Below are positions 1 through 64,000 of a stretch of 64,000 bases of DNA, piece after piece (positions within the stretch are counted from its first letter, which is position 1; every line of letters begins with the position of its first letter). Source of the stretch: Mobula hypostoma (Eukaryota); the NCBI RefSeq assembly GCF_963921235.1, contig NC_086097.1, positions 108,502,001 to 108,566,000 on the forward strand. The letters are read 5' to 3'. The notes beneath the pieces were generated by a model that was not told where the DNA came from, did no database searches, and saw only the letters and a program-made list of their open reading frames with translations. A program made the position numbers and the translations under genes.

Positions 1-69
1 GTGGAAGCAGCCTCTTTAGTCCACCTTGTCCATGTTAACTGAAGTGCTTATCTGAGCTACTCCTGTTTT

Positions 70-935
70 TGCTTGTGTTTTCCTCGCCCGCACCCACAGC
101 GATCACTCCCTCTGCGATTCCCTTGTCCATTCGTCCCTCCCCACTAATCTCCCTCCCTGTACTTATCTCTGCAGGAGGTCTAACTGCTACACCTGCCCAT
201 TCACCTCCTCCCTCTCTTCCATTCAGGGCCCAGGGCCCCAATCAGTCTTTCCAGGAGAAGTAACACCTCGCCAGTGAATCTGCTGAGGTTGTCTACCGTG
301 TCCCGTGCTTCCGATGTGGCCAGTGAGACCCATCATAAATTAGGGAACCGCTTTGTTGAACACCTCTGCACCATCTGCGGTAAACGGGACTTCCCGGAGA
401 TCAAACATTTTAATTCCAATTCCCATTCCTGTTCCGATGTGTTCATCTATGGCCCCCTCTTGTCCCAAGATGAGGCCACCCTCAGAGTGGTGGAGCAGCA
501 CTTTATATTCTGTCTGGGTAGCCTTCAACCTGATGGCATGAACATCGATTTCTTCTGGTAAACAAATTCTACCCCGCTCCTCTATTCCCCACTCTGATCT
601 GTCAGTTCTCATCTGCCTATTATTTCCCCCTGTGTTCCTTCCTCCTTCCCTTTCTCCTATGGTCCACTTTCCTCTCCTATCAGATTCCTTCTTGTCCAGC
701 CCTTCACCTTTCTCACCACCTGGCTTCACCGAGCACCTGCCAGCTAGTCTCCTTCCCCTCTCCCCACTTTTTTATTCTGGCATCAACCCCCTTCCTTCTC
801 AGTCCTGATGAAGGGTCTGGGCCCAAAATGTGTCTATTCATTTCCATAGGTGCTGCCTGACCTGCTGAGTTCCTCCAGCATTTTGTATGTTTTGCTTTGG
901 ATTTCCAGCATCTGCAGACATACTGGTGTTTCTGA
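70..935 (+). mobile_element. Penelope-like element 3' part (GIY-YIG remnant, pyrimidine-rich UTR, decayed hammerhead module)
   Basis: ORF 274-561 contains KLGNRFVEHL...HFNSNSHS...EQHFIFCLGSLQPDGMNIDF; cagtcctgatgaagggtctgggcccaaaa at about 800-828. Confidence 0.85.
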
Positions 936-939
936 TTAG

Positions 940-1600
940 CTAGTCCTGTTTGCCTACATTTGGTCCGTATCCCTCAAAACCCTTCCTATGGATATACCAG
1001 TCCAAATGTGTTTTAAAGTTTGTAATTGTACCAGCCTCTGCCACTTCCTCTGGAAGCTAGTTCCATACAACACCTTTCTGTGTGTGAAAAATCTGCCCCA
1101 CAAGTCCCCTTTAAATTCTTACTCCTGTCACATTAAACCTATACCCCTGGTTTTAGACTCCCCGGCCTTGAGGAAAAGGCTGTGACCTTCCACCTGATAT
1201 ATACCCCTCTTGATTTTATAACCCTCTATCAGGTCGCACGCCCCCCCCCCCCCCGGCAGCTTCCTTGACTCCAGAGAAAACAGTTCCAGTCTATTCAGTT
1301 TTTCTTTATAACTCAAGCCCTGGTGCCAGCAACATCCTTATGAATCTCTTCTGGACCCTCTCTAGCTTTATCACGTCCTTCCTACAGTTTGGTGACCACA
1401 ACGTCATGCAGTACTTAAAGTGTGGTCTCACTAATGTCTTAACGCAGTTGTAATATGCAATATGACAATTCAACCCTTGTATTCAATGCTCCAAGCAATG
1501 AAGGCAGGTACATCATACGCCGTATCACCTTGTCTATCTGTGTTGCCACTTTCAGGGAACTATGTACTTGCACCCCAAGGTGACTTTGTTCCACAGAGCC
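940..1600 (-). mobile_element. CR1 LINE 3' fragment
   Basis: Minus ORF MSYKEKLNRLELFSLE...DLIEGYKI, the CR1 ORF2 C-terminus. Confidence 0.8.
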
Positions 1601-3902
1601 ATGCCATTCTCTGTGTATTAACTTCCCTGTGTATCCAACGATATAAAAACCATAATTCTATAGACTAAAAAGACACACCAGATAATTGGAGACGAACAAG
1701 TCATCAGTTGCAGAAATTGAAACTGGAGGAATGGATTCCAGTTCACCCCGTGTTTCTTCCAAATTTGTTGATGTTCTTTGTCACATTCCGAATAAGCCTG
1801 AACTGCTCTCTATACTTATACCCTTTTCCACCACTTGGATTTCACATGCATATATTTTCATAGATATTCTTTTTACACACAAAGTCTAAAAGCATCTTGG
1901 AGACATAGTTCCACAGTTAATGTTGTAAAGCTAACTTCCTTGAGTACATAAAACTCCCAACTATAAACACATCAGTTATTGATATGCTAAGTCATTTGCT
2001 TCCATCTGGTCTACAAGCTTAGTCAACGTTGTTTGTTTTGAAACAAGCCAAATTAAACAACTCATTGTCAAATGCTGCATTCTTCAGCAATATATCAGAT
2101 GTAGTGTGATAGCATTTTACTTCTCACAGACAGAGTTTCTTCTAAGTACAGAGCTTGTTTGCAAAATCTGTTTTTAACTGCAAGCTGATTACTGCTTTTC
2201 ATATACATTCTAAAAGGAAGGCTAACTTCATTTATGACCAGCAGCTAAACAAAACAAGAAATTGGAAGTTTTCATCTGTTTGTGATCTTACAAGTCGCAG
2301 CTGCTGTATTTAAAAAGCAAGCTTAGCAGAGAACCAAGAATTGATTACCTTTCTGGGAAATGTTAAAGATTTTAAAAAGTTTTAAGATGCACAGAAAGCT
2401 GGATGGAGAAAAGAAAGGGAAGATTAGTAATAGACAACTGAATTCTCTTGAAATGACTCCTTATTCACATCTTTTCCAATCTTATCCCACCTATTTATCC
2501 TCCTTTGTCTGATGCCCAGAACTGGTCACAATACTACTGTTGCAGTCCAACTAGTACTTTATTCTGATTCAGCACAATCTCCTTATTATGTTGTGCAGCC
2601 TGGGAATTATGAAGAAACAAAACCATATTTTCTTCTTAAGGGTTTTCACAGTTTGTGATAGATCCATGTATGTGTCCTCCTTGGTGATAGGGCTACAAGT
2701 CCAGAAGGTGCTGTCAGAGTAACAGGACAAATAACTACCGCGCATTTTTATAGGTAGTGCATACTGCAGGTACTACAACTCAATAATTTAGTGGTTATTT
2801 TAGAATCAAACACTTTCTTACAGAATCTTCACATGCTAATTACATGATTACCATTAATGGCCAAGAAGCTTATTTTCACATTTTAAACAAATTAAGCACC
2901 AATTACCCAATTGTTATAGGATGCTAACTGGTAATTTTAGTGTCGCTTCTACCTATATGATAATGTCCAACAGTGAAATGTCACGAAGCTATAGCTGTGT
3001 TAGGAATAAATGTTTTGCATTGGCATCCCACAAAGAACAGTGGGCTGAATTTGTTGGCTTGAGTTGGAATCACTGACTCTTGGCCATTGAAACCACAGCG
3101 AGTCTCAGACTTCCATGCACATGCTGATTGTAGGAGTCCTGTAGCTGCTGAGGGATTGGAGATCACATTGATTTCAATGTCACTTCAGGCCTGAGGATTT
3201 GGAGACAAACGAAAGGCAAGTTTCTTCAATTAATTTATGCGTTTTAATTAACTTTAACATCTTTAAAGTGTATTTTAATGATTTAATAATTACACATTAT
3301 TGTTTTTAGATATTTCTCGATGTCAGAGATAGAAACCTTTGGAATATTTGATGAAAGGCAAAGTTCTGTCCTCAATAGTATCTTGAATCGGAAGATGTTT
3401 GGAGCACTCTAGGAGTGGGGTTCTGGAGCACTGTGTCTGAAACTTTATTGTCACTGAAGCCTTGCCATCCAGTTCAAGGATGTGGAGGGCTAGGGAGGTT
3501 CGCCCTTTGTACCTGAGTGAGGTGTGTGGAGATGTAGGCAGCAACTCCTGGTGACAGGCCGGGCCAAACAAGACCCAACACAATGAAATCTACAAGCAGA
3601 AAGGTGTGTTGGCAAGAATCTATTTGTGGAGTTCAGGATCATTTGCCATTTTATAGAAATTATCTGTCCTTTGAAACAATGGCATAACTTTTGTGTCCTT
3701 GGAATAGCTTTCGTACATTATCAGCTACCTTACTGCATAACCTCAAGCCATCAGCTTACTAAGTAGATCCATGAGTGTTAGAAACTGAGATAATTTATTG
3801 TTTCTGTGAGATAGATGATGGTACATAGAGTATGTCTTAATTGCATTGGGAATAGAAGATAATACCAGCCAGGTGAGTTAAACATGTCTTTTTCCATTAC
3901 AG

Positions 3903-4087
3903 GGAGCAGTCTCTGGTGTCCTTCTTGTGACTCCCAACAACATTATGTTCGATCCTCACAAGCATGATCCTTTAGTAAAAGAACATGGCTGCGCGGAGTA
4001 TGGCATCATGTGTCCCATGGAGGAGATCCTTTCTGCTGCTATGTACAAGGATGTTTTGGACAGTAAAATCAAAGAATCTTTGCCTCC
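3903..4087 (+). CDS. OXR1: OXR1 coding exon (GRAM-like region)
   Basis: Acceptor ttttccattacag| and donor |gtaag; 185 nt, phase 0 to 2; translates GAVSGVLLVTPNNIMFDPHKHDPLVKEHGCAEYGIMCPMEEILSAAMYKDVLDSKIKESLP, matching vertebrate OXR1 as recalled (GTVSGVLLVTPNNIMFDPHK...). Absent from the ORF track. Confidence 0.95.
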
Positions 4088-4386
4088 GTAAGAGCCAACA
4101 TTTAATCTCTGTTAACAATAATTTAATATAACATTTTTGTACTGTATTGGAGTTCATAATTAAAATTCCATACTTGGGGCCAAGAGGACCTCCCTTTCTT
4201 ACTAATAAAAAAAATAGCCATTTATTCAGAAATGTATGGCACAAGTGCATTTCATTCTATAATATCTAGTCCAATTGATTAAGAGCTCTCCAGGCTAATT
4301 CTAACTCATGACATGCCATACTACACCAAATGCTTGTCAAGTTTTGTTTTCTCTCCTTATTACCATTTCAGACAATCAGTTCTTGA

Positions 4387-4652
4387 AGCGTGGTAGCTTA
4401 GTGGTTAGCACAGTGCTTTACAGTTCTAGCGACCTGGGTTCATTTTCCGCTGCTGCCTGTAAGGAGTTGGTACATTCTCCCTGTGACTGCGTTGGTTTCC
4501 TCCGGGTGCTCCAAAGATGCGCCATTTGGTAGGTTAGTTGGTCGTTGTAAGTTGTCCTTTAATTAAGCTCGGGTTAAATCAGGGGTTGCTGGGCAACGTG
4601 GCTGGAAGGGCCAGAAGGGCCTATTCTGCACTGTATCTCAATAAATAAATAA
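4387..4652 (+). mobile_element. tRNA-derived V-SINE (HE1-like)
   Basis: A box (tagcttagtggtt), B box (gggttcattttcc), V core ggtttcctccgggtgctcc, and (aata)n tail. Confidence 0.8.
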
Positions 4653-6174
4653 TTATCTATTTGAGGACAAGAAAGGCAAGTAAATACTCATTGGTAGAAC
4701 TCCATGTGCAATAGTGGAAGAGGGACTCTGGAACCGCACTGCACATTGGCTAGATCAGGCAGATTTCCTAGCCTGCAAGGATCTGGTAGGTTTTCACAAC
4801 AATTCATTAGTTTCATATTAATTGTTATTGATGCTAGTGTTATTTACATAGCACACTAACAAAATTACTAATGAAATTATTAAAATGCTATTTTACTGAT
4901 GTAAATACCTGATTATTTTGGTAGCTTCACGTTCATTCAATGGTGTATTATTAAATGATACATTTTAATAGGATATTAACTCTGTGATATTCAGAGTTAT
5001 CAGTCAGAGATCAGCTTCACAGTTTAGTTAAAATAGATGCCATCTGGATAAAAACCAGAGATAGGGCCTTTATAAATAAGCTGCAGCATACCCAGATCCT
5101 GTAGGTTCACCGGAGTTAGATTTGCGTGTTTCCTAATATTGTCAAAATTACTGTGGATTAATCATTTAGTTTATCCTGAAAGTGACTAATATGCTTAAAC
5201 TTCAATTATACTGTTATAAACTTCTGAAAATACCAACAGTAAGCATTTTAGTACAGTTTTGCTTAAAAATGTTAAGTTAGCTTAACTTTAAATTGTAGAA
5301 TGTCAAATGTGCATTTTGTTTTTTTAAAATAAATTGCTATTACATTGATTACAGGAAAATAATTTGGGTTTGTAAAGCTTCAGTACACTTGTCCTCCAAT
5401 TAGTAAGAATGAGATGTTTATAAAAGCTTGTAGAACTTCAGTGTAAAGGAAAACCTTCCTATTAATATTGAATAGAACTTGGTCACTAACCTTCCTGTAC
5501 ACTAAACAAGCCATCACATCTGTGATGATGAAGGTGCTTTCCTAAACAAATCCCAGTTGCTTACATTTGACCCTCGAAACCTTTCCTATCCACAAACCTG
5601 TCCAATTGTATTTTAAATATTGTTATTGCAGCTGCCACTACCACTTCTTCAGTCAGCTTATGTTATATGGCTACCCTCTATGTTAAAATATTTCCATTGG
5701 ACCATGGGGAAATTGGATTGATAGATAAAAGTTTAATCCTATTTACTTAAATAACTGAACCTGAATTCTTTAAAATGGTCATAGAGTATTTAAAAGGGTA
5801 ACTTAGGAAATTAGAGGCTGCAACTGGCAGGATAGGCTGCAACCTTTTCTTGGGGCCTTTTCTCAAGATGAAGATCTGAACAATTACCTGATCGCATCCT
5901 TTAAAGTTAGGACTATTTTTTCCCGGGTAGACAGGGTGTTTGCTTCCAGGATGTGACATAGCCCGTGCATACCAGCCATCGCCATCCCTGAAGAAATAGT
6001 TAATGATTTCAGGTGAAAGTTCCTGATCTGTGGTACTCTGCGACTGGTATTGTAGCAGTTACATTGAACTGATCATCCAGAGGCCCAGTCTAATGATCCG
6101 GAAGCACATGCAAATCCCACCATGGCAAGTGTGAAATTTAAATTAGATGTGGAATAAGTTAATATCAGTAAAGC

Positions 6175-6252
<78 letters not shown>
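6175..6252. repeat. (CA)n microsatellite flanked by (TA)n
   Basis: 30 perfect CA units at 6181-6240. Confidence 0.98.
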
Positions 6253-7519
6253 GATAAAAAAACCATTTAACAGAATAACAAATTATGTATTTAAGTAACA
6301 TAGAGAATAAATGAGAGCACTATCAATACAACTACAGTACTATAAAATAGTGTGTTAATTCATAATAGTTATCAACGGAGGATTTCATCCAGTGCATTCT
6401 TTTAATTGGTTGCAATTGAACAAAATCAGTGCCGACACCCAGTGCAGATAACGGACTGCCTTCACACAATGCTGCTGACAATTACATCCTCCAAATCTTC
6501 ACATTTTCAGAATTGATTTACAAGCTGGTTCTTTATTGCAAATCCAACACCTTGGATCCTGGGCTCAGCAGCTGCCTTCCCTTTCTAGAGAAGGGTGTAA
6601 CTACCCTTCTCCTCCTTTAGTTGCCTTTCTTCTGCCAGATGGGTTTCAGAAAGAGCAGCTATGTCAATCTATCAACCTGACATCTCAGTTCTCTGCAGTG
6701 GTTGCAGTTGTCCCCTCTGGTTCATCATTGGTTGCACTACTAAGTTAGCAAATTTCACGACACATGCCAGTGATAATAAACCTGATTCTGACTCTGATTC
6801 TATTAATCAGTGTTCACACATTCCAGGTTCCTTGGGTCACGTTTCATCGTTTCTGACCCTTCTTGATCCCTCTAGACACAGTAATCTGGTTAGCAGGTTT
6901 TGAAGACCCTTTTTCCATTCCCTTCCCCAAGTGGGAAAGCAGAGTGGATCCTAAATAGGGCTGTTTAGTCATGGTGAAGGAAGGGCCCTTTCTCCCTTAG
7001 ACCGAGAGGCCAGCAACTGATCAAACACCCACCGCCCAATGTCTTGGGGATTCCAGACCTCACATTCCTTCCTACTTCACCACTTGCTGATCACCAGGGG
7101 ACTTAATCCCGGATACTGGGGTGGGTTCCCTTAATGGAGAACACCTGTGCATGATTCAATCTAATGTGGGGAGGCTGATGCATGAGCAGCCACCACAGGG
7201 TCCTTGACAGATTGGGGTCAGGGGTCAGTGTCCAGTGGCATGGTGTGCAAGATGACCATGTCCTTTCACTGCTGCAGCATTCCTCTGCATTCACTGCTGC
7301 TGTGATGCACCAGCTCCATCATTGAGGTCTTGGTTGGATCACTGTTTGTCCGGAGACTCGCCCCTGACCTTATTGCCATTGGTGATCCTACCAGGAGCTA
7401 AACTCTAAATGGTGTCACTCTCTGGAGCTCAGGAACTCACAAGCCTTTCTTCCACAAAGACGGCCATCCCTCCCTTGGCAGCATTCTCTTCTCAAAAGCA
7501 GACATTTACTCGGAGATAA

Positions 7520-7710
7520 TCCACTGCCTGAGTCATGCCTCTGGAGCCTATGCAAGATAAAGGAAAAGAGTCTTTGAAGACTGCACCCTACGGGTCCAAA
7601 CAAAGCTTTTGGTCTATCGAACAGTCATACTTCCTAGTACATTACTGTGTGGAGCTAAGTGATGAATCATTTACACGAGGCACCTGAAAGCCCTGGAACA
7701 GTATATGGGA
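7520..7710 (+). mobile_element. RTE-clade LINE RT C-terminal fragment
   Basis: Degenerate KLLVYRTVILP...RHLKALEQY motif. Confidence 0.55.
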
Positions 7711-8079
7711 AAATCCTTATGATAGGAGGTGCAGGAGGCTGAAGGAACAGCTTCCCCTTCACCAAAAGATTTCTGAATGGTCCATGAACCCATGCTCTCA
7801 GATGTTGACTCTTAAGGAAGGAATTCGTCAGATTTAAAGTGTCATATATTCAATGTTTGTTTTTCTCTGAAATATAAATATGTGAAGGTTTTCACAATTT
7901 CTCACCTTCCTAGTAACATTCTGTGTCATTTTCAGGTTTATATATTGTAGATCTGTTCAAGTTGTTCCATTCGTAGTCTTAGTTACTTGAATCCTGAATT
8001 AAATACCCACACATTTGAGATGGCTTGGAACAACACTGATGAGGTCATGTTAATCCAGAGACTGGTCAACATTGTCAAA

Positions 8080-11000
8080 GTACTGAAAAATTATTTGGAC
8101 ATCCCCTAATGCCTACACCTTGATAAGGATCCTACTCTGGACCATCAGAAAACTGTCCGACACCATCACTGACCTCATCAACTCTGGAGACCTTCCATCC
8201 ACTGCCACCAAACTCATAGTTCCCTTACCGTTTCTCGCTTCCACTTCCTACCCAAGATCCACAAACCTGACTGTCCAGGTAGACCAATTGTCTCTGCTTG
8301 CTCCTGCCCTGCTGACCTCATGTCCTCATATCTTGACTCTGTTCTATCCCACTTGGTTCACTCCCTTCCCGCCTACACCCGTGACACTTCTTATGCTTTG
8401 GATCTCCTCAGTAACTTTCAGTTTCCTGGCCCAGACCACCTCATTTACACCATGGATGTCCAGTCCCTATACAGTTCTATGCCCCATCAAGAAGGTCTTA
8501 AAGTTCTCTGCTTCTTCCTCAATTAAAAAAAAATCAGTACCCCTCCACAATCACCATCCTCTGTCTGGCAGAACTGGTCCTCACCCTGAACAATTTCTCC
8601 TTTGGCCCCTCCCAGCTAAGCCTGCTTTTTCATTGACCACATAGAACAGTCCATGTTCCAAGCCTTCCCTGGCAATGCTCCCCAACTCTTCCTCCGCTGC
8701 GTTGATGACTGCATTGGTGCTGCTTCATGCACACATGCTGAGCTTGTCAATTTCATCAACTTTTTAACCAGTTTCCACCCTGCCCTTCAATTCAGTTGGT
8801 CCATTTCGGACACCTCTCTTCTTTCTTGGATCTATGTGGCTCCATCTCTGGAGACAAACCGTCCACCAACATCATTTATGAACAAACTGATTCCCATGGT
8901 TATCTTGACTATACCTCTTCCCACCCTATCTCCTGTAAAAATAATATTTACTTTACTCAGTTCCTTTACCCCAGGGATGTCCTCCTTTCAAGAACAAGGT
9001 TTCACTCCCTCCTCTATTCATGATTCCCTCACCCACATCTCCTCCATTTGTGCAATTATCTGTGCTCACTCCCTCTTCCCATCACCAAAACAGTGATCAG
9101 GTTCCTCTTGTCCTTATGTACCACCCTGTAAGCCTCTGCATCTAACACTTCATTCTTCACAACTTTCACCATCTCCAAAGGAATCCTACCACCAAACATA
9201 TTTACCTCCTCCCCCACCCCCGCACCTCCACTGTCCGCAAGGATCGCTCCCTCCATGATTTCCTTGTTCATTTGTACCTCCCCATTAGTCTCCCTCCCGG
9301 CACTTATCCCTGCAAGTGGCCCAAGTGCTACACCTGTCCATTCAGCTCCTCCCTCACCTCCATTTAGGGCCCCAAACAGTCCTTCCAGGTGAGGCAACAA
9401 TTCACCTGCGAATCTGCTGGGGTCATCTATTGTGTCTGGTGCTTCTGATGCAGCCCCTCTACATTGGTAAGAGGTATCGTAAACTGGGGGGGGGGGGGGG
9501 CTGCTTCATTGAGCACCTCCGCTCTATTGGCCAAAAACGGAAATTCCTGGTAGCTAAACTTTTTAATTCCAATTCCCATTCCCATTCGGACATGTCAGTC
9601 CATGGCCTCTTCTTGTGCCACAATGAGGCCACCCTCAGGGTAGAGGAACAACACCTTATATTTTGTCTCAGTATCCTCCAACCTGATGGCACGAAGTTTG
9701 ATCTCTCCTTCTGGTTAAAAAAAAAATCCGTCCCCCTCCCCTCTTCTTCTATTCTTCACTCTGTCCTCTTACAGTGGTGCTAGAAAGTTTGTAAACCCTT
9801 TAGAATTTTCTCTGTTTCTGTGTAAGTATGACCTAAAATGTGATCAGATCTTCAAATAAGTCCTAAGACTAGATAAAGAGAACCCAATTAAATTAAAAAA
9901 ACAAAAATATCATTATACTTGTTCATTCATTTATTGAGAAAAAAGATCCAATATTACATGTATTTATTGGAAAAAGTATGTGAACCTCGAGGATTATCAG
10001 TTCATTTAAAGTGGAAATTAGAGTCAGGTGTTTCAGTCAATGGGATGACAATCAGGTGCGAGTGTGGGAGGCCCTGCCCTATTTGAAGAGCATAAACCTG
10101 GGTCTTCACTATCAAAGTCTGATCTTCGCCGCACAGGTTTTTGGAAGTGTGCCATGCCTGGATTGAAGCGGCCTCAGGAAAAAGAGTAGTTGATGCTCCC
10201 TAGGCTGGAAAAGGAGACAAAACCATTTCCAAAGTGTTTGGGCTTCACCAATCCATAGATAGGCAGGTGGTGTACAAATGGAGAAATTCAACACCATTGT
10301 TATTCTCCCCAGGAGTGGTCAACCAACAAAAATCACTCCAAGAGCAAAGCATGTAATATTTCAGGAGGTGACGAAGAACCCCAAAGTAACATCTAAGAAG
10401 CTGCAGGCCTCTCTTGCATTGGCTAATATCAGTGTTCATGAGTCTACCATCAGGCATACCCTGTACACAGTGGTGTTCATGGCAGGATTGCAAGAAGAAA
10501 GCCGCTACTCTCCAAGAAGGTCATTACTGACCATCTAGAGTTTGCTAAAGACCACGTGGGTAAGCCAGAAGGCTATTGGAAAAATGTTCTGTGGACCAGT
10601 GAGTCCAAAATAGAACTTTTTGGCTTAAATGGGAAGCATTACATTTGACGAAAAGCAGACACTGCATTCCACCTCATCCCATCTGTGAAACATGCTGGTG
10701 GCAGTGTCATGGTCTGGGCCTGCTTTGCTGCCTCGAGACCAGGGCTGCTTGCCATCATTGATGGAGCTATGAATTCTGAATTGTACCAACAAATGTTGCA
10801 GGAAAATGTCAGGGTATCTGTCCGTGAACTGAAGCTCAAGAGGAAGTGGGTCATGCAGCAGGACAACGACCCTAAACACACAAGTCAGTCCACCAATGAA
10901 TGGTTAAAGCAGAAGAAATTTCACGTTTTTGAATGGCCAGGTCAAAGTCCTGAACTTCATCCCATAGAAATGTTGTAGAAGGACCTGAAGCAAGCATTTC

Positions 11001-11670
11001 ATGCAAAGGAAGCCCACCATCATCCCAGAGTTGAAGCAGTTTTGTAAGGAGGAATGGCCTAAAATTCCTCCAAGCTGATGTGTAGGACTGATCAACAATT
11101 ACCGGAAACATTTGATTGAAATTATTGTTGTACAAGGGGGTCACATCACTTACTGAAAGCAAAGGTTCACATACTTTTTCCAACGAATACATGTAATATT
11201 GGATCATTTTTCTCAATAAATAAATGAAAAAGTGTGTTTTTCTGTTATTTATTTAATTGGGTTATCTTTATCTGGTTTTAGGATTTACACGATCACATTT
11301 TAGGTTATATTTATGCAGAAATAAAGTTCTAAAGGGTTCACAAACTTTCTAGCACCACTGTACCTCTTCTCATCTGCCTATCATTTGCCCCGTGGGGGTC
11401 CCCGCCTCCCTCTCTTTCTCCTACGGTCCACTCCTCTCCTATCAGATTCTTTCCTCTCCATCTCTTTACTTTCCCTCCCACCTAGCTTCACCTATCACCT
11501 TCGAGCTAACCTCCTCCTCCTCCCCTCACCTTTTTATTCCGGCATCTTCCCTCTTCCTTTCCAGTTTTGAAGAAGAGTCTCAACCTAAACTGTTGACTGT
11601 TTATTCATTTCCATGGATGCTGCCTTACCTGCTGAGTTCCTCCAGCATTCTGTATGTGTTGATTTGGATC
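8080..11670 (+). mobile_element. Penelope-like retroelement (Neptune-type, RT + GIY-YIG), pseudogenised and split by a Tc1
   Basis: RT motifs IYTMDVQSLYSSMPHQEGL and FLRCVDDCIG; Cys linker YPCKWPKCYTCP; GIY-YIG FTCESAGVIYCVWC; the 3' UTR resumes at 11361 and ends in a decayed hammerhead module. Confidence 0.9.
9772..11360 (+). mobile_element. Full-length Tc1 transposon (IR/DR type) with dead transposase at about 10154-11156
   Basis: TA-CAGTGGTGCTAGAAAGTTTG...CAAACTTTCTAGCACCACTG-TA; TIRs of about 215 bp with inner direct repeats; motifs LPRSGQPTKITPR, KHAGGSVMVWACF, QQDNDPKH, SPELHPIE; stops and frameshifts present. Confidence 0.96.
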
Positions 11671-12104
11671 ACCTTCCTCTCAAAGTGAAAGTAATGACAC
11701 AATGGCAAAAGTCAGCCGCTATGCATTTAAGATTCTGGGTCACAGAGTATAGAGTAATCTCTCTAAAATGTTAATGCTACTTAAAGTTGAGAACTTGTAT
11801 TTCTATTTGTACCACTAGGCAATATCAGAATAGTTTCTGATCTCACTAACTTGGTTTGTATGTTGGTTTCATAGCGTTTTTATAGAAAATGAAAATCATT
11901 AAAAATAAGTTTTTTAATAGGACTAAATATGGGTAGTTCAGAGCTGAGTAAAGCAAAATGTCCAGGAATCAAAAACATGACATCTGCAGTTCAGTTGTAT
12001 ATTGGAAGCAGTCTGGAAACCATAAATAGTCTAAAGAGTACAGCTACAGAAATATGCCTAATTGAAGGTTCACTTGTATTTGACAATTTTTTCTTTTCTA
12101 TTAG

Positions 12105-12883
12105 AGAACTAAAATATTCTGCATCAATCAAAGATGTACATCAATTACACCAGATTACAAGCAATACAGAAGAGATTGATTCCAAATTACGAGACACAGG
12201 GAACGACAGCACTAGTACAGCACCCCGAAGCACAGAGGAGTCCTTGTCTGAAGATGTATTCACTGAATCGGAACTCTCCCCTATTCGAGAGGAGCTGATG
12301 TCTTCTGATGAGCCTCGGCAAACAAAATCATCAGGAGCCTCTTTGGAATCTGTGCAAACAATAAACCAGGCTGCTCTGGAAGGATGCCTCTTGCCTTCAT
12401 CTGTGGAGGTGCCAGAAACTAATGATGAAAAATTATTGACTCATACTGATGACATTCCAGCTAGCAAAGCAGTTGAAGTAAAGGGAAATGGACACCAAAC
12501 TGTGGAAAAATCTCTGAGCGACGGCAGCACTGCTGATTCTGGTGCACATCAAAGGGAGGGCGAGCAGCGTCCCCCTGATAGTCATAATGTCAGCAGTGAG
12601 CACCAAGACGCTGAAGCTAATGAACTAAATGTAGCAAACAGAACAACTCCGACTGCACTTGCTTTGGATTCCTCAGAGGTGTGCGAGCAAGAGAGCACGG
12701 ACGAGACAAGGAAATCGGGGGAACGGTGTGCTCGGGATTCAGAGACTGAGGTGGAGGAGCTGCGAAAGCTGTGGAAGACTCATACTATGCAACAGACCAA
12801 GGAGCAAAGGGAAACGGTACAACAGGCTTCCAACAAAGAAGTCAGGCAGAAAACTGGGCAAGTTACAGAAGGATCTCTAGAAG
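12105..12883 (+). CDS. OXR1: OXR1 large central coding exon
   Basis: Acceptor ttcttttctattag| and donor aag|gtacac; phase 2 to 1; contains STAPRSTEESLSEDVFTESELSPIREEL and EELRKLWKTHTMQQTK, which indicate OXR1 rather than NCOA7. Confidence 0.95.
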
Positions 12884-13599
12884 GTACACTTTCCTAATAA
12901 AATCATTGTACTCATGTTGGCATTATGACACAGATTGTTGTGGGGGATAGGTCGGGAAGAACTGATGGGTAAGTTATATGAGGTGTAGTAAAAAGTATCT
13001 GATGAGGTACCTGGTAAAAGGATATGACATTAAGTGAGGGCTCATGGTGTGAACAGATAAAGAATTACTTACAAAACAGCTTGCTTTAAGGTTGGCTGGC
13101 TGTTTGTCTGCAGTAGGCATCTGTACTTTGCCTGCATTTACATTTTATGTTATTGCTATTACATGTAACATATCTACATTTGTTGATTATACAAGGCAAG
13201 GTGTGAGGACAACAGAGGTCTAGAAATTGGTTGGCCTATTAGCCAGTTCCTCACATGCAGGAAGGCCTTTCCTGTTGAAGGAAATTGGACACAATGCAGG
13301 GCTGAGACACAGGGAAAGAGGCAGAGAGTGGTGAAATGGCTGGAGGTTGAGTAACCACTCATTGGTCAGTAGGGGGAAATTAGAGTGAGACTATCTTGTT
13401 TAAAAAAGAGAAAGGTTGGATGAACAGCAGGCGTGTTGGATAAGTCTCTGAGGTGATGTTACTATAGCGGGAGGGTGGGGTGGTCATAGTGGGTGATGGG
13501 CAGAGATCCGGTCAACTAGTGTAATGAATCCAGTTAGCCTGGCGTGCGTGTGTGTGTGTGGGGAGGGGAACGCACATGTTTAGAGTAAAAAGTTAACAA

Positions 13600-13910
13600 A
13601 AGGAAAGAAAACCTAGGTGGACCAGTGGGAGTGGGGAAAAGTTGTGTTACTTAATACTGGAAAATTCAATGTTCCTACCATTGGGAGGCAGGGTATGCAA
13701 CCAATAGCTCAAGGTGGCCATTGTGATGAGAGTGCAGATTCTCCATAAAAACGGATTCTCCATAAAAACGGCTGCCTGCTGTATGCTTGGTCTCGCTACT
13801 GAGGAGGGAAAAAACCTGAATCTCAGGAGAATGGTTGTGACAGAGACAAGGAAACTGAGGGAAAAGCATGGCATCCTTGCAGAGAACAGGGTGAGAGGAG
13901 GTGGGTCTTA
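13600..13910 (-). mobile_element. Old Penelope-like fragment
   Basis: Minus translation SSHPVLCKDAM... and PNGRNIEFS, matching the other PLE copies. Confidence 0.6.
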
Positions 13911-14461
13911 AGTATTCGTGAATAGTTTGTCTCCTGTGATAGAGACAGAGAGATCCAGAGCGCTCCCTGTACGTGGCCCATATAACCCCTCCCATTCCCT
14001 GCCTGTCATCTGCCTGTCAAAATGCCTCTTAAGCATTGCTATCATGTCTGATTCTGCCACTTCACCTGGCAGCATATTCTTGGGACCTACTAGTCTCTGT
14101 GTGTGAGGAAACCATTTTGATTTAAAATATCTGTGTCAGAACTCTATTTCTGCTAAGTTGCCCGAGTCCTTTCTAGCTTTATTTGTGGACACTCAATATA
14201 TGCAATACGTTGCTTTTTGTGTCTAGAAGGGAGCCTGGTGCAAGTTATGCAGAAAGAGCTCCTTGGTGCAGTGACTACCATTGTGTGATTGATCTTGGCT
14301 GGAAGGACTTGGTTTTTGGTGACTTCCAGTCCTGCTCCTGTGATCCTCTGAATTACTGTAGATACTTTTTTTAAAGGGGACTTTGAGTAAATCCTTAAAA
14401 TATTTTCTCAATTCTGGAAATTGCTTGCAGAGAGCAATCTCTTGTGTCTGGTGACAGATAT

Positions 14462-15331
14462 CAGACATCCCACCTTACAAAAACTAATTTCAGGGAGGTA
14501 GCACCATCAATTTGCGGGAGACTTCCGGGAGAGGTGGGAGGTCTGCAATAGAGTAGCTCCCTAGCAGCTGGCCAGCTAGTTTAAATAACGTTAGCTGTGC
14601 TAATGAACGAATGACACCTGTTAAACTCACCTCAACACGTCTTTTACAGTCTTAACCCACCATGGGCAATAGAAAAGTCATTGTTGCAAACAGCGCAGCG
14701 AACAACACTGTCATTATTTTTTGACCCCTATTAGGCAGGGGTACACCTTAGTGTAGTCTGGGGTGACGTACGTTTTATTTTTTTTTGGAACACTCTGCCA
14801 TGGCGTGCTCTCACTCACTCTCTCTCTTTCGTGGTTGCTCGCACTCTCTCAAGCACTCTCGCTTGCTTTCTCTCTCGCTCGCTCTCCCCCTCGCTTTCTT
14901 GCTCACTCTCCCCCTCGCTTTCTCGCTCACTCTCCCCCTCGCTTTCTCGCCCACTCTCCCTCGCTTTCTCGCTCACTCTCCCTCGCTTTCTCGCTCACTC
15001 TCCCCCTCGCTTTCTCGCTCGCTCTCCCCCTCGCTTTCTCGCTCACTCTCCCTCGCTTTCTCGCTCGCTCTCCCCCTCGCTTTCTCGCTCACTCTCCCTC
15101 GCTTTCTCGCTCGCTCTCCCCCTCGCTTTCTCGCTCGCTCTCCCCCTCGCTTTCTCGCTCGCCCTTGCTTTCTCGCTCTCTCACTCGCTTGCCTTCGTGC
15201 TCTCTTGCTTTTCTCTCGCTCGCTCTCAAAAAAATTGATTTTTGTGATATTGTATATAATTTGCGGGCATCAGGGAGCCACTATTAATATGCGGGAGACT
15301 CCCGGAAGTTCCGGGAGAGGTGGGATGTCTG
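14462..15331. mobile_element. Non-autonomous TIR DNA transposon (hAT-like) with 6-bp TSD
   Basis: 14-bp TIR CAGACATCCCACCT / AGGTGGGATGTCTG; AGATAT on both flanks (14456-14461 and 15332-15337). Confidence 0.8.
14810..15227. repeat. CT-rich minisatellite, unit of about 22-24 bp (tcgctttctcgctcactctccccc)
   Basis: Visible tandem array inside the TIR element. Confidence 0.95.
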
Positions 15332-16089
15332 AGATATGGACACTGGGGCCTTCCCAGTGAAGCTGACTGAACCTGTTGGAGCCTTAGTGTGGATGTTGAG
15401 AATGCTGGTATTGGTTCACTTATCTTGCCAGTGGATTTGGAGGATTAGTGATATCTCTTCAATGCTTTGAGATGTCCATCTGTTAGTTGTCTATGCCTGT
15501 GAGGCATATAGAGGGTGGGGATTATTGCTGTTCAGTAGACCTGATTCTTCTTGGTAGCATATTTGATGTGTTGCCCTTTGAGTACTGTCTTCTGCTGGCA
15601 GTTGCAGGCTTTGCCAGCACATTGGAGACAGAGAGGTCTTGATATCAGTGTCTAACCTCACAAAGAACTGGTTTCAAAATATCTATTTAACCTTGCTTTT
15701 AACTGACATCATTTTCATGAGTACTTCATGCCATTGTAAAGCACTTTGAACTACATTGTCTGCATGAAAGATTTTCCATAAATGAGTTATTCCAAGTAGT
15801 GTTTGATCATTGGAAATTTTATAAGCCTTCCCTATAATCTGCTTCATTTAAGAGGTTCTTGTGAGGGCTCCCTGTACATTTTCTGAAGTTTTATTATTGA
15901 AGACTGTTCTCAATATGCTTTTTGTTCAGTACGTATGTCCTTGATGGCACTTGCCTACCTGCCGTATATACTGAAAGGTGCTGGGAAAAGGCCAGCAATA
16001 CCCACTCTCCTTATGGACTGTTATGCCCCATTTCCATCTGTGAGCTGATGATGGTGAGTTAGGCTGAGTTGTCGGAGGTTGAGGTGGTT

Positions 16090-16453
16090 CATTGGTCCCC
16101 AACCTCCAGGCCGCCAACCGATACTGATCCGCGAAGCATGCAGTAGTGCAGCAGTAGCCGGGATGCAGCAGTGGCTGGGACGCACCCAGCACATCTTTAA
16201 GAAAAAAGCCGAAGTAAACAAGCTAATTAATTAGGTGCCACCCGGCATGTAAATATCAGCCCAGATCGGAGGCGACGCAATCGGCAATTGCCTCTGATCT
16301 GGGCCGACATTTACGTGCTGGGCGGCACCTAATTAATTAGCTTGTTTATTTCGGCTTTTTTCTTAAAGATGTGTTGGGTGCGCCCCGGCTACCGCTGCAT
16401 TCTCTGCAGCAATGTATCGGTCCGCAGCCGGGGGGTGGGATGGTGGGACACTG
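16090..16453. mobile_element. Palindromic (foldback) MITE with hAT-like ends
   Basis: Left arm cccagcacatctttaagaaaaaagccgaagtaaacaagctaattaattaggtgcc is mirrored at 16324-16378; ends cattggtccccaacc / tgggacactg. Confidence 0.75.
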
Positions 16454-17146
16454 GGGTATCATCTCATCGTTGTCTGTTTGCATCAGGGAGGCAAGTCATC
16501 TTCTCCCATGTCTGCCTGCCTCGATGTCGAAGGTCGAGGTTCGTCGTCTGCTGTGGCTGATGTGGAAGGCTTGAAAAACGTCAGTATGCTTGACTGCTTA
16601 GCCTCGCTCATTTTTCTATCATACAGTCCTTTGTAAGCACTCAAAGCATCTTGCAAATATGCCGTAAACCGACGTACCCTTTCAACATTAAAGTCGTACT
16701 TTATCATTGCAGTGAAAATCTCACGCAGTTGCTTCACATTCAGTTCCTGGACAACTTCACTTTCGGTCCATTCGCTACTGCATTCGGGTTCGATTGTTAT
16801 CCTTTCCTCTTCCAATTGCATCCGCTCTTCATCTATCAGTTCTTGGTCATGGGATGCCAAAACCTCTTCAACATCGTTTTCATCAACTTCCACAAGCCAA
16901 ACTCACTTTGTCCTTCCTTCGTTCACCACGATCGAAACGCTTAATTATGTCTAGTTTTACGTTAAGTGTAACACCCTTACAAGTTGGTTTAGGCTTTTCC
17001 GATACCTCGGAACTGATCTGCTAACGACTGCCTTTTTTCGTAACGGTGAAAACACCTTCTGTTAGCGAAAACAGGGAACTAATGTAGGTCTTTCGTAACA
17101 GTGAGGTTTCGTAAAGCAAACGTTCGAAAAGCAGGAGACACATGTA
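16454..17146 (-). mobile_element. Tigger/pogo-like transposon fragment
   Basis: Minus ORF EVDENDVEEVLASHDQELIDEERMQLEEER...KQSSILTFFKP; terminal ttcgtaaagcaaacgttcgaaaagcaggagacacatg-TA. Confidence 0.8.
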
Positions 17147-18574
17147 CAACTGAGAATTTTTACTTGTGAATCACATGCTCCTTTTTTCAAAAAAACAGGC
17201 AAAATTGTAGAGCATGAAAAACTAAAAACTCAAAAGCTGAAATGTCAACAGTTCACAGGTACTCATGCTCCTTTGCTCAGTCCTTAGTTGAACTACATCT
17301 TGCAGCTATTACAGGCATCACATTAGCTTTCCACAATGTGATGGAGCAAGATTTGCCCATTCTTCCTTGCAAGATTGCTCAAGCTATGCCTGGTTAGTTG
17401 GGGAGTGATGGTGGACAGCAATCTTGAGGTCTTGCCAGAGATGTTCAATTAGGTTAATGCTCTGACTGGGCCACTCAAGGACATTAATTTTCTTCATTTG
17501 AGACCACTTTGTGGTTGTTCTGGCAGTGTGCTTTGGGTCATTGTATTGAAAAGCAAACTTCAGAACTTCCTCCCCAGTTTAAGCTTTCTGGCAGAGGCTG
17601 GCAGGTTTTATCCAGGATCCCTCTGTATTCAGCAGCATTCTTCTTTCCATCAATCCTGACCAGATTTCCAGTCCCTGCTGCTGAAAACTATCCCCATAGC
17701 ACGATGCTGCGTCCACCATGATTTACAGTAGGGATGGTGTATGCAGTGTTAAATTTACACTACATGTATCACTTAGGATTGAGGCCACAAAGTTCCACTT
17801 TAGTCTCATCCGACTGCAAGACCTTCTTCCACATCTTTACAGTATCTTCTAAGTGATGCTTTGCAGTCTTTACAGGCAAGGATTTTTTTTAATCCAGGGC
17901 TTCTTCCTTGCCACTCTTCCATAAATACACATTTTGTGCAAGGCCTTAGAGATTGTGGAGCTATGAATTTCATCTCTCGTTGCAGCCACTGACAGGCATC
18001 CCACTAGCCTCTCTTACAACTGCCATTCTTCTCTAGTGACCAAGATTAGAGGGGTAGCCTGAACTCAGCAGTGTGGCTGTGGTTTCATATTTTTTTCTAC
18101 TTTTTCATGATGGGCTGCACTGAGCTCCGAAGTGTGTTTGGGATGGCCTTGTACCCTTCCCCAGATTTGTGCTTTTCTATTATCACTTCCCTGATTTGTC
18201 TTGAATGCTCTTTTGTCTTCATTTTGGTTTGGTCTTTTGAAAATCTGTTGGACCCAGAGAGAGGGTCTATTTATTCAGATGTTCTTCCAATTTTCTACAT
18301 AACAAATAGGGTGAGTTGGTAAGGTCATATACAGTATTGCACATGTGCAAAGCTAACATAGTAATTGCAACTTTACTTCGTCAGCCACATAATTTTGGTT
18401 TTTAATTTTTAGTAAATTGTTGACAAGTTTTGGGACTTTCCTTTTGATTTGACATGATGCACAATGTTTTGTAGATGAGCTTAAAAATTCTACTTCAATA
18501 TATTTTAATTTTAGAAAATGAGACAGTAAAATATGAAAGTAGTTGTGGGGGCTGAATACTTTTTCTTGGCACCG
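17147..18574 (-). mobile_element. Degenerate Tc1 transposon
   Basis: Terminus gggggctgaatactttttcttggcaccg-TA; minus translation WPSQS.NLIEHLWQDLKIAVH...SCKEEWANL. Confidence 0.85.
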
Positions 18575-18579
18575 TAAAC

Positions 18580-19400
18580 TAATCTCTTCTGCCTACACAA
18601 TATCCATATCCTTCTCACATTCATGTGTCTATCTCACTGTCTCTTAAAAATCTCTAATTTGTCTGCCTCTACCATGACCTCAGGCGTACCGGGCACCCAC
18701 CACTCTGTGTAACAAAACTTGCCCCTCATCTTATTTGAAATTACCCCCTATTACCTTAAATGCATGCCCTCTGGTATTAGACATTTCAACCCTTGGAAAA
18801 AATATATTGTCTGTCTACGCTATCTATGCCACTCATAATCTTATAAACCTCTATCAGATCACCATTCAGTCTCTGCTGCTCCAGAGAAAACAACCCAAGT
18901 TTGTCCAAATACAAACAAGAGAAAATCTGCACATGCTGGAAATCCAAGCACATGCACAAAATGCTGGAGGAACTCAGCAGGCCAGACTGCACCTATAGAA
19001 AAGAGTACGGTGAACATTTTGCGCCGACACCCTTTATCAGGATCCGAAACATCGACTGTACCCTTTTCCATGGATGCTGCCTGGTCTGCTGAGTTCCTCC
19101 AGCATCTTGTGTGTGTTGCAAGTTTGTCCAACTTCTCGTTATAGCACATGCCCCATAATTCAGGCAACGTCCTCGTAAATCTATTCTGCATCCTCTCCAA
19201 TGCCTCAACATCCTTCCTATAATTGTACGACCTGGGGTTCTCAACCTGAGCTTCAAGACCCCTTGCTTAATGGTATTGGTCCATGATATAAAAAACGTTG
19301 GGAATCCCTGGGGTAACCAGAGAAATATGCAATACTCCTCCAGATGCAGCCTAAATAGAGTTTTATAAAGTTGCAACATAACTTACTGACTTCTCACTGA
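18580..19400 (-). mobile_element. CR1 3' fragment hosting two later insertions (18909-19118 and an hAT-like mini-MITE at about 19232-19310)
   Basis: LGLFSLEQQRLNGDLIEVYKIM and ERMQNRFTRTLP on the minus strand. Confidence 0.75.
18909..19118. mobile_element. 210-bp inverted-arm element built from two opposed PLE hammerhead modules
   Basis: 13-bp TSD CAAGTTTGTCCAA (18896-18908 and 19119-19131); arms atgctggaggaactcagcag / ctgctgagttcctccagcat. Confidence 0.88.
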
Positions 19401-19964
19401 CTTCTCAACTGTTAATTAATAACCTCTTGTTAAAACATTCAAGCATCAAAAGGGCAATGGTCTTTGCCAAAGTAGTAGCCCTTTATAGCAAATATGCAAT
19501 GTTTCGAAACTAACGCTTTGCAGAATGTTGACCCTTGTTGTAACTCAAAAACTTAATCAATTGTTTAGTGGAAATATAAACAACGGTTATGTGCTCTTAG
19601 AGTTCATTGAGACACAGCTGCCAAGGCACTTCACTGTTTGCAGATCCACTTCTTGCAGATCAGCTTCTGAGCTGGTGTTCCAGGTTTCAGCGAGTAATGT
19701 AGCAAATAGATCCACAATTATTGATGAGAAGATGCAGATCTTTTTCTATGGTCTAGCATCACATCACATGAAAAGGTTCTCATGCTGTTCCTGAAATCCT
19801 GGTAAATGATCAAGGTGAAGTCAGTTGTGGCCTCTGCATTCATGAATTTAGCAGCCAATGCATTCTGGAGGTTGGCTTATAGCAAACTATTCTGAAACAA
19901 AATGAGGCACACTCATACAGTTTCCCTAGCCAAATGTATACCTTGCTCATTTTGCAACCACAGA

Positions 19965-20295
19965 TACCTCCAGGTTCAAGAACAGTTACTACTCCTCAAC
20001 CATCAAGCTCTTGAATAAAAGGGGATAACTACACTCAACTTCACTTGCCCCGATATTGAAATGTACCTACAACCTATGATCTCACTTCCAAGAATTTTTA
20101 TCTCATTAATTATTGCTATTTATTTATATTTGTATTTGCGCAGTTTGTTGCCTTCTGCACTCTGGTTGATCTTTCATCGATCCTGTTATGGTTACTATTC
20201 TAAAGATTTGCAGAGCATGCCCATAAGAAGATGACTCTCAGGATGAATATGGTGACACATACATACCTTGATAATAATATTCACTTCGAACTTCG
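19965..20295 (+). mobile_element. Rex1/Babar-like LINE 3' end (related copies at about 27750-27985 -, 28565-29270 -, 30255-30590 +, 44210-44470 -)
   Basis: Shared caggttcaagaacagttact...ttgataataa...ttgaactttga tail; minus ORF at 28725-29276 LPSGRR..SIR.RT.RL.NSFFPQAV. Confidence 0.65.
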
Positions 20296-20609
20296 ATGTC
20301 AGAAAGATTGATGAGTGCTGTTGGCGATGTGTAGGATCGCCTGAGATCAAAGGGTGATGCCAATGTGTCGGTGAAATGGTCTGAGAGAAGCAGCTGACAA
20401 CTGTGAGATGATGAATTCTTGGGAGTATTAATGAGGCTAGGACAAGCACAATGACTGGCAGAGAGTCCTTGGGAGTATTGAGGAGTGGAGGGACTGTGAT
20501 ACGCAAGGCCAGTAAGCATTGAAGGTGGATTAATAATAAGATGCAATAGACTATTTTTGTTTAAGCATTAAATAGTATATATAAAACTATTATATACACT
20601 GTATAATAT

Positions 20610-20980
20610 TTCCCTCCACCTCTCCTCTTCCTCTATTCCCCACCCTGACCTTTACTACTTCTCACCTGCCTATCACCTCCCCTTGGGTCCCCCTCCTCCT
20701 TCCCTGTCTCCTATGGTCCACTGTCCTCTCCTATCTGATTCCTCCCTCTTCTTCCCAACCCCTGGCTTCACCTATCACCTTCCAGCTAGCCTCCTTCCCC
20801 TTTCCCCACTTTTTTATTCTGACATCTTCCACCTCCCTTCTCAGTCCTGAAGAAGGGTCTTAGCCTGAAACTTGGACTGTTTGTTCATTTCCATACATGC
20901 TGCCTGACCTGCTGAGTTCCTCCAGTATTTCAGGTGTGTCTCTTTGGAGCTCCAGCATCTGCAGACTTTCACGTGTTTAT
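20610..20980 (+). mobile_element. PLE 3' UTR with hammerhead module (degenerate cleavage triplet)
   Basis: cagtc-ctgaaga-agggtcttagcct-gaaac-ttg-gactg at 20842-20879. Confidence 0.8.
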
Positions 20981-21291
20981 AATATACTGACATTTATTAG
21001 GCTTTGAATGCAAGAGCAGGGAGGTCTCGTTCCATCTTATAAAACATTGGTGAGACCTTTGCTTGGGTATTGTGTGCAGTAGTGTACTGTGCACTCTTTC
21101 CAGCCCTGTCACTGGAGAGAATATTGCCTGGAATGAAATGTTTCATTATGATCACTTTATTTTCTCTGAAGTGGAGGAGGTTAAGAGGAGAAATGATTAA
21201 GATACAAATAATAATGTGAAGTATAATTGGCTAGACTGTAAGATCCTTTCCTCCATATCAGTGGTAGATAAAACCAGAAGACGTGGACATA

Positions 21292-21802
21292 GCAACACAC
21301 ATAAAAGTTGCTGGTGAACGCAGCAGGCCAGGCAGCATCTCTAGGAAGAGGTGCAGTCAACGTTTCAGGCCGAGACCCTTCGTCAGGACTAACTGAAGGA
21401 AGAGTGAGTAAGGGATTTGAAAGTTGGAGGGGGAGGGGGAGATCCAAAATGATAGGAGAAGACAGGAGGGGGAGGGATGGAGCCAAGAGCTGGACAGGTG
21501 ATAGGCAAAAGGTATACGAGAGGATCATGGGACAGGAGGTCCGGGAAGAAAGACAAGGGGAGGGGGACCCAGAGGATGGGCAAGGGGTATATTCAGAGGG
21601 ACAGAGGGAGAAAAAGGAGAGTGAGAGAAAGATGTGCGTATAAAAATAAGTAACAGATGAGGTACGAGGGGGAGGTGGGACATTAGCGGAAGTTAGAGAA
21701 GTCGATGTTCATGCCATTAGGTTGGAGGCTACCCAGACGGAATATAAGGTGTTGTTCCTCCAACCTACCCAGATGGAATATAAGGTGTTGTTCCTCCAAC
21801 CT
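21292..21802 (-). mobile_element. Young PLE 3' fragment inserted in an old CR1
   Basis: RLEEQHLIFRLGSLQPNGMNIDFSNFR with an internal tandem duplication of about 36 bp; imperfect TSD gacgtggacata / gacgtgaacata. Confidence 0.85.
21354..21390 (-). ncRNA. Minimal type I hammerhead ribozyme motif
   Basis: Minus strand: AGTC CTGACGA A GGGT CTCG GCCT GAAAC GTT^GACTG. Confidence 0.75.
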
Positions 21803-22169
21803 GACGTGAACATACATATGGTAAGATGCCAGAGATTTGGAGGGGATCTGAGAAGGACGTTTTTGAAATAGAGAGTGGCGAGTACCTGGAATGCACTGGT
21901 GGAAGCCAAGTTGCTGGCAACATTTAAGAGATATGTAGGTGAGCACTTCAATTGCCCTGGAATAGTGGCCTGTTGGGCAAGTGCTAGAAAATGGAGTGGA
22001 CGTGGATGTCATGGGCTGAATGACCTGCTTTCACACTCTTTCACTTCTAGTCCTATGAAAGATGTGCCAAGTAATAACTTTTATTTGACAGTTAATTCCA
22101 TGCATGTGTGATTACTGAAAGACAGCAATGTCCATGTTAAATCTGCATTAGCAAGGTTAAGTATGCAAG

Positions 22170-22375
22170 GAACACACACAAAATGCTGGAGGAACTCAGC
22201 AGGCCAGGCGGCATCTATGGAAAAAAAGTACAGTGGATGTTTTGAGCTGAGACCCTTCACCAGGCACGTAACGCCGACTGTACTTTTTCCCATAGATGCT
22301 CCCTGGCCTGCTGAGTTCCTGCGGCATTTTGTGTATGTTGCTTGGATCTCCATCATGTGCAGACTTTCTCTTGTT
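22170..22375. mobile_element. Inverted-arm element of two opposed PLE modules
   Basis: caaaatgctggaggaactcagcaggccagg...cctggcctgctgagttcctgcggcattttg; no clear TSD. Confidence 0.8.
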
Positions 22376-23035
22376 CAGCAGACAGGGTTTAGCATTTCAT
22401 GGAGCCTTGATGTGATCAACATATTGTTTGAAATGTATCTGCATGCTTTTGAGTTGATTAACATTGTGTCTGTGATGTAAATTACTTTTCTTTTCATGTT
22501 GCCCATCAGGTTTTCTGGTGTCCATCTGCTTTATGTAACGATGGCAGCCACCAGTGATTTGGCCCATTAACTGGATAAGCAACTCCCATCGAGGGAAGAG
22601 TTGCCAATACTTTAAAGCAGTTATTTTGAAATAATTAGCTTATTGGCAGTTATTAGACTGATGAAATTAGAAACACAAAGACATCAAAAGACCTTCAATA
22701 AATGTAACTGATTTAAAATCTTAAATGACTCTTATTGAAACCAACTAATTGGTGTTAAATAATGCTTCATGTTTCTTTGAGAGGTGGTTCTAACCACATC
22801 TTCAGTGGGTGAATACTGATGTGGCTTTATTTTCAATATGAGAAGCCTTCAAAGAGCCCCTGCTGTACTGATTAATCTTGGGTGCATTAAAACATCAGCA
22901 TTGATCCTTCTTGTAATTTTCCTTGCCACAGGTTAGAAAAATGTTATTTTGTTATGAGCAAACTCTCCACATGAGTTTTTACATATGGTTTCAGCCCCAT
23001 TGTCTGCAGACGAGATTATGTCTTTTAGTGGCTTC

Positions 23036-25863
23036 TGTTGTGTCTGTGCACAACTACATTTCGATTAGATAAAAGCACACAGGTGGGAGATGTTTAACTT
23101 GTGTATTCACATTGCAGAGAGAGAGAGAGAGAACAATGCATATGCATAGATAACAGTGCATCCACAGACAACAGACAATACTTAGTGCTGGGGGGTGCGG
23201 TTATTGATCTAAAAGAAATAGATCCATACATTACACTTCCTCCCCCTTTAGATTAATGCAAGATAAAACTGTATATGTACAAAGCAATCATTTTCTCTTT
23301 TATAAACCCATATTCCAAATAAACATGCTTTCACAATAACAGTCCATGACTAACTTCACAGTTCTAAAGGTTCAGTCTTTTGGGTGATGCTCTGCTTCTT
23401 TCAGGATAGTGCCTCTGGGCCTGTGGAGTGGCATTAGGTTTGCTAGGTGTCTTGAATAAGAGAACGTTCTCGGTTTTCGGTGTCACGTGGCTGTCCGTGA
23501 TATCATCACTGAGAGGTAAGTCCGGTCACTGTAATGTGTCCGTCTTGTTGGATGCAGTCAGCTCAGGTGTGTTTTTTGGTTGAGCATCCAGTAGCTGGTC
23601 CACATGATGTCTCTATATCTGAGCTCCAACATCCACTGTGTACGTCAGTGGTCTGGTTCTTGTAGCTGTCCTATTGAGTGTCCACTTGACTTTTCAGTAA
23701 TCAGGCACTGGGACTTCCTGTCCAACCTCGAAGCTCTTTGCCGCTTCACTTGGCAACTGGCTGAACTGTTTATTCTGTACTTCCTTCCGTAGATTTGGTT
23801 TCAGGAGGTCTTTGCAAGATCTCAGATTCCTGATCATGAACAACATTGCAGGTGTTTGACTTGTTGTCACATGAACAGAGTTCCAATACACCAAAAGGAA
23901 ATTGTCCTCCTCATCCATAGCTTTGATGGACTTCTTGAAGGCTTGGATAAAACTTTCAGCTAACCCATTCATTGCTGGGTGGTGAGGAGCTGACTTGAAA
24001 TGTGTGATGCCATTTTTCTTTATGAATAGTCTGAATTCTTCTGACGTGTAATGTGGTCCATTGTCACTCGTAATTTGTTCTGGTAAGCCATTTCTGGTGA
24101 AGATAGTCCTCAGAGCGAGACAGTCTTTACTGTGCTGGTTGACTTCATTGGTAATGTATTACCTCCAGCCACTTCGAATGAGCATCCACAACAATTTGGA
24201 ACGTGGAGTCTATGAATGGCCAAGCAAAGTCAATATGTACTCTATGCCGTGGTGAAGACAGCCACTCCCATGGTGTAGCAGTGCCTGTAGGGTACATTTT
24301 GAACTTCTGGCTAAGTCTTCAATCTGTTTATTTATTCCCATCTCAAACACCTTTTCATTAGCATTAAGCAGCCTCTGGTTAGTGCTACCATTTGGGCAGC
24401 AGTAGCCTGTTGATGCCACACTGAGAGCTCTGAATGAGTGCCAGTCTAGTTGGATTTTTCTCAACCATTCACGTCTGAACAGTGCTGGTCCTCCACTTTT
24501 CTTCAATACATAAAGCTCTAACTGTTGTGTTTGGCCTCCATGCATCACTTTCATTTTCAGTTTGCCTTTGGGGGACACTTTTTCATCTGTGTAGCTCTTT
24601 AGCATCATTGGGGTCTTCTCTAATGGTATCTTAGAAAACAGTCTCTGAAATTATAGACAAAGCTGATCCTGTATCTAGCTCCATTTTCAGTTTTACACCA
24701 GACACATCTATTGTGATCTGTATTATATTGCGATCTGCTTCAGTAACACTATTCTAGGCATGAGAGTTCACCTTTGTCAAACTTGATGTTGTGTGATACT
24801 GTTTTACATTTGGTAACTTTATACATTTGTTTAATTTTGTGTTCGAGACTTTTTGCTCAGCTGTGCTTTTTGTCTGCCTTGCACACAATGTGACCTCTAT
24901 GGGACCTTTCCTGTGACACTTTCTGCAGACTTTTTTCTTTGGTACAACAGTCATTTGCATCACGGGTGGATTTGCCACATCGACAACATCTTTGGCTTTT
25001 TGCTCCATTCAGGGACATTTTGTTCATTTCACATTCTAACCTCCTTTTTTGTAGTACTGCTGCATTCTTTGCTGCAGTCACTAATGATATTGCAATGGTC
25101 AATGCCCATTCTAAGGTTAGGTCCCTTTCGGACAATACCCTCTTTCGAGTGCTTTGAATATGCATGTTACGTACGAGCCTGTTCCTTAATGCATTAGAAA
25201 GTCCATCTCTAAAGTCACAGAAGTGCGTAAGTTTGCGCCGTTCTCAGAAAGGCTTTCATCTTTTGACTGGTTCCTGTTGTAAAATCTAAATATTTTAGCT
25301 ATTACCACTGGTTTAGGGCTCATGTGATTTTGTAAAGTTGTATCAATTTCATTGAACACCTTGCTTGTTGGCTTTTCAGGGGTTACTAGGCTACATAATG
25401 GGCCCATTAACTAAGAAGTATAACCCTCTCAATATACGACTTCCAGCCTTCATTAGTGCTGTCAAATTTATCAAATTTCCCGACTGAAGCCATCACCACG
25501 TTATTTTCACTTTAAATTTAGTGCGTCTTTCACTGTTCTCACGCAATCCCTTGTTAGCCTCTGTGATGGCCTTCTGGTGTTGTTTAACTCTCGCTGTTTC
25601 ATCCCGTAACTGTCAGTGCCATTGGTGATACTCTCTGACATCTGACATTCAGCTTCACACTTGTTGCCAATTTATTGTGCCTATACACAACTACATATCG
25701 ATTAAATAAAAGCAAGCATTTTAACTGGTGTATTCACATTGCAGTGAGAGAGAGACAATGTGCATACGTAGACAACAATGTGCATACGTAGACAACATTT
25801 CAATACGTAGTGCTAAGGGGGTGGGGGGTCATTGCTCTAAAAGACGTAGATTCATACATTACA
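23036..25863 (-). mobile_element. Gypsy LTR retrotransposon with internal deletion (no RT/RNase H)
   Basis: LTRs at 23036-23235 and 25673-25863; 5-bp TSD GCTTC; polypurine tract at 23236-23251; PBS-like TGGCAACAAG; gag knuckle remnants, protease LKMELDTGSA, integrase NGLAESFIQAFK. Confidence 0.93.
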
Positions 25864-26061
25864 GCTTCAGTACTGACAATCCATTGAAGTTGAAGGGAAG
25901 GATGGCTATGCAATATTGTTCAAAAAATAAAATCAGAAAATCTAGAATTTGTTCTGTGTTCTATGTTTTAGTTATGCTACTAATGAAAAATTGTTGAAGT
26001 TAAAATTTTAAAGTAAGTTTTATAATCAGATAAACCACATAAATGTCACCACATACAATCT

Positions 26062-27750
26062 GGAAATAGTAGGGGACAGAGGGTCCAGTGAGATGGAGGA
26101 ACTGAGGGAAATACATGTTAGTAGGGAAGTGGTATTAGGTAAATTGAAGGGATTAAAGGCAGATAAATCCCCAGGGCCAGATGGTCTGCATCCCAGAGTG
26201 CTTAAGGAAGTAGCCCAAGAAATAGTGGATACATTAGTGATAATTTTTCAAAACTCTTTAGATTCTGGACTAGTTCCTGAGGATTGGAGGGTGGCTACTG
26301 TAACCCCACTTTTTAAAAAAGGAGGGAGAGAGAAACCGGGGAATTATAGGCCGGTTAGCCTGACATCGGTGGTGGGGAAAATGCTAGAGTCAGTTATCAA
26401 AAATATGATAACAGCACATTTGTTAAGCGGTGAAATCATTGGACAAAGTCAGCATGGACTTGTGAAAGGAAAATCATGTCTGACGAATCTCATAGAATTT
26501 TTTGAGGATGTAACTAGTAGAGTGGATAGGGGAGAACCAGTGGATGTGGTATATTTGGATTTTCAAAAGGCTTTTGACAAGGTCCCACACAGGAGATTAG
26601 TGTGCAAACTTAAAGCACACGGTATTGGGGGTAAGGTATTGATGTGGATAGAGAATTGGTTGGCAGACAGGAAGCAAAGAGTGGGAAAAACGGGACCTTT
26701 TCAGAATGGCAGGCAGTGACTAGTGGGGTACCGCAAGGCTCAGTGCTGGGACCCCAGTTGTTTACAATATATATTAATGATTTAGACAAGGGAATTAAAT
26801 GCAGCATCTCCAAGTTTACAGATGACACGAAGCTGGGCGGCTTTGTTAGCTGTGAAGAGGATGCTAAGAGGATGCAGGGTGACTTGGATAGGTTAGGTGA
26901 GTGGGCAAATTCATAGCAGATGCAAATTAATGTGGATAAATGTGAGGACATTTCTCCACTTTGGTGGCAAAAACAGGAAAACAGATTATTATTTGAATGG
27001 TGGCCGATTAGGAAAAGGGGAAGTGCAAGAGACCTGGGTGTCATTGTACACCCCATTGAAAGTGGGCATTCACAGCAGGTGGTGAAAAAGGCGAATGGTA
27101 TGCTGGCATTCATAGCAAGAGGATTCGAGTACAGGAGCAGGGAGGTAATACTGCAGTTGTACAGGGCCTTGGTGAGACCACACCTGGAGTATTGTGTGCA
27201 GTTTTGGTCCCCTAATCTGAGGAAAGACATCCTTGCCATAGAGGGAGTACAAAGAAGGTTCACCAGATTGATTCCTGGGATGGCAGGACTTTCATATGAT
27301 GAAAGACTGGATCAACTCGGCTTATACTCGTTGGAATTTAGAAGATTGAGGGGGGATCTTATTGAAACGTATAAAATCCTAAAAGGATTGGACAGGCTAG
27401 ATGCAGGAAGATTGTTCCCGATGTTGGGGAAGTCCAGAACGAGGGGTCACAGTTTGAGGATAAAGGGGAAGCCTTTTAGGAGCAAGATTAGGAAAAACTT
27501 CTTCACACCGAGTGTGGTGAATCTGTGGAATTCTCTGCCACAGGAAACAGTTGAGGCCAGTTCATTGGCTATATTTAAGAGGGAGTTAGATATGGCCCTT
27601 GTGGCTAAAGGGATCAGGAGGTATGGAGGGAAGGCTGGTAGAGGGTTCTGAGTTGGATGATCAGCCAGGATCATACTGAATGGTGGTGCAGGCTCGAAGG
27701 GCTGACTGGCCTACTCCTGCAGCTATTTTCTATGTTTTTCTATGTTTTCT
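26062..27750 (+). mobile_element. Young 5'-truncated CR1 LINE (RT)
   Basis: [39 protein letters not shown]; ctatgttt-type tail. Confidence 0.95.
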
Positions 27751-29279
27751 AACTATAACAGTATCAGTGAAAGATCAACCAGAGCGCAGAAGACAACAAA
27801 CTGTGCAAATTCAAATTAATAGCAATAAATAACAAGAACATGAAATAACATGATAAAGAGTCCTTAAAGTGAGATCAGTGGTTGTGGGAATATCTCAAAG
27901 AATGGGCAAGTGTGTGTAGTTATCCCCTTTTATTCAGGAACCTGATGGTTGAGGGGTAGTAACTGTTCTTGAACCTGGAGGTGCTGTCTCTCTCAACGTA
28001 TACTCCCTGTTTTGAGTATTTCTTGCAGTTTTTGTTCCATGTCAGATTTTACTTTTGGATTATAGTTTATTAGTTTCTTGTTTTCTCCCAATTGTCAGTT
28101 TTTCTTACAATCTGATACTTCTTTTAACTTTAATTAACTGTGGATAGTTTCCCTTTCCAATTGAGTATTGCTTACTGAAATATTTGTTGAAAATTATGAA
28201 ATATTTAAATGTCTGACACTGCTTTTTGTATCATTTTGGCTAGCTCTCCCTTCACATGTAATTGCCACAGAAACAATATGAGAACCCATTTTCCAACCTA
28301 TTTAGTGCTCTCAGTTTGAAATTCTGTCATAGTCGCTCTTCCCCAAACAATCTTCCATCAAGAGATCACTAAGTAATCTGAAGTAGATTGTTCCTACTTA
28401 GGTCCACAAAATATTACTCCAGAAAACTGTCTTGAATATATTCGTTGAACCTGTCCTTAAGTCTAGCTTTGGTAAATTTGGGCCAGTCCTTCTCTAAATT
28501 AAAGTAGCCAATAATTATGCATATTCCTTATTACATATTGTCTTCTTTGATCCATATACTATCAAGTTCAAGTTTATTGCCATTCATCCATACACATGGA
28601 CACAGCTAAACGAAACATTGTTCCTCCGGGGCCAAGGTACAAAATACAGTAAGTATAGTCATACACAGCACATGTAGTTGTGATCCAGCACATACAGTCA
28701 CAAAATAACGGTAGCACAAATTCCTCAGTGGCACGGTCTAAAGATTGACAGGTTGACATAAAATGGGAGGTGCATGTTTATGTAAGACAACATAACGTTA
28801 CAAGCAGTGGTATTCTGCAAATACTGCATGAGCTCAGCAGGTCGGCATCTATGGAAATGAATAAAGAGTCGACGTTTCGGGCTGAGACCCACCTTTAGGG
28901 CTGTAGTATAAATGTGTAAAACAGTTGCTAATAAAAGACCAGTGCAGGATGAGAGTGTATCTGTGAGTTGGGGAGTAAGAGAAGCTCGCGGCAGGACATT
29001 CAGACAGTGTACGTGTGTGCTGGGTGGCAGCAGGGTGTTAGGAAGTCCAACAGCCTGGGGAAAGAAGCTGTTTCCTAGCCTGACAGTTCTGTTCCTTATG
29101 CTGAGGCACCTTCTGCCAGATGGCAGAAAGTCAGAGAGATTGTCGGAAGGATGGAAAGGGTCTTTCACAAGGCAGGAGGCACTGCGTATTCTCTGCTTCT
29201 GATCTATGTCCTGAGTGCGGAGAAGAGAGACTCCAGTGATGTTCCTCACTCCTTGCACCCAATTCAATGCAGTCAATTT

Positions 29280-29620
29280 TAAGGACCCTATAGACCAGTG
29301 AGTTATTCTCCCTTTGGTTTCCCCTCTGACTTCTAGTTCAGCCCGTGCTCGTTGACGCCATATTCGATCAAATGCTGCTTTGATGTCGAGGCAGTTAATC
29401 GTATTTCATCCCTGGAGTTCAGTTCTTGGGGCCATATTTGCATCGAGGCTGCACCAAATTGATCAGTGGTTTGCCTAGTACTGCTTCTGGCATCCCCCCC
29501 ACCCCGTGCCCCCCCCCCCATTGAACCAGTGTTGATCCTCCAGTTCAGTGACAGAAATGCAGCTGCGACAGGTGGCTTGCTGAGAACGAGATCAAGTAGG
29601 CTTTTCCCATTTGTTTGTTC
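29280..29620 (-). mobile_element. Old LINE RT fragment
   Basis: Minus translation ELNSRDEIRLTA / LDIKAAFDRIW across a frameshift. Confidence 0.55.
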
Positions 29621-29662
29621 CATTTCCCTACAATATTTAATGTAATTTGTGCTCTTTGGGTG

Positions 29663-29850
29663 TCATTGGATGTATTTAAGTCAGAGATTGATAGGTATCT
29701 GAGTAGCCAGGGCATCAAAGGTTATGATGAGAAGGCAGGGGAGTGGGACTAAATGGGAGAATGGATCAGCTCATGACAAAATGGCAGAGCAGACTCGATG
29801 GGCCGAATGGCTGACTTCTGCTCCTTTATCTTATGGTCTTATGGTCTCTT
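29663..29850 (+). mobile_element. CR1 3' tail
   Basis: Near-identical to 59645-59830; (tatggtc)n tail. Confidence 0.8.
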
Positions 29851-30769
29851 TACTTTGTTTATTTATGTGTAATTCATTTGTAGATTTAATTGTTACTTTC
29901 CTACATTATTGTGTGTTATGTGTATTACTGTGCTTTACTCCCTGGTCTGGTCTGGAGAAATGTTATATATAGTTCAATGACAATAGACTTGACTTGTCAC
30001 CTGTCAATGGCAAGGTCGATGTTGAGATATTACTGCTAATTGGTGAGTCTTATAAGGAGAGAGACTGAAGGTTAAGGAGAAACAATAATAACTGAATGCA
30101 TAAGAATATATTTTAGCAGAGGAAGGCAAATCACTCAAATTTTCTATTCAATGGCTGTAGATGCTAGATCATTTTAAGTATTTAAAGAGGAAGTAGATAA
30201 ATTCCTGGAAGATTGGGGACTGACACAGAAAAGTATATTAAGTGGTAGGCTCACTACTACCATTGGGCAGGAAGTACAGGAGCCTTGGGTCTCACTCAGA
30301 CAGGTTCAGGAACAGTTATAATCTTACAGCCGTCTGGTTCCTGAACCATCGTGGATAACTTCACTCACCTCACCTACAGACTTACTTTCAAGGACTCTAC
30401 GACTCATGTTCTCAATATTATTGATTTTATTTTAATTTGCATATTGGTTGTTTGTCAGTCTTTGTTTATGTATGGTTTTTATTCTATTGTATTTCTTTAT
30501 TTTCCCATAAATGCCTGCAAGGAAATGAATTTCAGGGTAGTAAATGGGGGCATGTATGTGCTTTGATAATAATATACTTTGACTTTGAGAGGACAAGTGG
30601 CTGACTCTTAACATCCTCTGTTCTTGTAGGTATTCTCTTGAACTGTTTATCCTCCCTGTTTTCACATCTGTACCAGGTAGCAGAAGTACCTTATGCTTGC
30701 TGGACAACATCAAAAGCTGAGTCCTACTTCACTACATCCGGATGCTCATACATGCTTGACTCAATCATA

Positions 30770-31332
30770 TGCTTCTATCTTGGGGTCATTTATTCTGTTC
30801 GGTGCTCCCGGCGCGGCCTCCTGTATATTGATTGGTGAGACCCGATGTAGATTGGGAGACCGCTTCGCTGAGCATCTACGCTCCGTCCACCAGAACAAGC
30901 GGGATCACCCAGTAGCTACTCATTTTAATTCCACTTCCCATTCGTGGTCACCTCCACTGTCATGATGAGGCCACACTTTGGTTGGAGGAACAACACCTTA
31001 TATTTTGTTTGGGTAGCCTCCAACCTGATGTCATGAATATCGATTTCTCAAACTTCTGATAATGCCCCCCACCCACTCTTCACTATTTCCTATCCCTTTG
31101 TCCCTCTCTCACCTTATCTCCTTGCCTGCCCATCACCTCCCTCTGGTGCTCCACCCCCCCCTTTGTTCTATCTTCTGGTGTTTTGCTCTCCCCCCTTCTC
31201 CCACCTTTTAAATCTATTCCTCATCTTTTTTTCTCCAGTCCTGCCAAGGAGTCTCAGCCCAAAATGTCGACTGTACTTTTTTCCATAAATACTGCCTGGC
31301 CTGCTGCGTTCCTCCGGCATTTTGTGCGTGTC
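30770..31332 (+). mobile_element. PLE GIY-YIG 3' fragment with decayed hammerhead module
   Basis: GVIYSVRCSRRGLLY / IGETRCRLGDRFAEHLRSV...HPVATHFNS. Confidence 0.88.
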
Positions 31333-31593
31333 ACAAAGTATCGCAGGTCTCGGCGACTAAAAGCAGCACCTCTTTTTGTTTTCATGAACTCCCAAGATTA
31401 ATAAATACCCAAAGTTTGCATTCTGTTGAAGCTGCGCCATAGTAATCGATAAAGAGCAACGTGGAGTGTCTTTTGCCTTTGTTTAGGTGCTCCAAAGCCA
31501 AGAGGAGAAGTTGTACCTTGTGAACTCACAAAGCAAAACTTTGAGCTCCGAACAAAAGGTATTAATTATTGTGTTTTTATTATTACATTTCAG

Positions 31594-31762
31594 GTAATAT
31601 TGTAGCAAAGGAGAAAAGGCGGCATCGCTCTCATAAATTCCTGTGCTTGAGAGTTGGAAAACCAATGAGGAAGACGTTTGTGTCTGTAGCAAGTGCATCC
31701 ATGCAACAGTATGCCCAGAGGGACAGGAAACACGAATATTGGTTTGAAGTGCCACATGAAAG
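31594..31762 (+). CDS. OXR1: OXR1 coding exon
   Basis: Acceptor tacatttcag| and donor ag|gtaaat; 169 nt, phase 1 to 2; KEKRRHRSHKFLCLRVGKPMRKTFVSVASASMQQYAQRDRKHEYWFEVPHER. Confidence 0.95.
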
Positions 31763-32821
31763 GTAAATCTATCTTGGGCTCGCACTGGAATTCTACTGAG
31801 GTTCAGGCTCTGATAGCTACACAGTGCAAACTTCCCTGTGCAAACATTTTGTGCATGGTAAATAACCTAACTGTCCATTTGAGTCTTAGTTAAATCACTG
31901 ACTTTTGTACAATTTGTTGATGATGAAAGACGAAAATGTTTATTTTGATAGGTCAGGATGGTTCCGCCTAGGGCAACTTGAAAGGCCTTCTATCCACTCT
32001 TACAAATATTAGAAGTGTACTGCTTATTAAAATAGGAGATATCCACTTTCTACATTAATGAACCTAAATGAATTATTTATGTGTACCTTTGTTGCATAAT
32101 TTGTGTTCAGTTGAAAGTAGGTCATTTAATATCATTCAAATGTTACTAAATTTTTAATGTACTTAGAAATTAAACTGTGTATAAAACCCTGGACTAAAAT
32201 GATAGTGTCTGGGAGTGTGCATGGGTTGTTTCAATGCCATTTGTGCATGTTTTTCATGAGCGTATCTGATGTAATGACATGTCCATTTTGGAGGCAGGAA
32301 TAGAACTTTTTTTTAACAAATTGTGCTCAAAAATGTGTGCCATTTCAGAAGGCTGTGAACCTGGTAAACTGATGTTAAAGAATAGCTTCAAGATAAGGAA
32401 AGCCATTCAGCCTTTCATGACTCTACGTCTCTACCAGAGTAACCTAACAGTTCCACTCACTTGCCTGTTGTGTGTAGCCATGCAATTTTTTGTCAGGTTA
32501 TATTTATCTAGTTCTCTCCTAAAGGCCACAGTGAAACCTGCCTCCATTGCATTTGCATGCAGTGCTGTCCACATTCCAACTATATGCTGCATAACAATAT
32601 ATCTTCCTCTGACACAATAATTCTCTTCCCCTTTATACATGTGACCTCCAGTTCTACAACCCTTGACCAGAGTAACAGCCTCCCACTACAAGTGATCCTA
32701 TTATCATGGGGACGGTTATGATCCTAGAAAGCAGTTGTACCACAATTTTCTGTATCACATGTTGATTTATTTAGTTTTTTCCCATAAATTCCAGAGAGAA
32801 ATTTATATTTTGTATCGATAA

Positions 32822-33573
32822 CACTGGACAACGATTTTTTTTCAGAAGTGTTTCTTCCTCTGAATTTTTTTTGTTTATGATAGACCACTTGAAGTTGAAC
32901 ACAAATATAATTTCAGACAACTTGTGTCACGTAGGACTATGGAGAAACGAAATTATCTTTTATTGTTATGGATGCTGACACTTTTCAATAGTTGAACTGG
33001 GCTAAAAATATATTGTTGATTATTTTTGTTTGTACTGAGTGTCTGAGACTTCTCACTTCAGTGTCCAACAATAATTAGCCAGCATTGATGGATTCCAGTT
33101 GCCCTGATAACTGTTTCTCTATGACTGCAATCTCCTAGTGAAACCTCTCACCATGCTCGTCACTGACAGCACCAAGATTGGCAGGGAAAAATTCTAAACG
33201 GGAATGCAGATAATGAATCTTTAGTGACGTGTTGCACTGCGTGGTTTTGTATGCTTGAAGTACATTGTCGACCAGCAGCATGTAGTTTGGTGCTGTGTAG
33301 TTGCCAAGAAGGATATCAACAACATTTCTGAATGCCTTCCATACAATTTTCTCCAGTCCCACCTGTGGTTCTTAGAATTGTCTGTCATTGATGACCTGTT
33401 TCATTTGTGGTCTAACAAAAATACCTTCCTTAATCTTGAAATAACAAATATAAAAGATTTTTTTAAAAATGCTGCATGACAGGGAAATTTCCTGATGATT
33501 TTAATGATCAGCAGCCCAAAATACTAAGGAACACCCAAAAGTATTCAGGAAGTAAAGTCTTTGTTGCCCAGTG
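32822..33573 (-). mobile_element. Chapaev3 (CMC superfamily) deletion derivative
   Basis: TIR CACTGGACAAC / GTTGCCCAGTG; 3-bp TAA TSD; transposase remnant SLKIHYLHSRLEFFPANLGAVSDEHGERFH. Confidence 0.88.
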
Positions 33574-33634
33574 TAATTTGTGGGTAAAATTTCATAACCC
33601 TAAAGGCAGGAGTTGCCTTTACCTATTTTGTTCA

Positions 33635-36600
33635 GGCGTCTGAGGAGCGGGTGTCAGAGTAGTGGGAGACAGAGTAGGAAGGGTTTGGCTCAACGGGGCT
33701 TTGGCAATAAAGGGTTGAGGCCAGGTAGGTTATCTGTTTAAAATAAAGACAGAGAGGATGTGTGTGAGGCCGGTTTTCTGTGCTTGGTGTCAGATGTGGG
33801 AAGTCCTAGAGACTCCTGGCCTCCCGGCCAACCACATTTGCACCAGGTGCATCGAGCTGCAGCTCCTTAAAGACCGCGTTAGGGAACTGGAGATGCAGCT
33901 CGATGATCTTCGTCTGGTCAGGGAGAGTGAGGAGGTGATGGAGAGCAGCTATAGGCAGGTAGTCACCCCGGGACCACAAGAGACTGAGAAGTGGGTAACA
34001 GTCAGGAGAGGGAAGGGCAAGAAGCAGGTGCTAGGGAGTACCCCAGTGGCTGTCCTCCTTAACAAAAAGCTTGAGTACTGTTGGAGGGGATGGCCTACCT
34101 GGGGGAAGCAACAGTGGTTGGCCTCTGGCACAGATTCTGGCCCTGTGGCTCAGAAGGTTTGGGAAAAGAAGAGGATGGGGACTCTATAGTTAGGGGGTCA
34201 GACAGGTGATTCTGTGGACGCAGGAAAGAAACGCAGATGGTAGTTTGCCTCCCAGGTGCCAGGGTCTGGGACGTTTCTGATTGAATCCACGATATCTTGA
34301 AGTGGGAAGGTGAACAGCCAGAGGTCGTGGTACATATTGCTACCAACGACATGGGTAGGAAAAGGGAGGAGGTCCTGAAAACAGACTACAGGGAGTTAGG
34401 AAAGAAATTGAGAAGCAGGACCTCAAAGGTAGTAATCTCGGGATTACTACCTGTGCCACGTGATAGTGAGTGTAGGAATAGAATGCAGTGGATGATAAAT
34501 GTGTGGCTGAGGGATTGGAGCAGGGGGCAGGGATTCAGATTACTGGATCATTGGGACCTCTTCTGGGGCAGGTGTGACCTGTACAAAAAGGATGGGTTGC
34601 ACTTGAATCCCAGGGGGACCAATATCCTGGTGGGGAGGTTTGCTAAGGCTACTGGGGAGAGTTTAAACTAGAATTGTTCGGGGGTGGGAACCAAACTGAA
34701 GACACTGGGGAAGAGGCGGTTGGCTCACAAATAGAGAAAGCTTGGAGACAGTGTGTGAGAGAGGATAAGCAAGTGATAGAGAAGGGACGCGCTCAGACCG
34801 ACGATTTCAGATGTGTCTATTTTAACGCAAGGAGTATTGTGAGCAAAGCGGATAAGCTTAGACCGTGGATCAGCACTTGGAGCTATGATGTTGTGGCCAT
34901 TACAGAGACTTGGATGGTGCAGGGGCAGGGATGGCTACTTCAAGTGCCAGGCTTTAAATGTTTCAGAACGGACAGGGAGGGACGGAGGCAAAAGAGGTGG
35001 GGGCGTGGCACTGTTGATCAGAGATAGTGTCACGGCTGCAGAAAAGGAGGAAGTCATGGAGGGGTTGTCTACGGAGTCTCTGTGGGTGGAAGTTAGGAAC
35101 AGGAAGGGGTCAATAACTCTACCGGGTGTTTTTTACAGACCACGCAATATTAACAGGGACATTGAGGAGCAGATAGGGAGACAGATTCTGGAAAGGAGTA
35201 ATAGTAACAGGGTTGTTGTGGTGGGAGATTTTAATTTCCCAAATATTGATTGGCATCTCCCTAGAGTGAGGGGTTTAGATGGGGTAGAGTTTGTTAGTTG
35301 TGTTCAAGAAGGTTTCTTGACACATTATGTAGATAAGCTTACAAGAGGAGAGGCTGTACTTGATCTGGTATTGGGAAATGAATCTGGTCAGGTGTCAGGT
35401 CTCTCAGTGGGAGAGCACTTTGGAGATAGTGATCACAATTCTATCTCCTTTACCATAGCACTGGAGAGGGATAGGAACAGACACGTTAGGGAAACGTTTA
35501 ATTGGAGTAAGGGGAAATCTGAGGCTATCAGGCAGGAACTTGGAAGCATAAATTGGAAACAGATGATGTTCTCAGGGAAACGTACTAAAGAAATATGGTA
35601 AATGTTCAGGGGATATTTGCGTGGGGTTCTGAGCAGGTACGTCCCAATGAGACATGGAAAGGAAGATACAGTACAAGATCCGTGGTGCTGTTGCAAATCT
35701 AGTCAAGGAGAAAAGAAGAACTTACAAAAGGTTCAAAAAACTAGGTAATGATATGAATCTAGAAGATTATAGGCTTGCAGAAAGGAGTTTAAGAAGGAAA
35801 TTTGGAGAGCCAGAAGGGGCCATGAGAAGGCGTTGGCGGACAGGACTAAGGAAAACCCCAAGGCATTCTACAAGTTTGTGAAGAGCAAAAGGATAAGATG
35901 TGAGAGAATAGGACCAATCAAGTGTGACATTGGAGAAGTGTGTATGGAACCGGAGGAAATAGCGGAGGTACTTAATGTATACTTGCTTCAGTATTCTCTA
36001 CGGAAAAGGATCTTGGCGATTGTAGGGATGACTTGCAGTGGACTGAAAAGCTTGAGAATGTAGATATTAAGAAAGAGGATGTGCTGGAGCTTTTGGAAAG
36101 CATCAAGTTGGATAAGTCACCAGGACCGGATGGGATGTACCCAGGCTACTGTGGGAAGCGAGGGAGGAGATTGCCGAGCCTCTGGCAATGATCTTTGTAT
36201 CATCAATGAGGACAGGAGAGGTTCCAGAGGATTGGAGGGTTGCAGATGTTGTTCCCTTATTCAAGAAAGAGAGTAGAAATATCTCAAGAAATTATAGGCC
36301 AGTGAGTCTTACTTCAGTGGTTGGTAAGTTGATGGAGAAGATCCTGAGAGGGGATTTATGAACATTTGGAGAAGCATAATATGATTAGGAATAGTCAATA
36401 TGGCTTTGTCAAAGGCAGATTGTGCCTTACGAGCCTGACTGAATTTTTTGAGGATGTCACTAAACACATTGATGAAGGTAGAGCTGTAGATGTAGTGTAT
36501 ATGGATTTTAGCAAGTAATTTGATAAGGTACCCCATGCAAGACTTATTGAGAAAGTAAGGAGGCATGGGATCCAAGGGGACCTTGCATTATGGATCCAGA

Positions 36601-39600
36601 ACTGGCTTGCCCACAAGAAAGCAAAGAGTGGTTGTAGACGGGTCATACTCTGTATGGAGGCCAGTGACCAGTGGTGTTCCTCAGGGATCTGTTCTGGGAC
36701 CCCTACTTTTTGTGATTTTTATAAGTGACCTGGATGAGGAAGTGGAGGGATGGGTTAGTAAATTTGCTGATGCCACAAAGGTAGGAGGTGTTGTGGATAG
36801 TGTGGAGGGCTATCAGAGATTACAGCAGGACATTGATAGGATGCAAAACTGGGCTGAGAAGTGGCAGATGGAGTTAACCCAGATAAGTGTGAGGTGGTTC
36901 ATTTTGGTAGGTCAAATATGATGGCAGAACATAGCATTAATGGTAAGACTCTTGGCAGTGTGGAGGATCAGAGGGATCTTGGGGTCCGAGTCCATAGGGC
37001 ACTCAAAGCTGCTACACAGGTTAGCTCTGTGGTTAAGAAGGCATATGGGGCATTGCCTTCATCAATCGTGGGATTGAGTTTAAGAGCCGAAAGGTAATGT
37101 TGCAGCTATATAGGACCCGGGTCAGACTCAACTTGGAGTACTGTGCTCAGTTCTAGTCGCCTCACTGCAGGAAGGATGTGGAAACTATAGAAAGGGTGCG
37201 AAAGAGATTTACAAGGATGTTGCCTGGATTGGGGAGCATGCCTTATGAGAATAGGTTGAGTGAACTCAGCCTTTTCTCCTTGGAGCGACAGAGGATGAGA
37301 GGTGACTTGATAGAGGTGAATAAGATGATGAGAGGCATTGATCGTGTGGCTAGTCAGAGGCTTTTCCCCAGGGCTGAATTGGCTAGTACGAGGGGGCACA
37401 GTTTTAAGGTGCTTGGAAGTAGGTACAGAGGAGGTGTCAGGGGTAAGTTTTGTACGTAGAGAGTGGTGAGTGCGTGCAATGTGCTGCCGGCAGTGGTGGT
37501 GGAGGCGGAAACTATAGGGTCTTTTAAAATACTCCTGGATGGCTACCTGGACCAATATCCTGGCAGGGAGATTTGCGAGGGCTACTGAGGTGAATTTAAA
37601 CTAGAATGGTTGGGGGGAGGGAATCAAATTAAGGAGACTAGGAGAGGGGAGGTTAGTTCACAAATGGAGAAGGCAGGTAGACAGCGTGTGAGGGAGGATA
37701 GGCAGGGGACAGACATCAGGAGCACTCAGACCAAAGATGTAGGGGACAAGGAAGAAAAAGGTTGCAAAGTTGTTTGTTCCATTAAGGATAAACAGAGAGT
37801 AGGAGGTGGAGAGTTTCTTAAGTGCATCTATTTTAATGCTCGGAGCATTGTAAGAAAGGTGGATGGGCTTAGAGCATGGATTGATACCTGGAAATATGAT
37901 GTTGTAGCTATTAGTGAAACATGGCTGCAGCACTAAATATTCCAGGATTTTGTTGCTTCAGGTGTGATAGAATAGGAGGGGCAAGAGGTGAAGGTGTTGC
38001 ATTGTTTGTCAGAGAAAATATAACAGCGGTGCTCTGGCAGGATAGATTAGTGGACTCGTCTAGGGAGGCTGTTTGGGTGGAATTGAGGTGTAGGAAAGGT
38101 GTTGTGATGCTTATAGGGGTGTATTATAGACCACCTGATGGGGACCGAGAACTGGAGGAGCAAATTTGTAAGGAGACTGCAGGTATTTGTAGTAAGCACA
38201 AGGTTGTGATTGTGGGAGATTTTCATTTTCCACACATAGACTGGGAAGCCCATTCTGTCAAACGGCTGGATGGTTTGGAGTTTGTCAAATGTGAGCAAGA
38301 TAGTTATTTGCAGCAATACATAGGGGTACCAACGAGAGAAGGGGCAGTGTTGGATCTCCTGTTAGGGAATGAGATAGGGCAGGTGACGGAGGTATGTGTT
38401 GGGGAGCACTTCGGGTCCAGTGATCACAATACCATTAGTTTCAATATAATTATGGAGAAGGATCGGTCTGGACCTAGAATTGAGATTTTTGTTTGGAGAA
38501 AGGCTAACTTTGAGGAGATGCAAAAGGATTTAGAAGGAGTGGATTGGGACAGTTTGTTTTATGGGAAGGATGTAATAGTGAAATGGAGGTCATTTAAAGT
38601 TGAAATGTTAAGGGTACAGGATCTTTATGTTCCTGTTAGGTTGAAAGGAAAGGTTAAAAGTTTGAGAGAGCCATGGTTTTCAAGGGATAGTGGAAACTTG
38701 GTTCAGAAAAAGAGAGGGATCTTCAATAAATATAGGCAGCTTGGAGTTAATGAGGTGCTCGAGGAATATAAAGAATGTAAAAAGAATCTTAAGAAAGAAA
38801 TTAGAAAAGCTAAAAGAAGATACAAGGCTGCTTTGGCAAGTAAGGTGAAAATAAATCCAAAGTGTTTCTACAGTTATGTTAATAGCAAAAGGATAGTGAG
38901 GGATAAAATTGATCTCTTAGAGAATCAGAGTGGACGGCTATGTGCGGAGCCAAAAGAGATGGGGGAGATTTTGAACGATTTCTTTTCTTCGGTATTCACT
39001 AAGGAGAACGATATTGAATTGTGTAAGGTAAGGGAAACAAGAAGGGTAGTTATGGAAAGTATGACAATTAAAGAAGAGGAAGTACTGGTGCTTTTAAGGA
39101 ATATAAAAGTGGATAAGTCTCCGGGTCCGGACAAGATATTCCTAGGACCTTGAGGGAAGTTAGTGTGGAAATAGCAGGGGCTCTGACAGAAATATTTCAA
39201 ATGTCATTAGAAACTGGGATGGAGCCTGAGGATTGGCACATTGCTCATGTAGTTCCATTGTTTAAAAAGGGTTCTAAGAGTAAACCTGGCAATTATCGGC
39301 CTGTGAATTTGACGTCAGTGGTGGGTAAATTGATGGAAAATATTCTTAGAGATGGTATATATAATTATCTGGATAGACCGGGTCTGCTTGGGAACAGTCA
39401 ACATGGATTTGTGTTTGACAAACCTTATTGAATTTTTCGATGAGGTACTAAGAAAGTTGATGAGGGTAAAGCGGTGGATGTTGTCTATATGGACTTCAGT
39501 AAGGCCTTTGACAAGGTTTCACACGGAAGGTTAGTTAGGAACTTTCAATTGCTAGGCATTAATATCGAAGTAGTAAAATGGATTCAGCAGTGGCTGGATG

Positions 39601-40786
39601 GGAGACGCCAGAGAGTAGTGGTGGATAACTGTGTGTCAAATTGGAGGATGGTGTGTAGCAGTGTGCCTCAAGGATCTGTACTGGGTCCAATGTTGTTTGT
39701 CATATACATTAATGATCTGGATGGTAAATTGGATGAGTAAGTATGCAGATGATACTAAGATAGGTGGAGTTGTGGATAATGAAGTTGGTTTTCAAAGCTG
39801 GCAGAGAGATTTAGACCACTTAGAAGAGTGGACTGAAAGATGGCAGATGGAGTTTAATTCTGATAAATGTGAGGTGCTACATTTTGGTAGGATTAATCAA
39901 AATAGGACATACATGGTAAATGGTAGGGCATTGAAGAATGCAATAGAACAGAGGGATCGAGGAATAATGGTGCATAGTTCCCTAAAGGTGGATTCTCACG
40001 TGGATAGGGTGGTGAAGAAAGCTTTTGGTATGCTGGCCTTTATAAATCAGAGCATTGAGTATAGGAGTTGGGATGTTATGTTGAAATTGTACAAGGCATT
40101 GGTGAGGCCAAAATTGGAGTATTGTGTACAGTTTTGGTCACCGAATTATAGGAAAGATGTGAACAAAATAGGGAGAGTACAGAGAAGAATTACTGGAATG
40201 TTACCTGGGTTTCATCACCTAAGTTACAGAGAAAGGTTGAACAAGTTGGGTCTTTATTCTTTGGAGCATAGAAGGTTGAGGGGGGACTTGATAGAGGTAT
40301 TTAAAATTATGAGGGGGATAGATAGAGTTGACGTGGATAAGCTTTTTCCATTGAGAGTGGGGGAGATTCAAACAAGAGGACATGGGTTGAGAGTTAAAGG
40401 ACAAAAGTTTAGGGGTAACACGAGGGGGAACTTCTTTACTCAGAGTGGTAGCTGTGTGGAACGAGCTTCCAGCAGAAGTGGTTGAGGCAGGTTCAATGTT
40501 GTCATTTAAAGTTAAATTGGATAGGTACATGGACAGGAAAGGAATGGAGGGTTATGGGCTGAGTGCAGGTCGGTGGGACTAGGTGAGAGTAAGAGTTCGG
40601 CATGGACTAGAAGGGCCGAGATGGCCTGTTTCCGTGCTGTAATTGTTATATGGTTATATGAAGCTTAGAAAAATAGAGGGCTATGGGTAAAGCCTAGGTA
40701 GTCCTAAGGTAGGGACATGTTCGGCGCAACTTTGTGGGCTGAAGGGCCTGTATTGTGCTATATGTTTTCTATGTTTCTATGTTTCT
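33635..40786 (+). mobile_element. Near full-length CR1 LINE 'A' (ORF1 Zn-finger/leucine zipper + SGNH esterase; ORF2 APE + RT), interrupted at 37551-40660
   Basis: CAWCQMW...HICTRC; VVVHIATNDMG...[34 protein letters not shown]; 3' tail resumes at 40661 and ends in (ctatgttt)n; many frameshifts. Confidence 0.9.
37551..40660 (+). mobile_element. CR1 LINE 'B' (ORF2 APE + RT) nested in the 3' end of CR1 'A'
   Basis: Begins at the ORF1 end; ORFs 37921-39153 and 39631-40485; its own (tatggtta)n tail. Confidence 0.9.
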
Positions 40787-42099
40787 CATCATTTTATATA
40801 TTTATATCCGATCTTCTTTCAGCCTTACCTTTAATGAAAACATTACCTCAACAACTTATCTTTGAGGCTGTAGTTCCCCATCCGATGAACAGCATCATTT
40901 CTGAACTTTCACAAATGCCTTTGCATCTTTCCTGTTATGTGATGACCATAATTGAACAAAACAGTTCTGTTTAGATCAGACAACAGATTTATATGGTTTC
41001 TGCTTGCATTTTCCATTTCTAATCTCTGCATGTTTTTTGATAAAGCCCAGCCTTATTAATTGCATTCTCAACTTCCCTGTGCTCCTGCACCCCCTTTTGG
41101 AATGTTGTCCTTCATTCTTTATTGTGTCTCCTCAATTTTCTACAAAGATACAACACCACACATTTCCCTGCATTAAACTTTGTCTGCCACTCGTCTACCT
41201 CTTCTACCTGTGTGTTTACATCCTACTACAACTTCTCACTCTGCACTTTACAAGGCACAATACTGCCAAGTCTTTTGTCTGCCACTTTTGGAAGTCAGTG
41301 TGCAGAGTGAGATGGACTGAGCCATGAGAAGGATTCTCATTTAGAGAATCCCACTAGAGAAAGGTGTTGCATGTCTGCGGGTCCATTTATTCTTGTAGAC
41401 CAAAAAATGCAGAGGCAAGGGGACAAGAAATAAATGCTCGACTGCTGATAACGAAACTGATAAAGGAGAGCAAATTCTGTCTACCAAACATTGCGCTGCT
41501 TGCAGTTTTGCATCTCTAGTACATAATCTCTTTCAGTCAGCACTTGCATTCAACAAACTGGTGCAATTGTCCGAATACTGTGACCAAGTACATCACATCT
41601 TTCACACTTCCGGGTATGCAAATGCAGCAGGTACTTCATTCCAATATTTTAATGATGACTTGTTTTTACAGGAGAAGCACAGCGCTGCAGCCTGAGCAGT
41701 ACCATCAGCCCAGGTAGAAGTGTATTGATAGGCTAAATTGTCTGTGGACATCAGAGCATTGCCGAGCATTGAGGGTGACTATAGCATTGTGGTTATGTTA
41801 ATGAACTTGTCGTCCACATTTTCTCCTTTAGGAAAATAGATCTTCTACCTTTTATCAATCTGGGTTACATATTATTGCCAGCACACAAATACATGACCCG
41901 TTTGAAATAATGCTCAGACCATGTAGTCTTCACTGAACACTGCAGTGGATAGAAAAGGCAGTATCCCCATATCCTCAAGGCAGTTAGGCATGCACCATAA
42001 ATGCCAGCCCTGCTGACATTATCCATATTTTATAAATGAATTAGACAAAAAGTGCATATCAAATTCAGCTCCTCACCGTCCATTTCCCTCTCATTCCGT

Positions 42100-42560
42100 G
42101 GTCTCAGGTTTATGGGGATGATCCTAGGAATGAAAGGTTAATGTAAGAGGGGCATTTGATGACTCTAGGCCTGAAATCACTGGAATTTAAAAGAATGGTG
42201 AGTGGTTGGGGGAATCCCATTGAAACCTAACGAATATTGAGAGGCCTAGATAGAGTGGACATGGAAAGGATGTTTCCTATAGTGGACCTGAGGGCACAAC
42301 CTTAAACTACGAGGACAGAGATGAGGAGGAATTTCTTTAACCAGAGGGTGGCGGATCTGTGCAATTCATTGCATGGACGGCTGTGGAGGCCAAATCAATG
42401 GGTATATTTAAAGTGGAGGTTGATAGGTTCTTGAGTAGTGAGATTATGGGGAGAAGGCAGGAGAATGGGGTTCGGGGGATAATAAATCTGCCATGATTGA
42501 ATGGCAGAGTAGGCTTAATGAACTGAATGGCCTAAATCTGCTCCTATGTCTTATGGTCTC
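42100..42560 (+). mobile_element. CR1 3' fragment
   Basis: gaggaggaatttctttaaccagagggtgg...cctatgtcttatggtc tail. Confidence 0.8.
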
Positions 42561-43253
42561 TTTTGCCTCAGAAGATTCCAGTAACTTCTTATCCTCACCT
42601 TTTCCGTCACCATGAGAATGTCCTTATATCTTTCACATTTTCAAACCCCAGGAAATCTCCCGCAGAGAGGCTGGCTATGGAGCCTCTGCATTGTCACAGT
42701 GTCGCTCAACCAGCCAATTGCGTTCACCATCTTGGGTCCCGACATTTCACTTGGAGCAGTGGGATTGACCTGTTGCAAGTCACTGATAACGTGGACTAGT
42801 GTGACAGCAAAGCAAAGGGATAGTTTGTGTGCCAGCTCACCACACCTATTCTGCTTCAAAGTACCAACAAGGATTTCAGTTGTGTAGCCTACAGACAGAA
42901 GTTATAGATAATCACAGTGCTGTCAGGTGCATTGCCTAACTTGCTGGGATTCGTTTGTGATGTGCCTGGAAGCCTGGGTTTGAATAGCTCTTAGCTTCTG
43001 CAAAGAGTCTTCTTTCCAGTCTAGAAGTGGTAAGCACTTAAGTGTCAATGATTGTGGTGCCAAAGTGAGGTGTAGTATTTTATGGCTGAAGTGACAAACA
43101 GAAGTCGTATGATATCAGAGAACTGGTCTGGAAGTTTTGAATTCTGTTATCCACATTTAGTTCACTGCTATCTTCATTAGAACCTGAATCCGGTTTGTTA
43201 TCACTGACATGCAGCATAAAATTTGTGATTTTGCAATACCAGTTTAGTGGAAG

Positions 43254-44203
43254 CAACATTCCCTCTCACTTTTGTTTACAGCTGTATGAACCAAACATTG
43301 CTCTGAGAAGGAAATTTTCACACATCCTGAAAACTTTGCTGCAACTTTTTTTTGTAACATGCATACTATGAATATTTAGAGTAAAAATTGAGAAATCACA
43401 CACTTTTGATTTTATTTCTTAATTGATGGTGTAATGGAAGAGTATATCAAAAAATCTTTCACATTTCATAAACTTTTTCTTGACTGTCTTTATTACAAAT
43501 CCATTGTCTATAAACACTGTCCAGATTAATTTTGTATGCACATGAAACATTTTGATCCTCGTTAGATCATCAAAATGTTCCATTGTAGTCTGTTTCTGGA
43601 TGTACATTTGATTGCATTCCTAAGACTGAATCCACATTCGTAGTCAGAAATAAAAGCTTGAAATGTTCCAGCGATGTCAATGAGAATTGACAGTTCTTCA
43701 AATTCTTCATTTCTAAGCACATAGTTCAACATATCAGTGAACGTCTTAATTGAACCAGTCTTAACTTTCTCAGAAATGACAAATTTGAAATCACAGTAAT
43801 TCTGAAACACTTTTGAGGCAAAATGTTCATCATAGTTCATAATAGTAGTTGAATATTTTTTGTTCAACAGGCCAGCGGTTTATTAACAATGAGCTACTGA
43901 CTTCCATTCTGTGTTTATTGTTACAATTTGTAATAGTGTTGGAACATGAAACACTGACAATGTAAATATGTTGAATCTCTAAATTGTTTCAAAGTAAAGG
44001 TTGAACATTTATTATTTTTAAAAAATTATGGATTATATTCATTAACAAATTACAGGGTATTTTTACAATTATATTAACATAGATTTCAAAATATATATTA
44101 ATATATTTTAAAGATTCCATCTGTGCAGCAGCAAAGGCTATGTGCATGGGAGCATTTCAGTTACTGTGTGGCCAGACACCCATGCAGCTTAGTGGGAATA
44201 GTG
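43254..44203 (-). mobile_element. hAT transposon deletion derivative (dimerisation-domain remnant)
   Basis: Minus ORF EELSILIDIAGTFQAFISDYECGFSLRNAIKCTSRNRL; degenerate TIRs caacattccctct / agtgggaatagtg; gtggaag near both flanks. Confidence 0.7.
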
Positions 44204-44629
44204 GGGGTGGAAGACATAAAAATTACTTTAAGTTAGAGAAATCAATAAATAGTGAAAAGGAGGAATAATGAGATAGGGTTCCTGGGTTCATGGACTGTTC
44301 AAAAAACAATGCTGGAGGGGAAGAATGTTCGGATTATAGATGAGTGTGAATCTTCAGGCTCCTGTATCTCGTCCCGAGTGGTAATAATAAAAAGGGGCAT
44401 GTCCACACCCATGATGGAGTTGGCTGAGTCTACAACAGTCTCTGGCATCCTTCAGACCTGCACAATGGATCATCCATACCATATGGTGGTGCAACCATTT
44501 ATGCTCCACAATTTGTCATTCTGCCTGTGTATTCCTTGTTGCCCACTGCCCAGAGCACTGTGCTCATGGCAAATTGGTGAAGTCCAAAGCTGAGCCACCT
44601 GAGCTGGGAAATATTCTGGTCTTTTTTTT

Positions 44630-45150
44630 AATGGGTATTGGAAGGAGGGGCCAGGCCCGGAGTCACCCGTTAGTGCCCAGAACCTCCAAGTATTGCAAAC
44701 TAATCCCTCTAACATGAAGTCTAACAGGAGGCGGATCAAATGGCCTGCAGCTAACATGACTTCACTGTGGAAGCAGTTTGATGAAGACTTTAACCAAATT
44801 CTGGAGGCAACGGCGAAGGGAGGGGTTGACAAGAAGCTGCAAGCCATGATTCATAGCCCGTTCTTTAGTTACAGCCTTCAGCAATTTGGGCATTGAGGGA
44901 GAGAGGAAGAGGAGAGCCATCCGCAGTACCACCGATGCGGCAGAGAGGGCCTCAAGATGGCTGTGGCTCAAAAGAGGGGAGCTATGGAGTCATAAGTAAC
45001 TAGCCATCTGGACACAAGCTGAGGTCTGATCAGCCCCGGCTGGGTCATCTGGAGGAGGTTGTATGATGTTGAAAGACCCGAAACACCCGATGATTCCAGG
45101 AACATCACTGAAGATGTGTCCAGAAGCATCAATAGATGTATGTACACAGC
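44630..45150 (+). mobile_element. HERO-like (RLE-type) non-LTR element, internally deleted
   Basis: N-terminal RRRIKWPAANMTSLWKQFDED joined to C-terminal LGIEGERKRRAIRSTTDAAERASRWLWLKR; 3' UTR ttgaaagacccgaaacaccc...gatgtgtcc. Confidence 0.75.
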
Positions 45151-45903
45151 TAAGATTTCTTCTACTTGAAGTAAACAATGACCTATTAGATTGGATGTAT
45201 CAGCGTTCAAAATACATTTATTATGAAAGTATGTATACATTATACAACTTTGAGATTTGTCTCCTAACAGGCAGCCACGAAACAAGAAACCCGAAAAAAT
45301 CCATTTAAAAAAAGAAGACAGTCGATGTGCAGAGAGAGAGAAAAAAACAATTTGTGCAAACTATAAAAGCAAGCAAATAGCATTCAGAACTGATGTCCAC
45401 AGAAGGGGTCTGTCCACAGACACGAAACCACAGCCTCAGTTCAGCCCAGAGCCAAGTAAACGTTGGGGAACAGCGAGCTGTCCCTCTCCTCCAGCCCTGG
45501 CACCCTGACCTTTTAAATCCGGCCCAGTGCTTAAAACGTCGAAACATCGGGTTCTGTCGCTTTGATCCACTCTGGGGCCTGGACCCCGCCGTTATGAATC
45601 AGCGTGTACCCGACCTTTCCAATTTGGCCAGCACTTACATCGATCGAACCTTTGGCTGTTCCTCACTCACGGGGACAGGTCCAGACTCTGCCTCGCCTTG
45701 CTTCTGCCACATAGAATTACCTCCAAGTCCAAAGGGAAGTTACAGGCTATTTTTTTGTGATGATTGTTTACCAGAGGAAGTATTATTAACAAAGTATTTA
45801 GTTCATAAACAAGAGGAATTCTGCAGATGCTGGAAATTCAAGCAACACACATCAAAGTTGCTGGTGAACGCAGCAGGCCAGGCAGCATCTCTAGGAAGAG
45901 GTA

Positions 45904-45940
45904 CAGTCAACGTTTCAGGCTGAGACCCTTCGTCAGGACT
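45904..45940 (-). ncRNA. Minimal type I hammerhead ribozyme motif
   Basis: Minus strand: AGTC CTGACGA A GGGT CTCA GCCT GAAAC GTT^GACTG. Confidence 0.75.
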
Positions 45941-46621
45941 AACTGAAGGAAGAGTTAGTAATAGATTTGAAAGTGGGAGGGGGAGAGATCCTGCAGTGAA
46001 GTCGAGATGGTTGATCTTCCATCGGCAGTTAGAATATGAGATCCAGAGCAGCCAGAAGACCAGAGCGGGGTGTCCATGAAGAAGAGAGTGTTGAAGACGG
46101 GAGAAGCGGCCATCGGTGGGGGTGGAAGAGTCCTTGCGAAAGCAGGGTCTCCCAGTGGCCACACATTTTAATTCCACATCCCATTCCCATTCTGACATGT
46201 CTATCCACGGCCTCCTTTACTGTAAAGATGAAGCCACACTCAGGTTGGAGGAGCAACACCTTATACTCCGTCTGGGTAGCCTCCAAACTGATAGCATGAA
46301 CATTGACTTCTCTAACTTCCGCTAATGCCCCACCTCCCCCTTGTACCCCATCCATTATTTATTTTTATACACACATTCTTTCTCTCACTCTCCTTTTTCT
46401 CCCTCTGTCCCTCTGACTATACCACTTGCCCATCCTCTGGGTTTTCCACCCCCACCTTTTCCTTCTCCCTGAGCCCCCTGTCCCATGATTCTCTCATATC
46501 CCCTTGCCAATCACCTGTCCAGCTCTTGGCTCCATCCCTCCCCCTCCTGTCTTCTCCTATCATTTTGGATTTTCCCCTCCCCCTCCCACTTTCAAATCTC
46601 TTACTAACTCTTCCTTCAGTT

Positions 46622-46658
46622 AGTCCTGACGAAGGGTCTCGGCCTGAAACGTCGACTG
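46622..46658 (+). ncRNA. Minimal type I hammerhead ribozyme motif
   Basis: AGTC CTGACGA A GGGT CTCG GCCT GAAAC GTC^GACTG; predicted cut after 46653. Confidence 0.78.
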
Positions 46659-48724
46659 TACCTCTTCCTAGAGATGCTGCGTTCACCAGCAACTTTGATG
46701 TGTGTTGCAAAGTATTTAGTTGTTTCCTTTGTTTTGTTTGTTAGGTTGTTAGGCCTTTTTGGGGTTAGCTCATAGAGCAAATAACTTCAGCAACTAACTT
46801 TAAGCATCAATTTTGAAATCTGAATATAGATTAAATTCAGAATGCAGCTCTGCACAATGGGTTCCTAAGAGTGATGAATCACAGTTAATGGGAAGACCAG
46901 ACAATGCAGATTAGAATTCATTTGGGTGTCTGTCGCGTGGGTGCCAAGAGGGAGGTGTGAAGGTTGTGTGCCATTTAGAAGAAGCATTGTGGATGCATTG
47001 TAAAAATGGAACTGTCCTTTGATCTTTAGCAATAAAATGTCGTGTAGCGTTAGTTGAGCAGGCTTCTTCCTCTGAAAAGGGTCTCAATATGAAGCCTGCT
47101 GTGTCTGACTTTGTCAGATAAAAAAACTGCTTCGTATCTACCAGTACTTCTGTCTAGTGACTTTGTTCATTCAACAGCATTGTTTGCTACCAATAAGTAG
47201 CTGTTGGGCTTCACCAGTGCCATCTTAAACCGGAAGCCACTGAACCAGAACTGGAACTGATATGTACTAAATGCTGCAGAAGAAGGCAGAGAGCAACAGA
47301 ATGGACAAAGGTGATTGTGCCATTTTGGTCTTAATTGTTTGTGTGAATATAATTGGCATGTTTTGGGAAGAACGAGATACTGAGATGATTGTTTACAGAA
47401 CAATGGCAATATGCAAGCCATTGTCACTGTGCGTATTCAGGTTTCTCGCTATTATTTGTTTATTTGTTATCGCTTTTGGATGGTGAGCACCACTGTGAGG
47501 TTACCATAAATCACTTTATAGGTAATGCAGGTTAACGGGGTGAGGGCACTTAGACATTGGTGTGGTGGAGTGAATCAGCATGGAAGAATGTGGCAATATA
47601 TTGTCAACCAGAATGGTGTACAACTTGGAATAACATACAAATCTTGCTGTAGAATGACCTGGCTTCGAATGTTTGGAAATAATGTGAGATCATACAGAGA
47701 TTGGAACATTATGAAGAACACTTAGCCACTTATGCAAATATTTGGATAGCTATTTTCTACATTGCGTATTGTTAGTGTTATCTCACTTTTACTGTTCTGT
47801 GCCTTGTTTGATTCTGATGTATCGACAGTACAGTTACAATAACCTATTTGTTCCACTAAAAATAGATTACATTTCCAGGAATCTGGGTCTGAATTATTTT
47901 GTACTATCTGTCTTATTGTTTTGAAGGTGTGTGACTTTCTTGTAGACTCTTGATTTATGACTCAACCTTTGGTCAAATGGTTCTATTGCTCTGCAATCTT
48001 ATTTTGAATTTGAAACACAGTTTGCATATCTGTAGTAATTAGTTTTATATTTTTATGGTGTGATTACATCATAAATTTTGCACTTTAAGTGAGTAATATT
48101 GTATTTAAGTTTCCTCTGATTTACATTCTGCAGATCGATTTCCACACAGAATATTTTATAATTCCATAGAAACCAGCAGGGCTAAAACAAAATACTTCAG
48201 ATACAGAAATCTGAAATCAAAGCAGGGAACTCAAAATAAACAGCCTAAGTGGTATCTTTAGAGAGGGGACCAGCTTGAGAAAAGTGCTATCAATCCCAAA
48301 AAAAACTGCTTCTCTTGTCACTGATTCTGCCTGCCCTGTGAAATATTTACATTGTTTTCTTCAGTGGCTAGAATACTGGGTGGTTTCATTTTTCTCCTGT
48401 CCTCTCATTTCTGGATCTCATTTGCTGGTTGTTTGGTTTGCAGTAGTTTTGGTTCAAATATTATGATTTGGGAAGAGAAGAGGTATACAAATGACAAATG
48501 GAAACCCACCCAATTGCTCCCTCATTTCAGGTTATGTTGAATTAGGCCATTCAGAATATTGTATTCTGAATTTAAGACAAATGTCTTTGTATTTCGGTAG
48601 CATCATTCCTGTGCTAGCACTTCGAAAAAGCTATGTATCCATTCCAGATCACATCAATTTGCTGTTGTGTGTCGGAGTTGCACTTGGAATTCTCTTCAAC
48701 TGACACCTGACTCCTTTCTCAGAT

Positions 48725-49145
48725 TTCTTCTATCTGTTTTGGGGTAGTGGCAGTCTGGTCAGTGAAAATACATTCTCTAGTAGGCTTGTGGGGTGGTAGG
48801 TGAGGATAAGGGGAACTCTATCCCTGTTATGTCTTGAGGTGAGGGATAGTGTGAGGCCAGAAGTATAGGAAATAGGGAAGGTGCAGATGAGAGCACTGTC
48901 AACACCAGTGGGGCCGGGGGGGGGGTGTGGGAGGGGGAGCACCGTTTTCTTAAAAAGGAAGATGCTTTCAATGTCCTAGAATGGAAGGCCTCATCACAAG
49001 ATGCAATGGAGGTGGAGGAACTGAGAAAAGTGTATTAAATCCTTGCAAGTTAAAGGGTGGGAGGAAGTGTAGTTGACATGGCTAGGGAGTCACTGGGTTT
49101 GTAGTAGTTATTGGTTGATAATCTGACACCAGAGATGGGGGCAGA
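48725..49145 (-). mobile_element. Old PLE internal fragment
   Basis: Minus translation HNRDRVPLILTYHP. Confidence 0.65.
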
Positions 49146-49516
49146 GGGATCAAACTTATCTGGATGCTCTTGGGTAAAAGAGACTTGAGATGAGAGGGAG
49201 ATGAATTGTGTGAAGAATTGGATGTGGGCTTTAAGTTACCTCAGTGATCTCTGGCTCACTGCTTACCATTAGCTCTGTTGCTAAGCCTCTATTTTTTCTA
49301 GCCAACTGCATCTGTGGGCTTTTTGTGCCTCCTGAAATCAGGACCTCCCCATACATGTCTACTTCATCCACCAGGATTTCTAATTGTCCCATCTCTTTAA
49401 AATCCTAGCTGAAACTGTGTTCCTGCTCCCAGGCTCACGTTGCCATATGCTGTTGTCAGTGCTCCCGAAACTGCACAGCGATAAAGGGGTCAGTGATCAC
49501 TTAAGAGACTACTAGA

Positions 49517-49835
49517 GGCAGCACAGTAACATAGCAGTTAGAGTAATGCTTCACAGTGCTGTCTGTAGACCAGGGTTCAATTTTTGCCACTGTCTGTATG
49601 GAGTTTGTATGTTCTGCCCTTGACTGCATGGGTTTCCTCCGGGTGCTCCAGTTTCTCACTATATTCCAAAAGATCTGTGCAGGTTAGAGTTAGTCAGTTG
49701 TGGATATGCTCTGTTACTGCCGGAAGTGTGGCAACACTTCCAGGCTGCCCCTAGCACATCCGGGTTGGTCATTGCTGCAAACAACACATTTTATTGGATG
49801 TTTCAATATACATGTAACAAATAAAGCGAAGCTTT
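49517..49835 (+). mobile_element. V-SINE
   Basis: B box gggttcaattt and V core gggtttcctccgggtgctccagtttc; 3' part differs from the 4387 copy. Confidence 0.75.
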
Positions 49836-50344
49836 AATGTTCAGCTGGTGTATAGCATGTGCATAGCATTCCTGACATTACTCATTCTTAATGAATACTA
49901 ATGAGACATAATCTGGACAACATCCATCCATGAATACCGTGGGCTGACAGTGCTGGGAATTACTGCCATTTTTTCCCACGGAGCAACGTGTAAACAGCCC
50001 TTGAATTTTCAACGGCTTATTCTAGATTGAAACTCAAATATTTGATATTAAAGATATAAGTTTATTTTGTTGGTTTGGCACTACTATGCCACACTCAGTT
50101 GTCGCAACCCCTTTAAATGTGCTCCATTTTATTTATCTTGCCTCTCCTCCAACTTACAGAGGAATCACTTCACACTTCCTGTGCACTCAACTTCACTTGC
50201 CCATCTCACTGCCAAATTTCCAAGTTTGGTGTCACCTGCAAACTTTTACATTGTGCATTTAATGTACTGTATGTCAAAAAGAGCAGTGATTGTAACACTT
50301 GCCTTTGCCAGTGCTCTCCCCGTTAGGAAGGTTTTCATTGGGAG

Positions 50345-50480
50345 ACCTGATGAAGGATCTCAGCATGAAACGTCGACTGCACTCTTTTCTATAGATACAG
50401 CCTGGCCTGCTAGTTCCTCCAGCAATTTGTGTGTGTTGCTTGGATTTCCAGCATCTACAAATCTTCTCTTCTTTGTGTTT
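50345..50480 (+). mobile_element. Solo PLE hammerhead module
   Basis: ctgatgaaggatctcagcatgaaacgtcgactg...ttggatttccagcatct; stem II is damaged. Confidence 0.8.
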
Positions 50481-50984
50481 GAACTTCGAACTTTTGAATA
50501 AAATAAGTACCTTTGCGTCTGATAAGGGTTTCTACCTTTACAAGCTGCGAGTTCCAAACCCCTACCCTTGGTTTGAGAATAGACTTTTATACTTTCCCGC
50601 CAATCCTTCGACTAATAACTTCAAAATTACAATTTTCCATTTCTGCTAAAATCTTCATATCCGTCTTCTTCACCCTCACCCAAACATTGTTTTCTGCAGT
50701 GTGGTGATGAGATTTGTAAATGGCACAGAAGTTCTGGTCCAAACTATGTTTTGTATAGTTCTGGCATAAATTCCCTGATGAATTCTGCATCTTTGCTTAT
50801 TAAGGAAAGACTCCCTTGTGCTTTTTTAATCACTTAACTGACCTGTCCAGCTACCATTAAAGATCTATGGACATACACTCGAAGTTCTCTCCACTTACAC
50901 ACGCCATTCCATGTCCTGCCATGTTATTTATGTATTGCTTTGCCTTATTTCCAATATCCAAGGGCATTACCTCGCACTACGTGA

Positions 50985-52082
50985 GGTGGCATGGTACTGT
51001 TGTGGTTAGCACAACACTTTACAGTACCAGTGACCCGGGTTCAATTCCCGCCGCTGTCTGAAAGGAGCTTGCACGTTCTCCCCGTGACCGTGTGAGTTTC
51101 TGCCAGGAGCTCCAGTTCCTCCCACTGTCCAAAAATGTACCATTTGGTGGGTTAGTTAGAAACATAGAAAATAGGTGCAGGAGTAGGACATTCGGCCCTT
51201 CGAGCCTGCACCGCCATTCAGTATGATCATGGCTGATCGTCCAACTCAGAACCCTATACCTGCCTTCTCTCCATATTCCCTGATCCCTTTACCCCACTAG
51301 TCACTGCCTGCCATTCTGAAAAGGTCCCATTTATTCCCACTCTTTGCTTCCTGTCTGCCAATCAATTCTCTATCCACATCAATACCATACCCCCAATATT
51401 GTGTGCTTTAAGTTTGCACACTAATCTCCTGTGTGGGACCTTGTCAAAAGCCTTTTGAAAATCCAAATATACCACATCCACTGGTTCTCCCCTATCCACT
51501 CTACTGGTTACATCCTCAAAAAATTCTGAGATTCGTCAGACATGATTTTCCTTTCACAAATCCATGCTGACTTTGTCTGATGATTTCACCGCTTTCCAAA
51601 TGTGCTGTTATCACATCTTTGATAACTGACTGTAGCATTTTCTCCACCACCAATGTTAGGCTAACCGGTCTATAATTCCCCGGTTTCTCTCTCCCTCCTT
51701 TTTTAAAAAGTGGGGTTACATTAGCCACCCTCCAATCCTCAGGAACTAGTCCAGAATCTAAAGAGTTTTGAAAAATTATCACTAATGCATCCACTATTTC
51801 TTGGGCTACTTCCTTAAGCACTCTGGGATGCAGACCATCTGGCCCTGGGAATTTATCTGCCTTCAACCCCTTCAATTTACCTAACACCACTTCTCTACTA
51901 ACATGTATTTCCCTCAGTTCCTCCATCTCACTGGACCCTCTGTCCCCTACTATTTATTTAGTATATTTACAATATACTAGTTATTGTAAATTGGCCCATG
52001 ATTAGGCTAGGGTTAAGTCTGGGGACTGCTGGGCAGCCTGGCTCGAAGGCCCATTCTGCACTGCATCTCAATAAATAAATAT
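50985..52082 (+). mobile_element. V-SINE split by a CR1 insertion
   Basis: 5' half at 50985-51157 (gggttcaattccc) and 3' half at 51977-52082 with (aata)n tail. Confidence 0.8.
51158..51955 (-). mobile_element. Young CR1 (same subfamily as 26062-27750) with an internal deletion of about 0.9 kb
   Basis: MEELREIHVSREVVLGKLKGLKADK is shared with the 26093 ORF; deletion junction near 51290. Confidence 0.92.
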
Positions 52083-52359
52083 TTTCCTGACCAATTGACC
52101 ATAGTAGTTGAAAGCTTTCTTCCTTACTCTCAGTCCCATGGATATTTGGTTGGCAAACCTCACTATCATGTCTCTTGAGTTTAAGTTATATCACAGGAAG
52201 TAGCACCAAGCACTGAGTCTGGAACTCCACTGGTAACAGTTTTCCAGTAACAAAACTCCCCTTCCTGTCTTCAACCAATCTCCAAGTCACTTTGCCACTT
52301 TTGGATCCCTTGGGCTTTTACTTTGTTTGACCAGCCTGCCAGATGGAATTTTTAAGGAG

Positions 52360-52805
52360 AAGCTCCCCCTCCCCCTCCCACTTTCAAATCTCTCACTAAC
52401 TCTTCTTTCAGTTAGTCCTTCATCAGGATCTCGGCCTGAAACGTCGACTGTACCTCTTCCTGGAGATGCTGCCTGGCCTGCTGCGTTCACCAGCAACTTT
52501 GATGTGTGTTGGTAAATGCAGGTTCTTTTTTAACATTTAAGAATAGATTGGACAGATACATGGATGGGAGGTGTATGGAAGGATATGGTCCTGTCTTCTC
52601 CTATCATTTTGGATCTCCCCCTCCCCCTCCCACTTTCAAATCTCTCACTAACTCTTCTTTCAGTTAGTTCTGACGAAGGGTCTCAGCCTGAAACGTTGAC
52701 TATACCTCTTCCTAGAGATGCTGCCTGGCCTGCTGCGTTCACCAGCAACTTTTATGTGTGTTGCTTGAATTTCCAGCATCTGCAGAATTCCTGTTGTTTG
52801 CGTTC
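52360..52805 (+). mobile_element. Tandem pair of PLE hammerhead modules separated by a CR1 tail scrap
   Basis: Direct repeats at 52363-52511 and 52590-52800; second core AGTT CTGACGA AGGGTCTCAGCCT GAAAC GTT GACT at 52666-52701. Confidence 0.85.
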
Positions 52806-53399
52806 CTAAAATTCATATCAATTACTTCAAATGAATGGAGCCTTATCAACACTCGTTACAACCGCAAAATTTCCAGTCAAATTCATCAGACAGAAACAAT
52901 TGTAATCTGGTTGTAGCTGATTAATTTATGTCTTTCTAAATCAGTTTAATACTTTTTCTTTGGAATCGATTCCAATAAGTTTCCTACCACTGAAGTGGAA
53001 TTAACTAACTTTTTAATTTTTCCGTTTCTTTCTTCTTCCTGACCTGTACAACAGCACAGTGTTATCAGTCCTCTGGCACCATTGCTATGGCCAAGATGAA
53101 ATCGGGAAAAAAAGCTTAGAGCTTTTTCAGTGCCCTCTCAATAGTTTGGCATGTATTTCAGTGAGGTTTGGCTATTTATCCACTTTCAGAGAAGCTCCCT
53201 TTTCCATTGTTTTTTTTAAATCCAATACTCCAGTACTTTAAATCTGTTCTTTAACTGCAGTGTAAGCATTAGACCCCAATTATGCCTCACATACCGTTTT
53301 ATGTTAATGGCCCCTAATGATTTGACCTCTCATTTTCTAGTTATTCTCTTTCCTGTAATGTCCTTTCAAGATTTTTCCAGAAATAATTCAGATGATATG

Positions 53400-53850
53400 T
53401 AGTTCAGTTGGTTGATGGTTGGGTTGAGTTGTTCCCTGATCTTGGCAATTTACTTGCAAATGTTTTGTCATCATGCAAGGAGACATTGTTAGTGTGCTGT
53501 TGATTGAGGTGTATCCAGCTAATGCTTGGCCTTTATATATTTTTCAATCAGCTGATTGGATGTCATTTTGGAAACTCAATTGTGATGTAGGGAGGAAATC
53601 CCGTCGCTGATTGGCTGTGCGGCAAGCTTTGTGCGTTCTGCTCCGGAAATTTGCCTGCATCAGTCTTCATGTTCATTTATGGAATTGCTCACGGAGAACC
53701 ATGCTTCTCGGAATTCTCTTGTGCTCACTTGCACCATGACTTTCACTGATGCCCAGTTGAATTTGTGTTCCTCTCGATCTTCATGGGAAGAGACTAGGGA
53801 GAGTTGGCCACGCTGCTTTACAGCCAGTTGATGGTCATGGATCCTTGATT
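53400..53850 (-). mobile_element. Second Penelope family (Poseidon-like) GIY-YIG 3' end
   Basis: Minus translation RIHDHQLAVKQRGQLSLVSSHEDREEHKFNWAS...REFREAWFS. Confidence 0.7.
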
Positions 53851-54887
53851 TTCTGATTTAATTTTGTTTCACTTGCTTTTATGCTTTCCTGCCTCACCTT
53901 TTTGGCTTCACTTACATATGTTCTTTATTCTTCTATGTGTTATGCATACTGAGTTCTCAGTGTAAATGGAAGCTTCTCACTTTTTTTGCTTTATTCTGCC
54001 CTTGATACATCAAGCCATCTTAGGGACTTTAGATTTAATGTTCCTAGTCTTTTTTTTGTGGAATGGTGCTTATCTCAGACCCCTTGAACCTCCTATTGCT
54101 CTTGAGATTGATTTAGTAAATGAGAATGAACAATAAAATCAGATGCCAGGATTCTGAAATGAAACTGAAAATGCTGGAAGTGCTCAGCAGATCGGGCAGC
54201 ATCTGTGGGATGAGGTTAATTTCAAAGGTAAAAGAAAAGTTAGTACATTGCGTCTCTGGACAAAAATACTTACCCTGCTTCTCTTCCTACAGATGCTGCC
54301 TGACATCTCAAGTGTTTTTAGGTTATCTTCTGTTTTTATGATAAAACAATAGCTGTAGTTCACTTCAGTTAAATCACTTGGTCCAGTAAAATTCACCTTG
54401 CCCCAATTTAGCACATTTACCCCAATTTTAACTTTGTCCTTTTCCATATAAATGGAACTGAATTTTGATTACTGGCACAAATTGCTCTGCCACCAGTAAT
54501 TCTGTCTACCTGCCCAACTTCTTTCCCTAAAACAAAGTCTGGAATTGCCACTCCATCGCCCTTCCCATCCTTTGGGTTTGCTGCATTATTGGTTAAAGAA
54601 ATTCTCCTGAATTAATTTTAGAAATCTGTTACCCACTATACCATTCATATCAACTCCAGCCCAGTTAACATTTGGTGAATTGAAATCTGTAATTATTATT
54701 GTCCTAATATTACCTAAATTTGCTGTTACTTCAGCTGCTTGGACATTTTTAGTACACTTCTCACATCTGATTGCATCAGTGAGAGTTCTTGTTCAACCCA
54801 ATGTAGCTTCCTTTTCGTTTCTAATCTTTTACTTCTATAGCCCTGTATTTCCCTGTTGCTGACCATAATCACAATTGTTTTTTTCAA

Positions 54888-55102
54888 ATTTTAATTTATT
54901 GAGATACAGTATGGAATAGGCCCTTCCGACCCATCAAGCCGTGCCACCCAGTAATCCCCCAATTTAATCCTAGCCTAACCTTGGGTCAATTTACAATGAC
55001 CTACCAACCCCTATGTCTTTGGACTGTGGGAGGAAACCTGAGCACCCAAAGGAAACCCACCCAGTCACGGGGAGAATGTACAAACTCCTTGCAGGCAGCA
55101 GT
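54888..55102 (-). mobile_element. V-SINE fragment
   Basis: tgtgggaggaaacctgagcacccaaaggaaacccac is the reverse complement of the V core. Confidence 0.8.
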
Positions 55103-55641
55103 GAGTTTTGCTCAGAAGAGGGAATTTTAAGAATATTTAATCCTTATAAAAATGTAATTCAACTTTATTCTGCCTGAATGTTATAAATATGCTTGTATGA
55201 TTTTTAAAAAATGTTTAAATGGAAACTTATTTGTTGATCATTCCAACATATCATACTATACCTGCAACAAACCATTATTTCTTCAACTAATATTGCCTCC
55301 TTACTCTTTTTCATCCTCTATCTGAAAACCCTGAAATCACGAATTTCAAGCTGTCAGTCCCATTCTCGTTTAATCAGTCACGTATAGTTATGGGAGATAG
55401 AGAAAAGGCATTGCGGGGGGGCATATGACATGGATAAGCCATTAGCTGTTTGGAAAACACAGCAGGCTCAAAGGGCTATGCTTCTGTCTCCTTCTCGTGG
55501 ACTGTTATCACCATCAGCTGAATAATTCTCACCTGAATTCTGATTTTTTAGCAGCTGTGCAGCAAGTGTCAGTCAATCTCTACCATCTGGTACAGTGGAC
55601 CAGAAGAGCAGTTTATTCAGAGGAGACCCTTTGTTTTGCAG

Positions 55642-55804
55642 GGCCGACCACCTGTATGTTTTCTTCGTACAGTGGTCTCCTGACATGTATGGCAATGAAT
55701 CCGGAGAGTCATCGAAGGAGCCAGGATTCATGGTTGCATCAAGGAACGAGGAGTCTGAAATGAGCGAGTGTTCCATCAATGAATCAACATTAAAAGATTG
55801 GGAG
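55642..55804 (+). CDS. OXR1: OXR1 coding exon
   Basis: Acceptor ttgttttgcag| and donor gag|gtaggt; 163 nt, phase 2 to 0; ADHLYVFFVQWSPDMYG...EPGFMV...KDWE. Confidence 0.94.
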
Positions 55805-56229
55805 GTAGGTATTTTCTTGTCTTTGTTTGGAAAGCTACACTGAAATAATCATATTGTGATTTTTAAATCCCTGCATGCTTTTATTTTATAACAACTTGCT
55901 TGTGGGTGTACTTCCAGTGTTTCATGCCAGTGATCATCTAGAAAGCCAAGTTGCTTCATTTCTGGTATTGTATTGTCTGTGAATTTGTATTCTCCATATG
56001 TTTCCTTCTGCCCTCTGATCTGTTACCTCTGTGGATCAATATTGTATGCCGAATATATGGACAATTTTAAGATTTTAAATTCTTATAAATATCTGACCTG
56101 ACCCAGTCTGCCTGTGATTGTATAAATATGTTTGTATGGTTAAAAACAGTAAGTTGGCTTAACTGGAGCAGAGGCTGATTGAATAACCTGCTTTCCAGTG
56201 GGCAGGTTAGTAATTTAATAGGATTCTGT

Positions 56230-57570
56230 GCCAGGAGAAATTGTCTGCTATGAGTATTAAGGAAAAATGTTGGAAGTCAGGGAACCTCACAGTCTCCCTG
56301 ATGATGATATCTATGGGAAGTCCACCCAGCTGCAGCTACTGACAAATCAAGTGAAGGAATTGGAGCTGGATGTATCCTGGATCATCTGACATTCTGTGGA
56401 TATCATAGGTGAGAGCTTTAGTGAGGTGGTCATACCTCAGGTGCAGGTCACAGATAGACGGGTGACTGCCTGGAGTAGTAAGGGGAGTAGGTAGACAGAG
56501 CTGGATTCCCCTGACTAACAGGAATACCCTTTTGGATACTGTGGCTGGAGGAATGACCTTTCAGAGGCCAGCACCACCAGCTGGGTTAGTTAGTGCCACA
56601 CTGTCCAGCTCTGAGGCCAAAAAAGGGAAGGGTGAAGTCAGGCAGAGAGATAGTGATGAGACCCAATAGTAAGGATGCAGGTAGGGGTTTCTGTGGCTGT
56701 AGTCAAGACTCCAGGGATAGTGTGTTGCCTCACAGTGGATACAGGACATTCTGAGAGGGGAGAGCATGTGGCCAGAGGTCATGGTCCATTTAGGTACCAA
56801 TGACATAGGCAGGAGCAGGGATGAAGTCCCACAAAGGGATCATAGGGAACTAAGCAGAAAGTTAAATGCCAAGAATTCTGGGGTTGAATTCTCCGGATTA
56901 TTCCTAATACCCTTGGCCAGCGAGGTGGGAAATAGATGCGCAGTGCAGTTCAAAATGTGGCTAAGGAGCTGGTGCAGGACGGAGGGCTTCAGATTAATAG
57001 TTCATTGTGCTCTCTTCCATGGCAGGTGAGACCTGTACGAAGAAGGTGGTTTGTATCCGAATTAGAAGAGAACTAATATCCTCGGTAGGAGTTTTGCTGG
57101 TGGTGGGACTGAAGAGCTGAAATGTATTTATTTCAGTGCTGTGGATAAGGAGCGTGAACTTGCAGCCTGCATCAGTACATGGAATTACTATGTCTTTACC
57201 ACTATGGAGACCTGGTTGTGTGAGGGATGGGACTGGTAACTCGATGGTCTTGAGTTTCATTGTTTTACACATGATAGAGGGGGAAGGTAGAGGAGGTGGA
57301 GAGGTTGCACTACAGATAAGGGAGAATGCAACAGCAGTGCTCAGAGGTGACACACTGAAGGACTCATCCACCTGGGCAATTTGGGTAGAGCTCAGAACCA
57401 ATAAAGGTGCAGTTATGCTGATAGGATGATACTGTGGGCTCCCCAATAGCCACCGAGTGGTGGAGGAACAGATAGGTAGACAGATTATGGAAAGGTGCAG
57501 AAGCAACAGGGTTGTCACCATGAGGGACTTTAACTTCCCCAGAATGGACTGGAATATCCTTAATACTAGG
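56230..57570 (+). mobile_element. Old CR1 5' part (ORF1 esterase and start of APE)
   Basis: PEVMVHLGTNDIGR; GRGGGEVALQIRE...IWVELR. Confidence 0.8.
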
Positions 57571-57984
57571 AAGGTTAGAAGAAATGGGAATCTTGGGTGA
57601 ACCGAAAGGTCTTAACTTTAGTCAACAAGGCCCCTGTAATGGGAACAACTTAGTAATTCCATGTTCTGATCCAGGCTCTAAGTTCATCCTCCTTATCCAT
57701 AATGCTCCTAGCGGTGAAATTTGAGCCCATCAGTCCCACCACATTTTTTCAGCCTACCAATTTTTGTCCTTCCTTTCAGTCTTACTTTTCTCTCTGTAAG
57801 ATTGAGGAAGCTAAAACCAGACCGGACCCAGGGCAATAAAAGGTTAGTTGGGAAGTGCTCAAGCAGGCAGTTAAGAAGGCCAAAAGGGGCATTGCAATGT
57901 CCTTGGCGAACAAGATCAAGGAAAATCCCAAGGCCTTTTATTATTATATATTAAGAAAAAGAGGATAACTCTCAAGATGATATA

Positions 57985-60160
57985 CAGTCGAAGTCAGAAG
58001 CTTACATACACCTTGGCCAAATACATTTAAACTTAGTTTTTCACAATTCCTGACATTTAATCCTAGAATCCTAGAAATTGTAATGGGAGATAAGGAGATG
58101 GCGGAGGAACTGAACGAGTATTTTGCATCAGTCTTCACTGAGGAAGACATCATCAGTATACCGGACACTCAAGGGTGGCAGGGAAGAGAAGTGTGCGCAG
58201 TCACAATTACGACAGAGGAAGTACTCAGGAAGCTGAATAGTCTAAAGGTAGATAAATCTCCCAGACCAGATGGAATGCACCCTCGTGTTCTGAAGGAAGT
58301 AGCTGTGGAGATTACGGAGGCATTAGCACTAATCTTTCAAAAGTCGATAGATTCTGGCATGGTTCCGGAATGTCACTCCGCTATTTAAGAAGGGGGCAAG
58401 GAAGCAAAAAGGAAATTATAGACCTGTTAGCTTGACATCGGTGGTTGGGAAGTTGTTGGAGTCAATTGTCTAGGATGAGGTTACGGAGTACCTGGAGGCA
58501 TATGACAAGATAGGCAGAAGTCAGCATGGTTTCCTTAAAGGAAAATCCTGCCTGACAAACCTATTACAATTTTTTGAGGAAATTACAAGTAGGCTAGACA
58601 AAGGAGATGCAGTGGATGTCGTATATTTGGATTTTCAGAAGGCCTTTGACAAGGTGCCACACATGAGGCTACTTAACAAGATAAGAGCCCATGGAATTAC
58701 AGGAAAGTTACATACGTGGATAGAGCGTTGGCTGATTGGCAGGAAACAGAGAGTGAGAATAAAGGGATCCTATTCTGGTTGGTTGCCGGTTACCAGTGGT
58801 GTTCCACAGGGGTCCGTGTTGGGGCTGCTTCTTTTTACGTTGTACATCAACGATTTGGATTATGGAGTAGATGGCTGGCTTTGTGCCTAAGTTTACTGAT
58901 GATACAAAGATAGGTGGAGGTAGTGTAGGTAGTGCTGAGGAAACAGGGAGTCTGCAGAGAGACTTGGATAGATTGGAAGAATGGGCAAAGAAGTGGCAAA
59001 TGAAATACAATGTTGGAAATTGTATGGTTATGCACTTTGGCAGAAGAAATAAATGGGCAGACCATTATTTAAATGGGGAGAGAATTCAAAGTTTTGAGAT
59101 GCAATGGGACTTGGGAGTCCTCGTGCAGGATACCCTTAAGCTTAACCTCCAGGCTGAGTCGGTGGTGAAGAAGGCGAATGCAATGTTGGCATTCATTTCT
59201 AGAGGAATAGAGTACAGGAGCAGGAATGTGATGCTGAGGCTCTATAAGGTGCTGGTAAGACCTCACTTGGAGTACTGTGGGCAGTTTTGGTCTCCTTATT
59301 TAAGAAAGGATGTGCTGACATTGGAGAGGGTACAGAGAAGATTCACTAGAATGATTCCAGAATTGAGAGGGTTAACATATGAGGAACGTTTGTTCACTCT
59401 TGGACTGTATTCCTTGGAGTTTAGAAGAATGAGAGGGGACCTCATAGAAACATTTCGAACGTAGAAAGCCATGGACAGAGTGGATGTGGCAAAGTTGTTT
59501 CCCATGATGGGGGAGTCTAGTACGAGAGGTCATGACTTAAGGATTGAAGGGCGCCCATTCAGAACAGAGATGTGAAGAAATTTTTTTAGCCAGAGGGTGG
59601 TGAATCTATGGAATTTGTTGCCACGGGCAGCAGTGGAGGCCAAGTCATTGGGTGTATTTAAGGCAGAGATTGATAGGTATCTGAGAAGACAGGGCATCAA
59701 AAGTTATGGTGAGAAGGTGGGGGAGTGAGGCTAAATAGGAGAATGGATCAGCTCCTGATAAAATGGCGGAGCAGACTCGATGGGCCAAATGGCCGACTTC
59801 TGTTCCTTTGTCTTATGGTCTTATGGTCTCAAACATTCCCTGTCTTAGGTCAGTTAGGATCACTACTTTATTTTAAGAATGTGAAATGTCAGAATAGTAG
59901 TAGAGACAATGATTTATTTCAGCTTTTATTTCTTTCGTCACTTTCCCAGTGGGTCAGAAGTTTAGATACACTTTGTTAGTATTTGGTAGCATTGCCTTTA
60001 AATTGTTTAACTTTGGTCAAATGTTTTGGGTAGCCTTCCACAAGCTTCGCACAGTAAGTTGCTGGAATTTTGTTCCATTCCTCCAGACAGAACTGGTATA
60101 ACTGAGTCAGGTTTGTAGGCCTCCTTGCTCGCACACGCTTTTTCAGTTCTGCCCACAATA
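57985..60160 (-). mobile_element. Sleeping Beauty-like Tc1 3' fragment; right IR/DR split by a CR1
   Basis: TA-CAGTCGAAGTCAGAAGCTTACATACAC outer DR (arm 57985-58066); IR resumes at 59831 with inner DR cccagtgggtcagaagtttagatacac; minus LWAELKKRVRARRPTNLTQL...KQFKGNATKY*. Confidence 0.92.
58067..59830 (+). mobile_element. 5'-truncated CR1 LINE (RT)
   Basis: [27 protein letters not shown]; (tatggtc)n tail. Confidence 0.93.
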
Positions 60161-60170
60161 TCAGAATGGG

Positions 60171-60697
60171 TCTGATATGTCTGTCCACGGCCTCCTCTAC
60201 TGCCAAGGTGAAGCCACACTCAGGTTGGAGGAACACACCTTATATTCCGTCTGGGTAGCCTCCAACCTGATGGCATGAACATTGACTTCTCAAACTACCG
60301 CTAATGCCCCACCTCCCCCTTGTACCCCATCCGTTATTTATTTATATACACACATTCTTTCTCTCTCTCTCCTTTTTCTCCCTCTGTCCTTCTCACTATA
60401 CCCCTTGCCCATCTTCTGGGTTCCCCCCCTCCCCCTTTTCTTTCTCCCTGGGCCTCCTGTCCCATGATCCTCTCATATCCCTTTTGCCAATCAACTGTCC
60501 AGCTCTTGGCTCCATCCTTCCGCCTCCTGTCTTCTATCATTTTGGATCTCCCCCTTCTCCCTCCCACTTTCAAATCTCTTACTAGCTTTTCCTTCAGTTA
60601 GTCCTGACGAAGGGTCTTGGCCCGAAACGTCGACTGTACCTCTTCCTAGAGATGCTGCCTGGCCTGCTACGTTCACCAGCAATTTTGATGTGTGTTG
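60171..60697 (+). mobile_element. Young PLE 3' fragment
   Basis: Near-identical to 46190-46707; ends in tgtgtgttg. Confidence 0.88.
60600..60636 (+). ncRNA. Minimal type I hammerhead ribozyme motif
   Basis: AGTC CTGACGA A GGGT CTTG GCCC GAAAC GTC^GACTG; predicted cut after 60631. Confidence 0.8.
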
Positions 60698-60759
60698 CCT
60701 GGATATTATCTACGGTCGTGGACATTTGAGGCATTTGAAATGCTTTCTTGTGGTAGGTT

Positions 60760-62445
60760 GATTCAGAACAAATAGATGCATGAGTTCTGGGGTGATTGCA
60801 AATTCAGATTCAGGACTGGCTTACCTATAGAAGACAGAGAATACAGTTGGAAGGCTGTAATTCTGATGAGAGGTGTTCCACAAGGATCAGTACTGGGAAC
60901 TCTGTTGTTTATAGAAACATAGAAAATAGGTGCAGGAGTAGGCCATTCGGCCCTTCGAGCCTGCACCGCCATTTATTATGATCATGGCTGATCATCCAAC
61001 TCAGAACCCAGCCTTCCCTCCATACCCCCTGACCCCTGCAGCCACAAGGGCCATATCTAACTTCCTTTTAAACATAGCTAATGAACTGGCCTCAACAGTT
61101 TGCTGTGGCAGAGAATTCCACAGATTCACCACTCTCTGTGTGAAGAAGTTTTTCCTAACCTCGGTCCTAAAAGGCTTCCCCTCTATCCTCAAACTGTGAC
61201 CCCTCGTTCTAGACCTCCCCAACATCGGGAACAATCTTCCTGCATCTAGCCTGTCCAATCCCTTTAGGATCTTATACGTTTCAATCAGATCCCCCCTCAA
61301 TCTTCTAAATTCCAACGAGTACAAGCCCAGTTCATCCAGTCTTTCTTCATATGAAAGACCTGCCATCCCAGGAATCAATCTGGTGAACCTTCTTTGTACT
61401 CCCTCTATGGCAAAGATGTCTTTCCTCAGATTAGGGGACCAAAACTGCACACAATACTCCAGGTGTGGTCTCACCAAGGCCTTGTACAACTGCAGTAGAA
61501 CTGTATGATCTGTATGATTTCGATAAGAGTGTAGGTCGGTGGATTAGCAAGTTTACAGATGACATCAAGGTTGGTGGAGTAGTGGACTGTGTAAAGACTA
61601 TCAAAGAACACAGCGGAATATAGATCTGTCACAGATGTGAGCAGGGAGAGGTAGATGAACCTTAATCTGGGCAGGTGTGAGATATTGCACTTTGAAAGGT
61701 CAAAAGAAAGAAGAAAGTATACAATTACTTCTAGACCTTTTGATAGTATTAAGGTACAGAAGGATGTTGGGGTCAAGGTGGATTGTTCACTGAAAGTGGT
61801 TATGTATGTTGATAAGGCTTACATAGGTGTAGGCATGCTTACATTCATTGGTAAGGATATTGAGCAGAAAGGTAACGAAGTCATGCTGCAGCTTGACTTC
61901 CAGATGTGCAGATAAAAGCAGTCAGACTGCACTTGGCAAATGTACTATGTGCAGTTCTGCACACCCTGTTATAGAAATATGTAAACACTGTGGAAAGGGT
62001 GCAGAAGAGGATGCTTCCTGGATTAAAGAGTATGAGCTATATGGAACATTTGGACAAACTTGGGCTCTTTTCCCTAGTGTGTCGGATGCTGAAGGGAGAC
62101 CTGATAAAGGTTTGTACAATTATGAGAGGTATATTAGGGTAGATGGTCCGAATCTTCTCCCCAGGGTAGAAATGTCAAGTACCTGAGGGCGTGCCTTTAA
62201 TGCTGGAGGGAGAGGAACTTAAGACAATGTGAGGGGCAATTTTTTCATGTAGAGAGTGGTCAGAGCCTGGAATGGGTTACCAGGGATAGTCATGGAAGCA
62301 GGCAGTTTGGTAGAGTCTAAGTGGTTTAAACACAAAGGGAATGGAGGGATATGGATAACACACAGGAGGATATTTAGTGTAAATTGGCATCAACATCAGC
62401 ATTGCCTGTATGGCCTGTCCAGTACTGCACCCTTCTATGTTGTAT
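60760..62445 (+). mobile_element. Old CR1 RT/3' fragment interrupted by a younger CR1
   Basis: gttccacaaggatcagtactggga, KFTDDIK and CEILHFER remnants. Confidence 0.75.
60912..61497 (-). mobile_element. Young CR1 3' fragment (subfamily of 26062-27750)
   Basis: Open ORF LYKALVRPHLEYCVQFWSPNLRKD...; tail tagaaacatagaaa. Confidence 0.93.
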
Positions 62446-62875
62446 GAAAATATCTCTCTTGTGAAGGATGAGCCATAGAAAAGTACAGCACAGAAACAGG
62501 CCTTTTGGGTCATCTAGTCCATGCTGAACCATTTAAACTGCCTACTCCCATCAACCTGCACCGAGACCATAGCCCTCCATAACCCTACCATCCATGTACC
62601 CATCCAAACTTCTCTTACTGAGTGATGGAATAGTTACAAGGGACTAAGTAATCCACTCCTACTCCTGTTCTGATTAAAGAAATCATTCTTTGTATCTGCT
62701 GTCTTCCCATATCCTTAGATCTTCTCCAAGCTGAGGCCTGGTCTCTTGTTTCCCCCCTACCCCTCACCTCACAGTCTCTCCTATGACTTCACCCTTTCCT
62801 CTGCACCTTAATGCACTCCCTTACTGCAAACCTTGAGTGACAAAAAACAGCATTTCAGCTTTCCAGCAATTATTG

Positions 62876-63135
62876 GGTGCCATGGTAGCTCTGTGGTCAG
62901 TGCGTTGTTACGCCTCGGGGCATTGGAGTTCAGAGTTCATTTCCAGCAGGATTCTGTAAGGAAGTTTGTGTGTTCTTCCCATGTGCACATCTGGGTGCTC
63001 CAGTTTCCTCCCACAGTCCAAAGACATAACAATAGGTTAATTGGTCATTGTAAATTGTCCTAGGGTTAAATCGGTGGATTACTGGGTGGCATAGCTCGGT
63101 GGGCCAGAAGGCCCTGTTTCTCTAAATAAAATAAA
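62876..63135 (+). mobile_element. V-SINE
   Basis: gggtgctccagtttcctcccacagtccaaagac core and aaataaaataaa tail. Confidence 0.75.
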
Positions 63136-64000
63136 AGATTCACCATCACCATCCCTCCCCATCTCCGCTCTATATATTGTGGTGTTTGTGATGTGTTGTT
63201 ACTGTGAACATCGCGTTTCTTTGCAAATGGCACAAAGTATTGGTGAAAGATGAAATGTTTGCAGTTTGAAACGAGATTAACTGTTAGTTGCTGGTTGTCT
63301 TTGCTCTTTGGGGGATGTATAATGGGTACCATTTCATTTGGGTTGTTGATAGTAATGGACTTGATGTTTTGCCAGTTGAATTCTGAGATATGTCAGTATT
63401 AAATTGGAGAACTGCCAACCGTAAATCCCAAAAATCAGTGTTGGAATCCATTCTAGAAAATCACTGAAATAGCTCTAATACGTGGCAGAGCTATTCTTCA
63501 TGTATGACATCCCAAAAGTTCAGTTTCTTGCAGAAACACTATTTTTAAAAATTATTTCTATGTGTGTGTCATTGGATATTTGGGAGCCCAATTACGAATG
63601 TGTATGAAAAAATTATAAGTAAGTTATATAAATATAAGAAATGGCAATCAGGTAAAGAATTGGTACATTGAATCTTCGTAATCGCTGGAGCATCATGACC
63701 AGACATCTGCCCAACTATTTCTTGGTGGCATTACTCTGTTGGTGGTGGCAAGCAAAGGAAGTTGTAATACATAGGCAAAAACAAATTGGACCGTGCTTTA
63801 GCCCGTTTAGGCAATCAAACCAGAATCTCATAGACTGGATGTTACCCAGATAACTACATGATAAAATCTCTTTCCACATCAAGAACAAATAAAGGTCCTC
63901 TATTCCAAAGGCTCAGGGCCGTCTGGGAGAAGAAGAACTAACTGTCCAACATCAAGTATTCCCTTATTCTGGTACAATTTAAATTTGAGCAAGACTATTA

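Follow-up and report, generated by a model that had tools for sequence, protein, structure and literature searches.

The window, i.e., the whole stretch of 64,000 nt that was analysed (Mobula hypostoma, NC_086097.1, positions 108,502,001 to 108,566,000), lies within OXR1, a gene on the + strand whose coding exons, four of which fall within the window, span about -297,000 to +131,761 (window coordinates). Its large exon is 92% identical to Hemitrygon OXR1, in line with an elasmobranch host. A first-pass annotation had described about 14 minimal hammerhead motifs from Penelope-like elements in the introns of this gene, and a mismatch scan recovered all 14 cores where it had placed them, between the mapped + strand coding exons. 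The features of the window are:

801-836, + strand: decayed core (older subfamily) that follows a GIY-YIG remnant at 94-553
3906-4088, + strand: OXR1 coding exon (5' boundary approximate)
8114-9707, + strand: broken coding remnant with RT and GIY-YIG, left by an older member of the same family of elements
11563-11598, + strand: decayed core of an older subfamily
12106-12891, + strand: OXR1 large coding exon (boundaries from tblastn)
18913-19122, no single strand: short head-to-head insertion with a 13-bp target duplication; decayed core 19009-19044 on the - strand, half copy on the + strand
20843-20878, + strand: decayed core (older subfamily) that retains the boxes but has lost the palindrome and the cut triplet
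21355-21390, - strand: core with U11.1 and GUU, youngest lineage, in element 21291-21804
22163-22375, no single strand: short head-to-head insertion; decayed core 22232-22267 on the - strand
28867-28902, - strand: partial core that begins near stem II
31237-31272, + strand: decayed core downstream of a GIY-YIG remnant (30781-31078)
31595-31762, + strand: OXR1 coding exon
45905-45940, - strand: core with U11.1 and GUU, antisense arm of the head-to-head insertion 45807-46708 (14-bp target duplication)
46622-46657, + strand: minimal hammerhead core with U11.1 and GUC, sense arm of the same insertion
50343-50378, + strand: core with both boxes and damaged stems; the copy starts at the ribozyme
52414-52449, + strand: core lying 252 nt upstream of 52666; a small internal inversion has destroyed its first catalytic box
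52666-52701, + strand: core with U11.1, GUU and U.G at the base of stem I, in element 52589-52804
55642-55804, + strand: OXR1 coding exon
60600-60635, + strand: minimal hammerhead core with canonical G10.1-C11.1 and GUC, in the 5'-truncated element 60171-60698

Five of the 14 cores (21355, 45905, 46622, 52666 and 60600), the same five that had been called intact, match the strict motif and keep both catalytic boxes (CUGANGA and GAAA) together with a UH cut site, while the nine others lack a box, a stem or the palindrome. The scissile bonds are predicted directly after 46653 and 60631, as had been proposed. Only 60600 combines G10.1-C11.1 with a GUC triplet; the other four intact cores carry U11.1, three of them (21355, 45905 and 52666) with a GUU triplet, and the stem I base of 52666 is a U.G pair (AGTT, not AGTC). 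The 14 copies are not 14 independent events, as a single insertion accounts for both 45905 and 46622 (its two arms), and 19009 belongs, as an arm, to a separate head-to-head insertion with its own target duplication. Cores 46622 and 52666 lie in OXR1 intron 31763-55641, and exon 55642-55804 separates them from 60600 in the next intron. The window copies are real, but as remnant ends of a highly abundant Penelope-type element they are ordinary.

Genome-wide, a strict C11.1 pattern had 12,484 exact matches and a relaxed pattern 81,991, with 0 matches for the reversed-pattern control of each; an Rfam scan returned no hammerhead family match at E-values up to 5. Among the first 100 genome matches listed, 94 carried GUC and 5 GUU. 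The GUU cut triplet looks like the result of CpG decay, and the AACGTT palindrome of GUU copies would pair core A14 and U17 rather than provide a better stem III. Within ray subfamilies (177 copies) the upstream part, loop II and the tail vary and the core is kept. A descriptor search of 80 related metagenome loci (some near-duplicates included) found 24 motifs of the same plan, 23 of them on the coding strand, compared to 0 in three shuffles of these loci. When 10 motifs of equal length were aligned, 16 core columns were invariant, the boxes and the UH cut site were present in 10 of 10, and compensatory changes on both sides were seen in 5 of the 8 stem I/II pairs, with a covariation score (supplied by distant relatives, not by ray subfamilies) of 0.73 vs. 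0.31 for shuffled and at most 0.17 for slid alignments. Stem III is a loopless palindrome, ACGT in the ray and ACGT, ATAT, AGCT, ACCGGT and others in the relatives, where the descriptor scan itself required a palindrome. Covariation of the stems among related elements thus shows that the fold is real, and this fold agrees with the minimal type I hammerhead as published, the class to which the motifs had been assigned. A lack of cleavage in monomers and dimers, combined with missing conservation of the boxes or missing covariation, had been named as grounds to give up this assignment; the boxes proved invariant and the stems covary.

An extra base between positions 9 and 10.1, together with G10.1-C11.1, is present in 60600 and in subfamilies B-D, whereas the youngest lineage has U11.1. 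GCCT occurred in 74 of the first 100 relaxed matches listed, with neighbouring CpGs mostly intact. U11.1 had 50,625 exact matches genome-wide, and in combination with a linked downstream marker there were 37,664 U11.1 vs. 723 C11.1 matches. In a 71-row tree, built on a sample partly chosen by pattern and with a bootstrap that had not settled, the marked lineage formed one supported clade of 37 rows, all with U11.1 and with the shortest branches, and older U11.1 copies were intermixed with C11.1 copies; the age of the lineage was taken from the tree and from medians, as mean divergences are inflated by truncated rows. GCCT as plain CpG decay was rejected, since one clade carries the change as fixed, with adjacent CpGs intact. 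The lineage has its own RT and GIY-YIG; a full-length element was not found, the longest copy (L236) spanning RT and GIY-YIG with breaks. The G10.1-C11.1 pair matters for the rate of the hammerhead. With U11.1, the predicted stability of stem II changes from -5.1 to -2.5 kcal/mol (-2.2 in an alternative A-U register); a G.U pair at 10.1-11.1 also occurs in 2 of the 24 distant motifs, and no published rate effect of U11.1 was found in a literature search. Judged from its genomic copies, the youngest lineage has fixed U for C at 11.1, so that a pair which is normally conserved became weaker, and it went on spreading.

The Penelope origin of the motif was borne out by its surroundings, as it lies 270-400 nt downstream of the stop codon of a frame encoding RT, a CX3-4CxxC linker and GIY-YIG. 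A search for RT gave 64,845 first-look candidates, of which 149 were scored. Full-length relatives are arranged as hammerhead, about 3.5 kb with the RT and GIY-YIG frame, and hammerhead; in L074 and L071 the two hammerheads are 3,552 and 3,484 nt apart, and a single frame with RT and C-terminal GIY-YIG lies between the pseudo-LTRs. None of 20 long candidates had a fully open frame, and the RVT_1 and GIY-YIG Pfam matches were both below the Pfam cut-off. Protein homologues were found in Hypanus, Mobula, Chiloscyllium and Rhincodon (65-79%), others at about 50%. The optional 30-40 bp tail, inverted truncated copies and target duplications, traits of EN+ Penelope-like elements, were all observed, as were the Neptune traits, a CX2-5CxxC linker and a CCHH motif. 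Neptune-clade EN+ elements likewise have RT, CX2-5CxxC linker and GIY-YIG with CCHH, pseudo-LTRs, inverted truncated copies and an optional 30-40 bp tail (Craig et al. 2021, PMC8557442; here and below, comparisons refer to the accessible parts of the papers cited), and Nematis shares the Neptune linker motif (PMC8557442). The element likely belongs to the Neptune clade, or to Nematis, a placement by motifs (the linker motif in particular) and not by a tree.

The ends of young copies were mapped for 69 copies in 864 kb, in regions partly chosen around known matches. The 3' ends of 61 of the 69 fell at +63 to +74 or +98 to +112 relative to the cut, i.e., at two fixed end points about 66 and 103 nt past the cut site, while 15 of the 69 started at -35 to -26 and 0 at -9 to +5. 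Exact starts genome-wide numbered 125 at -42, 1,706 at -32, 648 at -30, 97 at -16 and 84 at the cut site, counted with patterns that require three mismatched bases before the tested position and that differ in length, lineage covered (the cut-site pattern covers the youngest lineage only) and detection odds (0.28 at the cut site, 0.42 elsewhere), with flanks that are not random. After correction for detection the cut-site count was still near background, and by our own count 33 of the 84 were stem I fold-back junctions. An accumulation of 5' ends at the cut site would be a fossil of cleavage; neither the 69 copies nor the genome-wide patterns showed one. Position -32 is the A that forms the first base of stem I, inside a YYANWYY word which we take to be an initiator consensus; among the 24 distant motifs, only 7 have an initiator-like word no more than 7 nt from the core. 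As starts at -32 far exceed those at the controls and at the cut site, short copies were made from uncut RNA, whose start likely lay at the ribozyme; uncut element RNA beginning at -32 is the simplest reading of the copies. The counts also show that cut RNA was rarely a linear template, which does not make the ribozyme dead.

The pile-up at -32 could alternatively mark a stop at a hairpin, with the cDNA folding back on stem I, or a splice acceptor rather than a transcription start, which we regard as somewhat unlikely. Stem I is indeed an inverted repeat ending exactly at -32, and 22 of 30 sampled -32 copies adjoin element-derived, mostly inverted sequence (the remainder genomic DNA), as a hairpin stop would have it; exact fold-back, however, expects TGC or CGC before AGTC, found in only about 11 of 100 among the matches listed. 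For splicing speak a branch-point-like TACTAAC, a pyrimidine tract and CAG/TAG just upstream of -32, as well as an intron of Drosophila virilis that ends at helix I (PMC4209133), but a splice end would be expected at -30, where 648 starts were counted vs. 1,706 at -32. Two further observations speak against this alternative: the 30 loci have no upstream exon in common, and several -32 copies are joined straight to genomic DNA, with target duplications of 10-14 bp. Splicing into the AG of stem I was rejected, given that no upstream exon was shared and no GT..AG joint occurred among the joints listed.

Under the start at the ribozyme, the RNA of the element would begin at the first base of stem I and the protein of the element would initiate reverse transcription within the tail. 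Stubs of 100-135 nt would come from priming in the 5' tail and long copies from priming in the 3' tail, and two such cDNAs, once joined, would produce head-to-head pairs, an arrangement seen in many insertions. For the lone unit, folding predicts that GACG in the first box binds CGUC at the cut site, giving an inactive rod (probability 0.77-0.89), so that cutting would need a second copy and probably also the protein of the element. If the ribozyme acts at all, its target would be the RNA of the element itself, and copying likely does not depend on it; the core, kept in all ray subfamilies and in distant relatives, argues that it does something. An active and required ribozyme, with two copies cutting the RNA to unit length and the resulting circle being closed and copied round (Cervera and De la Peña), is in our view improbable. 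It agrees with the conserved core and covarying stems and with long copies that continue past the cut site, which a circle would permit, and activity may be kept even in the U11.1 lineage, where an A10.1-U11.1 register is predicted at -2.2 vs. -2.5 kcal/mol for G.U. Circles, however, are endless, whereas a start at -32 was detected for about 1,700 copies, there is no pile-up at the cut site, and catalytic mutants of the anole element left insertion in vitro unaffected (PMC11167929). Taking all evidence together, including this copying model, we hold with good confidence that the motifs are pseudo-LTR hammerheads of a Neptune-like element, present in OXR1 introns as 5'-truncated passengers and predicted to be inactive there.

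The first-pass annotation had further proposed that three sense copies pair in the OXR1 pre-mRNA and cut its introns, and here it found no backing: the copies occupy two introns, 46622 is predicted to be sequestered, the dimer is predicted to be the less stable form, and intact sense cores are not depleted in the gene. Sense cores with intact boxes do exist, the intron is transcribed as judged from assembled contigs, and the canonical 60600 shares its intron with another GUC core (L021, window position 65387), in a different intron from 46622 and 52666. Against cutting, 46622 in its context has a probability of 0.0 for stems I and II, as it is predicted to pair fully with the antisense arm about 600 nt upstream (duplex of -205 kcal/mol), and for 52414 and 52666, the closest same-strand pair, the best fold is more stable than the active form by 16.4 kcal/mol, which leaves the latter a probability of about 1e-4. 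An active dimer is predicted 9-11 kcal/mol above two folded monomers, by an energy model that ignores the tertiary contacts of the core and hence underrates active dimers. Across OXR1, intact cores number 10 sense vs. 8 antisense and decayed cores 36 and 39, small numbers that exclude only strong purging of sense cores. Exon 55642-55804 was joined to non-intron sequence in 2-4 kb contigs in 3 of 4 runs (presumed RNA), work cited by PMC2995048 found that splicing was not blocked when a hammerhead cut within an intron, and published minimal hammerheads are weak even as dimers (PMC4209133), one needing the protein of its element (PMC11167929). The copies are therefore predicted not to cut the OXR1 message; on these models intron cutting is unlikely, and dimerisation that cuts introns to an extent that matters is very hard to credit. 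A domesticated intronic hammerhead was also rejected, as the motif is a multi-copy repeat with no sense bias and no helix III.

Minimal type I hammerheads were described in metazoan Penelope-like elements, including Xena, Poseidon and Neptune of fish as well as those of the coelacanth and Xenopus (Cervera and De la Peña 2014, PMC4209133). The ray motifs share with them the lack of loop 3, palindromic 15.2-16.2, the extra base between 9 and 10.1, a short helix I, presence in both pseudo-LTRs, and dispersed copies that are mostly solo or on opposite strands, but differ in a stem II of only 4 bp and, in the youngest lineage, in U11.1 instead of the conserved G10.1-C11.1 (PMC4209133). The ~82,000 ray matches compare with 4,000-9,000 in coelacanth and Xenopus, obtained by different search methods (PMC4209133). 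PAc, a Poseidon element of the anole, has two internal starts of reverse transcription that define the tail, uses uncut RNA as template and shows no ends at the cut site (Frangieh et al. 2024, PMC11167929), a pattern that the ray copies match. The PAc frame starts inside the hammerhead, whereas the likely start codon of the ray element is about 135 nt past the cut, and the fixed 5' end at stem I is a ray feature not described for PAc in the accessible part of PMC11167929. The PAc hammerhead needed the protein of the element and showed no RNA-seq ends at its site (PMC11167929), and 1 of 9 Xenopus dimers cut (bioRxiv 10.64898/2026.07.22.740005). Non-LTR retrozymes also carry type I hammerheads from Penelope pseudo-LTRs (bioRxiv 10.64898/2026.07.22.740005) but form tandem non-coding arrays, while the window copies are dispersed ends of a coding element with no tandem non-coding units, so a retrozyme identity was discarded. 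The suggestion that the family may be uncharacterised in elasmobranchs survives in part: a literature search on sharks and rays with hammerhead and Penelope yielded no description of the ray family, and sharks and rays are not named in the accessible part of PMC4209133 (nor any shark or skate in two of its supplement files), but the 2026 preprint reports hammerhead retrozymes in one chondrichthyan genome. Such hammerhead variants were surveyed by Lünse et al. 2017 (through PMC6765202), and the comparison also drew on PMC2377424, PMC3846280, PMC9901934 and PMC6155905. Earlier publications already describe the motif and where it sits in Penelope elements, as well as the tail and the inverted insertions.

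For OXR1 itself these copies are of minor interest, being passengers among tens of thousands. The function of Penelope hammerheads was called unclear (PMC8557442), and the value of the ray genome lies in a large natural record of what they do, one in which short copies come from uncut RNA that likely starts at the ribozyme and a lineage without G10.1-C11.1 became dominant. A speculative and doubtful proposal is that the hammerhead, as the first structure of the capped RNA, permits protein-gated removal of a 32-nt capped leader and shuts off translation, and that the dominant lineage weakened this switch through U11.1 and expanded to copy numbers in the tens of thousands. If true, this would give a natural strong/weak pair with which to settle the purpose of Penelope hammerheads.

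Directly before stem I of the hammerhead core (window 46596-46624 and the equivalent stretches of other copies) lie a branch-point-like TACTAAC, a pyrimidine tract and CAG or TAG, which together could serve as a splice acceptor where the Penelope element lies in sense orientation; no use of this site was found among the splice joints listed. In approximately 21 of 100 copies starting at the A of AGTC, 32 nt before the cut site, among the matches listed, AGTC was immediately preceded by CGA or TGA (e.g., loci L181, L186, L187, L190, L205, and L206), possibly the trace of an enzyme that had run off the RNA end and then made a short jump to a new template, the ACGAAG of the core.

In the core at window 52414-52449, the first catalytic box was flipped by a small inversion within a short hairpin, and similar flips were seen at two other genomic loci, L078 and L231. 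The latter also holds three tandem 145-bp units (L231:1420-1750), each with one sense and one antisense hammerhead end, which form a small, retrozyme-like array. Two ray proteins annotated under host gene names (P0123 and P0200) matched the Penelope element at 73-79% in a protein search, which suggests that pieces of it were exonised or mis-annotated.

Other transposon remnants were also present in the window:

23694-25243 (-), broken frames resembling an integrase (Pfam rve) and a zinc knuckle, probably left by an LTR retrotransposon
10649-10978, Tc1-like DDE_3 transposase remnant
26012-27651, 33719-40485, and 56721-61543, several LINE-like reverse transcriptase and endonuclease remnants

Some of the LINE-like remnants, separated by tens of kb, form inverted repeats that match at 94-95%. 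Clustered A-to-G differences, located within LINE-like repeats, were observed in low-depth OXR1 intronic contigs from two presumed RNA sequencing runs (57147-57187, 57639-57656, and 52015-52016), and these clusters are consistent with candidate ADAR editing of the OXR1 pre-mRNA.
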